Assembly (NCBI GenBank): GCA_964016885.1
Contig: OZ024743.1
Span: 87,234,001 to 87,298,000 of the forward strand
Source: Eledone cirrhosa
Lineage: Eukaryota
DNA length: 64,000 bases
Direction: 5' to 3'
Position numbers and translations under genes: made by a program. Numbering within the stretch: position 1 is the stretch's first letter; each line of letters opens with the position of its first letter. Below, piece after piece: positions 1 to 64,000 of this stretch. The notes under the pieces were generated by a model, which did not search any database, was not told the origin of the DNA, and saw only the letters and a list, made by a program, of their open reading frames with translations.

Positions 1-470
1 TGCTTTAAGCAAGGTAATCTTCTTCCCCTGCAAAGCCAAAATGACGCTATTGCATTTGTCGAAGATGTCGGTGAGGTAGGCGCAGTCTTGCCTCACATCG
101 AGGGTTTTCTTGTACAGTTCTGTGTTGCGTCCTCGCAGAAACTCAATGATAAGAATCGAAGAGTTCAAAGAAGTGAGTAAGGCACTTACCCTTTCAAAGC
201 CACCTCACTTCAGTATGAAGGAGCAACTTGACGAATTCCTCGTCATTATCTTGGCACAGTTGCCAGAAAATTTGTTCATTGAGGGAAATCCGTTTGATAA
301 AATTGATGACATCAATGGCCACCTGCAAGGACTTGCTCAGTGGCTTGCTGAGTTTCTTCGCAGCCAAGTGTTGTCGATGAATGACACAATGAACAGCAAA
401 TACAGATAGATTTTCTCTCTTCAGAAGCCTTATGTTGGCCGACCCATTGCTCTTGCGTCGTCCGTAGCAC
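1..470 (-). mobile_element. hAT (Charlie/Buster, SCAND3/ZBED-like) transposase fragment, degenerate
   Basis: ORF 194..472(-) contains VHCVIHRQHLAAK and LLLHTEVRWL, the CxxH and RW motifs of hAT transposases; interrupted by a stop. Confidence 0.85.
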
Positions 471-477
471 ATGATAC

Positions 478-855
478 AATGTGTGTTGTATGTGGTCTTA
501 GATGTATGTATTACCTGCCTGTGTGTTGCATGTGGTCCTAGATGTATGTATTACCTGCTTATGTATTGCATGTGGTCCTCGCTGTATGTATTACCTGCTT
601 GTGTGTTGTATGTGGTCCTAGATGTTTGTATTACCTGTTTATGTGTTGTATGTGGTCCTAGATGTATGTATTACCTGCCTGTGTGTGCTACTTCCTTATG
701 TGTTGCATGTGCTCCTAGATGTGTGTATTACCTGCTTATGTGTTGTATATGGTCCTAGTGTGTGTATTACCTGCTTATGTGTTGTATGTGGTCCTAGATG
801 TGTGTATTATCTGATTATGTGTTGTATGTGGTCCTAGATTTGTGTGCTACCCGCT
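478..855. repeat. minisatellite, ~39-40 bp unit (gtgttgtatgtggtcctagatgtatgtattacctgctt), ~9 copies
   Basis: tandem units visible directly. Confidence 0.9.
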
Positions 856-1639
856 GTGTTTTTTCTTTTCTTTTTTTATTTGTAATATTATTTATACAAT
901 AGGGAATAAAATAGATTTACATAATGTTAACTCGTTACAGTTGAGTCAATAACTTCAGACATGAAATACATTGTTATCGGTGAAGGAAAGACAAGATTCT
1001 AATTGGCTGCGCTCAAAGTGTCCTTGACTCAGTTGACTGTGGGTTTTTCCATTTTTAGGATCTCAATTATCGGTTAATGTCTAGAGACGCCTGCACACCT
1101 GCAGTCAGACCATAGTTATGCTGTCGGCATTCTCGTTCAAATGCATTCAAACTGTCTCAAAGAATATAAATATGGCTTATAAAACTTACCAAAGTAAAGA
1201 GCCTTCCAGTCCCCACCCCTCCAAACGGCCCCTAACCTCCCCCTTGCTCCCAAACGCCCCCCCCCCCCCCCCCCGAGAACCTTTGGTATATACCAACATT
1301 ACAATAGTATATAATAGCCATCCATAGAATAAAATGCACCCAGTATACTCTGTAAAGTGGCAGAAAATTGGTAGAGTTGTTAAAACATTGGAGAGAATGC
1401 TTTGTGGTATTCGCTTTGACTCTTTGTGCTCTCAGTTCAAATCCTGTCAGGGTCAACTTTGCCTTTTATCCTTTTGAGGTTAATAAAAAAAAAATACCAG
1501 TTCATTAATGGGGTTGATTCTTCCTTTATATCTCTTTCACTCTTTCTATGGAAGACATCAGCTGTGTTCATAGATGGAGAGAGTTGAGCTTTGCCAGGTT
1601 AAAAATGTTCCTATAACTCCATTAGAGTTATGGGTTCAT

Positions 1640-2090
1640 ACATACATATACTCTGTAAAGTGGTAATGATGGTGCCATGATAAAATGCACCCAATACACT
1701 CTGTTAAATGGTAGTACAGGTACCACAATAAAATGCATCCAATACACTGTCAAATGGTAGTGCAGGTATCAATAAAATGCATCCATTACACTGTCAAATG
1801 GTAGTGCAGGTATCACAATAAAATGCATCCAATACACTGTCAAATGGTAGTGCAGGTGCCACAATAAAATGCATCCAATATACGTGTGAAATGGTAGTGC
1901 AGGTACCACAATAAAATGCACCCAATATACTGTGTAAAATGATAATGATGGTGCCATGATAAAATGCTCCCAGTACACTCTGTAAAGTGGTACTGCTGTA
2001 GCTATGATAAAATGTGCCTGGCTTACTCTGTAAAATAGCAGTGTTAGTACCACAGTAAAATACACCAGTATACTCTGTAAAGTGGTTAGC
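1640..2090 (+). repeat. minisatellite, ~41 bp unit resembling the RTE 3'UTR subrepeat
   Basis: repeated aataaaatgcatccaatacactgtcaaatggtagtgcaggt; similar to aaaagcacccagcccacactgtaaagtggt of RTE tails; followed by a diverged tail with (GAT)n near 2190. Confidence 0.75.
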
Positions 2091-2449
2091 ATAAGAAATC
2101 ATGCTATAATATGGAACATATGAGCAAGATATGGTTTCTCAAACCCATGACAACCCATCCAACCCATGCCAGCATGAAAAGCAGATATATGATGATGATG
2201 GTGATTGCTCCTCACAGGTATACTGAGGCTATTGGGATTTACATCATCAACCACTCTTAAAGTGTCAGTAATACTAGGAACATTAAGGGCTGTGGGTTGG
2301 CAGAATCAGTAGAGTGTTGGAAAAAATGCTTTGCAGTATTTGTTCTGGCTCTATATATTCTGAATTAAAATCCAGCTGAGGAAAACTTTACCTTTCGTCC
2401 TTCTTGGGTAGATTAGTACCAGTTAAGTAGTGGGGTTGATTTAAACAAC

Positions 2450-2673
2450 AAAAAAGCACCCAGCCCGGTGGACGTGTAGGTGCCACGGAAAAAGCACCCA
2501 GCACTCACTGTAAATAAGGTTGGTGTTAGGAAGGGCATCCAGCTGTAGAAATCAAGCCAAAATCAGTTCCTGTATGAGCAAGGCATGGTCAGCCAACCAG
2601 ACACTGCCCACAACAGGACAACCCGTCTAACCCATGCTAGCATGGAAGAACGGACGTAAAACGGTGATGATGA
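2450..2673 (+). mobile_element. RTE LINE 3' tail fragment
   Basis: ggtgttaggaagggcatccagctgtag...cccatgctagcatgg...(GAT)n, near-identical to the tails at 12700-12878 and 28900-29100. Confidence 0.85.
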
Positions 2674-2979
2674 GCAACTCCCGACCCCTTCTAAAATTGC
2701 TAGCCTTTGTTTAAAGTAAAATCGTTAGTGTAGTGGATTGGCAGAATTGGTAGTGGATCAGATAAAATGTCATTGAGGTATTTGTTCTGGCTCTTCAAAT
2801 ACCACCAAGGTCAACTTTACCTTTCATTCTTCGATGGTTGATAAAATAAAGCACCAGTTAAGTACTGGGGCTGATTTAATCAACTTTGCCTTCCCGCCAA
2901 ATTTGATGACCTTATGCCTAAATTAAAACTTGTTAAGGGTTCTAAGCAATAAGTTTAATCTGCTTTTGGAAACAATTTT

Positions 2980-3230
2980 TCACACTCAGAGTTGCTAAAC
3001 CATGGAACAAACTACCTGCATCAGTTGTTAGTTGTAGGGACATTGCATCCTTCAAAACTTCCAGGCTTCCCAAAATTCGCTAACCTGATATTCCCCTTCC
3101 ATACACATGCATTCATGTGTGTGTTTGTGTGTAATACACTGTTCACTTTCTTGACTTTTGTACATTATTCTATGTACTATACATGCACCTTTGATGAGTT
3201 GTAGTGCACCTGAGCACTGTACACAATTTT
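2980..3230 (+). mobile_element. CR1-clade LINE 3' end
   Basis: encodes RVAKPWNKLPASVV-like C-terminus and shares the 3'UTR ...gagcactgtacacaat with copies at 9940-10335 and 51650-51930. Confidence 0.65.
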
Positions 3231-3748
3231 CAGGCAGTATCAGTAGAGAGTCGGACGTCATGCTTTCTAGCATAGAGTTACGTCCCTTTAAGTTCTGAGT
3301 TCAAATCCCGCCAAGGTTAACTTTGCCTTTCATCCTTACGAGGTCGATAAAATAAAGTACCAGTAATGTACTGAGATAATTGCTGGCCTTGTGTCAAAAG
3401 TAGAAACAATTATTAACATTATAAATTCTGCTGAGCCAATGCACTAAGCACTTTGCTCAAGGACAACATAGGATAGCAAATTAGAACAGAGAAAGGGTAA
3501 GTGTGTGTGTCTCCCCATGTCTGTGTTTATGTTTACTATTTGTTTATGTCTTGCAACTTAATGGTTCTACAAAAAAAGAAGTTGAATTAATAAGTATTTA
3601 ATTACTAATGGGATACTAATGGGATAGTGGTCGATATGAACAAGGTCCCTCCAAAGTGGTACTCTAGGATGGTCACAATCTAATGAATACAAGTAAAATA
3701 AATAAATAACATAAAATAAAATCAGAAAAATATGATATTGAAACTTAC

Positions 3749-3937
3749 AAGAGCTAAAAAAGATGCAGACAGCCCAACAGTCTTGAGAAATTTTGCCCAC
3801 CATGTCCACTGTGTGGCTCTCTTCCCACTTTGTCTTAAAGGTAGGATCGGTTTGTCATGGTTCACTTCAAATATCTCTTCTTCATCATCATCAAGGATTG
3901 ATGCAGATATGGCATCAGATTCTTCATCATTCATCAT
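3749..3937 (-). CDS. first coding exon of an MFSD4/NAGLT1-like major facilitator (sodium-dependent glucose transporter 1-like); rest of gene lies left of the window
   Basis: exon 3749-3961 bounded by tttcag| acceptor and |gtaagt donor; MMNDEESD...WWAKFLKTVGLSASFLAL resembles the MFSD4-family acidic N-tail and start of TM1; phase-0 donor; family call from memory of the motif. Confidence 0.65.
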
Positions 3938-4155
3938 GATGCCATATTTAATTAACGTCACCTGAAATTAGAATTTACAGGGATGTGAGTCTTGTATTAT
4001 TGCTGTAAAGTATATACATATATAAGTACATCATGAAGCCATATTTATTCAGGGTAACCTGTAAATTGAATTTAGAGGAGTGTGGTTCCTGAATTATTGT
4101 TGTAAATTACATACATACAAGCATACATACACACAGATATAAATTCATATACATA

Positions 4156-5047
4156 CAGGGTGTGGACGATATTTGTTCGCAATTTTCAACTGCTAATTTT
4201 ATGCAAATTTTTTTTACTTCCGTTGTCACTCTTGTCTTCATAAAAACAGTGACTATATTTCCATTATTTATTTTCAGAATAATTGATTTTGAATAATTTT
4301 GAATCCTCCAAATTTGTGGAAGAGACACGGAGTTCTTCTTGGAATCCGCGCCGGGAGGACAAATAAGGACCAGAAGATCAACTCCCAGAACAACAGGTGG
4401 CTTGCTGTCTCATCCAAAGACGTGCCCAGAGTCATGCAGACAAAGTTTCCAGCGACAACATTGGTCTTAGGTGGTCAGCAGTCAAGGTGACGTCATGCCA
4501 CCTCCCTTTTTCCTTGAGGGCCTCAAGCTGAACACCGAAGGCTACATCTGCGTTCTGAGCGAGGTAGTAAAGGCCTGGATCGACCAGGTAGCTGCCGGTA
4601 GGCCATACGTGTGGCAGCAAGACTCAGCGCCCTGCCATACCAGCCGAAAGACCCAAGCCTGGCTGTCAGAGAACTTCGTCAACCACACTTCACCTGACAT
4701 CTGGCTTCCCAGCTCACCTGATTGCAACCCCCTCGACTTCTTTGTGTGGGGCGCAGTGGAACGAGACACCAACAGATTTAGCTGCAATACGAAAGACGAT
4801 CTGAAGGCTAGGATCACAAGTGCCTTTAGGGGCCTAAGTCGGGGGAATGTGACGAAGGGCTGTAGCCGGTTCTGAGGCCACCTTGAGGCCGTCATCAAAG
4901 CCAATGGCGGGTTTATCGAGTGAGATCGAAAGAACAAGTCATGAAGACAAACTGACTCAAGTTTGATAAATATATCTTAAAAAATAAAACTACTGTGTTA
5001 ATTTTTCCTAGACAGTAATCTTGCGAACAAATATCGTCCGCACCCTG
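4156..5047 (+). mobile_element. Tc1/mariner DD37D (maT-type) element, internally deleted
   Basis: 27-bp TIRs cagggtg(t/c)ggacgatatttgttcgcaa at 4156-4182 and 5021-5047, TA on both sides; QQDSAPCH...SPDCNPLD with 37 residues between the Asp residues; DNA-binding region missing. Confidence 0.92.
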
Positions 5048-5139
5048 TATATATGCGTGTGTGTGCTGATACCCATCCTTTTCTGTTCAGACGTTATGTA
5101 TACCCAATTATTAGACCATATTATTTAGTCAATGTTAGA

Positions 5140-5332
5140 GGGCGGTGGATTGGCAGTATCGGTAGAGGGTCAGACGCCATGCTTTGACGTATAGAGTTAT
5201 GGCCCTTGCCATTCTGAGTTCAAATCTCGCCTAGGTTAACTTTGCCTTTCATCCTTACGGGGTCGATAAAATAAAGTACCAGTAATGCACTGGGTAATTG
5301 CTGGCCTTGTGTCAAACGTAGAAACAATTATT
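5140..5332 (+). mobile_element. tRNA-derived SINE with Meta-like central domain; other copies at ~1356-1520, 2290-2445, 2730-2930, 3237-3415, 9735-9918(-), 11904-12090, 22133-22319(-), 25577-25793, 40108-40280(-), 53720-53892(-), 56275-56485, 62445-62560, 63900-64000(-)
   Basis: A-box-like tggcagtatcgg, B-box gagttcaaatc, conserved gcctttcatccttacggggtcgataaaataaagtacc; the 25577 copy has a 16-bp TSD attattaattatttca. Confidence 0.85.
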
Positions 5333-5769
5333 TAGTCAATGTTACAGTGAAACTTCTATTTCTATTATATATATTAAGTGGTCGTGTAGGCGACATGGTA
5401 AAAAGCACCCAGCACACACTGTAAATGTTTGGCATTAGGAAGGGCATCTGGCTGTAGAAACCAGACCAAAATCAGTGAGCAAATCACAGTCCCCCGACCT
5501 GATCCCTCCAAATGGACAGCCCGTCCAAAACATGCTAGCGTGGAAGATGGACGTTAAACGATAATGATGATGATGAGAGAGAGAGAGAGAGAGATTATAG
5601 TTGTAATTGATTTCCGTTATTTGAATATGTATAACTTGAAATCAAGGACTGTGTCAACATACAGTGGTTTTTGACTCAACATGTCAGTTACATAATAAAT
5701 ATTAATCCTACAATTGTGAAATTGGTGTAATTATGTGATTTATTAATTTATATATATAATATCTATGTA

Positions 5770-6245
5770 AGTAAAAGGTAAACAGAAATAACAACACAAT
5801 CAGTTCAGTATATGGAAGGAATATATTAGGTTAACGCTTGATATAGCAGGAAGAGGGTCTTAACGTTTCAGACACTATTGAAAAGAAGACCAAAGACCAA
5901 ATTATATTATATTTTAAAAACTATACACAGTCCCTTATACACACTACCACACCCTTGTCATCCCACCACCACCCACCCGACCTATACACCCCTCTTATTT
6001 TCACATTTGAAAAATTTTGTTTTCTATATCTATTTTTATTTTTCCCTTCATACTGTGTTCTTTACTTGTTAACTTTCCTCCTTACAACCCACCTTTCTCC
6101 CTCTCGGAGTTCCTGTTCTTCCCCTATCTTAACTTTCCTGGTGAAGGACTTAAGCCCAAAACGTCCAAACCTCCTCCACTTCCACCAAACGTAAACCTAA
6201 TACAACTGAGTACAATTGCCTCCTGTATTTTGTTTGTTCTTTTCA
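5770..6245. mobile_element. degenerate Penelope-like pLTR pieces in opposite orientation with a decayed hammerhead motif
   Basis: 5770-5870 matches 24295-24395; ctggtgaaggacttaagcccaaaacgtc at 6138-6165 is a mutated CTGATGA..CGAAACGTC; ends at (TA)n. Confidence 0.55.
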
Positions 6246-6424
6246 TATATATATATATAATCATCATCAACATTTAACATCTATCTTCCACGCTAGCATA
6301 GGTTAGACAGGAATTGTCCCACTTGAGGCAAGAATGATCGGGTGACCATGTTCACTCATATAGGACTGTATCTGGCAGGTTTTCAATGGCTGGATGTCCT
6401 TCCTAACACCAATATTATATATAC

Positions 6425-8210
6425 AGAATTCGGGGAAATGGCCTTGCTCAGTATGTAGGAAAGGTGTAGGTAGAAACTCCATGTACACAAGAGATGTAGT
6501 GGGATCTCAGAAAGTTTAGTTAAGAATGTAGGCTTTACATGTAGCAGTTGCACCAGAACAGTAAGCAGCAAACTACCACAGGAAACAAGTGCTACCAAAT
6601 TCTGGGAGGACTGTAGAAACAGTAGACAGCTTCTGATACTAAGGTGACCGAATTAGCAGTGGTGGTGGGTGTTCTGAAAGTACAGTAGCCAGAATAAGAA
6701 CGGGATGGAAGAAGTTCAGGGACCTACTACCAATGCTGGCTACAAAAGGTTTTTCCCTCAAAATGAAAGGCAGACTGTATGATGCATGAATACATACAGC
6801 TATGTTACATGGTAGTGAGACCTGGGCGCTGTGTGCAGAAGACTTGCATAGATTAGAAAGAAATGAGGCTTGCATGCTCTGATGGATGTGTAATAGTAAT
6901 ATATGAGAATGGTGGAGCATAAATGAACTGAAAGAGAATCTAGGAATAAGAAGAATCAAATGCTGTGCGCAGGAGAGGAGATTATGTTGTTATGGACATG
7001 TGATGCATATGAAGGATGACAGCTGCATAAAAAGGTGCAGAGCGCTCAAAGTCGATGGAAGCCTTGGAGTGGGGAGACTCAGGAAAACTTGGGATAAGGT
7101 GATAAAAGCCGACCTTGCCCAACTGCACCTCTCAAAGTCGATGACACATGACCGGGATCTCTGGCGATATGCCGTAATATAGAAGACCCGACTTCTGATG
7201 GGCACAAACTGAAGCATATGTACAGTATGCCCCAACCCACCCTCTCATACACTCCCATGAGGACAGGCCGAAGTAAATACATCCAGTGAAGCCTCCAGCC
7301 CTCACCGTAAAGTGGTCGTGATGGTGACATGGTGAAAAGTGCCCAGCCCACACTGTAAAGTGGTTGTTTAGGTGTCACGACAAAAACATCCAGTCCACAC
7401 TACAAAGTGGTCGTGTAGGCATCACTACAAAAAGCACCCAGTACTCACTGTAAATGAGGTTGGCATTAGGAAGGGCTTCCAGCTGTAGAAACCAAGCCAG
7501 AATCAATCCTATTTGAGCAAGACATGGTCACTTCACTTGACCTAGCATTTCCCAAAACAGGACAACTTGTCTAACTCATGCTGGCGTAGAAATGGACGTA
7601 AAATGGTGGTGATGATGATATATGTAAGGTGGCCGTGTAGGAGACACGGTGAAAAGGCTCCCATTCCACACTGTAAATGTAGTTGGTGTTAGGAAGGGCA
7701 TCCAGCTGTAAAAAAAACCTGCCAGAGATGCTTCCATGCAAGCGAGACATTGTCTGCCGACCATTCCAGCATCAAGTGGAACAAAACCATCTAACCCATG
7801 CTAGTGTGGAAGATGGACGTTAAACGATGATGATGATGCACAAGTATATACATATGTGTATCATTATCATGATATATGTATGTTATGTTGGTACCACAAA
7901 ACATCCAGCCAGTGGTCATGTAGGTGTCACAACAAAAAGCACCCAGCCTACACTGTAATGTGGTCTGTAGGTGTCATGACAAAAAGCACCCAGCCCACAC
8001 TGTAATGTGGTCATGTAGCTGTCACGACAAAAAGCACCCAGCACACACTGTAAATGTGGTTGGCGCTAGGAAGGGGATCCAGCAGTAGGAAACCAGCCAG
8101 AAACAGTCCTATTTATGTGAGACATGGTCACTCGACCCAACTTGCCTCTTAATGGAACAAACCTGTCTAACCCATGCTAGAGTGGAAGATAGACGTTAAA
8201 CAATGATGAT
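6425..8210 (+). mobile_element. decayed RTE LINE 3' portion followed by stacked RTE tails
   Basis: homologous to the C-terminus of ORF 45033..47897 with stops and deletions; three successive (GAT)n tails near 7615, 7835 and 8210. Confidence 0.85.
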
Positions 8211-8327
8211 GAAACATATAAACTAGTGTCCAAAATATTAAGACTCTCTTCCAGCTATTTCAAGCGTTAAACTAATATAATTCGTCCATGTACTGTGCCA
8301 TTTGTTTTGTTATTTCTGTTTACTATT

Positions 8328-8377
<50 letters not shown>

Positions 8378-8964
8378 TCAAACAATCATGATAAAAAGTT
8401 GGTATCAGATACAAACGGTAAATATCTTCAAAGTATTCTACAAATTAAATATAAACAGAGCAGTAAAAATATTAACAAACTTTCTAAGGTTTAGAACAGT
8501 CATGAGCAAACAGCAGCCAATATAGCCTTCTGAATAACATGCCTAACGCCGTCCTAACACACAAGTCTTGGGCAATTTAAACCTGGAGGAGATGGCTCAT
8601 CCACACCAGAAAACCAAAGGAAGGAATGAAAGAAAGAAAGAGGTAGGAAGAAGCAATCCCAGTACTGTACAGGTACTTTATTCAAGGACCTGGAAAGGAT
8701 GAAAATAAAGTTGACCTCGTCAGGATTTGAACTCTGAGTCAATGAGCCAATGCAGGTTCAATCTGCCCGTTTAATGACTGTCATTTCCACCTTATCTACA
8801 TATGTACTAAAGGAATATATAATACAATGATATCAATGCAAAACACACTTCAAGATACTGTGTTTGCACTAGCATTTATATATATATTTAGTATAAATAA
8901 AGTTACATACATTTAACATGTATGCACTTACATGTTAAATATAAGAAACTTTATTTATACTAAA

Positions 8965-9641
8965 CTAGCTGGGGTACCCGGCTTCACCCAGGAGAACACT
9001 TAAGAGAAGACGGATAAAAGAGAAAATGACTGTATTGGATGTGTTGTCTGGTATGAGGTGAGACCGTAATGTGTGTGTGTGTGTGAGAGAGACATAAAAA
9101 GACAATCATAAAACTTCCTTATTAGGCTGGGGGAGTAAACTACCGATTAAATGGTAGCATTGGCCTTGGATTTTAAATGTTGTGAAATAACCATAGTCAG
9201 TATGATCTTTTTCAGTTCCAAAGGACGTCATCTAAAACACAGCAATATACCGCATAACATTGCTTCTGAAGTGTTTAGCTTCGTTAGTACGGTCTGTAAG
9301 TAGTATATGGATAAAAGCTGGAGAGTAGATTAATTTCAAATAATATCAATTTTTCTTTGTTCTGTAAAATGAACGACTGTAAAACTACTTTATAAAAGCT
9401 AACGCAATATTGTTAAACCTTCCTTTCGATCAAAGGATTTATAGTTTAAGTTGTTTCTAGACTTTCGTAGGAAGTTACTCTCTCTCTAAATATCAAACAC
9501 TTTAATTGTATCTGTCTCTGTATAACGGCCTATCTCTCTCTTTCTGCCTCTCCCTCTGTGTCTATCTCTCTTTAGATATATGTGTAGTTTTCGTGTGATT
9601 CAACCAGCCAATAAACATCTTTCTTTTATATTATATATAGA
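8965..9641 (-). mobile_element. non-autonomous Helitron
   Basis: minus strand reads A|TCTATATA...subterminal GC-rich hairpin region...CTAG|T; 3' end similar to 26385-26952. Confidence 0.65.
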
Positions 9642-9939
9642 TAAGCTTTCTTGCAATAGGTTGAGCAGTGTTTTCCTTGACCTTTTATAATGACAATTGT
9701 TTCTACTTTTGGCACAAGGCCATCTTTTATAATAATTGTTTCTACTTTTGGCACAAGGCCAGCAATTACCCAGTGCATTACTGGTACTTTATTTTATCGA
9801 CCCCGTAAGGATGAAAGGCAAAGTCAACCTCGGCGGGATTTGAACTCAGATCGTAAAGGGACGTAACTATGCTGGAAAGCATGGCGTCCGACCCTCTACC
9901 GATACTGCCAATCCGCCATCTTTTATAATAATAATGAAA

Positions 9940-10335
9940 ATTATTGTGTACAGTGCTCAGGTGCACTACAATTCATCAAGGTGCATGTATAGTACATAAA
10001 ATAATGTACAAATGTCAGGAGAGTGAACAGTGTATGAGACATGATATATATGTGTGCGTGTGTATGGAGTGGAGATATCAGGTGTGGTGTTGGCAAATTT
10101 CAGGAAGCAGTGTCCCAGCAGCTAACAACTGATGCAGGTGGTTTGTTCCATGCTTCAGCAACTCTGAAAAATGTTTCCAAAAGTCGTGGGAGCTATACTG
10201 TTTTCTGATTTTGTAAGCATGTCCATGGATGTTAGACACATGGAATTCAAAAAGGTGCTCAGGGTTGTTGTTGGAAAGATGGTTAATAATTTTGTGGGTG
10301 TCTACCAAGTCAGTTGCCAGCCGTGGGATATCCTG
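9940..10335 (-). mobile_element. CR1-clade LINE 3' end
   Basis: ORF 10078..10338 with DLVDTHKII...HGHAYKIRK, typical of the CR1 ORF2 C-terminus; 3'UTR shared with the 2980 and 51650 copies. Confidence 0.7.
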
Positions 10336-10829
10336 CATATTTATGTGTGTGTGTATCCAACTTCATTTTAAATTTCACTTAATTTGATCGCATCTTGAAA
10401 GAGATGGTCATGCCAAAAATGAGTTGAACTGTTAATATAAATATTCTTAACTTCCACATTAAGTGATGTTTGCTTCTTCCTTTATTTTGTACTCAAGCTT
10501 GAATATATCTATGTATATACACACACATATATTGTGTGTGTGTGTGTGTGTGTGTTTGAGTCCCGGATTCAATAGGGGGGACCACAGTAAGTAAGGTACT
10601 CAATACATTAGTAGAGTGTAAACATCAAATTTAATATAGAAATGGCTTCTACAAGACTAGAACTGTTTCATATAGACACACACATACAAGGAAAGAGATA
10701 AAGTAAAAGAACTGTGAAAGAAACCGAGCTTACACAAGAAGCAGGCAAAGGAACTGATGTTAGTAACGAAGCCATACATATTTCTACAACGGTGACAACA
10801 GTAATAATAATGCTATTTTCTTTTGATCA

Positions 10830-11101
10830 GGCACTGTGAGAACAAAATCGACGATGATAAGAAAGATAATTATTTACGTAGGCACAAGGCCACAGATCGG
10901 TATTGTTTCGATTTATGATGATAAAGAATTTTTCAATTTTGTGACGTAGAAAGCGTTCCTCCCCACCGCCACCGTGAATGACAGAAACAACGCCGCATGT
11001 GAAGTGATTCCAACAAGGAATCGAAACCGTATCGCATACATAATGATGCGAGAGGGTCACATGCGCGCACACAAACACATATTTATACATATAATTACAT
11101 A

Positions 11102-11151
<50 letters not shown>

Positions 11152-11631
11152 AACACGGGTATATGTGGGTCTAACGAGAGGCCAGTTCTAGAACCGTTAC
11201 TCCACTATACAGTGGTAGCCATAACTAGAACCCGAAACCTAGGGTCGCACATGATCTTTAATATGAACTACACACACACACACACATATATAAATATATA
11301 TATATAGGATAGTTATATTATAAAGAGTCCAGGCCCGACGGCTGAGCTCTTGCCGTTTATATATATAGAGATAGATAGATAGATAGATATACAGACTCAA
11401 AAAATAAAATGTACTCATTAAGTGATCCTTCGGTTAATGTTTGAATGTTTTAAATATTATGGTATTTTAATTGCCCGTACTAATGTATATATATATTATA
11501 AGGCGTATATGTGTACGTAATATCTATTTTAAATAAATACCTTTCTATATTTACCAATTACTTACTTCAACTCTTGTAACTGTGGAAATCGAAGAATTCA
11601 GACCAGGTGAATGTAGATATTATATTTAATC

Positions 11632-11662
<31 letters not shown>

Positions 11663-11905
11663 TATATATATATATATATATTATATCGTAGATCCTGTTT
11701 CTGTTATTTTAGTAAATGTCTTTTCAGGTTTCAGCGACTGATAAGTGAAAGATTAAAAAGAAAGAAAGAAGTAAGGCATTACTACTACTCGTGTATGTTA
11801 TGTATATATGTATATACACAGAGAAAGGCGTGTATTCGCGAGTTTCTTTGAGGTAGAGCAAAAATACCGGATGTTCGGGATGAAACATATAACCACTTCC
11901 GTCTG
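10830..11905 (-). promoter_or_regulatory. candidate promoter and 5'UTR exon of the MFSD4-like gene
   Basis: locally CpG-rich unique sequence; ETS-like motifs accggatgt (11866-11874) and cacttccg (11894-11901); minus-strand donor gtaagt near 11560-11565. Confidence 0.35.
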
Positions 11906-12177
11906 GATTGGCAGTATCGGTAGAGAGTCGGACGCCATGCTTTGACGCATAGAGTTACGGCCCTTGCCATTCTGAGTTCAAATCCCGCCGAAGTTAACTT
12001 TGCCTTTCATCCTTACTTAGTCGATAAAATAAAGTACCAGTGATATACTGGAGTAATTGCTGGCCTTGTGCCGATAGTAGGAACAATTATTTGTTGTCAT
12101 TTTCATAGTTAAATGCCCCGTTTCTTCTTTTTTTAAAATAATATTTGTATTTTAAAAAGTTGTTTTGTTAGGTATAA

Positions 12178-12935
12178 AATGAAAGGCAGACTGTATGATG
12201 CGTGTATCCGAACAGCAATGTTACATGGTAGTGAGACCTGGGCGCTGAAGGTGGAAGACTTACGTAGATTAGAGAGAAACGAAGCCTGCATGCTCCGATG
12301 GATGTGTAATAGTAATATACGCGAACGACAAAGCATAAATGAATTGAGAGAGAGACTGAGCATAAGAGGAATCAAATGCTGTGTGCAGGAGAGGCGGTTG
12401 CGTTGGTATGGACATGTGATGCGTATGAAGGATGACAGCTGCATAAAAAGGTGCAGAGCACTAGAAGTCGATGGAAACCGCGGAGTGGGGAGACCCAAGA
12501 TGACCTGGGATGAGGTGATAAAAGCCGACCTTACCCAATTACACCTCTCCAAGGTGATGACACACGACCGTGAACTCTGGCATCACGCAGTAATACAGAG
12601 TACCCGACCTCCCGTGGGTACAAGCTGAAGCATATAGACAATATTCCCCCACACCCTCCCACTGCAAGGTGGTCGTGGAGGTGCCACAGCAAAAAAGCAC
12701 CCAGCTTTACTGTAAATGAGGTTGGTGTTAGGAAGGGCATCCAGCTGTAGAAATCAAGCCAAATCAGTTCCTGTGTGAGCAAGGCATTGTCAGCCGACAA
12801 GACACTGCCCACAACAGGACAACCCGTCTAACCCATGCTAGCGTGGAAGAACGGACGTAAAATGGTGATGATGATGATGGTCATGAACCCAACCTAGCGT
12901 GGAAAATGGACGTGAAACGAGGATGATGATGATGA
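12178..12935 (+). mobile_element. 5'-truncated RTE LINE
   Basis: ORF 12179..12628 is the RTE ORF C-terminus (LRWYGHVMRM, GRPKMTW), then 3'UTR and (GAT)n tail. Confidence 0.92.
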
Positions 12936-13238
12936 TATATATATATATATATATGTTTTATCCCATTGGCACATCCATGACACACCTAGACCCTCCACTT
13001 TGGCCCCTACTCCAGAATGCCAAACCATTCACCTACCACCCCGAAACTAACAATCGTTTCTTAATCTTTACCAAACTTTCATGTACCTACCTCTTCTCTC
13101 CCTATCAAAGTCTCCTTTTCCTGGTGAAAGACTTCTGTCAAAAATGTAGAATCCTCCTCTACTTCCTATAAGTGTGAGCCTAATAACACTTTGTATTTTG
13201 GCATCACTGTGTGTTTTGTTTTATTTGTTCAACTATAA

Positions 13239-13272
<34 letters not shown>

Positions 13273-13299
13273 GTATATACATATATACACCCACATATC

Positions 13300-14895
13300 T
13301 TTATCATTATCGTTTAATGTCCATTTTCCATGCTAGCATGGGTAGGATGGGCTGTCCCTTTGTGAGAGATAAGGTCGGAGGACCGTGTTTCCCTGATACA
13401 GAACTGATTTTGGCATGGTTTCTATGGCCAGATGCCCTCCCTAATGCCAACCACATTTACAGTGTATTGGGTGCTTTTTATCATGACACCTACACAACCA
13501 TTTTACAGTGTGGACTGCGTTTTTTCGGGTCGCTAACATGACCACTTTATAGTGTATACTGGGCGCTTTTTGTTGTGACTCCTACATAACCATTGTGCAG
13601 TGTGCACAGGGGACTTTTGTCATGACACCTACATGACCATTTTACAGTGTGCACAGGGGACCTTTGTCATGACACCTACATGACCACTTTCTGTGGCTCC
13701 AGGGGTAAACACTTGGGTAGGGTGGGGATGATGCTTGGAGAAATTGGAGACATAGGTATAGAGGTGGGATGATTACAGCAAGGGAGGGGAGAGGGTAGGG
13801 GAGGGTGTTGCCTACTAGATATATGCCTCAGCTTGAGCATATGGGAAAGCAGGTCTTCTGTAATACTTCATAGCACCAGAGATCACAGTCTTCTGTCATC
13901 GCCCGCCTTAGTGATGTGTTATTGTGCAAAGTCAGCTTTTATTACCTCATCCCAAATCTTCTTAGGCATGCCCCATCCATGGATACCGTCAACTTTGAGC
14001 ACACTGCACCTTTTTATACACTGTCATCCTTCTTATGCATCACATGTCCATACCAATGCAGTCTCCTCTCCTGCACACAACATCTGATCCCTCTTATAGC
14101 TAATTTCTCATGCAGTTCAATTATCCTTTACCATTCACGTATATTGCTATTGCACATCCATCGAAGCATGGAGGCTTCATTTCTTTCTTATCTTCGCAGG
14201 TCCTCAGCACAGAGTGCCCAGGTCTTGCTGCTGTGCAACATTGTTGTTCATATACATGCATCATACAGTTTGCATTTCATTTTGAGGGGAAAACCTTTTA
14301 TAGTTATCAGCAGTAGTAGATACCTGAACTTTCTCCAACCCGATCTCACTCTGGTTACTGTGCTTTCAGAACACCCTCCCCCATTGCTGATTTGGTCTCC
14401 CAGGTAACAGTAACTATCTACCACTTCTACTGAGCCCTCAGGGCATTTGAAGGTGATTGTATCCTGAGAGCTCTTGCTACTTACCACCCCTGTGCACCAA
14501 CCATATGTAAAACCTACATTCTTTGTTAGCCTGCCTGAGATCCCACTACATCTCTTGTGTACCCATAGTGTGCACTTGAGACAAAGGATGGAATTTCTAC
14601 TTACTCTTTTCCTGCATACTGAGGAGATCTGGGCCCTATTTTCCTTTCTACTTACTAGAACTTTAGACTTTGCCAAGTTGACTTTAAGACCTTTAGCTTC
14701 TAGGCTGTGCTTCCAGGTTTGGAATTTCATCTCCAATTCAGCTATAGATTCGGCTATAAGGGTTAGGTCATCGGCATACAGAAGTTCCCATGGGCAGCCA
14801 GTCTTAAACTCCTCCGTTATTCCTTGTAGGATGATGATAATAAACATGAGAGGGCTAAGAACTGAGCCTTGATGGACACCAATCTGCATGCTAAA
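13300..14895 (-). mobile_element. decayed RTE LINE 3' third
   Basis: ORF 14248..14946 with GVHQGSVLSPL and LLYADD; tail with tandem subrepeats. Confidence 0.9.
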
Positions 14896-16404
14896 ATGGT
14901 ATATATATAGACACACACACACATATATATACTTTGAGAGGGTCATGCTGCCAATAAAAACACACGCACCTGTTGGTTTTCACTTCAATTTACTATAAAT
15001 TTCTGGTTGGTTAGTTTAATAACTGGATCGTTGTTTATATATTGTCAAAGCTCTTTCATCACACATTCTGTGACCTCCTCAACATACAAAAAGTCAGGCC
15101 CAACTGAACTCAAAAGCTCATCAGACCGTTTAGCATAATGATGGAATCACTTGTACACTTTACTTCGTTGAGACGTCATATGCAGGAGTTCAGATTACTG
15201 TCTAGCATAGATAATTTTCCTCTGGGGTTAGGATATGATTATGAGAAAAGCAGCCTTCAGCTTTGAAGATAGATGGTAGATCTTTGAGACTTATTTTAGG
15301 AAAAAAATAGCATCTTCAATGCCAGGAAATATGGTATATACTGCAAAGTATTTATTGTCAATCCACCAATTTCTAATTTTGGCACAAGGCCAGCAATTTT
15401 GAGAGAAAGAGGAAGTTGATTACATCAAACCAATACTTGACTGGTACATTATTTTATTGACCTCAGAACATAGCTGGAATAAAAATTGTTACATATTTAC
15501 CCGACACCCTATTCACTGTCAACCCACTGTCATTTACATTCTGAGTTCAGTTCAAACTCCACAGAGGTCAACATTGCCTTTCACACTTCCTGGGTCAATA
15601 ATACAAAGTAAAATCGGATCCCAAATAGTTAGGGTAGGGAGGTGGGGGTAGTCATTTTTCTGTTGTCTCCCTTGATTTTTTTTAGAAACCAGAATTAGTC
15701 ATTTAGTTTACATATTGAGACCCCAACCCATCCTATTTATTTTATAACATATGGGATTTCTAGTAATGTACTTTTTTTGTCATGTTTAATGTTTTTTAAA
15801 TGTATAATGAAAATTAATTATCGCAGGAACCACTTAAAATAAAATTTCTCGGGAGATAGATTAACAAAATTTAATACGCAGATGGGGGTGGGGAGATCTA
15901 GAAAATTAATAAATGGTGGGGGAGGGATGATTATTCAAGACCCAGAGTACCTGTCCATTACTGGGGTTCATTTCATCGATTTTATTCTTTTTTCCCCTCC
16001 GCAAAACATACCAAAGACACAAATTTGTCCTCGGTAATGCTGTAACAACATGGAGAGAAAGGAAAAGTTAAATCAACCCCAGTGCATTACTGGTACTTTA
16101 TTTTATCAAACGCTGTAAGAATAAAAGGCAAAGCTAACATTGTAAATAATAATACAAACAATAATGATTTCATTATTTTATTTTTTTAAAATTGTATAGT
16201 TATTTATTATTTATATATTGATTGTTTAAATAATAATAATAAAGACTAATAATAATGTAGTTTTTTTGTTAGATAATTTGCATTGTCTTTTATTTATTCA
16301 GTAATATGATGATGATGATGATTAACATTAGTTTTATTATCAATAATAACTATGAAAACTTGGGATAAAAATGTTGATTTTCAACAATAAAAACAAAACA
16401 AATT

Positions 16405-16418
16405 CTATATATATACAT

Positions 16419-16453
<35 letters not shown>

Positions 16454-16558
16454 CTTACATATATATATATACATACATACTTACATATATATATATACAC
16501 ATACATATATATATATACATACATACATATATATATATACATACATACATATATATAT

Positions 16559-16603
<45 letters not shown>

Positions 16604-17069
16604 TATACATACATATATATATACATACATATACATCCATATATATATATACATATATATACATATATATATATACATATACATACATATATATATATAC
16701 ATATATATACATACATATATATATATACATACATATATAAATATACATATATATACATATATATATATACATACATATACATCCATATATATATATACAT
16801 ATACATACATATATATATATACATATACATACATATATATATATACATATACATACATATATATATATACATATACATACACATATATATATACATATAC
16901 ATACACATATATATGTACATATACATACATATATATATATACATATACATACATATATACATATACATACATATATATATATACATACATATATATATAT
17001 ACATACATATATATATATACATACATATATATATATACATACATATACATACATACATATACATACATA

Positions 17070-17104
<35 letters not shown>

Positions 17105-17527
17105 TTATATATACATATATATACACACATATATATATATATACATATATATACACATATATATATATACATACACATATATATATATACATATATATAT
17201 ATACATATATATACACATATATATATACATATATATACACATATATATATACATATATATATATATATACATAGATATATATACACATATACACACATAT
17301 ATATACATATATACACACATATATATACATATATACACACATATACATATATACACACATATACACACATATATATACATATATATACACACATATATAC
17401 ATACATATATATACATATATATACACACATATATACACATATATACATACATATATATACACAACATATATACATATATATATATACACATATATATATA
17501 TATATATACACACATATATATATATAT

Positions 17528-17570
<43 letters not shown>

Positions 17571-17672
17571 TATATGTGTGTATATATATATATATATATG
17601 TGTGTATATATATGTATATATATATGTATGTATATATGTTGTGTATATATATGTATGTATATATATATATAT

Positions 17673-17717
<45 letters not shown>

Positions 17718-17722
17718 TATAC

Positions 17723-17757
<35 letters not shown>

Positions 17758-18030
17758 CACATATATATACATATATATATACATATATATATATATATAC
17801 ATATATATACACATATATATACATATATATATACACATATATATATATACACATATATATATACACATATATATATATACATATATATATACACATATAT
17901 ATATACACATATATATATATACATATATATATACATATATATATACACATATATATATACACATATAATATATATATATATATATATATACATATATACA
18001 TATATATATACACATATATATATACACATA

Positions 18031-18063
<33 letters not shown>

Positions 18064-18074
18064 TATATATACAC

Positions 18075-18167
<93 letters not shown>

Positions 18168-18234
18168 TATATATATATATACACATATATATATATACAC
18201 ACACACACACATATATATATATACACATATATAG

Positions 18235-18283
<49 letters not shown>

Positions 18284-18286
18284 TAG

Positions 18287-18329
<43 letters not shown>

Positions 18330-18358
18330 TAGATATATACATATATATATATATACAC

Positions 18359-18405
<47 letters not shown>

Positions 18406-18480
18406 TATATATATACACACACATATATATATATATATACACATATATATATATATATACATATATATACATATATATAT
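16405..18480. repeat. ~2.1 kb compound (TA)n/(TACA)n microsatellite
   Basis: direct inspection. Confidence 0.97.
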
Positions 18481-18574
18481 TTTGAGTTTATGTTGGTTGT
18501 ATACCAACACCTCAGTATGCAGGCTGGTGCACTCGACGAAGTGCGCAGGTTGGTTTGGTTACTCCGGAGTAGTG

Positions 18575-18848
18575 TAAAATAAAGTTAAATAAAAGTCAAA
18601 TTATTAAAATTTAGCTTCGTTTATTACTGCTATATGACTCCAGTTCCTCAGTGAAATAACAACCCAACAAGGAACTGGGCATATCAGAGTATTGACAATA
18701 TTATACACCTCAACAACATATGTACTTGTCTATACCATACTAATTCAAACTGCCTGAAGAGGTCACAGCCAAAGATGGCTGTCACTGAAATATATATAGC
18801 AGTAATAAACGAAGCTAAATTTTAATCATTTGACTTTTTATTTAACTT

Positions 18849-18855
<7 letters not shown>
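18575..18855 (+). mobile_element. ORF-less fold-back Penelope-like pLTR element
   Basis: inverted arms ~18575-18635 and ~18794-18855; hammerhead motif inside; (TA)n immediately right and ~95 nt to the left. Confidence 0.7.
18749..18803 (+). ncRNA. type I hammerhead ribozyme (minimal, Penelope-type)
   Basis: actgc-CTGAAGA-ggtcacagcc/aaagat/ggctgtcact-GAAA-tatatATA-gcagt: stem I actgc/gcagt, stem II hairpin, AUA triplet. Confidence 0.75.
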
Positions 18856-18895
<40 letters not shown>

Positions 18896-19009
18896 ACACA
18901 TATATTATATATATATATAAACACATGCAAATGGATTTCTGGGAGAGTATGTAAGATAAACGTCTATTAAAATAGTGTATGTGTCAATGTGTGCATATGC
19001 GCATAGTTA

Positions 19010-19097
19010 GTGTGTGTGTGTGTCTGTGTGTGAGTGAATGTATATGCGAGTCTCTCTCTCTCTATATATATATATATACACATATATATATATATAT

Positions 19098-19148
<51 letters not shown>

Positions 19149-19241
19149 TATATACACATATATATATATACACATATATATATATACACATATACATATA
19201 TATACATACATATATATACATATATACATATATATACATAT

Positions 19242-19276
<35 letters not shown>

Positions 19277-19285
19277 CATATATAT

Positions 19286-19320
<35 letters not shown>

Positions 19321-19329
19321 CATATATAT

Positions 19330-19374
<45 letters not shown>

Positions 19375-19377
19375 TAT

Positions 19378-19412
<35 letters not shown>

Positions 19413-19495
19413 CATATATATACACACACACACATATATATATCATCACATATATATATATATACACACACACATATATATACACACACATATAT

Positions 19496-19540
<45 letters not shown>

Positions 19541-19552
19541 TATATATACACA
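19010..19552. repeat. (TA)n/(CA)n compound microsatellite
   Basis: direct inspection. Confidence 0.95.
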
Positions 19553-19899
19553 TGTGTTTATATGGCAGTCTTTTGTCTTGTAAAGCTCAATGTGTTGTTT
19601 TCGTTGGTGGATCTTAATACAAATATGTTTCCTTTGGCTAACATTTGAAGTGGACAATGTTGTGGACACTGTCCACTTCAAATGTTGACTAATGACCAGA
19701 TTTAATCTCAGGATAAAGTATAACAAAGTTAAATAATGTTGGGTGGGGTGGATCTGGGTGTCTTGTTCTTCATTTTTTTTAAGAGCAACAATCAGCTTTT
19801 GACCAGTGGCCAAATGGATTTGGACACTGAGAAATGGCCTGTTAGCAATGGACATTGACTAGTTTAATCTTAAGTATGATTGATGCTCAGTGGATACCA

Positions 19900-20400
19900 G
19901 TAATCATTAGTCATTGACCAGTCAAACCAGCAGTTTGTGACCATTAGTTACAAACAGCTACCATTAATACCGATAGCTACTGGTCAAAAGACTGATGCCC
20001 CCCGTTGGTGACCAGTATGTGGTTCATATTTTCAGTGGTCACCAGATGGTACCACCAATGGTTAGTAGATGGTGCTACAAATAACAAGTCGATGGAATCT
20101 TTAGTGGTCAGTATTACAAGTGACCAAAAGATGATACTCCCAGTAACCAGTAGTGTGATCAATGACTAGTTAATGGGGTACTACCAGTGGTCACTGACAA
20201 AAAGATGGTACTATCAGCGAGCAGTTGATCACCAGTCACCAGAAGATAGTACCACCAGTAGTCACTGACCAATAGATGATACCACCAGTGACCAGTTGAT
20301 GGTACCATCAGTGACCAATAAATGATACCACCAGTGACCAGTCGATGGTGCTACCAGTGACTAGAAGATGGTGCCACCAATGACCAGTCACTGACCAACA
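19900..20400. repeat. degenerate ~21-27 bp tandem repeat (accaccagtgaccagttgatggt) immediately 3' of the NIPA2 stop
   Basis: repeated accagt/gatggt units. Confidence 0.7.
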
Positions 20401-20437
20401 GACATAATAAAAAGTATCAGTGAAATAATTCGGTCAA

Positions 20438-21054
20438 CTAATAGTTGTAATTTATGTCCGTGGAGTGAGATAACATCAAATTCTGGCAATCATCGTGGTT
20501 GATGGAAATCAGTTTATTATCATTGTTCAGATGACCAATGGCTGGAGTGTAATCTACTTTTTTGGAGCTTGGCAAATTGCTGAGGCTGATGTTCATGTCT
20601 TTGAAGGCGTTAAGCAGGAAGATACCAGCGATGATCGTGAAGAAGCCACACATGTTACCAACAATGTCCAGCAGAGCCATGTTGGTCCACTCCTTGAAGA
20701 GAATAAGTGAGGCAACCATTACTGAAGATGTGAAGAGGACATAGTAGATGGGAGTGACCACAGCCGTGTTGAACGTGTCCAGGGATCTGTTGAGGTAGTT
20801 CAACTGAAGCACGATGCAGGTGGCAACCATTATTACCAGTAACCATGGCAACCAGTTCAGCAAGAGGTACAGCTCTCCAGACAGAGTCTGCTTGATCGCT
20901 ACGCCCAGCCCTTTGCAGCCCATCACAGTGAAAGCACCGAGCAGCGAGCAGATTCCGACGTAGAGGAAGACATTGTTGTTACCATACTGAGGTACATAGT
21001 AGATGATGAGGATGGCTGTGATAAACGCTACCAGGGTGATGTAGATGACAAACA
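20438..21054 (-). CDS. NIPA2: NIPA2-like magnesium transporter, coding exon 5 (last)
   Basis: acceptor ttgcag|; VFVIY...YVGICSLLGAFTVMGCKGLG...QLNYLNRSLDTFNTAVVTPIYYV...FKEW; TAG at 20438-20440. Confidence 0.95.
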
Positions 21055-21143
21055 CTGCAAGGAGACAAAGTGAAAAGAAGGAGTAGATAGACAATGTACA
21101 ATTAGTTTTAGTGGTGTATGTGTGTGTGTAAATATATATATAT

Positions 21144-21476
21144 GGAGGCACATGGCTTAGTGGTTAGAGCATTGGCCTTGCAATCGAAAGGTTGTGAGTT
21201 CAATTCTCAGACCGGGTGATGTGTTGTGTCCTTGAGCAAGACACTTTATTTCACATTGCTCCAGTTTACTCAGCTGTAGAAATGAGATGATAGGGACTGG
21301 GGTCCCTATCATTCCACTGCAAAGTGGTCGTGGAGGTGCCACGGCAAAAAAGCACCCAGCACTCACTGTAAATGAGGTTGGTGTTAGGAAGGGCATCCAG
21401 CTAGAATCAGTTCCCGTCCCACCCATGCAAGCAGGGAAAAGCGGACGTAAAATGAAATGATGATGATGAATGATGA
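21144..21476 (+). mobile_element. tRNA-derived CORE-SINE with RTE-derived tail; other copies at 26984-27060 (partial), 27100-27410 (diverged), 29531-29874(-), 52113-52447(-), 55263-55730(-)
   Basis: tRNA-like head tggcttagtggttagagc...gagttcaattc; CORE-like gtgtccttgagcaagacactt...cagtttactcagctgtagaaatg; 3' end shared with the RTE LINEs. Confidence 0.85.
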
Positions 21477-21712
21477 TATATATATATATATAACGAAGGA
21501 AGTGTGATAAGGAACCAGATGGACCATAACGTACCAGAGTACTCAATACTTAGGGTAGTAGAGTGGGTAATAGGAAAATGTTAAACCCCGATGGCAGAGC
21601 TCAAGCCGTTTCGACGGCTATATATGTATACTGTATTTTGAACTGTTTTATATTTACCACCTACCTCTTTCCAGTTTTATATTGTTTTGTAACAAGTCAT
21701 TTGTTTCATATA

Positions 21713-21894
21713 CAGTGAAATTACATTATAAAGAAATTCAAGGGGTATAAAAAAAAATTCGCTGTAACTAAAAATTCTTTATAACGAGATTGACTTAACA
21801 CAAACACATTGAGCATGTGGCTGGGGATTAAAAAAAATGTTGTTATACTGAAAAATTTGTCATAATGGTATTTGTTATAACGGAATTTTACCTG
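21713..21894. mobile_element. Tc1/pogo-type MITE
   Basis: TA|cagtgaaattacattataa ... ttataacggaattttacctg|TA imperfect TIRs. Confidence 0.6.
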
Positions 21895-22013
21895 TATATA
21901 TATATGTATATATATATATAGATAGATACACACACATATATACACACACACATATATATACATATATATACATACATATATATACACATACATATATATA
22001 CATATATATATAC

Positions 22014-24095
22014 ATATTCATTAGTTAAGCAAAACAAGACCACAAATTTTACAAGGAAGACATTATTAAAAGATTGTCAACATATTTTAGTTTGATGTGA
22101 GGAATGTAGAGAATAATAATAATAATAATATTAATAATAATTGTTTCTACTTTAGGCACAAGGCCAGCAATTACCCAGTGCATTACTGGTACTTTATTTT
22201 ATCGACCCCGTAAGGATGAAAGGCAAAGTCAACCTGGGCGGGATTTGAACTCAGACCGTAAAGGGACGTAACTATGCTGGAAAGCAGGGCGTCCGACCCT
22301 CTACCGATACTGCCAATCCAATGTCCGTTTACAATTGTTTCGCTACTCCATATAATATTTCTGGATCTGGTTATGAACAATCCATTTACTACATACCTAA
22401 ATGCCATAACACAGCAATTCACCATAATAAACTTAACACTAGAACTAGAAATACCTTAGCATATAGCCAGATTCGCCGGAATTTTAGCAGTAACAGCACC
22501 TATACAGGGAACTTTAATGGTGGCAGCGGCCTGCTCCCCACTCCAAGTAGCAAACTAAAAATCAACCCTAGAATAGGAATGAGAAATGGGATGACAAATA
22601 ACAAATCCCCAGGTAATAATAACCCTAGGAAGGCTCCTACCAACTCCACTAGAACCCCTAGAAGGAATAGGCCTAGAAATATCACTTGGCTTAACCCCCC
22701 CATTCTCATTTAATCTAGCCACTAATATCCCTAAACGCTTCTTCTCTATCCTATCTAAACATTTCCCACCCAACCATAGATATTACAAACTCTTTAATAA
22801 AAATAACATTAAAATCTCATTCTCCACAACACCTAACCTAGCTAGCCACATCGCATTCAGTAACTATCATAAACTAAGACAGTATAACTCCCACACCGCG
22901 GTACCACCACCCCTATCAAATACACCACGCCACTACACCAATAATTACTCTGGTAGCACACCTCCCCCATCTAATCCTTCTAGCACTGACCAACCGCTTA
23001 GGTTAAACTACCCTACTCTCACTAACCACAGAAGCAACTGCAACTGCCGTTACCCTAATGCATGCCCATTAAATGGACACTGCCTGACACCCAACATAGT
23101 CTATAGGTGCACGGTTAAAACTGCTTCGAATACCAGCTCTTATATCGGGTCTACCTCTAACCCTTTTAAGGTACGCTATAACGCGCACTCTTTTTCCTTC
23201 CGAGACCCTAGCAACAGATGTTCGACATCTCTAGCTAGGCTCATTAAAAACCTTAAATTAAGCAACATTGAACACTCACTAAAATGGGATATTGTAGCTA
23301 GGGCCCAACCGTTCAATGGACGAAGAAAATCTTGTGATCTCTGTATTACCGAAGCATATTACATAACTCTATCACGACCTCTACCGATTAACGATAGAAC
23401 GGAGGTAACCATTAGCTGTCAACATCGAAGGGCTAATTCCTTCGGCAATAGAATATTTGACCCAACATAGTCATCTAGCCCCATTTTTACTTGTAGCTAA
23501 TAAGTTAAATAGCTATAACTAACTTAGATAATTATAAGTTACCTCCCCAACATCGCCTCTCAATTAAAAAATTTAAAAATTAGCACTTAACTATAAACTG
23601 CCCACAATTTCTAATCTCTCGAGGAGTTACTTCCCCTGAAACCACCCTTTAATTAGTAAGGTAAATATGTCCTTTGGCGGCCATCTTGTTACCCATAGGC
23701 AGATCTCATCTCACACAATGCAGCCTCGACAGATGAATACTGCTTGATTATGGCTGACAATTGATACAACCAGGACACCATAGTGAAATACCAATATATG
23801 GAACATTACATTATGTAACATTCTCTCCTTATTTTAATTTATATTCCTTTGAAGTTCCGATGAGCCGCTCTGTTTTTAAATATGTTAATTATTTTCAACT
23901 GAACCAGATCAATAATGATATATAGTCATCTGATCCAGAAATATTATATGGAGTAGCGAAACAATTGTAAACGGACATTATTATTATTATTATTATTCTA
24001 TACATTCCTTACATCAAACTAAAATATGTTGACAATCTTTTAATAATGTCTTCCTTGTGAAATTTGTGGTCTTGTTTTGCTTAACTAATGAATAT
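22014..24095 (+). mobile_element. 5'-truncated Penelope-like element (GIY-YIG end) with inverted pLTR; SINE inserted in the left arm
   Basis: coding remnant 22369-23470 reads GYEQSIYY...NITWLNPP/FSFN...CNCRYPNACPLNGHCL...IVYRC...YIGST...CDLC...CQH; arms 22014-22367 and 23932-24095 are reverse complements. Confidence 0.9.
23854..23972 (+). ncRNA. hammerhead-like motif (U4C variant) with long stem II insert
   Basis: gtt-CCGATGA-gccgctc...gagtagc-GAAA-caattGTA-aac. Confidence 0.55.
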
Positions 24096-24381
24096 TTCCA
24101 GCTCTGCGCGCCTAACTTCTGCATGAACCCAACCACCTAGCTGCTTTCTACTGCATATTGCACATTGAGCACATGCCTTTACGCTTTGGCTTCTAACTAA
24201 TTCACCAATCTTTCCTCTCCTATCTCCATCTCTCTCTTTAAGATTGGTTACTCTTGAACTGTGTATACATATATATATACATATATATGTGTATGTAAAA
24301 GGTAAACAGAAATAACAACACAATCGGTACAGTATATGGAAGGGATATATTAGGTTAACGGTTGGTGTAGCAGGAAGAGGG

Positions 24382-24417
24382 TCTTAACGTTTCGGATGCT
24401 AGTCTTTCATCAGAAAA
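24382..24417 (-). ncRNA. minimal hammerhead ribozyme in a solo pLTR fragment (24290-24470)
   Basis: minus strand tttt-CTGATGA-aagactagcatcc-GAAAC-GTT-aaga; weak stems. Confidence 0.5.
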
Positions 24418-24711
24418 AATAATGAGAAATAAGATAGATTGAGGAGACGGGCGGGTTGGAATATATATATATACACACATACACACACGTTTCTTTCTCA
24501 CTGGTGACTTTCTTTATTTTATTTACTAAAGAAAGAAGTACAAATATTTTTTCTGTGTTTTTAATTTTCTGTATTTTTACTTTATGCTATGCTAATATCT
24601 ACAAATGCATATTTTGAATACATTTTCAAATTTAGGTACACAGAACTTTAAAATATCTTTATTTATTCTAAAGCATGTCGTGAGTAAAATTAGTTAGGAA
24701 ACTACTGTTAT

Positions 24712-25091
24712 ATACTTTCGGATCACAAATAATAGTGGGGTGAATAGAAAATCGATAATTTTTCTAGGTTGTCTCCGTTGATTTTTTTTAAAAACCAGAA
24801 TTATTCGTCTGGCTTACATATCGAGACCTCAACCCATCCTATTTATTCTATAAAGTATGGGATTTCTTGTAATGTTCTTTTTTTGTCATGTATGAATTTT
24901 TAATGTATAAAGAAAATTAATTGTTACAGGAATGGTACCACTTAAAATAAAATGTCGCCGGAGATAGATTAGTAAAATTTAATAAGCAGGGTGGGTAGGG
25001 GTTGGATTAAGAGCGGAGGGGGGTGGGGTTGGAAAAGAATCGGAAAAATTAATGGGAGAGGGGGGGGGGCATTATTCGAGACCGGAGAGTG
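24712..25091. mobile_element. MITE-like dispersed repeat (second copy ~15610-15950)
   Basis: shared internal sequence (ttgtctcc...aaaccagaatt...gagacc..aacccatcctatttatt) and imperfect inverted ends. Confidence 0.55.
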
Positions 25092-25483
25092 TGTGTGTGT
25101 GCGTAGCAGAAATGTGAAAAGAATTATCGTTATAGGGGAGATAATTCTGTCATGTCAACTATGTTGTATAAACCAGTAACTCTTGCTGTAATCGTAGAGG
25201 CACCATAGTAACATACAGCATTTCTACAAGAAGGGGATAGAAAGGAAAAGAGAGATATAGGGGAAGAATCGACTCCAGTATTGGATTGGTACTTTATCTA
25301 TCGACCTCGAAGGGATAAAAGGCAACTTGTGCAATCATGGAAAAATAGACGTTAAACGGTGATGATGATGATTATGAGGGTGCAAAGTTTTTATTTAAAA
25401 GTAATGAGAATAAGGAGGAATCTATTAGGTTGAGTATGCTAGGGTTTCTTATATTTGACACGTTTGCTAATCTTGAGATTTAA

Positions 25484-25949
25484 CCCTTTTGTGACTGCAT
25501 TTCTAATGAAATACACATTATTCTAATTAACCAATGAAGAATTTTGAGGGATTTACTAATATTATTAATTATTTCAAGGGTGGTGGATTGGCAGTACCGT
25601 TAGAGCGTCAGACACCCAGCTTCCTAGCATAGAGTTACAGCCCTTTATGTTTTGAGTTCAAATCCTGACGAAGTTAGCTTTGCCTATCATCCTTATGGGG
25701 TCGATAAAATAAAGTACCAGTTATGCACTGGGATAGATTTAATCGCCTCTCAACACCCCCATAATTGTTGGCCTTGTACCTAAATCAGAAACCATTATTA
25801 ATTATTTCATTTCTAAGTTAGTAAACTTAATGTAAGGTTCTGATATAAAATTATGTTCAAAGATTTTAATTTAAATTGGAAACCTTTAAAATGGGTGGCT
25901 TTATTTCATAGAACCAGACCCAGTTTTGGCCGGGTTGGTAACTAAAGGG
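25484..25949. mobile_element. piggyBac-like MITE with nested SINE
   Basis: TTAA|ccctt...aaggg|TTAA ends; homologous to 60891-61703. Confidence 0.75.
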
Positions 25950-26384
25950 TTAATAAAGGATTTCAATATTTTAAAATGTAATTTATAATTTCCTGTCATT
26001 TAAAACTTTTGTATGGGTTGATGGGTTGTCATGTACTGACACTAGATAAGTCAGAGAACTCTCACATTTCTCATACATGCCAAGTTTTGCATGTTTTTTT
26101 ACAGCTGGATGTCCTTCCTAATACCAATCACTTTACAGAGCCTTCTGGGTGCATTGAATAGTAACAGAAACACAACAAAATTCAGCATCCCTGGGTGGAT
26201 GTAAACATATTTACTGAAAAAACTTACTGTAAGAGTGAAAGTGGTTATCAGCCCATACATACTTCTTCCCTATGCTGTTTTGGTGGTGTATATGTAAATC
26301 CTGGGGTCCTCAATAGAATATGTGTGCATGTATACAGTACTTAGTAGTGTTGTATTCTGTATGCTGTGTGTATATATATATGTA

Positions 26385-26952
26385 CTAGCAGTGGTACCCG
26401 GCGTTGCACGGGATAAGGTATTTTGGAACGTGGGCCGCCAACAGACCTAATCGTGGAAAAACTGCATGCCTGGACAATATGTAAAGAAAATAAACCAAAT
26501 ACTCTGGTGGCTGGATAATCTTTAAGATTTTCCTCAATGAAGCAGGAAAATGAATTTTTTTTATGTGCATAATATGCCTTGAAATTTCGGGAAAATCGGC
26601 TAGACATAACGCCTCAAAAAAGTCCTAAAAAGCTGCAAAATGAAGTTTTTCACCTATTGCGGGCCCTAGGCCATAAAAAAGTTGGATTTTCTTTGCTCAC
26701 GGTATGAAGAAGAGACTGAATAATACATAGTTACAATTTCAAGGAAATCAGTCTGACATAATGCCTCAAAAAACCCCTAAAAAGCTGAAAAAACACAGTT
26801 TTTCACCTAATGCGGGCCCTAACACTCCCTGAAACATAAATAATACACATGTAAAGTTTGAAAAATATCGGTTGGGTACCTCTCGAGTTTTAGGGATTCA
26901 AACTCAGACACACACACACACAGACAGACATCCTCAGTTTTATATATATAGA
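26385..26952 (-). mobile_element. non-autonomous Helitron
   Basis: minus strand A|TCTATATATATAAAAC...CCCGTGCAACGCCGGG hairpin...CTAG|T. Confidence 0.8.
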
Positions 26953-28182
26953 TATACACACACACACACACATTATATATATATGGAGGCACATGGTTTA
27001 GTGGTTAGAGCATTGGCCTTGCAATCAAAAGGTTGTGAGTTCAATTCTCAGACCGGGTGATGCGTAAAATGAAATGATGAAAATGAAATGATATATATAG
27101 TGAAGGCTTAGTGGCTAGAGTGTCGGGCTTACAATTGGGAGGTTGTGAGTTCGATTTTCGGACTTTCTGTTGTGTTCTTGAGCAAGACTCTTTATTTCAC
27201 GTTGCTCCAGTTTACTCAGGTGTAGAAATGAGTTGCGAAGTCACTGGTACCAAGCTGTAGAGGCCATTGCCTTTCCCTTGGACAACATTGGTGGTATGAA
27301 GTGGGGAGAATGGTATACTTAGGTAACTGCTGGTCTTTCACAAACAAACCTTGTCCAGGGAGGGAAACTTTCTAGGTGAAAAACCATGGTTATTAGTATC
27401 CGATGGGGTTCTTAAGAAATATATATATATATATATATGTCCTCGGGTACTCAATATAATGTTGTATCATGAAAATAATCATCACTGTCTCTGCTTAATG
27501 TTTTTTTTCCATGCTGGCATCGATGTACTGAGGTTAGACTGACCAGGTAACAATTTTTGCTCATATGCTCTGTTTTGGGCTTGGTTTCTATGGTTGGGTG
27601 CCCTTCCTCATACTAACCACTTTACAATTTGTAATGGGGGAATTTTATCATGATTCCAGCATTACCACCTTACAGGGTAGACCGAGTGCTTTTAGTCATG
27701 GACCAACACTATCACCTTACAGTGTGGATTAGGTGCTTTTGATCATGGTACCAACACTGCTCCTTAACAGGGTAGATTGGGTACATTTTGTTGTGGTACC
27801 AGCACTACTGCCTTACAGCTGGATGTGTGATGTTAATATGCATGAATGACGAAGCATAGATGAGCTGAGAGAAAAACTGAGCATAAGAAGAATCAGATGT
27901 GTACAGGAGAGAAGATTGCAGTAGTATAGAAATCTAATGCATATGGAGAGAAGTATCAGGAGCTGAAAGCGGAAGGAAGCAGAAAAAGAGGAAAATCAAG
28001 AATGACATGGGCAGTAGTGGTGAAAGCTCACCTCACTAAGGAGATGACAAAAGAAAGAAACAAGTGAAGAGATGCTGTACTGGAGAAGACTCATCTATCT
28101 GATACAAGCATGGAAAAACAAACATGATGATGATGATGATGAAATGACACAACATATGGAAAGAATGAAATCATCATTTAAT

Positions 28183-29103
28183 GTCTGTAGAAACAGTAGA
28201 CAGCTTCTGCTACCTAGGTGACCGAATTAGCAACGGAGGTGGGTGCTCAGAAAGTACAATAACTAGGGTAAGAACGGGATGGAAGAAGTTTAGGGAACTA
28301 CTACCACTGCTAGCGGCAAAAGGCTTCTCCCTCAGAATGAAAGGCAGACTGTATGATGCGTGTATCCGAACAGCGATGTTGCATGGTAGTGAGACCTGGG
28401 CGCTGAAGGTGGAAGACTTACGTAGATTAGAGAGAAACGAAGCCTGCATGCTCCGATGGATGTGTAACAGTAATATACGTGAACGACAAAGCATAAATGA
28501 ATTGAGAGAGAGACTGAGCATAAGAGGAATCAAATGCTGCGTGCAGGAGAGGCGGTTACGCTGGTATGGACATGTGATGCGTATGAAGGATGACAGCTGC
28601 ATAAAAAGGTGCAGAGCACTAGAAGTTGATGGAAACCGCGGAGTGGGGAGACCCAAGATGACTTGGGATGAGGTGATAAAAGCCGACCTTACCCAACTAC
28701 ACCTCTCAAAGTCAATGACACACGACCGTGACTTCTGGCGTCACGCAGTAATACAGGGTACCCGACCTCCCATGGGTACATGCTGAAGCATATAAACAAT
28801 ATGCCCCCCCCCCCCCCCCCCCCCCCACCGCAAGGTGGTCGTGGAGGTGCCACGGCAAAAAAGCACCCAGCCCACACTGTAAAGTGGACGTGTAGGCGCC
28901 ACGAAAAAGCACCCAGCACTCACTGTAAATGAGGTTGGTGTTAGGAAGGGCATCCAGCTGTAGAAATCAAGCCAGATCAGTTCCTGTATGAGCAAGGCAT
29001 GGTCAGCCGACCAGACACTGCCCACAACAGGACAACCCGTCTAACCCATGCTAGCGTGGAAGAACGGACGTAAAACGGTGATGATGATGATGATGATGAT
29101 GAT
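28183..29103 (+). mobile_element. 5'-truncated RTE LINE
   Basis: ORF 28181..28786 is the RTE C-terminus; 3'UTR and (GAT)n tail. Confidence 0.92.
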
Positions 29104-29305
29104 ATACCATGCTTAAATGGGTTAGAGAGGCTGTCACTTTATGAGGCTAGACAGGTTAGGTGACTACGCCTTGCTTTACATTTTCTTTTTGGTTTGGTTT
29201 TCTATGACTAAATGCCCTTCCTAATGCTAACCACATTTCAGGGTGTACAGAGAGAGCTTTTGTCATTGGCACAAGTATGACCATCTTACAGGGTGGACAG
29301 GATGC

Positions 29306-29428
29306 TTTTTGTTGTGGCATTCACAGCAGCAACTTCAGTTATACTCATTATATATTATTTATTTTTTATTTATAAATAATATATAATGAGTATAACTGAA
29401 GTTGCTGCTGTGAATGCCACAACAAAAA
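29306..29428. repeat. perfect palindrome, 57-bp arms, 9-nt loop
   Basis: 29306-29362 is the reverse complement of 29372-29428. Confidence 0.9.
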
Positions 29429-29500
29429 TATATATATATATACAAGGTGTCCCAAATATTTATTAGAATGCTGTTGAAGTGTGTATATATTTGTGACTCC

Positions 29501-29532
<32 letters not shown>

Positions 29533-29947
29533 CATCATCATCATCATTTCATTTTACGTCCGCTTTTTCCCTGCTTGCAAGGGTGGGACGGGAACTGATT
29601 CTGGCTTGATTTCTACAGCTGGATGCCCTTCCTAACACCAACCTCATTTACAGTGAGTGCTGGGTGCTTTTTTGCCGTGGCACCTCCACGACCACTTTGC
29701 AGTGGAATGATATGGACCCCAGTCCAATCATCTCATTTCTACAGCTGAGTAAACTGGAGCAATGTGAAATAAAGTATCTTGCTCAAGGAAACAACACATC
29801 ACCCGGTCTGAGAATTGAACTCACAACCTTTCGATTGCAAGGCCAATGCTCTAACCACTAAGCCATGTGCCTCCATATATATAGAAAGAGAGAGAGAGAA
29901 ATATCTCTTTCCTAAGACCAAATGAAAGAAAGAGAGGTGTGTCTTAC

Positions 29948-30108
29948 CTGGTTGTTTGAGTTTTTCTTCTAATTCTTCCAATGTAGCCACCTCCTGTTCT
30001 TTTGGTGAGTGAATGACCATCATAGTAGAACCAAGAATGGCCAAAGCACACCCAATCTTGCCCAATAGATTCAGATGTTCCTTTAATACCCTGGAGGCCA
30101 GTAATGCA
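29948..30108 (-). CDS. NIPA2: NIPA2-like, coding exon 4 (161 nt)
   Basis: aacag|...|gtaaga; [40 protein letters not shown]...QP; phases match neighbouring exons. Confidence 0.95.
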
Positions 30109-30159
30109 CTGTTAAATAGGAAGTTGGAAGGGTTGGTAGATTAATAGGTCAATAGATTG

Positions 30160-30183
<24 letters not shown>

Positions 30184-30191
<8 letters not shown>

Positions 30192-30860
30192 TAAAATAAC
30201 AGATTAAAGTTTAAGCAAAGAATCGCTGCTTTCACCCTTAACGGGATCTTCTGAAACTAACAAAGTCAATCTGTAAACGCAGTACTGGATATTTCAAAAA
30301 ACGTTGCAACCGGAGGACTGTAGCGGAGATTCATTCGGTCTCCTAGTTAGAATTTTAGTCTACAACTTCTGCTATACCATTTACGTGGTTTTGTCTTTGC
30401 GTGCTATTGTTCTCCACGCTCCACATATGACTTATTATCTTCGTTTTTTCGTTCATTGCCAGAGAACGTCTCTATGCACCACTTAGAGAACATTAGTCTA
30501 CGACCTCTTTTATACCATGAACGTGGTTCTGTCTTTGCGTGTAATTGTTTTTCACAGCTCCTATTAATGACGTATTATTCGTTTTTTCCCGTTCTTTGCC
30601 AGCGAACGTCACCATGAACCAAAGTATCATCTTCCTGTCTTCCTCCGGTTGCAACGTTTTTTGAAATATCCAGTACTGCGTTTACAGATTGACTTTGTTA
30701 GTTTCAGAAGATCCCGTTAAGGGTGAAAGCAGCGATTCTTTGCTTAAACTTTAATCTGTTATTTTAATAAATATTTGCTCTTCGGTTCTTATATATTTGA
30801 TATATATTTTCCTTATCGAGCCCTCTTTGGATTTTAGTCTTCAATTTTATTATTATTACT
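30184..30860 (+). mobile_element. ORF-less fold-back pLTR element with 134-bp perfect inverted arms
   Basis: 30184-30317 = reverse complement of 30641-30774; internal ~140-bp tandem duplication; hammerhead-like fold at 30700-30750; (TA)n on both sides. Confidence 0.75.
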
Positions 30861-30916
30861 ATATATATATATATACGATATTAAACAAATGGAAACTATA
30901 TTTATAAAACCATATT

Positions 30917-30982
30917 TATTTCATTATACATATTTCGGGGATACCATATTAAAAATATGGCATGCCTTCTTCAGATAAAATA
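30917..30982 (-). ncRNA. type I hammerhead ribozyme in 3' pLTR
   Basis: reverse complement of 34728-34793. Confidence 0.75.
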
Positions 30983-32607
30983 CAATATATAAACAGTTTT
31001 ATAAATAATTTTGATGTACCATAAATATTGAGCAGCCTTTATGTAAGAAGCTGGTTTGGTAGTGAGATGTTTATAAATATTTAGTGTTAAGCACAGTTAA
31101 AAAGAAAGACGGAGAAAAAGAAGAAATGTATGTAAAGAAAAACAGAGAGAAATAGAGAGAGATAGGGGAGAGAGAAATAGTGAGGAGGTGAAAAAAGAGA
31201 GGCAGCTGAGGCAACAGATGAATAATAATAATTCATCATACAAATTGAGAGATTTAGGAGGGAGGGAGTACTGTAATTATTTAGTTATAGTGTTAAGGAC
31301 AGTTGGGGAGGAGACGGAGAGAAATAAAAAATAAAAAATGAAGAGAAAACAGAGAGAGAGAAAGATAGAGGTGGGAGGAAAAAAGAGGTAGACCAAATAA
31401 TAATAATTATATATGGGGAGGTGAGAGAAATAAGAGAGAAACTCGAGAGGCAAAGTTAAAATAACCGATACATAGACTTCATCATATATAAAGAGGGAGG
31501 AGAAGAAAAAGCTATATCTAGAGAGAGGGATGATAGATTTACATCTTTACGTTATGTCCTATCAATTTGAATTATCAATTCATATGAATTGGGTAATATA
31601 ATGTAAATATCAATATTCATGAATGAGACAGATATATAATGTGTGAAAAATAATGACCATATGTTTAGTTTAAAATTCTGAGGTCGATGTACCAAAACTG
31701 AGATAAAACTTCAAAAAATACGGAAATATATAAGTATATACATACACATGCAAATGCACTTTCCGGAAAAGGAAAGAAAGAGAAAAAGAGAAGGTCATCT
31801 TAAGTTCTAGTTGATACTATAGACATACCCATGATCTTACGTGATCAACTCTGTAATTTCTTGTTTCACAGAAAAAAATGTTTTCCCTTGTGTTACAAAA
31901 GATTTTACTATATATATATACATAAAAAAAATATTAATATTCTTGCCCTCACATACATGATTATCATTCATGTATAGAATATTATGCATATCTGTAACAT
32001 ATCCAGAACTATACCCACACATACATATATATATATATATGTATGCACACATATATGTACATGGGCAGATAAAATAAACAGATAAAATAAAATATACTCT
32101 GTAATCATTCCATATGCATATTAATACATATGGCCTTTGTACAGAGACAACCAGATATCAATATATCAGCACAGAGATATCAAAACGTTAAAAATATTTT
32201 CATCACTCCCTAGAGTATCTCGGGCCGTAAAAAACACAGTATGCCCCCCATATCAACCACAGAAATCTACCCTTCCAATTTATCTGACAATATATTACCA
32301 AGTTCATTAGAAGCAATCAGAATCAAAAAGCAAACAAAAAAAACAAAAATTATTCAACAAAACTTATTTAGCAGAAATCATTTAAAGGATTTATGAGACC
32401 CTGTTGTTCTACGGATGCTCTTATATTTAGTATAGAAGTTTATCTAGAGTAAAATTTATTCAATAGATTGGGAGCATCTACATTTTAGGGTAGTTTAATT
32501 ACATCATTAGTATATATTTATGAAGAAGGTTTAAAAGAAAAAGTCGAAGGAATCGAAAGATTTATCGTCAGGTTTCATACATTAATTAAATATCTTAATT
32601 AATTATA

Positions 32608-34343
32608 CTACATTTTAAATTTATATTTATATTTAAACGTTGAGTTCAATCTATGTCTGCAGCAACTGAATAAATTGCTCCTTAAATTAAGGGAATTTTT
32701 GGATTTTAATATAAAGAATATCTCCTCCACACAGAGGTCACATGTCTCAGATGAGGAATTAAAAGGAATCCCTCTTGAGACAATATTCCAAAACATCGAA
32801 TACCCAACGTTATCATGTTTAAGTTGCCAGAGTAAGCCTGATAGTGAAGTTGAAGATTTTTTGTTTGGATCTGTGAAAGAATTCTTATGATTATTGTAGC
32901 GAAGTTTAAATTCTGTCGAGGTGGAACCAACATAGTTAAAAGAATTTAAGTTAGTTTTAACATTACAATTGTATATTATATTTTTAACTAAGCAATTGTT
33001 ATTTAACGGACATTTAGATTTATTTCTACAGTTACAGTTGTTTAATTGAATATTGTTTTGGCTATTATCGGTATTTTGGCTAGGTTTTAGATTCCTATTA
33101 TTTATTCTGTTAATATTTTGTGCTAAATTTTTGGTGGACGAGTAAGTTAATTTTATAGTATGTCTATTAAAAATTGAGTGATATTTATGTGTTCTAGGGA
33201 AGCGTTTGTCAAGAGCATTAAAAAATAGTTTAGCAATGTGGGTTTTAATATTTAGTGAGAAAGGGGGGCAAACCATATTATATTTCTAGTTCTATTTCTT
33301 TTCCGGCTTTTGGAATTATTGTAATGTTTTCTATTATAGTTGTTAAAGTTGTTACCGTAATTAAAATTGTTATTATTTTGGTTAGTTTGCCTATTATTAT
33401 CGATGTACTTAATTTTATCACTATATCCTGCTCTAGCTAACGCTTCATTGTAATACTGCGCTTTTTCGTCGAAAATATTTTTATTAGATAAAATTCCTGA
33501 GATACGTTCTTGAACAGAGTTCACTATAGTATTTTTAACAGATCTGGGGTGATTAGAGTTAAAATTGACATAATTCAAGTTTTCATTTAGTTTGTGAAAT
33601 GGATAGTGAAGACATGTGTTGAGATTTAGTGTTACATCTAGGAAATTGACTATTCTATGGTTATTCTCTATTTCTATTTTTAGATTAAGGTAATTAAAAA
33701 ATTGTATAATTTGTTTTCTTTTTCTATTTAGTTCAGAGTTATTATTTTCAATAAGTAAAAGCATGTCATCACGATATAATCCTCCGGTTACACCAGGTAT
33801 TTTTCTATGCAGCGAATTAATTATAAATAAGCCCACAAGGTCGGTTACCTGAGCTGAGTCAGATGATCCCATAGTAATGTCGAAATTATTATCTTTATCT
33901 GCCCTAGTCCATAGTTGGTTATTAAATTCTATCAATGTTTTCCTTGCCGATAATATAATGTGCATTTCATTGCTAGTTAGGTCTGTATGTTTGAATGCGT
34001 AATTTAATGCCTTATTCAGTAGATTAGGGGTAATAGATGAATAGTAGTTAGCAATATCTAGTTGAATAAATTTATTATTGTTATATTTAATTTCTTTAAA
34101 CCACTCAATAACCTCACCAGTCCCCTTCCATAAGTTTAAGTTAGGTAAATTATGTAAGTTTTTAATTTGCTGTATCACCCTGTCTAGAATGTTTTTGCTA
34201 AGTTTACCGAGGTCAGATTTTGATGGTGCAATCAATCTGACTGGCAAATCATTTTCAAAATTTCTTTTGTGATCTTTCATATTGATCTTGGGTTTCCTAG
34301 GCAAGAAGGGTTGTGTTTTGTTCTCAATGTCCAACTCATGCAT
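32608..34343 (-). pseudogene. Penelope-like RT-GIY-YIG ORF, one frameshift at ~33265
   Basis: LDIANYYSSI, DITMGSSDSAQVTDLVG, GLYRDD, FLDVTL; then CNC..CPL..CL, NIIY...YVGST, CDLC, CCRH. Confidence 0.9.
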
Positions 34344-34727
34344 TATACAAGATGCCTCAACATTCTCTTCATTTTTTATTTTTTATTTCTCTCCGTCTCC
34401 TCCCCAACTGTCCTTAACACTATAACTAAATAATTACAGTACTCCCTCCCTCCTAAATCTCTCAATTTGTATGATGAATTATTATTATTCATCTGTTGCC
34501 TCAGCTGCCTCTCTTTTTTCACCTCCTCACTATTTCTCTCTCCCCTATCTCTCTCTATTTCTCTCTGTTTTTCTTTACATACATTTCTTCTTTTTCTCCG
34601 TCTTTCTTTTTAACTGTGCTTAACACTAAATATTTATAAACATCTCACTACCAAACCAGCTTCTTACATAAAGGCTGCTCAATATTTATGGTACGTCAAA
34701 ATTATTTATAAAACTGTTTATATATTG

Positions 34728-34793
34728 TATTTTATCTGAAGAAGGCATGCCATATTTTTAATATGGTATCCCCGAAATATGTATAATGAAATA
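34728..34793 (+). ncRNA. type I hammerhead ribozyme in inverted 5' pLTR
   Basis: tattttat-CTGAAGA-aggcatgccatatt/ttt/aatatggtatcccc-GAAA-tatgtATA-atgaaata; 8-bp stem I. Confidence 0.75.
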
Positions 34794-34907
34794 AATATGG
34801 TTTTATAAATATAGTTTCCATTTGTTTAATATCGTATATCTACTCCAAAACTTGTCGAGTGCTTTATATCAGTTATAAAATATTTACTTGTTGTAACCCA
34901 ACATCTA

Positions 34908-37900
34908 TTTTGTTAGAGATGCCTACTGGCTGTAGTAGGTTTTACTATGTATTTAGGTAAAGCGGGTCTTCTCTGTTACTGAGTACCGCCAAAGGTCTCG
35001 GTCCAGTGACATTGTCTTGGAGAGGTGTAAGTGTGTGAGGTCGGAGTTTATCAGCTCGTCCCAGGTTTTTCTAGGTCTGCCTATTCCGTGGCTACCGTCT
35101 ATCTTTATTGCCCTGCACTTTGTTATACAGCTATCGACTTTCATGCGCATCACGTGTCCATACCAACGTAGCCTTCTCTCGAGTAAACAACATCTGATCC
35201 CTCTTATTTCTAATTTTTTCCTTAGTTCGTTTATGCTTTGCCGTTCACGTATATTACTATTGCACATCCAGCGGAGCATGCAAGCTTCGTTCCTCTCTAG
35301 TCTGCGTATATCCTCTGCACACAATGCCCAGGTCTCACTGCCATGCAACATTGCTGTTCGTATGCAGGCATCGTACAACCTGCCTTTCATTTTCAGGGAG
35401 AACCCTTTAGCAGCTAATAGTGGTATAAGCTCTCTGAACTTTTTCCAACCAGTTCTGACTCTAGCTACTGTACTTTCAGAGCACCCTCCCCCACTGCTGA
35501 TTTTATCACCCAGGTAACGGAAGCTGTCCACTATTTCTATAGAACCCTCTGCGCAATTGAAAGAGCTAGTATTTTGTGGGCACTTGCTGCTACTTATTGC
35601 ACCAGAGCACCGGCCACATGTAAAATCTGTGTTCTTAGTTAGCTTACCTGTGATCCCACTACCTCTTTTATGCACCCATACTTTGCATTTAGGACATAAA
35701 ATGGAGTTTCTACCTACGCCTTTCCTACACACCGAGCACGACCATTTCCCAGAAGGGACCGCCGCCTTATTTTCTTTCCTACAAACTAGAACTTTAGTCT
35801 TAGCCAGGTTAATTTTAAGTCCTTTTGATTCTAGGCCGTGCTTCCATGTTTGGAATTTCTTCTCTAGCTTGGCCATTGATTCCGCTATGAGTGTCAGGTC
35901 GTCTGCGTATAGGAGTTCCCATGGGCAGCCGGTCTTGAACTCCTCTGTTATAGCCTGAAGGGCAATAATAAATAGTAGGGGGCTGAGAACAGAGCCCTGA
36001 TGGACGCCAACTTTTACGCTAAACTCTTCACTATATTCGTTGTTAATTCTAACCTTGCTGTCTGTTTCTTTATACATGGCTTGTATAGCTCTCACAAGCC
36101 ATTCGTCAACGCCTAGTTTTCTAAGAGCCCACCAGATAATGGAGCGGGGGACTCTGTCGAAGGCTTTCTCCAAGTCGACAAAAGCTAAGTAGAGGGGTTT
36201 ACCTTTAGCTAGGTACTTCTCCTGTAGTTGTCGTACAATGAAAAGAGCGTCTGTGGTACTTTTGCCTGACACAAACCCCGAACTGCATTTCATCTAGGTC
36301 AATTCTCTCTCTGATTAGTTGTGCTATTACTTTTTCCGTGACCTTCATGACCTGGTCGATTAATTTAATGCCTCTATAGTTACTCCTATCTAGGGCGTCT
36401 CCTTTACCCTTATAACAGTTAACGATGATGCTGCTATGCCAGTCCTTCGGAACAACCCCATTCTGTACGACTTGGTTAACTATGCGGGTGACCATGGTGT
36501 GTCCCACCGTGCCAGATGCCTTCAGCATCTCAGCAACTATTTCCGAAGGCCCAGCCGCCTTACCCGTCTTCATATCCTTGATTACCTTACTTATTATACT
36601 CCCCTCGACTAACACTGCTGGTCCCTCTATTGGGTCAATATGGGGGAGACTGTCTTTCTCCCATTTATTCTCCTCATTTAGTAGCCTTTCATAGTGACAC
36701 TTCCAAGCTACCTTCTTATCAGCGTCGGTGATGGCAAGTATGCCATCATCGTTAAGTACACACTTCTCCCCGACAATATCACGGTTTTCCTTGACGCATT
36801 GCCTAGCAATCCTGAACACCTCACGTTTCTGGTCCTCGCGTTGTAGAACATGCTTGAACTTTCTTTCCTCAGCTTCCCTTCTTGCTAAGTACACTTGTCT
36901 CCTAGCTTCCCTCCTGGCCACTTGATAGTCTTCTCTACTTCCCCCATCCCACCATACTTTCCAAGCCTGCTTTTTGGCCTTAATTGACCCCTCCACCTTA
37001 CTGTTCCACCACCATGTTACTCTCCTCCTGCCTACAGGCCTGCTCCAGCCACAGACTTCGTCTGTCGCCATCAGCAGGTTTGCTTTCAGAAATTCCCACT
37101 GTCCCTCTATATTGTCCGACTCTAAATGTTCTTCCTTACTGTCGAAAGCATCAAGTAATATGCTTTGAAATTTATTTCTGGCTGTGGGGTCCTTTAGCTT
37201 CCATATTTTTCTCCTGAGGATAGTCCTCTTCTGCTGTCGAGTACGTCTCGTCCTGACTATGAGGTCGCTAATTATCAGTCTATGTTGGGAGGTGCATTCT
37301 TCATGGGGGAGGGATTTAGTGTTTACAACAGACACTCTGTCACGTCTTCTGGTAAGGATATAATCTACCTGGCTTGTGTGTTCCCTGGATCTATAGGTGA
37401 TCAGGTGATTGTCACGTTTTTTGAAGTTAGTGTTACAGATAGTTAGGTTATTTGCATCACAGAATTCCAGGATTCTGGAGCCTTCCTCATTTCTAGTACC
37501 AAACCCATAGCCTCCATGGATTTCGTCGTAGCCGTCACAATGTTGTCCAACGTGACCATTTAGGTCGCCTGCAATAATTATATAGTCACTGTCGGATATT
37601 TGGGAGGTAGTTAGCATCAGTGTCTCATAGAATCTATCTTTTATAGTGCCGGGCAGTCCGGATTGGGGTGCGTACGCAGATATTACTGTCACCGTAGTTC
37701 TATTGAGGACAAGTCGTATTTTAATTATTCTGTCGTTCACTCTATTTACGTCTATTATCTTATCTGCCCACTTTTCTGCTACCATGATTCCTACTCCACC
37801 CAGCCCATCGTCGTTTCCCACCCAGAAAAGCTTATAACATCGTTTATTACCCTCAATGAATCTAGCAGACCCACCCCTCCACCTGGTCTCTTGAATACAA

Positions 37901-38004
37901 CAAACATCGACCTCCTTACGTTCAAGCATTTCTACAACCTCGTTAGCGCGACCCTTTAGGGTGCCTACATTTATGGTACCAACTCTGAAGTTTTGGATTT
38001 GCAT
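34908..38004 (-). mobile_element. near-full-length RTE LINE (APE + RT + PHD), one frameshift, 3' tail missing
   Basis: ORFs 36205..38004 (APE: CIQETRW, GDLNGH, SQH) and 34953..36293 (DLEKAFD, QGSVLSP, YADD); extra C at ~36277. Confidence 0.96.
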
Positions 38005-38080
38005 ATATATATATATATATAAAAGACGTAAAATAAGAAAATTTTAAAAATTAAAAATTAACTTACTTACTAAAATTTTC

Positions 38081-38162
38081 ACTCCAACTAATTAGTTTCT
38101 GTAATGGGATAAAGATAGTTACGCAATGTAACCATCGAGAATTCATTACGTCATCAGGGAGT
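38081..38162 (-). ncRNA. type I hammerhead ribozyme (left arm, sense to the NIPA2 pre-mRNA)
   Basis: reverse complement of 38665-38745 with one extra base in the stem II insert. Confidence 0.75.
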
Positions 38163-38664
38163 CTATTCTCAGCTAAGTCTCCAGGCAATGCGTGGACACT
38201 AGGGACTCATATAAAAATAATAATTCGGTGGATGGAACAGCTAGCGGGGATTGAATTCCATAGCACTGAAAAAGTTCACTGTCTCTGGTCAAATGGCAGA
38301 TTCTAAAGAATCAATCACGTGACACTGAGGCTAGTCAGAAGGAGTGGGATGGTATAATGACAAAAGCCTACTACTACTACAATGAGTATTTATCTCCAAA
38401 TTATTTATTTGTTGAGCAAACTTGCCAAATCCACTACTAATTCGTTGTAGTAGTAGTAGGCTTTTGTCATTATACCATCCCACTCCTTCTGACTAGCCTC
38501 AGTGTCACGTGATTGATTCTTTAGAATCTGCCATTTGACCAGAGACAGTGAACTTTTTCAGTGCTATGGAATTCAGTCCCCGCTAGCTATTCCATCCACC
38601 GAATTATTATTTTTATATGAGTTCCTAGTGTCCGCGCATTGCCTGGAGACTTAGCTGAGAATAG

Positions 38665-38745
38665 ACTCCCTGATGACGTAATGAATTCTCGATGGTTACA
38701 TTGCGTAACTATCTTTATCCATTACAGAAACTAATTAGTTGGAGT
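38665..38745 (+). ncRNA. type I hammerhead ribozyme (right arm)
   Basis: actcc-CTGATGA-cgtaatg...cattaca-GAAA-ctaattaGTT-ggagt; palindromic stem III. Confidence 0.8.
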
Positions 38746-38913
38746 GAAAATTTTAGTAAGTTAATTTTTAATTTTTAAAATTTTCTTATTTTACGTCTTT
38801 CATATAATTGTTCTGCATCCTCCTGCATTGAACCACCTAGGTACTATGACATAACTTATGTATTTGTTAGCATTAGTGTACATCTGTACGCATATGTTGG
38901 TAAATATACTAAT

Positions 38914-38964
<51 letters not shown>

Positions 38965-38966
<2 letters not shown>

Positions 38967-39960
38967 CAGAGTTACTCAGTTCTTTGAGGATACATCTTTT
39001 CATAGCTCTCTAACTTGTTCTTATTATCATTTCTTTTCAGATAAATTATGACAGACATCAATCTAACTCAGCAAATGAAAGGCATGCTGCAATCATTGCC
39101 TTAAAGGCAGAACATAGTGATTTAGAGATTGCTTGCTTACTGCAAGTTGCCCAATCATTTGTTGTTAAAGTTTGCAATGAGCTGGAAGCTGCTGATGGTG
39201 ATTCTACAGCAGTAGCCAAATGTAAAATGCCTGCTAAGAGTCCTAATACTATCAGAACACACACATTTTTATGAAAGGTACAGAAAATTATCAATAAGAA
39301 TACCAGAAAGTCAATTAGCACCATTGCTAAGGAGCTCAATGTGTCAAGGCACACTATTGGAAGAATTATGCATGAGGATCTTCTAAGTACGTCATATATG
39401 ATGTGAAGAAGGCAATTTGTGTCTGCAAAGACGAAAGATAACTGTCTAATCTGCACAAAGTGCTTGTTGAGCAAGTTGAAACACCAAGGGCCTGGAATAC
39501 TTTGTCTTTTCTCTGATGAGAAAAACTTTGATCAGGACCAAAAGGCCAACCGAAAGAATGACAGATAGTTATTCAGAGACCCTAAAGATATTCTAACAGT
39601 CATGCATACAAAGTTTCCAGCAACTGTGATAGTTGTGGCAGTCATGAGCAACAAGGGAGATGAAATGCATCCTCATTTCTTTCCTCATGACATAAGGGTC
39701 AATGCTGCTGACTATAAGGAGGTGTTGGAGAGGATTGTGAGGTCATGGATAGAGAGCGTGAGCAAAGGAAGATCATGCACCATATATCTACCAACAAGAC
39801 TGTGTCATCTTATAAAGCTAACATGACCCAAAAATGGATGAGTTACAATCTCCATGATCATGTCACCCCAAACATAGCCTCCTTGCCTTCCAGACCTGAA
39901 TCTGTTGGACTACTACGTATGGGGCATAGTTGAGAGGGAAGATAATCAATAGATCTTTTA
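38965..39960 (+). mobile_element. decayed Tc1/mariner (maT-like) transposase pseudogene
   Basis: FSDEKNFDQDQK, TKFPATVIVVAVMSNKGDEMHPHFF, paralleling the element at 4156-5047; many stops and frameshifts. Confidence 0.8.
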
Positions 39961-41157
39961 TCACAATGTTAAGGGTCATAATCAGTGACTAGGTTGAAGT
40001 AATTGGCCTGCTCAGTACCCGAGGAAGGAGAGGAGAAGGTTGCATTCAAGGAGGATCTCATTGAATGTTTGGTGGTATATACAAAGAATAGTTTATTATG
40101 TTAAATAATAATGGTTTCTGATTTAGGCACAAGGCCAGCAATTTGGGGGGAGGGGAAAAGTCGATTAAATTGACCCCAATGCATGACTGGTACTTTATTT
40201 CAGCAAAGCTAACCTCGGCGATATTTGAACTCAGAACATAAAGAGCTCTAACTTTATGCCGCAAAGCAGGGTGTCCGATGCTCTACCAATTTTGCCAATA
40301 ATGAAGCAATTACAGTTGAGGCTTACTGCCAACAATGGTATTTGTCATCATCATCCTCTTCATGCCTGTTTTTCCATGTTTGCATGGGTTAGACAGCTCT
40401 TTTCCAACACAGTCTCCCTCTACACATTGCATTCTTTTGTCATCTCTTTGTGACGTTCAGCATTTTAGCATCTGCTCTCACCACCTTTGCTCTGGTTTTC
40501 TTTGGCCTTCTACTGCAGCTCCATCCACTGCGAGCACTTGACACTTCTTCACCCACTGATCATTCTCCACGTGCATCACATGACCCTACCAGTGCAGTCT
40601 TCTTGCTTGCACATTACATTTTATTCCTCTTATACTGTTTCTCTTTCAGCTCATAATTCCCAATATATTTTCCATATATATATTTGCTATTGATAAATTT
40701 ATTCCATCTGACAATAGGTTATAAAATTATTTAGGTTTTGAGGTGAAATACAAGCCTAACTCATTTTTGATCTCCTCTCTTGGTGTTAGTCTAAGTCCAT
40801 CAAAATGATTTAGTAAATTCCTAAAGAAATGATAATCAGAAGGAAGAAGGCTATGAGAATAGAATGGGTGAAAGTATTTTGTTACATGTGAAGTACAAAG
40901 ATGGACAGACACAGGCTTATCACCAGGGAGCAGCACTGGATGACACTGAAAACTACCACTTTTCAATGGCACATTGTTAGGTTTAGAAAATAGAGTTTAT
41001 AAATAAACATCTTGTAAGAGTGTCCACCTAGGATGTTCTGAAGTCTCACCCATTCACTATTCTGGAGCAAAGACTAGTGACGGGCCTAAATGAACAAAAT
41101 TATGAAAATGACATCATCATCATCTTTATTATTATTGTTATTATTATCATTGTTTAA

Positions 41158-41378
41158 CCCTTTATCATTTACATTACTCTCTATTTACTATTGTATTTTC
41201 ATGATAAACACCTTATTTCACATAATTATCTCACATAATATCGAATCTATGAGATTTTGATATTATTTATTTTGAGAACAAGACCTTAACATAAGTATGA
41301 GCAGCCGGTTACAGCTAGTTTGAACAGAAAGAGGTGAGAGAATTCTGACCGGATACAGCCAGTTTAAATGCTAAAGGG
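41158..41378. mobile_element. piggyBac-like MITE
   Basis: TTAA|cccttta.cattt ... aaatgctaaaggg|TTAA. Confidence 0.7.
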
Positions 41379-42332
41379 TTAATGCCTGCTTTCCCAGCTA
41401 GCAAGTGTTATACATGTCATTACAACCAGTCAGTTGTCAAGCAGAACCTTTGCATTCCAGGTGAGTGGAGGTTTGTCAAACGATCATGTGCTCTGCTGAG
41501 TACATTTTATCATAGCCCAAACAGTTGGGAAGTTGTCATGTCTTTGGCATAACTGACAATTCTTCCCAACCCTTTCTTTTGGCAGGATTTCTATGGCTGG
41601 ATACCATTCCTGTCATCTCTTTTCTATTTGCTATATTGAGACATGGTCACCTGACCTAGCATTGCCCACAACATGACAATTCGTCTAACCCATGCTAGCA
41701 TGGAAAAATGGACATAAAACGGTGATGATGATGAACATTTTTGTCTTCAAACATTGATATAGTAATTAAACTCTTCACCATCTTCTTTGCCCACTTATTC
41801 TTGAGAGAGTCGTGTGAGCTGAGTCCACAAACACTCCCTCCAGCAGGTCTTGTTAGAAGCAATCATCTCCAACAAATCCAGATTGATCCCCAAGCGAGAC
41901 CAGCAAGAGCATGGATGTTATTGAACCAACTTGCTTGGGGGCCTCCTGCCGGTTAGTTTTGGCTGTAAATTCTGTCCAGCAATTCTTGAACAAGGCTGTG
42001 AGAATATGATGGGTGAAAATATTTGAAGAAAAAGTATTTGTGACTAAACCCTCAAAACAAAATGTTAAATTCATATCATACAAAAAAAAATTAGCTGTCT
42101 GTCTGTCCGTTCATCACATTCACTTTATATAATGAGAGGGAGCACCAAACGAGAGATATGGGAATGCTATCACCTTCATCTATATAGGGAAATGGGGAGT
42201 GCCCAGTGAAAGAGATGTACATAGATAAAAAGAGAAAAGGAACATCATTTGTTGAGAGAGTGTGTGTGTGTGTGTGACAGAAAGATGGAGAAGATATTGC
42301 CTTCATCTAGTAATAATAATATATATTCTTAC

Positions 42333-42423
42333 CTCACAAGTACACTGAGAGCGCCAAGAGGAGTGACAAGTGTTGCAGGTGCAAAAGCATAAGCTGCAAA
42401 GTTTGCTATTTCACCTAGGGACA
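42333..42423 (-). CDS. NIPA2: NIPA2-like, coding exon 3 (91 nt)
   Basis: tttcag|...|gtaaga; [30 protein letters not shown], the NIPA signature. Confidence 0.97.
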
Positions 42424-42857
42424 CTGAAATAAGAGAACAAGCTCGAGATGACTATATCTACCTGGGTAAATGTCACACCTCCATTTTACATATAACATTT
42501 CCAATATATTTTCAATTGAGGTTTTAAGTACAACAGATAAGATACCTATTTTACACACAAGATTAAACATTTATTACATATTTTCAATAGAAGATTTGTA
42601 GGTCACATATTAATTTTTCATGTGATATATTTTGAAGGTCAAAATGCAGGTTATATATATATTAACTATAAATTTAAATAGCAGATAACTTTCTTTGACA
42701 AATCTTATACCAGCAATAAAAAAAATATATTTTACATTAACAAAACAAAGAAGAAAAAAAATAACAAAAAAACTTGCCAACTGTATAAAATGGAGTTTGG
42801 AAATTCTACTTCCAATCACACCCTCCTATTTTATTCCTTTCTTTTTTTTTTACTTCT

Positions 42858-43495
42858 CACATACTATATGATCTAGGACTGGTCTATAACTTAATTTGGA
42901 CATACTATATGATTTAGGACTGGTCTATAACTTAACTGGGACATACTATATGATCTAGGACTGGTGAGACATACTAAATAATCTAGAACTGGTCTATAAC
43001 TTAACTGGGACATACTATATGATCTAGGACTGGTCTATAACTTATCTAGGACATACTATATGATCTAGGACTGGTCTATAACTTAACTGGGACATACTAT
43101 ATGATCTAGGACTGGTCTATAACTTAACTGGGACATACTAAATGATCTAGGACTGGTCTATAACTTAACTGGGACATACTAAATGATCTAGGACTGGTCT
43201 ATAACTTAACTGGGACATACTATATGATCTAGGACTGGTCTATAACTTAACTGAGACATACAATATGATCTAGGACTGGTCTATAACTTAACTGGGACAT
43301 ACTAAATGATCTAGGACTGGTCTATAACTTAACTAGGACATACTATATGATCTAGGACTGGTCTATAACTTAACTGGGACATACTATATGATCTAGGACT
43401 GGTCTATAACTTAACTGGGACATACTATATGATCTAGGACTGGTCTATAAATTAACTGGGTCATACTAAATGATCTAGGACTGGTCTATAACTAA
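42858..43495. repeat. 41-bp minisatellite (gacatactatatgatctaggactggtctataacttaactgg), ~15 copies
   Basis: 41-nt periodicity visible. Confidence 0.95.
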
Positions 43496-43960
43496 TATAC
43501 ACATATATATACATATATATATATACTTATATATGTACATATACATATATATACATACATATATATGTACATATACATATATATACATATATATATACAC
43601 ATATATACATATATATATACACATATATACATATATATATACACATATATACATATATATATATATACACATGTACATATATATACATGTACATATATAT
43701 ATACATATATATACATGTACATATATATATACATATATATACATGTACATATATATACATGTACATACATATATATATACATATACATATATATACATAT
43801 ATATATACATATACATATATATACATATATATATACATATATACATATATATATACATATATACATATATATATATATACATATATATACATGTACATAT
43901 ATATATATATATATATACACATATATATACATATATATATATACACATATATATACATGT

Positions 43961-44410
43961 ACACTGGACCGAGACCTTTGGCGGTACTTAGTAACAGAGA
44001 AGACCCGCCTTACCTAAATACATAGTAAAACCTACTACAGCCAGTAGGCATCTCTAACAAAATACACCCCGTCCCACCACCCCCACCCCATCCACACCAC
44101 CCCCTTCTATGTAAAGTTATGTCGGTGCCACGCCATCCAGGCCGAAACAAATGAGATCGTGTAGGTGTCACGACAAAAAAACACACAGTCCACGCTGTAA
44201 TGTGGCCGTGTAGGCAACACGGTAAAAACCTCCCAGACCCACACTGTAAATGTGGTTGGTGTTATGAAGGGCATCCAACTGTAGAAAACCTGCCAGACAG
44301 TCCTATACGAGCAAGACAACCACTCTTGCCTCAAGTGGGAATACCCCTGTCCAAACCCATGCAAGCGTGGAACACGGACGTTAAACGTTGATGATGATGA
44401 TGATGATGAT
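43961..44410 (+). mobile_element. short RTE 3' end, tail-to-tail with the element at 44527
   Basis: [17 protein letters not shown] followed by 3'UTR and (GAT)n. Confidence 0.9.
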
Positions 44411-44455
44411 ATATATATATACATATATATGTATATATATATATGTACATGTATA

Positions 44456-44501
<46 letters not shown>

Positions 44502-44526
44502 CATATATATATATAAATATATACAT

Positions 44527-47500
44527 ATCATCATCATCATCATCATCATCAGGTTTAGCGTCCTTGTTCCACGCTTGCATGGGTTTGGACGGGGGTTTTC
44601 CCACTTGAGGCAAGAGTGGTTGTCTTGCTCGCATAGGACTGTCTGGCGGGTTTTCTACAGTTGGATGCCCTTCCTAACACCAACCACATTTACAGTGTGG
44701 GGCTGGGAGGTTCTTACCGTGTTGCCTACACGGCCACATTACAGCGTGGACTGTCTGGCGGGTTTTCTACAGCTGGATGCCCTTCCTAACACCAACCACA
44801 TTTACAGTGTGGGGCTGGGAGGTTTTTACCGTGTTGCCTACACGGCCACATTTACGTGGACTGTGTGTTTTTTGTCGTGACACCTACACGATCTCATTTG
44901 TTTCGGCCTGGATGTTGTGGGACCAACATAACTGTACATTGAAAGGGGCGGTGTGGATGGGGTGGAGGTGGTGGAACGGGGGGGTGTTTTGATAGAGATG
45001 CCTACTGACTGTAGTAGGTTTTTACTTTGTATTTAGGTAAGGCGGGTCTTTTCTATTACTGAGTACCGCCAAAGGTCTCGGTCCAGTGACATTGTCTTGG
45101 AGAGGTGTAAGCGTGTGAGGTCGGAATTTATCAGCTCGTCCCATGTTTTTCTGGGTCTGCCTACTCCGTGGCTACCGTCTATCTTTATTGCCCTGCACTT
45201 TGTTATACAGCTGTCGTCTTTCATGCGCATCACGTGACCGTACCAACGTAGCCTTCTCTCGAGTAAACAACATCTGATCCCTCTTATTTCTAATTTTTTC
45301 CTTAGTTCGTTTATGCTTTGCCGTTCACGTATATTACTATTGCACATCCAGCGGAGCATGCAAGCTTCGTTCCTCTCTAGTCTGCGTATATCCTCTGCAC
45401 ACAATGCCCAGGTCTCACTGCCATGCAGCATTGCTGTTCGTATGCAGGCATCGTATAACCTGCCTTTCATTTTTAGGGAGAACCCTCTAGCGGCTAATAG
45501 TGGTATAAGCTCTCTGAACTTTTTCCATCCAGTTCTGACTCTAGCTACTGTACTTTCAGAGCACCCTCCCCCACTGCTGATTTTGTCACCCAGGTAACGG
45601 AAGCTGTCCACTATTTCTATAGAACCCTCTGCGCAGTTGAAGGAGCTAGTATTTTGTGGGCACTTGCTGCTACTTATTGCACCAGAGCACCGGCCACATG
45701 TAAAATCTATGTTCTTAGTTAGCTTACCTGTGATCCCACTACATCTTTTATGCACCCATACTTTGCATTTGGGACATAAAATGGAGTTTCTACCTACGCC
45801 TTTCCTACACACTGAGCATGGCCATTTCCCAGATGGGACTGCCGCCATATTTTCTTTCCTACAAACTAGAACTTTAGTCTTAGCCAGGTTAATTTTAAGG
45901 CCTTTTGATTCTAGGCCGTGCTTCCATGTTTGGAATTTCTTCTCTAGTTCGGTCATTGATTCAGCTATGAGCGTTAGATCATCTGCGTATAGGAGTTCCC
46001 ATGGGCAGCCGGTCTTGAACTCCTCTGTTATAGCCTGAAGGGCAATAATAAATAGTAGGGGGCTAAAAACAGAGCCCTTATGGACACCAACTTTTACACT
46101 AAACTCTTCACTATATTCGTTGTTAATTCTAACCTTACTGACTGTTTCTTTATACATGGCTTGTATAGCTCTCACAAGCCATTCGTCAACACCTAGTTTT
46201 CTAAGAGACCACCAGATAATGGAACGGGGGACTCTGTCGAAGGCTTTCTCCAAGTCGACAAAAGCTAAGTAGAGGGGTTTACCTTTAGCTAGGTACTTCT
46301 CCTGTAGTTGTCGTACAATGAAAAGAGCGTCTGTGGTACTTTTGCCTGACACAAATCCGAACTGCATTTCATCTAGATCAATTCTCTCTCTGATTAGTTG
46401 CGCTATTACTTTTTCCGTGACCTTCATGACCTGGTCGATTAATTTAATGCCTCTATAGTTACTCCTATCTAGGGCATCTCCTTTTCCCTTATAGCAGTTA
46501 ACGATGATGCTGCTACGCCAGTCCTTCGGAACAACCCCATTCTGTACGACTTGGTTAACTATCCGGGTGACCATGGTGTGTCCCACCGAACCAGATGCCT
46601 TCAGCATCTCAGCAACTATTTCCGAAGGACCAGCCGCCTTACCCGTCTTCATATCTTTGATTGCCTTGCTTATTGTACTACCCTGGACTAACACTGCTGG
46701 TCCCTCTATTGGGTCGATGTGGGGGAGACTGTCTTTCTCCCATTTGTTCTCATTTAGAAGCCTTTCGTAGTGACACTTCCAAGCTACCTTCTTATCAGCG
46801 TCGGTGATGGCAAGTATGCCATCATCGTTAAGCACACACTTCTCCCTGACAATATCACGGTTTTCCTTGACACATTGCCTGGCAATCCTGAACACCTCAC
46901 GTTTTTGGTCCTCACGTTGTAGAACATGCTTGAACTTTCTTTCCTCTGCTTCCCTTCTTGCTAAGTACACTTGTCTCCTAGCTTCCCTCCTGGCCACCTG
47001 ATAGTCTTCTCTACTTCCCCCATCCCGCCATGCTTTCCAAGCCTGCTTTTTGGCCTTAATTGACTCCTCCACCTTACTGTTCCACCACCATGTTACTCTC
47101 CTCCTACCTACAGGCCTGCTCCAGCCACAGACTTCGTCTGCCGCCGTCAGCAGGTTTGCTCTCAGGAATTCCCACTGTTCCTCTATATTATACGACTCTA
47201 ATTGCTCTTCCTTACTGTCGAAAGCGTCAAGTAATATGCTTTGAAATTTATTTCTGGCTATGGGGTCCTTTAGCTTCCATATTTTTCTCCTGAGGATAGT
47301 CCTCTTCCGCTGTCTAGTACGTCTCGTCCTGACTATGAGGTCGCTAATTATCAGTCTATGTTGGGAGGTGAATTCTTCATGGGGGAGGGATTTAGTGTTA
47401 ACAACAGACACTCTGTCACGTCTTCTGGTAAGGATATAATCTACCTGGCTTGTGTGTTCCCCCGATCTATAGGTGATCAAGTGATTGTCTCGTTTTTTGA

Positions 47501-48029
47501 AGTTAGTGTTACAGATAGTTAAGTTATTTGCGTCGCAGAATTCCAGGATTCTGGAGCCTTCCTCATTTCTAGTACCGAACCCATAGCCTCCATGGATTCC
47601 GTCATAGCCGTCACAATGCTGTCCAACGTGACCATTTAGGTCGCCTGCAATAACTATATAGTCACTGTCGGTTATTTGGGAGGTAGCGAGCATCAGTGTC
47701 TCATAGAATCTGTCTTTTATAGCACCGGGCAGTCCGGATTGTGGTGCGTACGCAGATATTACTGTCACCGTAGTTTTATTGAGGACAAGTCTTATTTTAA
47801 TTATTCTGTCATTCACTCTATTTACGTCTATTATCTTATCTGCCCACTTTTTTGCTACCATGATTCCTACCCCACCCAACCCATTGTCATTTCCCACCCA
47901 GAAAAGCTTATAGCATCATTCTTTACCCACGATGAATCTAGCCGACCCTCCCCTCCACCTGGTCTCTTGAATACAACAAACATCGACCTCCTTACGTTCA
48001 AGCATTTCTACAACCTCGTTAGAGCGACC
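44527..48029 (-). mobile_element. near-full-length RTE LINE with (GAT)n tail
   Basis: 954-aa open frame plus complete 3'UTR; 5' end truncated and frameshifted near 47920. Confidence 0.97.
45033..47897 (-). CDS. RTE ORF: APE endonuclease, reverse transcriptase, inserted PHD finger
   Basis: uninterrupted 954 aa; YADD; CSVC..CPKC..HKRC..CGRC; true start lost. Confidence 0.85.
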   Translation of the reverse strand: MGNDNGLGGVGIMVAKKWADKIIDVNRVNDRIIKIRLVLNKTTVTVISAYAPQSGLPGAIKDRFYETLMLATSQITDSDYIVIAGDLNGHVGQHCDGYDGIHGGYGFGTRNEEGSRILEFCDANNLTICNTNFKKRDNHLITYRSGEHTSQVDYILTRRRDRVSVVNTKSLPHEEFTSQHRLIISDLIVRTRRTRQRKRTILRRKIWKLKDPIARNKFQSILLDAFDSKEEQLESYNIEEQWEFLRANLLTAADEVCGWSRPVGRRRVTWWWNSKVEESIKAKKQAWKAWRDGGSREDYQVARREARRQVYLARREAEERKFKHVLQREDQKREVFRIARQCVKENRDIVREKCVLNDDGILAITDADKKVAWKCHYERLLNENKWEKDSLPHIDPIEGPAVLVQGSTISKAIKDMKTGKAAGPSEIVAEMLKASGSVGHTMVTRIVNQVVQNGVVPKDWRSSIIVNCYKGKGDALDRSNYRGIKLIDQVMKVTEKVIAQLIRERIDLDEMQFGFVSGKSTTDALFIVRQLQEKYLAKGKPLYLAFVDLEKAFDRVPRSIIWWSLRKLGVDEWLVRAIQAMYKETVSKVRINNEYSEEFSVKVGVHKGSVFSPLLFIIALQAITEEFKTGCPWELLYADDLTLIAESMTELEKKFQTWKHGLESKGLKINLAKTKVLVCRKENMAAVPSGKWPCSVCRKGVGRNSILCPKCKVWVHKRCSGITGKLTKNIDFTCGRCSGAISSSKCPQNTSSFNCAEGSIEIVDSFRYLGDKISSGGGCSESTVARVRTGWKKFRELIPLLAARGFSLKMKGRLYDACIRTAMLHGSETWALCAEDIRRLERNEACMLRWMCNSNIRERQSINELRKKLEIRGIRCCLLERRLRWYGHVMRMKDDSCITKCRAIKIDGSHGVGRPRKTWDELINSDLTRLHLSKTMSLDRDLWRYSVIEKTRLT

Positions 48030-48443
48030 CATATATATATATATATACATATATATGTATATATATCATCATCATCTTCGTTTAACGTCCCCTTTCCACG
48101 CTAGTATGGGTTAGACGGGAGTTGTCCCACTTGAGGCAAGGTTTGGTCGGGTGACCGTGTCTCGCTCATATAGGACTATCTGGCAGGTTTTCTATGGCTG
48201 GATGCCCTTCCTAACACCTACCACATTTACAGTGTGGAACTGGGTTTTTACCATGTTACCTACACGGCCACATTACAGCGTGGACTGTGTGTTTTTTTCT
48301 CGTGACACCTACACGATCTCGATCTCATTTATCTACATATATATGTATATGTCTATACATATATATATATATATCTGCATACATACATATATATATATAC
48401 ATATATATATATACATGTACACACATACATAAATACACACACA

Positions 48444-51128
48444 CATCATCATCATCATCATCATCATCACCGTTTTACGTCCGTTCTTCCACGCTAGCAT
48501 GGGTTACACGGGTTGTCCTGTTGTGGGCAGTGTCTGGTCGGCTGGCCATGCCTTGCTCATACAGGAACTTATTTGGCTTGATTTCTACAGCTGTATGCCC
48601 TTCCTAACACCAACCTCATTTACAGTGAGTGCTGGGTGCTTTTTCGTGGCGCCTACACGTCCACTTTACAGTGTGGGCTGGGTGCTTTTTTGCCGTGGCG
48701 GGAGGGTGTGGGGGGCATATTGTCTATATGCTTCAGCTTGTACCCATGGGAGGTCGGGTACTCTGTATTACTGCGTGACGCCAGAGGTGTAATTGGGTAA
48801 GGTCGGCTTTTATCACCTCATCCCAGGTCATCTTGGGTCTTCCCACTCCGCGGTTTCCATCGACTTCTAGTCCTCTGCACCTTTTTATGCAGCTGTCATG
48901 CTTCATACGCATCACATGTCCATACCAACGCAACCGCCTCTCATGCACACAGCATTTGATTACTCTTATGCTCAGTCTCTCTCTCTCAATTCATTTATTC
49001 TTTGTCGTTCGCGTATATTACTATTACACATCCATCGGAGCATGCAGGCTTCGTTTCTCTCTAATCTACGTAAGTCTTCCACCTTCAGCGCCCAGGTCTC
49101 ACTACCATGTAACATTGCTGTTCGGATACACGCATCATACAGTCTGCCTTTCATTGTGAAGGAGAAGCCTTAAGTAGCTAGCAGTGGCAGTAGTTCCCTG
49201 AACTTCTTCCATCCCGTTCTTACCCTAGTTATTGTACTTTCTGAACACCCACCTCCGCTGCTAATTCGGTCACCTAGGTAGCAGAAGCTGTCTACTGTCT
49301 CTACAGAGCCCTCCCAGAGATTGGTGGTACTTGTTTTCTGTGGCTCATTGCTAATCCTAACTTTGCTGACTGCTCCCCTGTACATGGCTTGTACAGCTTT
49401 CACAAGCCATTCAGCTACTCCTAGTTTTCTAAGAGCCCACCAGATTACAGCACATGGAACTCTGTCAAAGGCGTTCTCAAGATCCACGAATGCCAGGTAG
49501 AGTGGCTTACTTTTAGCTAGGTACTTTTCCTGTAACTGCCTAACAAGGAAGAGGGCATCAGTGGTGCCTCTTCCTGGAACAAACCCAAATTGCATCTCAT
49601 CTAGTATCACCCGGTCCCTAATCAACTGTGCTATAACTCTTTCTGTTACTTTCATGACCTGGTCTATCAGCTTTATACCTCTATAGTTTCCTCTATCTAG
49701 TGCATCACCTTTACCTTTGTAGCAGTTGACAATGATGCTACTGCACCAATCTTTTGGTATGACACCTAGTATTACCTGGTTAACAATACGTGTGGTTATA
49801 GTGTGACCTACAGACCCAGATGCCTTCAGCATCTCGGCAGCTATACCCGATGGACCGGTTGCCTTCCCCATCTTCATATCTTTGATTGCCTTACTTACTA
49901 CGCTACTGCTGACCCCTCTATAGGGTCTACTTGGGGTAGGGTCTCGTCTTCCCATGCATTCTCCTCCTTTAGTAATCTATCATAATGACTCTTCCATGCA
50001 TCTTTCTTCTCAGCACTTGTGAGGGCAAGCTCACCTTTATCATTCCGGATACACTTCTCTCCAATGACATCACAATTCTCTCTGACACACTGTCTCGCAA
50101 TCTTGAACACCTCCTGTTTCTGGCAAAACATGCTTGAATTTTCTATCCTCTGCTTCCCTCCTAGCTAAGTATACTTGTCGCCTAGCTTCCCTCTTGGTCT
50201 CTATGTAATGTACCCTGCTCCCCCCGTTCTTCCATTCTTTCCATGCCGGTCTCTTGGCCTTAACTGCCTCATCTACCTTATTGTTCCACCACCAAGTCAC
50301 TCTCCTCCTGCTTGAGGTCTTACTCCAGCCACAGATCTCATCCGTCGCCTCTAGTAAGTTATTTTTTAGGAACTCCCAGTGCTCTTCTACATTGAATGTC
50401 TCTATCTGTTCTTCTCTACTGTCGTAGGCGTTGAGTAAAATATCTTTAAATCTGTTACTGGCTGAGGGGTCTTTCAGCTTCCAGATCTTTCTTCTCCAGG
50501 TTGGCCTCTGTTTCCAGGTTCGTCTAGTTCTGACCGTGAGGTCGCTGACAACTAAGCTATGTTGGGAGGTACATTCCTCACTAGGGAAGCCTTTTGTGTT
50601 TACGACCGTCCATCTGTCACGTCCTCTGATGAGGATGAAATCTATCTGACTCGAATGCTCCCCTGATCTATAGGTGATCAGGTGGTTGTTGGGTTTTTTG
50701 AAGTTTGTGTTACATATCGACAGGTCATTGGCGTCGCAGAATTCTAGAAGTCTGAATCCTTCTTCATTTCTTGTGCCAACCCCATGGCCTCCATGGACTC
50801 TATTGAAGCCGTCACAATGTTTACCTACGTGTCCGTTAAAATCTCCTGCGATGATTAGGAAGTCATTGTCGTTTGTTAGAGCAGTAGTGTGCATTAGGGA
50901 CTCGTAAAATCTATCCTTAAGTTCGTCTGGCAACCCCGATTGGGGTGCGTAAGCTGATATTATTGTAGTAATTGTTTTATTCAGGACTAGTCTGAGTTTA
51001 ATGATTCTTGCATTTACCCTGTACACTGAGATTACTTTATCTACCCACTTGTCAGCTAGTAGTATAGCTACACCACCCATCCCATCGTCATTTCCCACCC
51101 AGAAAGATTTGTAGCACTGACTTTTTCC
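48444..51128 (-). mobile_element. RTE LINE of a second subfamily with internal deletions
   Basis: ORFs 50070..51257 and 49170..49955; YADD and PHD region deleted. Confidence 0.93.
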
Positions 51129-51131
51129 TAC

Positions 51132-51166
<35 letters not shown>

Positions 51167-51271
51167 TATATATACATATATACATATACATATATATATA
51201 TATATACATATATATGTATATATATACATATACATATCCATATATATACATATACATACATATATATACAT

Positions 51272-51317
<46 letters not shown>

Positions 51318-51649
51318 ATATATATATGTATGCTAGCGTGGAAGATAGACGTTAAACGATGATGATGATGATCACACGTGCTTTTCGTCATTTACAGATT
51401 TGCATTTAGTGTGTGAACACAGACAGTTAAATCTTTGCCAATGATCTGGGATTTGACGATTGTGATTTACTGATCAATGGTGAAATACATTTCTTTATTT
51501 AATGAAATATATACAAAGGAGATTAATCATTATTGCAAGGTATCTATATTTGAAGTTCTCGTTAAATTTTAATTTATCTATGTAACTATGTGTGTTTACA
51601 CTCTTTACAAATTATCCCTTGTGATTGTTTGATGTGTTTATTTTAGACA

Positions 51650-51930
51650 TTTTTTCACGCTCAGAGTTGCTGAAGCATGGAACAAACTGCCTGCGTCAGT
51701 TGTTAGCTGCCGAGACACTGCATCCTTTAAGACACTCATGCTTTCCGAAATACGCCAAAACTACACCTGATGTACCCTTTCCATACACATGCACACGTGT
51801 GTATCATGACTCATGCACTGTTCATTTTCCTGACGTTTGTACATTACCCTATGTACTATACATACACTTTTTGATTAGTTGTAGTGCACCTGAGCACTGT
51901 ACACAATATTTCATTATTATTATTATTATA
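51650..51930 (+). mobile_element. CR1-clade LINE 3' end with (ATT)n tail
   Basis: RVAEAWNKLPASVVSC..SFK; shared 3'UTR. Confidence 0.7.
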
Positions 51931-52639
51931 TCAATCGATTTTTAATTGAATGCTATATATATATATCAGTAGTAACACAACAGTTAGTTCACCATACTGA
52001 GAACAATTGTTTCACCTTAGCGGATTCGTAGCGGTCCGTAACTCTATGTATATATTATAACTCTATATATATATTATAATAAGGAACGAGGATTCAGTGT
52101 TGCATCATATCATATCATCATCATCATCATCATTTTTATGTCCGCTTTTCCCTGCTTGCAAGGGTGAGATGGGAACTGATTCTGGCTTGATTTCTACAGC
52201 TGGATGCCCTTCCTAACACCAACCTCATTTACAGTGAGTGCTGGGTGCTTTTTTGCCATGGCACCTCCACGACCACTTTGCAGTGGAATGATAGGGACCC
52301 CAGTCCCTATCATCTCATTTCTACAGCTGAGTAAACTGGAGCGATGTGAAATAAAGTGTCTTACTCAAGGAAACAACACATCACCCAGTCTGAGAATTGA
52401 ACTCACAACCTTTCTATTGCAAGGCCAACGCTCTAACCACTAAGCCATCTAATAACATATTACATAATCAGCTTGAGGCAAGATCTATTAGGGATCAAAC
52501 CTGACTCTGTAATCGAAAGTTCTTCAGATATGTTTGCTGTTTAAACCCATGCTAGTGTGGAAGATGGACGTTAAACGAAGATGATGATGATGTTTGGTAT
52601 ATGAGTTCATCTCCGAGATATAAATATACATAAAATAAT

Positions 52640-53530
52640 AATGCTTTCTTTATTAACCACAAGGGTTTAAACAAAGTAGACATTAAGGACAGTACAGGAC
52701 AATACAGGACGGTTCAAATGGGCATTTCTGCGTGTAAAAAACAAAAACAGAGGATGTAACAAAAAATAACAATGAAAAATTCCCCAATAGGGGGGAGACT
52801 TCCGAGGGCCATCGTGGAGAAAGCCCATTAGAAAAAGCTACGGTGACCCTGACCACCAGGGCAAGTGCCCTCTTCCAGTTTTCCACTTTCAATTTACAGG
52901 TATATATATACTCAGAGTTTATGCTGGGAAGAGAGCATTTCCCTCTCTACCCTGATTTTCCTTTTAATCAGGGCATCACCAAAGAGGTAAGTGCTCGTCT
53001 TCAGCCCTTTCAAACGTGTCCACCATACTATCTCTTTCGCCATGGCCACCAGACAGATAAAAACTGCCTGCCCTTCCCGGCTAAAGGAAGAGGGCGGGGC
53101 AATCCTCACGATGGACTCAGCTGATAGCCGGATCCGTTCTACACATGACAGTAGGTGTTCGACATAAACCCACAAGTCAGCAATGCTCGGACACTGGACG
53201 AGTGCATGCAGGACGGTTTCGTCGCTCTGCGAGCATCTCGGACATGCCCGACTGACGGCACCTCCATGCCTGTAGAGTTTATCCCGAAATGGCAAAGCTC
53301 CTCGGTAGCACTGCCAGGCCAGGGATTTCTGGAAATTGTCCATAGGCCCCAGCCCGAAAGTTCTTCCGAAGAGATTGGCTAGTTGATTTTCGTCGAGGCC
53401 TAGAGTTTCCCCAAGTACGTCGTCGCTCTTCCCTTCCACTAATCCTCTATAGAACGCCAAGGTGGAGTTTCCACCGATCACATTGCCCGACTGGTCGAGG
53501 GCCGTGAGTGCCTGAAGACATTCCAGTCTC
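52640..53530 (-). mobile_element. L1/Tx1-clade LINE 3' fragment
   Basis: zf-RVT-like W..YRGALP...CPRC....ETVLHALVQC; minus-strand AATAAA near 52650. Confidence 0.8.
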
Positions 53531-54128
53531 CATAAAATAATAATAATAATAAAAAGGATGAGGTGTTGCCTTTCCATGGTGTTCCAGAAAAGCACTCCAC
53601 TAAGTTAGGGGCTAGTAGTTTAGTGATTGTAATGTCCAGTTACTGTAGGCTCACCAAAGTGAACACTCGATATGTAGTTTCCAGTAGGTATAATGGTACT
53701 GTTCTAAGCTGAGTGTAAGAATTGTTTCTACTTTTTGGCACAAGGCCAGCAATTATCCCAGTATATTACTGGTACTTTATTTTATCGACCCCGTAAGGAT
53801 GAAAGGTAAAGTTAACCTCGGCAGGATTTGAAATCAGTCCGTAAAGGGATGTAACTGTGCTGCAAAGCATGGCGTCCGACCCTCTACCGATACGAGTGTA
53901 ATAATAATATAAAATAACACCTTGTCCTTTTTATTATTAGTAGACCATGAAAAACATGGGCGGAGGCGGTGAGAGCAGACCTCAGATTGATGAAACTCAC
54001 CGAGGAGATGATGAAGGACCGTGACAGGTGGAGAGATGCTGAATAGGACCCGTTCAACCCTTGCAAGCAGGGAAAAGCGGACGTAAAATGATGATGATGA
54101 TGATGATTAACTGGATGTTACAATATAC

Positions 54129-54186
<58 letters not shown>

Positions 54187-54192
<6 letters not shown>

Positions 54193-54671
54193 AATGAATA
54201 ATAACAGGGAGACATCATAAAAAGGTAATTTATTCCATGTATTTTTCCACGGTGGTTATACAGCCTAGTTATGCTATGTGCAAATTTGTAACTATTTGCA
54301 AAACTCAATTATCAAATGCTGTTACCACTGTTTCCTCAAAGCAGAATGGTTAAAATGTTAACCATTCTGCTCTGAGGAAACAGTGGTAACAGCATTTGAT
54401 AATTGAGTTTTGCAAATAGTTACAAATTTGCACATAGCATAACTAGGCTGTATAACCACCGTGGAAACATTTGTAAGCACACGGAATAAATTACCTTTTT
54501 ATGATCTCTACCTGTTATTATTCATTCTTTATCTACACTCCGGAATACAGAAGGATCAGAAACTATTCTTCCATAACTCGTTGACTAACCCCTCACCGTA
54601 CGTCAACTCTATCCAGTGTTGTAATTAACTATTACTGCATTCAGGATAATCCTAAGCATTTCTTGCATAAC

Positions 54672-54675
<4 letters not shown>
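54187..54675 (+). mobile_element. ORF-less fold-back element: ~170-bp arms, 4-nt loop, hammerhead in right arm
   Basis: 54187-54353 vs 54358-54532 reverse complements; (TA)n on both sides. Confidence 0.8.
54368..54479 (+). ncRNA. type I hammerhead ribozyme with ~85-nt stem II region
   Basis: tgct-CTGAGGA-aacagtggt...accaccgtg-GAAA-catttGTA-agca. Confidence 0.7.
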
Positions 54676-54712
<37 letters not shown>

Positions 54713-54869
54713 ATATATTTTATAAAGAATCGGGACTTGACGGCTGAGCTCTTGCTGTTTCAACAGCTTGTTCCAGAGTCTGGAAATGGCAAGAGCTCAC
54801 CTGTCGAGTCCCTACTCTTTATAATATAACCATACTCTACTACTCCAAGTGGTGAGTACTCTGTTGAGT

Positions 54870-55095
54870 TAACATCAATATGTAACGAAAGTCACTACAC
54901 TTTATACAAGGGTAGCTAACCATAAACAACAACAATATCTAATAACAGTCACCACACTCATTACAAGGGTAGCTTGCTATCAACCAACAACATCAATATA
55001 TAACAACTGTAACCTCACTCTATACAAAGGTAGCTTGCTACCAACAACATTATAAATATGTAATGACAGTCACTACACTGTATATAAGGGTACAA
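54870..55095. repeat. degenerate ~60-bp tandem repeat x4 next to the exon 2 donor
   Basis: repeated aacatcaatat..aacagtcactacact..atacaagggtagct. Confidence 0.7.
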
Positions 55096-55121
55096 ATGTA
55101 AGAAAAACAGAAAGTACTTAC

Positions 55122-55178
55122 TCAGTATCATACCAGCCCACCACAGCCATTCTCTTAGGTAACCATATCCACCCTGAC
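55122..55178 (-). CDS. NIPA2: NIPA2-like, coding exon 2 (57 nt)
   Basis: tttcag|...|gtaagt; GQGGYGYLREWLWWAGMIL. Confidence 0.96.
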
Positions 55179-56774
55179 CTGAAATATTATTAAAAGATCT
55201 TTACAGCATATTTTACAACTGGTTCAAATACTAACTGTGTCTCTCTCCATATATATATATAATCATCATCACCGTTTTACGTCCGTTCTTCCACGCTAGC
55301 ATGGGTTAGACGGGTTGTCCTGTTGTGGGCAGTGTCCAGTCGGCTGACCTTGTCTTGCTCATACGGGAACTGATTCTGGCTTGATGTCTACAGCTGGATG
55401 CCCTTCCTAACACCAACCTCATTTACAGTGTGGGCTGGGTGCTTTTTTGCCGTGGCACCTCCACGTCCACTTTACAGTGTGGGCTGGGTGCTTTTTTGCC
55501 GTGGCACCTCCACGTCCACTTTAAAGTGTGGGCTGGGTGCTTTTTTGCTGTGGCACCTTCATGACCACTTTGCAGTGGAATGATAGGGACCCCACCCACG
55601 CCTATCATCTCATTTCTACAGCTGAGTAAACTGGAGCAATGTGAAATAAAGTGCCTTGCTCAAGGAAACAATACATCACCCGGTCTGAGAATTGAACTCA
55701 CAACTTTTCGACCACTAAGCCATGTGCCATATATATATATGTCCCTAGTATATATATTCGAGATATATATATATATAAAATTACAAGAAATGTAGCAGGC
55801 TGTGTGGTTACTGTAAACAAAGTGTAAGATGGTAATATGGACGTGAACAAGAGAAGAAACCCTTCATCAGCTGTTAACTGCAATCATAGATGTTTCGGCG
55901 CTTAAAACAAGACATCCAAATCAATCAGCAGCGCGCCCAAGGTCTTTTATCGATCAAAAGGCCATGAGGGAAAGAATAGAAAAAAATAGTGAAGAGAGGG
56001 GAAGAAAGAGGAAAAACGAAGTAAACAAACCAAATGGGGGGGGGGGGGCACAGGACAATGGCACAAGCAAGTGAGTAACCGAGGAAAAAATAGAATAAGA
56101 CAGATACATATGCATACATACACATAAAATGTAAAGGATAATCTCAGTTGATTGAAGTTTTCTCATTCATGTTACATTTAAGCTTCAAGATTGTATTTGT
56201 ATGAAGGCTAGGCACTTCATGTAATGTGAGGCCCCTCACAGATTGTTGCCACTTAATCAGTACATTATTTCTATTAACAGTATTGGTAGAGCATCCAACA
56301 ATATGCTTTACAGCATAGACTTACGGTCCTTTACATTCTCAGTTCAAATCCCACTGAGTTTAGCTTTGCCTTTCATCCTTGCGGAGTCGATAAAATAAAG
56401 TACCAGTAACGCATTGGGGTTGATTTAATTGACTTTCTTCTCACCCCAAAATTGTTGGCCTTGTGCCTAAATCAGAAACAATTATTTCTTTCCCTGCTTT
56501 TCTAGATCTATGTCTTACAATTCTTAATCTAGTCAACTTGCTAAGTAAATATGCTTCACTGAGGAAATCTAATAAGGTTGAAACATATCTGCTGCTTTAT
56601 ACCATTTTGGTATTACTGTAGATTGTTTAAAAAAAAAAACTTGGACTATACTCATGCTATAGGAGTTCTTTCCCTTGCTTGCCACAGAAAAAGGGAGTTT
56701 TGATCTTGAAATTGCAAGGATAATTTCAGTTGATTGAAATTTTTTATGTCACTCACCATATTCAGACAGCAAAA

Positions 56775-57943
56775 CTATGTTAATATGTGTGTGTATGTGT
56801 GTGTGTGAATGTATTTGTATTTATGTGCGTGTTGTGTATTTGAGTGTATGTATGTGTATTTATGTGCGTGTTGTGTATTTGAGTGTATGTATGTGTATTT
56901 ATGTGTTTGAATATGTGCGCGCAAGTGTGTTGTGCGTGTCTATCTGTATGTGTATGTCTGTCTCTGTATGTATGTGTGTCTGTGTAATGTATGTGTATGT
57001 ATGTGCGTGTGCATCTATGAGAATGTATGTGTGTATATATGTCTATGTATGTATGTGTGTGTGTGTGCATGTATGAATGTGTGTGTGTCTGAATGTATAT
57101 GTTTGTGTGAATGTGTCTGAATGTGTATGCGTGTGTGTATGGCTATGGCTATGCATGTCTGAATGTATGTGTGTATGTATATATGTATGTCTTTGAATGA
57201 ATGTCTTTGAATGTATGTCTGTATATATGTATGTGTATATATGTGTGTGTATATATATATGTGTGTTTGAATGTATGTTTATATATGTGTCTGTGAATGT
57301 ATGTGTATATATACGTGTGTCTGTGAATGTATGTGTGTATATATGTGTGTCTGTGAATGTATGTGTGTATATATATGTGTCTGTGAATGTATGTGTGTAT
57401 ATATGCGTGTCTGTGAATGTATGTGTGTATATATATATGTGTCTGTGAATGTATGTGTGTATATATGTGTGTCTGTGAATGTAGGTGTGTATATATGTGT
57501 GTCTGTGAATGTATGTGTGTATATATATGTGTCTGTGAATGTATGTGTGTATATATATGTGTCTGTGAGTGTGTGTGTGTGTGTGTATATATGTGTGTCT
57601 GAATGTATGTGTGTATACATATGTGTCTGTGAATGTATGTGTATATATATGTGTATCTGTGAATGTATGTGTGTATATATGTGTATCTGTGAATGTATGT
57701 GTATATATATGTGTCTGTGAGTGTCTGTGAATGTATGTGTGTATATATATGTGTCTGTGAGTGTATGTGTGTGTATATATGTGTCTGTGAGTGTATGTGA
57801 GTGTATATATGTGTCTGTGAATGTATGTGTGTATATATATGTGTCTGTAAGTGTATGTGTGTGTATATATGTGTCTGTGAATGTATGTGTATATATATGT
57901 GTCTGTGAGTGTATGTATGTGTATATATGTGTCTGTGAATGTA
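56775..57943. repeat. TG-rich microsatellite grading into a ~30-bp minisatellite (tgtgtctgtgaatgtatgtgtgtatatata)
   Basis: direct inspection; same unit resumes at 59750-60378. Confidence 0.9.
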
Positions 57944-59750
57944 TCATCATCATCACCGTTTTACATCCGTTCTTCCACGATAGCATGGGTTAGACGGGTT
58001 GTCCTGTTGTGGGCAGTGTCTGGTCGGCTGACCATGCCTTGCTCATACAGGAAATTATTTGGCTTGATTTCTACAGCTGGATGCCCTTCCTAACACCAAC
58101 CTCATTTACAGTGAGTGCTGGGTGCTTTTTCGTGGCGCCTACACGTCCTCTTTACAGTGTGGGCTGGGTGCTTTTTTGCCGTGGCACCTCCACGACCACC
58201 TTGCAGTGGGGGGTGTGGGGGGCATATTGTCTATATGCTTCAGCTTGTACCCATGGGAGGTCGGGTACTCTGTATTACTGCGTGACGCCAGAGGTCACGG
58301 TCGTGTGTCATCGCCTTTGAGAGGTGTAATTGGGTAAGGTCGGCTTTTATCACCTCATCCCAGGTCATCTTGGGTCTCCCCACTCCGCGGTTTCCATCGA
58401 CTTCTAGTGCTCTGCATCTTTTTATGCAGCTGTCATCCTTCATACGCATCACATGTCCATACCAACGCAACCGCCTCTCCTGCACACAGCATTTGATTCC
58501 TCTTATGCTCAGTCTCTCTCTCAATTCATCTATGCTTTGTCGTTCGCGTATATTACTATTACACATCCATCGGAGCATGCAGGCTTCGTTTCTCTCTAAT
58601 CTACGTAAGTCTTCCACCTTCAGCACCCAGGTCTCACTACCATGCAACATTGCTGTTCGGATACACGCATCATACAGTCTGCCTTTCATTTTGAGGGAGA
58701 AGCTTCTTCCATCCCGTTCTTACCCTAGTTATTGTACTTTCTGAACACCCACCTCTGCTGCTAATTCGGTCACCTAGGTAGCAGAAGCTGTCTACTGTTT
58801 CTACAGAGCCCTCCCAGAGAAGCCTACATTCTTAATTAAGCTTCCTGAGATCCCGCTACATCTCTTGTTTACCCATTGTTTGCATTTGGGGCAGAGAATG
58901 GAGTTCCTACCTACACCTTTCCTACATACTGAGCAAGGCCATTTCTCTGAGGGGATCTGGGTTCTGTCTTCTCGTCTACTTACAAGGACCTTAGTCTTTG
59001 AGACCCTTTCTTTCTAGTCCCTGCTTTCAAGTTTGGAATTTCTTCTCTAGTTCTACCATAGATTCAGCTATAAGCGCGAGGTCATCAGCATACAGGAGTT
59101 CCCATGGGCATCCGGTCTTAAACTCCTCCGTTATTGCCTGCAGGACTATGATGAACAGGAGGGGGCTAAGAACAGAGCCCTGGTGGACCCTAACGTGTAC
59201 GCTAAATTCCTCGCTATACTCATTGCTAATCCTAACTTTGCTGACTGCTCCCCTATACATGGCTTGTACAGCTTTCACAAGCCATTCATCTACTCCTAGT
59301 TTTCTAAGAGCCCACCAGATTACAGCACGTGGAACTCTGTCAAAGGCTTTCTCAAGATCGACAAATGGAGTGGCTTACTTTTAGCTAGGTACTTTTCCTG
59401 TAACTGCCTCACAAGGAAGAGGGCATCAGTGGTGCCTCTTCCTGGTACAAACCCAAATTGCATCTCATCTAGTTTCACCCGGTCCCTAATCAACTGTGCT
59501 ATAACTCTTTCTGTTACTTTCATGACCTGGTCCATCAGCTTTATACCTCTATCTAGTGCATCACCTTTACCTTTGTAGCAGTTGACAATGATGCTACTGC
59601 ACCAATCTTTTGGTATGACACCTTCTAGTATTACCTGGTTAACAATACGTGTGGTTATAGTGTGACCTACAGACCCAGATGCCTTCAGCATCTCGGCAGC
59701 TATACCCGATGGACCGGTTGCCTTCCCCATCTTCATATCTTTGATTGCTT
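57943..59750 (-). mobile_element. 5'-truncated RTE LINE with several small deletions, inserted in the minisatellite
   Basis: ORFs 59320..59736, 59027..59278, 58240..58689; (GAT)n tail. Confidence 0.93.
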
Positions 59751-60378
59751 TGTGTCTGTGAGTGTGTGTGTATATATGTGTCTGTGAATGTATGTGTATA
59801 TATATATGTGTCTGTGAGTGTATGTGTGTGTATATATGTGTCTGTGAATGTATGTGTGTATATATATGTGTCTGAGTGTATGTGTGTATATATATATGTG
59901 TCTGTGAGTGTATGTGTGTATATATATGTGTCTGTGAATGTATGTGTGTATATATATATGTGTCTGTGAGTGTATGTGTATATATATATATGTGTCTGTG
60001 AGTGTATGTGTATATATATATATGTGTCTGTGAGTGTTTCCTCTATCTAGTGCATCACCTTTACCTTTGTCTGTGAGTGTATGTGTGTGTATATATGTGT
60101 CTGTGAATGTATGTGTGTATATATATGTGTCTGTGAGTGTATGTGTGTGTATATATGTGTCTGTGAGTGTATGTGTGTATATATATATGTGTCTGTGAAT
60201 GTATGTGTGTATATATATGTGTCTGTGAGTGTATGTGAGTATATATATATATATGTGTCTGTGAATGTATGTGTGTATATATATATGTGTCTGTGAGTGT
60301 ATGTGTGTATATATATGTGTCTGTGAATGTATGTGTGTATATATATGTGTCTGTGAGTGTATGTGTGTGTATATATGT
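59750..60378. repeat. ~30-bp minisatellite, right half
   Basis: same unit as 57270-57943. Confidence 0.9.
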
Positions 60379-60501
60379 ATCTCTCCCCACCATAAAAAAA
60401 CAGCATATAAAATTCTTCCAATCACTTCCTGATACCGCAAACAACACTGCCATCTAGCAGAGAAGAAGAACATGGAATGGATGAAAGCCCTCACAACTCA
60501 C

Positions 60502-60664
60502 CTGCTCTGGCATGAGTGGCAAGACGCAGCAGGCCAAGTTTCTTGAAGATGAAACTGCTTCCAATAAAGATACTGGAAGAAATAGCGAGTGTGAGTCCAA
60601 TATAGAAGTCTCGGAGGTTGTCATCACTGCTCACAGATGTAGAATGACCAATCTGTGTCACCAT
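60502..60664 (-). CDS. NIPA2: NIPA2-like, first identified coding exon (exon spans 60502-60799)
   Basis: MVTQ...[37 protein letters not shown]; donor |gtgagt; acceptor (t)11cag| at 60800; summed CDS 163+57+91+161+617=1089 nt. Confidence 0.92.
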
Positions 60665-60890
60665 GACAATTGAGGATGCTGAAGCTGTGTTCTGTAAAGG
60701 TCGGCTCCAATTCGGATTGTTTGAAGAACCAAAAACATGGGTTAGACTTCGTTGTTTGGCAATGGGTGTAACATTTGGGGAAAACTTTGAGGGGGTAACC
60801 TGAAAAAAAAAAAATGATATTCATGACATGTTGTTGTTGTTATTGTTCTTATAGTCACATGAAGGACAGATGTTCTTAAGCAAACATCAA

Positions 60891-61703
60891 CCCTTTCATG
60901 ACCACATTTCTAATGAAATACAATCTATTTTAATTAATTAATGAAGAATTTGGAGAGATTTACTAAAACTACTAACTATTTCATTACTAAGATATTTTTA
61001 TTTATTTATTCATTATTAAGATAGTAACAATGTAGGGTGGGTTCTTATATAAAATTAAGTTGGAAGATGTTAATTTAAATTGGAAACCTTTAAAATGGGT
61101 GACTTTATTTCATAGAACCACAACTGGTTTTACTAAAAGTATGAATTATTTCATTACTAAGATAGTAACTTAATGTAAGGTTCTTATATAAAATTATGTT
61201 GGAAGATTTTAATTTAAATTGGAAACCTTTAAAATGGGTGACTTTATTTCATAGAACCACAACTGGTTTTACTAAAAGTATGAATTATTTCATTACTAAG
61301 ATAGTAACTTAATGTAAGGTTCTTATATAAAATTATATTGGAAGATTTTAATTTAAATTGGAAACCTTTAAAATGGGTGACTTTATTTCATAGAACCACA
61401 ACTGGTTTTACTAAAAGTATGAATTATTTCATTACTAAGATAGTAACTTAATGTAAGGTTCTTATATAAAATTATGTTGGAAGATTTTAATTTAAATTGG
61501 AAACCTTTAAAATGGGTGACTTTATTTCATAGAACCACAACTGGTTTTACTAAAAGTATGAATTATTTCATTACTAAGATAGTAACTTAATGTAAGGTTC
61601 TTATATAAAATTATGTTGGAAGATTTTAATTTAAATTGGAAACCTTTAAAATGGTTGGTTTTATTTCATAGAGCCAGTTTTGGCTGGGTTGGTAACTAAA
61701 GGG
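60891..61703. mobile_element. piggyBac-like MITE with internal 139-bp tandem array (~5 copies)
   Basis: ggaaacctttaaaatgg recurs at 61082, 61221, 61360, 61499, 61638; ends ccctt.../aaggg|TTAA. Confidence 0.85.
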
Positions 61704-61719
61704 TTAAGATCCAAAGTTT

Positions 61720-62410
61720 TCTAGCCATATCTATTCCAGCTTCTTTTCAGGTACAGTGTATCTGGGACTACATTGTTGAATGAGTTATTACATTTTTTTT
61801 TGGGGGGGGGGGGGCTAATATTTGAGGACAGCTTTGATGAGATGATCTTGAAAAAATATCAAGACACACTGCCATCATGTATGTTGTTGTTGTTGTTGTA
61901 AAGCCAGAGGACAGCTTCGATAGAACAGACATTACAATCAAAAGCCTTCTAGCCACAGCTTCTTTTTAGACAGTGTATCTGGGACTACGTTATTGAATGC
62001 GTTCTCCAATTGAAGTACACTGACAAGATCTGATGGTGTGCCACCTGAACAAAAATTCAAGATAATACAAGTTGTTGTATAGTCACATGACAATTGTTCT
62101 CAAACAGATATTAAAGTCAAAAGTGTTTGAACCATGACCACACCAGCTTCTTTTCAGACACTGTGTATCTGGGACTACAATATTGAATGTGTTCAATTTT
62201 GGGGGCACTGACTGTAATATTTGGGGATAATTTTGATGGGGTGACATAGAAAAGAAATATAAAAGATACAAAGTCATCACATCTGTTGTTGTTGTATAGC
62301 CAGAGAATAGCCTAGATTGAACAGACAATAAAATTAAAAGACTTCTAGCCAAATCTATCAGCTTTTTTTCAGGCACAGTGTATCTGGGACTACATTATTG
62401 ATTGTGTTCA
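61720..62410. repeat. old degenerate ~190-220 bp tandem repeat
   Basis: cagcttcttttcag..cagtgtatctgggactac motif recurs four times. Confidence 0.7.
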
Positions 62411-63374
62411 ATACTTTTTTTAATGAATGATTAAAGGCAATTTAGGGCAGTGGATTAAATGTCTCAATATTTATTCTAGTTCTCTGTACTCTGAGTTCAA
62501 ATCCAGGCAAGGTTAACTTTGGCTTTCATCCTGAAGTTGATAAATAAAATACCAGTCCAGGGTAGATAGATTAGTAGATTAGTTAAAGAGTTCAATGGGT
62601 AGCTTTGTAGTATTTCATTTGGCTCTGTGCAATCTCAGCCCAAATTCTGCATCTATGTGTCAGAAGTTGCTATCAGCAGATAGCATCAGCAACATGTGAG
62701 GTGGGGTGGCTGTTGCAGCAAGTGTCACATTGTCCACAAGAATGTTTATGCAGTCTTGTCCGCAGGGCACAGCCCCATTACCACCGTGCCCTATCCCCAG
62801 AGCCCAATCACCCTCCCGCTTCTCCCGTGACTCTAGAGCCCTTGCCTTTCCCTTCCTTTTCCGTTTTTTATATTTTCTTATTTTACATTTTCTTCTCTTT
62901 GACGAAATATTAAATTCTTTATTTTTATGTAATTTCATCCTTGAAGTATATGTGAGTATTTTAAAATAAAATAATTTGAAATAGTGTTAGCTGTTGAGCG
63001 TTGTTAGCAAAGATAACTTTTTCCAACTGCCCCCAATAACAGAGGCCTTGAAAAGGAGACATAAGTGTTAACTATTCCGCTTCTGACTTACACCAATAAA
63101 AAAACAAAATGACTAAACTGAATCTATTTGTAGTTGTTAATTTACTAACATACAATAGTATATAGGTTTCAAATTCCAGAAAAGTTGTAAACAAGTTGAA
63201 AGGTGTGTTGAATATTAACAATGGTGGGTGAAAGAAAACTGTAATAAGAAGGTCAGGGTTTTTTATTGACAATGAACAATAACAATAAGAAGTATGACTG
63301 GGTTTGGTGGCATTTCATTGACAAACTTCTATTGATAAAACAACAGTAATATGATCATAATAATAATAAGAATT

Positions 63375-63900
63375 TCTTTATTTTTTTCAAAGGGTCCACT
63401 TCAAGAAAAATATTATGACAGTATAGGACGAAAACATAGTGTGTGTTTGTGTGTGGGTTTTGCATGTAAACAAATTTTAACAATGTTAAAAAAAAGATAA
63501 TAAAATTAAAACAAAGAAGGTTCCTCAATAGTGAGGAGACGTTCGAGGGTCATTCGTGGAAAAAAAACCCTAAAACCATGGGTGTCTGATCTTTAGGGCA
63601 ACTGCCCTGTCCCAGTTGTACTCTTCCAATCTCCAGGCTTACACTCAGAGTGGGCCCATTCACTCAGACCATGCTCAATTCTCTCACCCACCTTTCAACA
63701 AATTGCTTTGAAGGCAGCACTTCTCTCTCTACCCTTATTTTCCTCCTCAAGTGGAATCTGAAGAAGTTAATCAGGGCTTCTCCAAAAAGGAAAGTGTTCG
63801 TCTTCAACCTTTCAAGTTTGTCAACCATACAACCTCTTTTGCCATGACCACAAGACAGATAAATAATGGTTTTAGATTTAGACACAAAGTCAACACTTTT
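63375..63900 (-). mobile_element. L1/Tx1-clade LINE 3' fragment related to 52640-53530
   Basis: FLFGEALINFFRFHLRRKIRVEREVL matches YLFGDALIKRKIRVEREML. Confidence 0.75.
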
Positions 63901-64000
63901 AGAGAAGGGGAAAGTCAATTGAATCGACCTCAGTGCATGACTGGTATTTTATTTTATTGACCCTGTAAGGATGAAAGGTGAAATAGACCTTAGCGGGATT

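Follow-up and report, generated by a model that had tools for sequence, protein, structure and literature searches.

Hammerhead-bearing elements with paired inverted arms in (TA)n tracts likely reflect copying of Penelope-like elements into both strands of a DNA cut

The window, the whole 64-kb stretch of DNA analysed here, contains six elements with inverted arms, numbered E1 to E6 by position (18480 to 54674; Table 1). The layout of the original prediction is confirmed: each has inverted arms and a hammerhead motif, with a tail on one side and (TA)n at its ends, and the six families are unrelated, with almost no DNA similarity among them. The arms are 97% identical in E1 (18575-18635/18794-18855) and E2 (22014-22130/23979-24095), 100% identical in E3 (30184-30317/30641-30774) and 99.6% identical in E4 (30868-31347/34363-34842), and E5 (38016-38806) and E6 (54184-54535) are self-palindromic. 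The elements exist at the predicted positions, but the tails of E1 (18480-18574), E2 (24096-24270) and E5 (38807-38929) had been omitted. For each family, the short fixed end is termed site A and the fixed end of the tail site B. The tail of E1 is on the left and belongs to the inverted arm. The window copy of E4 lacks both the last 20 nucleotides of the family tail and the (TA)n beyond, and the 3' end of a LINE follows directly after its tail-bearing arm. For a hairpin at 29306-29428, no family of close copies was found.

Table 1. Features of the six inverted-arm elements in the window
Feature	Position	Strand	Description
E1 tail-bearing arm	18480..18635	-	site B end at left, tail 18480-18574, adjoins degenerate TA tract
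E1 short-ended arm	18632..18855	+	site A 18855; begins at the family's 5' hotspot; 3' end of protein-coding PLE family
E1 hammerhead motif	18749..18803	+	core 18754, predicted cut after 18798
E2 short-ended arm	22014..22367	-	site A at left; unrelated repeat interrupts at about 22131-22319
E2 tail-bearing arm	22371..24270	+	endonuclease-domain ORF 22595-23470, 3' UTR, site A 24095, tail to 24270
E2 hammerhead motif	core CCGAUGA at 23857	+	94-nt stem II
E3 short-ended arm	30188..30317	-	hammerhead copy, core 30253; adjoins (TA)n 30160-30187
E3 tail-bearing arm	30318..30859	+	3' end of 3.3-kb PLE; site A 30774, tail to 30859
E3 hammerhead motif	core CAGAAGA at 30705	+	in tail-bearing arm
(TA)8 tract	30860..30875	.	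shared between the tail end of E3 and the site A end of E4
E4 short-ended arm (long)	30868..34362	-	3' UTR, hammerhead core at 30974
E4 ORFs	RT 33252-34382, endonuclease 32608-33285	-	different frames
E4 tail-bearing arm (shorter)	34363..34903	+	hammerhead core 34736, site A 34842, tail 20 nt short
E5 short-ended arm of retrozyme unit	38021..38385	-	hammerhead copy at 38157; adjoins (TA)n 38003-38020
E5 tail-bearing arm	38387..38929	+	one 534-bp ORF-less tandem unit; hammerhead core 38670, site A 38806
E5 tail	38807-38929	+	ends in (CT)n, then (TA)n 38930-38963
E6 short-ended arm	54189..54361	-	adjoins (TA)n 54139-54188
E6 tail-bearing arm	54355..54674	+	3' end of protein-coding PLE family; site A 54535, tail to 54674
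E6 hammerhead motif	core 54372	+	85-nt stem II
(TA)n beyond E6 tail	54675-54708

A descriptor of the type I hammerhead, composed post hoc with the elements already known, gave seven matches in the 64 kb, all within E1, E2, E4, E5 and E6; 100 dinucleotide shuffles averaged 0.04. A looser descriptor that permits a 3-bp stem II gave nine matches in the window, with E3 gained on both strands, and its false positives average 0.67 per 400 kb. By these descriptors, the motifs combine the conserved core with three predicted helices. The two variant bases at position 4 that had been reported are present, C in E2 and A in E3. With this A and a 3-bp stem II, the E3 hammerhead appears the most doubtful for self-cleavage. 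Across 65 E6 arms 19 positions are variable, and within the hammerhead core only N7 and the base after A9 vary. When folded in isolation, the E1 motif forms stems I and II, whereas those of the other elements recover only part of their fold. An Rfam cmscan of the window returned no hammerhead family among the best 150 of 236 matches; these were only miRNA matches driven by microsatellites or hairpins.

The families of E1 to E4 and E6 encode a predicted protein of the RT plus GIY-YIG type with Hydra-clade motifs, and their assignment to Penelope-like elements (PLEs) is based on motifs and architecture. E1, E3 and E6 are cut-short 3' ends of such protein-coding PLEs, like E2 and E4. A full 709-amino acid ORF lies directly behind a partial-tandem terminal repeat at one E3 locus (L163), and upstream DNA is common to 21 of 25 E3 loci. 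Endonuclease-coding DNA is found in line upstream at 3 of 30 E1 loci and 15 of 30 E6 loci, and a whole E1 element is present in L104+L266. The RWK motif occurs in E1 and E6, RWR in E4 and E3 (locus L162), and the change of DKG to DKT in all four; the E2 copy examined is without that region. CxCX5C, CxH and a GIY-YIG-like VY..YIG motif are present in all five coding families, and CxxC in four of them (the E6 copy is unmatched). A Pfam search of six PLE proteins gave GIY-YIG matches below the cut-off for two and no RT match, and 493 homologues with 38-56% identity carry no informative names. The coding families also share the Hydra-clade combination of (TA)n insertion and a terminal-repeat hammerhead motif. 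The Penelope link, the hammerhead motifs and the (TA)n targeting proposed originally all hold, and E1, E3 and E6 correspond to the option of truncation with variable inversion points, which had been named as the outcome that would speak against mini-elements.

To describe the ends, copies of each family were compared within one genome assembly. Most samples comprise the 40 top-scoring matches of their search and therefore favour young copies; overlapping loci were merged, and four segmental duplicates (L054, L057, L097 and L111) were dropped before counting. For E1, there is also a position-ordered sample of 75 insertions. In all six families the fold-back point differs between copies and the outer ends are fixed. 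Among 156 back-to-back junction calls, 129 join an A end to a B end, none join A to A, 26 have a damaged end and one is an apparent B+B. The single apparent B+B leads on through a complete element and finishes at an A end. All 39 two-armed insertions with intact ends in the ordered E1 sample are A+B, and 31 of the 75 are single-armed or unresolved, which shows that an insertion need not have two arms. The longer arm is not always of one kind: it is A in 35 cases, B in 45 and neither in 6 for sets obtained mostly with one-arm queries, and A in 13, B in 5, neither in 20 and unresolved in 1 for the ordered E1 sample (hand count). These 20 equal-reach insertions often join at a palindrome, and five B arms in the ordered sample consist of tail sequence only, without overlap with the A arm. 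A TA tract adjoins 146 of 155 A ends and 141 of 186 B ends, against a background of 13%; 22 of the B-end misses are E4 ends, where TA begins 20 nucleotides further on. Target-site duplications are unreadable within (TA)n.

The two arms of an insertion also tend to carry the same variants. Minor alleles are shared within insertions in 13 of 13 cases for E2, 56 of 92 for E4, 20 of 25 for E5 and 115 of 169 for E6, compared with 11, 19, 12 and 16%, respectively, between insertions. At E1 site -277 the arms agree in 25 of 26 insertions (p=1.5e-6), with one discordant. In the first E1 set only 2 of 16 minor alleles were common to both arms, and 74 of 96 private E1 variants occur in one arm only, as expected if they arose after insertion. 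Gene conversion between arms could also yield shared variants.

We consider it probable, at roughly three chances in four, that the six elements are (TA)n insertions of six Penelope-like families, each made of two back-to-back 5'-truncated copies, one ending at A and the other at B, with the hairpin likely rebuilt at every insertion by two reverse-transcription events that start from opposite strands of a single cut. The two different fixed sites at which the arms end likely show copying into both strands. In vitro, a PLE protein is reported to cut and extend both strands and to start at two internal sites bounding the tail (PMC11167929). The endonuclease would cut both strands of (TA)n, and each 3'-OH would prime a cDNA on the same RNA, or on RNAs of the same source copy, with the start at A for one and at B for its partner. 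Each cDNA would stop independently, and the pair would be joined via short inverted microhomology, often at a palindrome. More tentatively, the pile of E1 ends at one position may be run-off from the transcript 5' end, in which case most E1 hairpins would be dead one-generation products.

Two further ideas about the template were set aside. An origin of the E1 arms from different terminal repeats of one source is not supported. The hammerhead cut site as the template 5' end is a hint only: 15 of 27 query-bearing E5 arms end at most 67 nucleotides downstream of the predicted cut and 1 in the 65 nucleotides upstream (hand count; p=2.6e-4), AT makes up 83-93% of this downstream stretch, and ends also accumulate in two further AT-rich stretches. 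None of 16 short E1 partner arms end between the predicted cut and site A.

The inverted arm has been explained in rotifer Penelope by self-priming, where a strand folds onto itself at a short palindrome and serves as its own template (PMC3846280). Such a route would account for the variants common to both arms, for junction microhomology of at least two nucleotides in 52 of 129 cases, for the 8 of 75 ordered E1 insertions that join exactly at an 8-nucleotide palindrome, and for arms of equal reach. However, a strand begun at B could then yield only a second arm with shorter 5' reach, and the A arm exceeds the B arm in 35 of 86 cases and in 13 of 39, the window copies of E1 and E4 among them. 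Nor does self-priming explain the B arms that do not overlap the A arm, or the invariable stop at A. We infer that the A+B rule, the greater length of either arm and the shared variants fit two-strand priming that uses a single template, and do not fit simple fold-back priming. Self-priming is refuted as the sole route, and as the general explanation it is unlikely, but it could still produce part of the equal-reach class.

On its sequence features, E5 is a non-LTR retrozyme, a 534-bp head-to-tail repeat with a hammerhead motif. The start of the unit is directly preceded by the end of another unit at 28 of 30 loci, and 35 of 37 insertions contain a head-to-tail junction (0-7 junctions each). 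The longest ATG ORF in the unit is 38 amino acids and the composition is mostly AT, so that head-to-tail repeats, a type I hammerhead motif per unit, low GC and absence of an ORF occur together, as in retrozymes. In a tandem subfamily 81% identical to E5 the core is retained, and two changes in stem II turn U-A into C-G. The sequencing-run search with the E5 unit gave no RNA run among the matches listed. E5 likely borrows the enzymes of Penelope-type elements, and its RNA would be handled in trans by a Hydra-type protein. Alternatively, a solo terminal repeat could have expanded locally as satellite DNA, a route suggested in bioRxiv 10.64898/2026.07.22.740005, or E5 could have been moved by LINEs, since RT-bearing LINEs are abundant in the window. 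A partner protein was not found among the fetched loci, and the sole likeness is a 10-nucleotide and an 8-nucleotide word shared in order with the E2 tail. Against these routes, the 37 dispersed insertions vary in their 5' ends, share two fixed 3' ends in TA tracts and carry a second, inverted arm, which is exactly the footprint of the coding families, and a second tandem retrozyme family (311 bp x 12.8, 99.7% alike) has it too. An origin of E5 without a PLE protein is thus quite improbable. Of the non-autonomous Penelope partners originally proposed, E5 alone stands, moving as a tandem 534-bp unit; the hairpin is not the mobile unit, and the other families are coding.

The window E1 junction is found unchanged at 4 further loci among the 25 retrieved with the hairpin query, 8 of the 75 ordered E1 insertions have a different exact junction in common, at the palindrome, and E6 hairpins of similar size are common. 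That the ORF-less hairpins are mini-elements copied whole is nevertheless very improbable, as the five identical E1 junctions represent five haplotypes and are absent among the 75 ordered insertions of the same subfamily, the palindromic E1 class lies at the 5'-end hotspot with both -277 alleles, i.e. both subfamily haplotypes, the junctions of E2 to E6 differ between almost all copies, and ORF-bearing parents exist. Among the copies compared, no family shows a whole hairpin recurring with one fixed junction as a clade, and the predicted independently mobile ribozyme hairpins were not borne out.

Across the genome, 40 evenly spaced 10-kb stretches contain 56 hammerhead motifs, or 9.0 per 64 kb. 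The density of the window, nine motifs, is therefore ordinary for this genome and not remarkable as had been supposed; four random stretches reach at least nine motifs in 22% of resamplings. Extrapolation gives about 420,000 motifs genome-wide (bootstrap 250,000-610,000), and 126,247 have been reported for axolotl. No paper on hammerhead counts in octopus genomes was found, and the terms retrozyme, ribozyme and Hydra do not occur in PMC13282606. We lean somewhat towards a general reading in which PLEs integrate by double priming: a protein pair would hold one RNA at two fixed start sites and copy it from both strands of one cut, which would explain the inverted repeat and the one-sided tail, and the same machine would spread non-coding retrozymes and be the source of about 400,000 hammerhead motifs here. 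PMC8557442 counts the origin of the inverted repeats and tails of PLEs among the open problems, and the published work consulted still treats the mobilisation of animal retrozymes by PLEs as a hypothesis. Young insertions number in the thousands in this genome, and they follow a rule that can be counted: A is always paired with B, either arm may be the longer, and both come from the same template. This rule separates double priming from self-priming and is suited to the existing in vitro system. Elements of known kinds thus provide a useful mechanistic footprint, and published Hydra family lists could already include these families.

The coding families resemble the Hydra-clade PLEs with a C-terminal endonuclease described by Craig et al. 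(2021; PMC8557442) in the RWK/RWR, DKT, CxCX5C linker, CxxC and CxH motifs, the ORF of about 700 amino acids, the hammerheads, the (TA)n insertion, and the inverted 5'-truncated copy with a tail at either end. According to that account, the tails there are 30-40 nucleotides (81-175 here), the elements are under 3 kb (3.3-4.2 kb here) and there are a few families (thousands of copies per family here); the long stem II inserts and position-4 variants also set the present hammerheads apart. Like the metazoan minimal hammerheads of Cervera and de la Pena (2014; PMC4209133), those found here are type I with an unpaired base after A9, and loop III is palindromic in E1, E2 and E5 and near-palindromic in E4 and E6. 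Unlike them, E3 has A at position 4, its stem II is 3 bp long and its stem III is monomeric, and E2 and E6 have stem II inserts of 85-94 nucleotides. Opposite-strand hammerhead pairs 100-700 bp apart were already assigned there to truncated PLEs.

E5 shares with the animal non-LTR retrozymes of Cervera and de la Pena (2020; PMC7229834) its non-coding, AT-rich, head-to-tail organisation, a type I hammerhead per unit and its occurrence beside PLEs. At 534 bp it is longer than the 150-450 bp given in that source, and it falls inside the 51-972 bp of Li, Clavereau and Pollet (2026; bioRxiv 10.64898/2026.07.22.740005). The evidence presented in these two sources for mobilisation by PLEs is co-occurrence, similarity and phylogeny; the full PLE footprint of E5, with two fixed 3' ends, an inverted arm and a TA target, goes beyond it.

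Penelope itself is described with a head-to-head inverted copy, an optional tail, AT-rich targets and two internal initiation sites, as here, and with both strands cut and extended in vitro (Arkhipova et al. 2013, PMC3846280; Frangieh et al. 2024, PMC11167929). In the available part of PMC11167929 the two initiation sites are not tied to the two arms, whereas here A and B each end one arm. The literature search yielded no paper on double priming in PLEs and no description of strict A+B pairing in which either arm can be the longer; a model of this kind may be present in Arkhipova 2006 or in Evgen'ev and Arkhipova 2005.

In LINE-1 twin priming, the internal site used by the second primer varies and there is little overlap between the two pieces, whereas the elements studied here have two fixed start sites and pieces whose overlap usually amounts to hundreds of bases. 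As in the model proposed here, both target strands prime cDNA on one RNA in LINE-1 twin priming, and the joined products give rise to an inversion (PMC2837659).

The window contains all six inverted repeats of the original prediction (E1 to E6, numbered in order), and the hammerhead assigned to each was recovered as a core with stems I–III in all six. A hammerhead descriptor matched the window seven times, always within these elements, compared with 0.04 matches in shuffled sequence; because it was composed after the elements had been seen, the comparison indicates non-randomness, not activity. A looser stem II rule added E3 on both strands. The variant base at position 4 attributed to two elements is a C in E2 and an A in E3. 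The 19 variable positions of 65 E6 arms spare the hammerhead core except for N7 and the base after A9, and an E5 subfamily that is 81% identical carries a double change in stem II. An Rfam scan of the window gave no hammerhead among the best 150 of 236 matches.

The window (C4:87234001-87298000) lies in a 3.0-Gb animal genome and has a GC content of 37.7%, abundant (TA)n tracts and LINE remnants besides E1–E6. One long LINE ORF region sits between E4 and E5, and the E4 tail is shortened right beside the LINE. The hammerhead density, earlier described as remarkable, is typical: forty evenly spaced 10-kb stretches held 56 motifs, or 9.0 per 64 kb, which matches the count in the window, and the looser descriptor gives 0.67 false matches per 400 kb. 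It is the genome as a whole that is atypical: extrapolation from the 56 motifs in 400 kb gives an estimated ~420,000 (250,000–610,000) in many families. More than 12 further hammerhead families with distinct loop III palindromes were seen (L390–L429 and flanks of other loci).

Features of the window and of related loci, with tail lengths and first-look genome candidates for each family
Feature	Location	Strand	Details
E1 family			tail at least 90 nt (left arm); 1096 candidates
E2 family			tail 175 nt; 2774 candidates
E3 family			tail 85 nt; 4044 candidates
E4 family			tail 81 nt; 1664 candidates
E5 family			tail 114 nt; 3206 candidates
E6 family			tail 119–139 nt; 2481 candidates
NIPA-type magnesium transporter exon	window 20438-21163	-	Pfam PF05653, E 1e-53; between E1 and E2
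Long LINE ORFs	window 34953-38043 and 45033-47915	-	endonuclease, RT, PHD finger
Near-perfect 123-nt hairpin	window 29306-29428		beside TA tract
Seventh small imperfect hairpin	window 54716-54870		one-sided extension; adjoins E6 TA tract
Second retrozyme family	L430:436-4653 (C3:280008000-280014000)		311-bp hammerhead unit x 12.8, 99.7% alike
5.5-kb tandem amplification	L156-L157 (C1:52916500-52935500)		contains E6 end and unrelated RT

Genome searches, with 40 candidates scored per family, show that each element represents a large family. A 25-nt word of one E1 subfamily has 1447 exact genome matches and a control word none. The small imperfect hairpin has 1965 candidates genome-wide, with the inspected copies lying between TA-rich flanks, and is likely another stub of the Penelope-like element (PLE) type. 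Close copies of the 123-nt hairpin were not found elsewhere in the genome. The tail of the RT in the tandem amplification is presumably of the restriction-like endonuclease type.

In all six families the outer ends are constant and the inner ends vary, so the hairpin likely arises at insertion and is not copied whole. One arm has a fixed short end (site A) and the other a fixed, tail-bearing end (site B). Among 156 back-to-back junction calls, 129 were A+B and none A+A; 26 had a damaged end, and the sole apparent B+B continues to an A end. Hairpin-shaped queries, which prove little, supplied 43 of the 129, and queries matching mostly one arm the other 86. A score-unbiased E1 sample, made up of the 100 exact matches that come first on contig C1, comprised 75 insertions: all 39 intact two-armed cases were A+B, 5 had a damaged end and 31 were single-armed or unresolved. 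The predicted (TA)n siting was borne out, since A ends adjoin (TA)n in 146/155 cases and B ends in 141/186, compared with 13% of positions picked at random from these loci; 22 of the B-end misses are E4 ends whose tract begins 20 nt further on. Microhomology of at least 2 nt was seen at 52 of the 129 junctions, a class inflated by BLAST extension, while 36 were blunt, 35 had 2–80 extra bases and 6 had larger gaps.

The tails that had been marked are present and longer than first drawn. Where E1 and E5 tails end in CT, a variable (CT)n run often precedes (TA)n (window 38921-38929; L081, L082, L093, L042), as if the RT had stuttered at the tail start site. E1, E4 and E6 tails have short words in common immediately behind site A, and E2 and E5 tails a 10-nt and an 8-nt word in the same order; from sequence, these are possible protein-binding signals. 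Eight of 25 E2 tail arms begin ~550–600 nt from the end, in the 3′ UTR (window 23680-23700), a count biased by query length, and the starts cluster around a word resembling a YY1 site.

According to extracts of PMC11167929, a PLE protein from a lizard both cuts the two target strands and extends them; it initiates at a pair of internal RNA sites that bound the tail and is predicted to dimerize. We propose that each strand of a single cut would prime one cDNA on a shared template, with one cDNA beginning at A and the other at B, and that inverted microhomology would join the two truncated products; we give this double priming a probability of about 0.6. Variants were common to both arms in E2 (13/13), E4 (56/92), E5 (20/25) and E6 (115/169), compared with 11–19% between insertions. 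The arms agree at the variable E1 site -277 in 25 of 26 insertions; in the first E1 set only 2 of 16 variants were common to both. Gene conversion could be an added source of such variants. Self-priming, as proposed in the consulted extract of PMC3846280, would also produce an inverted arm and may make some equal-armed cases, but it needs the tail arm to extend furthest. It is contradicted by the arm lengths: the longer arm was A in 35, B in 45 and neither in 6 cases from mostly one-arm query sets, and A in 13, B in 5, neither in 20 and unresolved in 1 of the ordered E1 sample, where five B arms were tail sequence alone.

Recurrence of whole hairpins with identical junctions fails for E2–E6. 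E1 junctions do recur: 55 of 99 arms begin no more than 9 nt from a single palindromic site, one exact junction there is common to 8 of 75 insertions on both haplotypes (defined by the two alleles at -277), and the junction of the window copy occurs again at 4 loci that differ in haplotype, and in 0/75 of the ordered sample. A 5′-end hotspot used on several haplotypes accounts for this. CCAAT words, presumably promoter elements, lie ~60 and ~190 nt upstream and make a transcript start at the hotspot plausible; microhomology with TA targets is the alternative. The hammerhead cut shows no more than a hint of a link to 5′ ends in E5, and none in E1.

Two results deserve follow-up, the A+B pairing rule and the footprint left by the retrozyme; the elements themselves are of known kinds. 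E1–E6 are very probably Penelope-type insertions, coding families plus the retrozyme E5. The four ORF-less units had been viewed as truncations or mobile partners; three are truncated coding elements, and E5 alone is non-autonomous. E3 has upstream DNA in common at 21 of 25 loci, and locus L163 runs from a partial-tandem terminal repeat through a 709-aa RT-endonuclease ORF to the E3 end. For E1, endonuclease-coding DNA lies in line within 1.5 kb in 3/30 loci, and two loci (L104 and L266) together give the whole element; E6 has such endonuclease-coding DNA in 15/30. The PLE proteins gave only weak Pfam GIY-YIG matches. They carry RWK or RWR, DKT, a CxCX5C linker, CxxC and CxH, the set that is diagnostic of the Hydra clade, which inserts into (TA)n and carries hammerheads (PMC8557442, in extract); the likeness is one of motifs.

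In 28 of 30 loci the E5 unit follows the end of another unit and in the other 2 it follows the inverted arm, with no PLE ORF in line upstream in the 30. One to seven head-to-tail junctions occur in 35/37 insertions, and the doubled unit contains no ATG ORF longer than 38 aa. The second retrozyme family, found in a random stretch, includes an inverted arm of 225 bp and is flanked on each side by (TA)n, with ends 25 nt apart. Judged by its sequence, E5 is a non-autonomous, non-LTR retrozyme, and it fits the definition of that class as excerpted from PMC7229834 and bioRxiv 10.64898/2026.07.22.740005.
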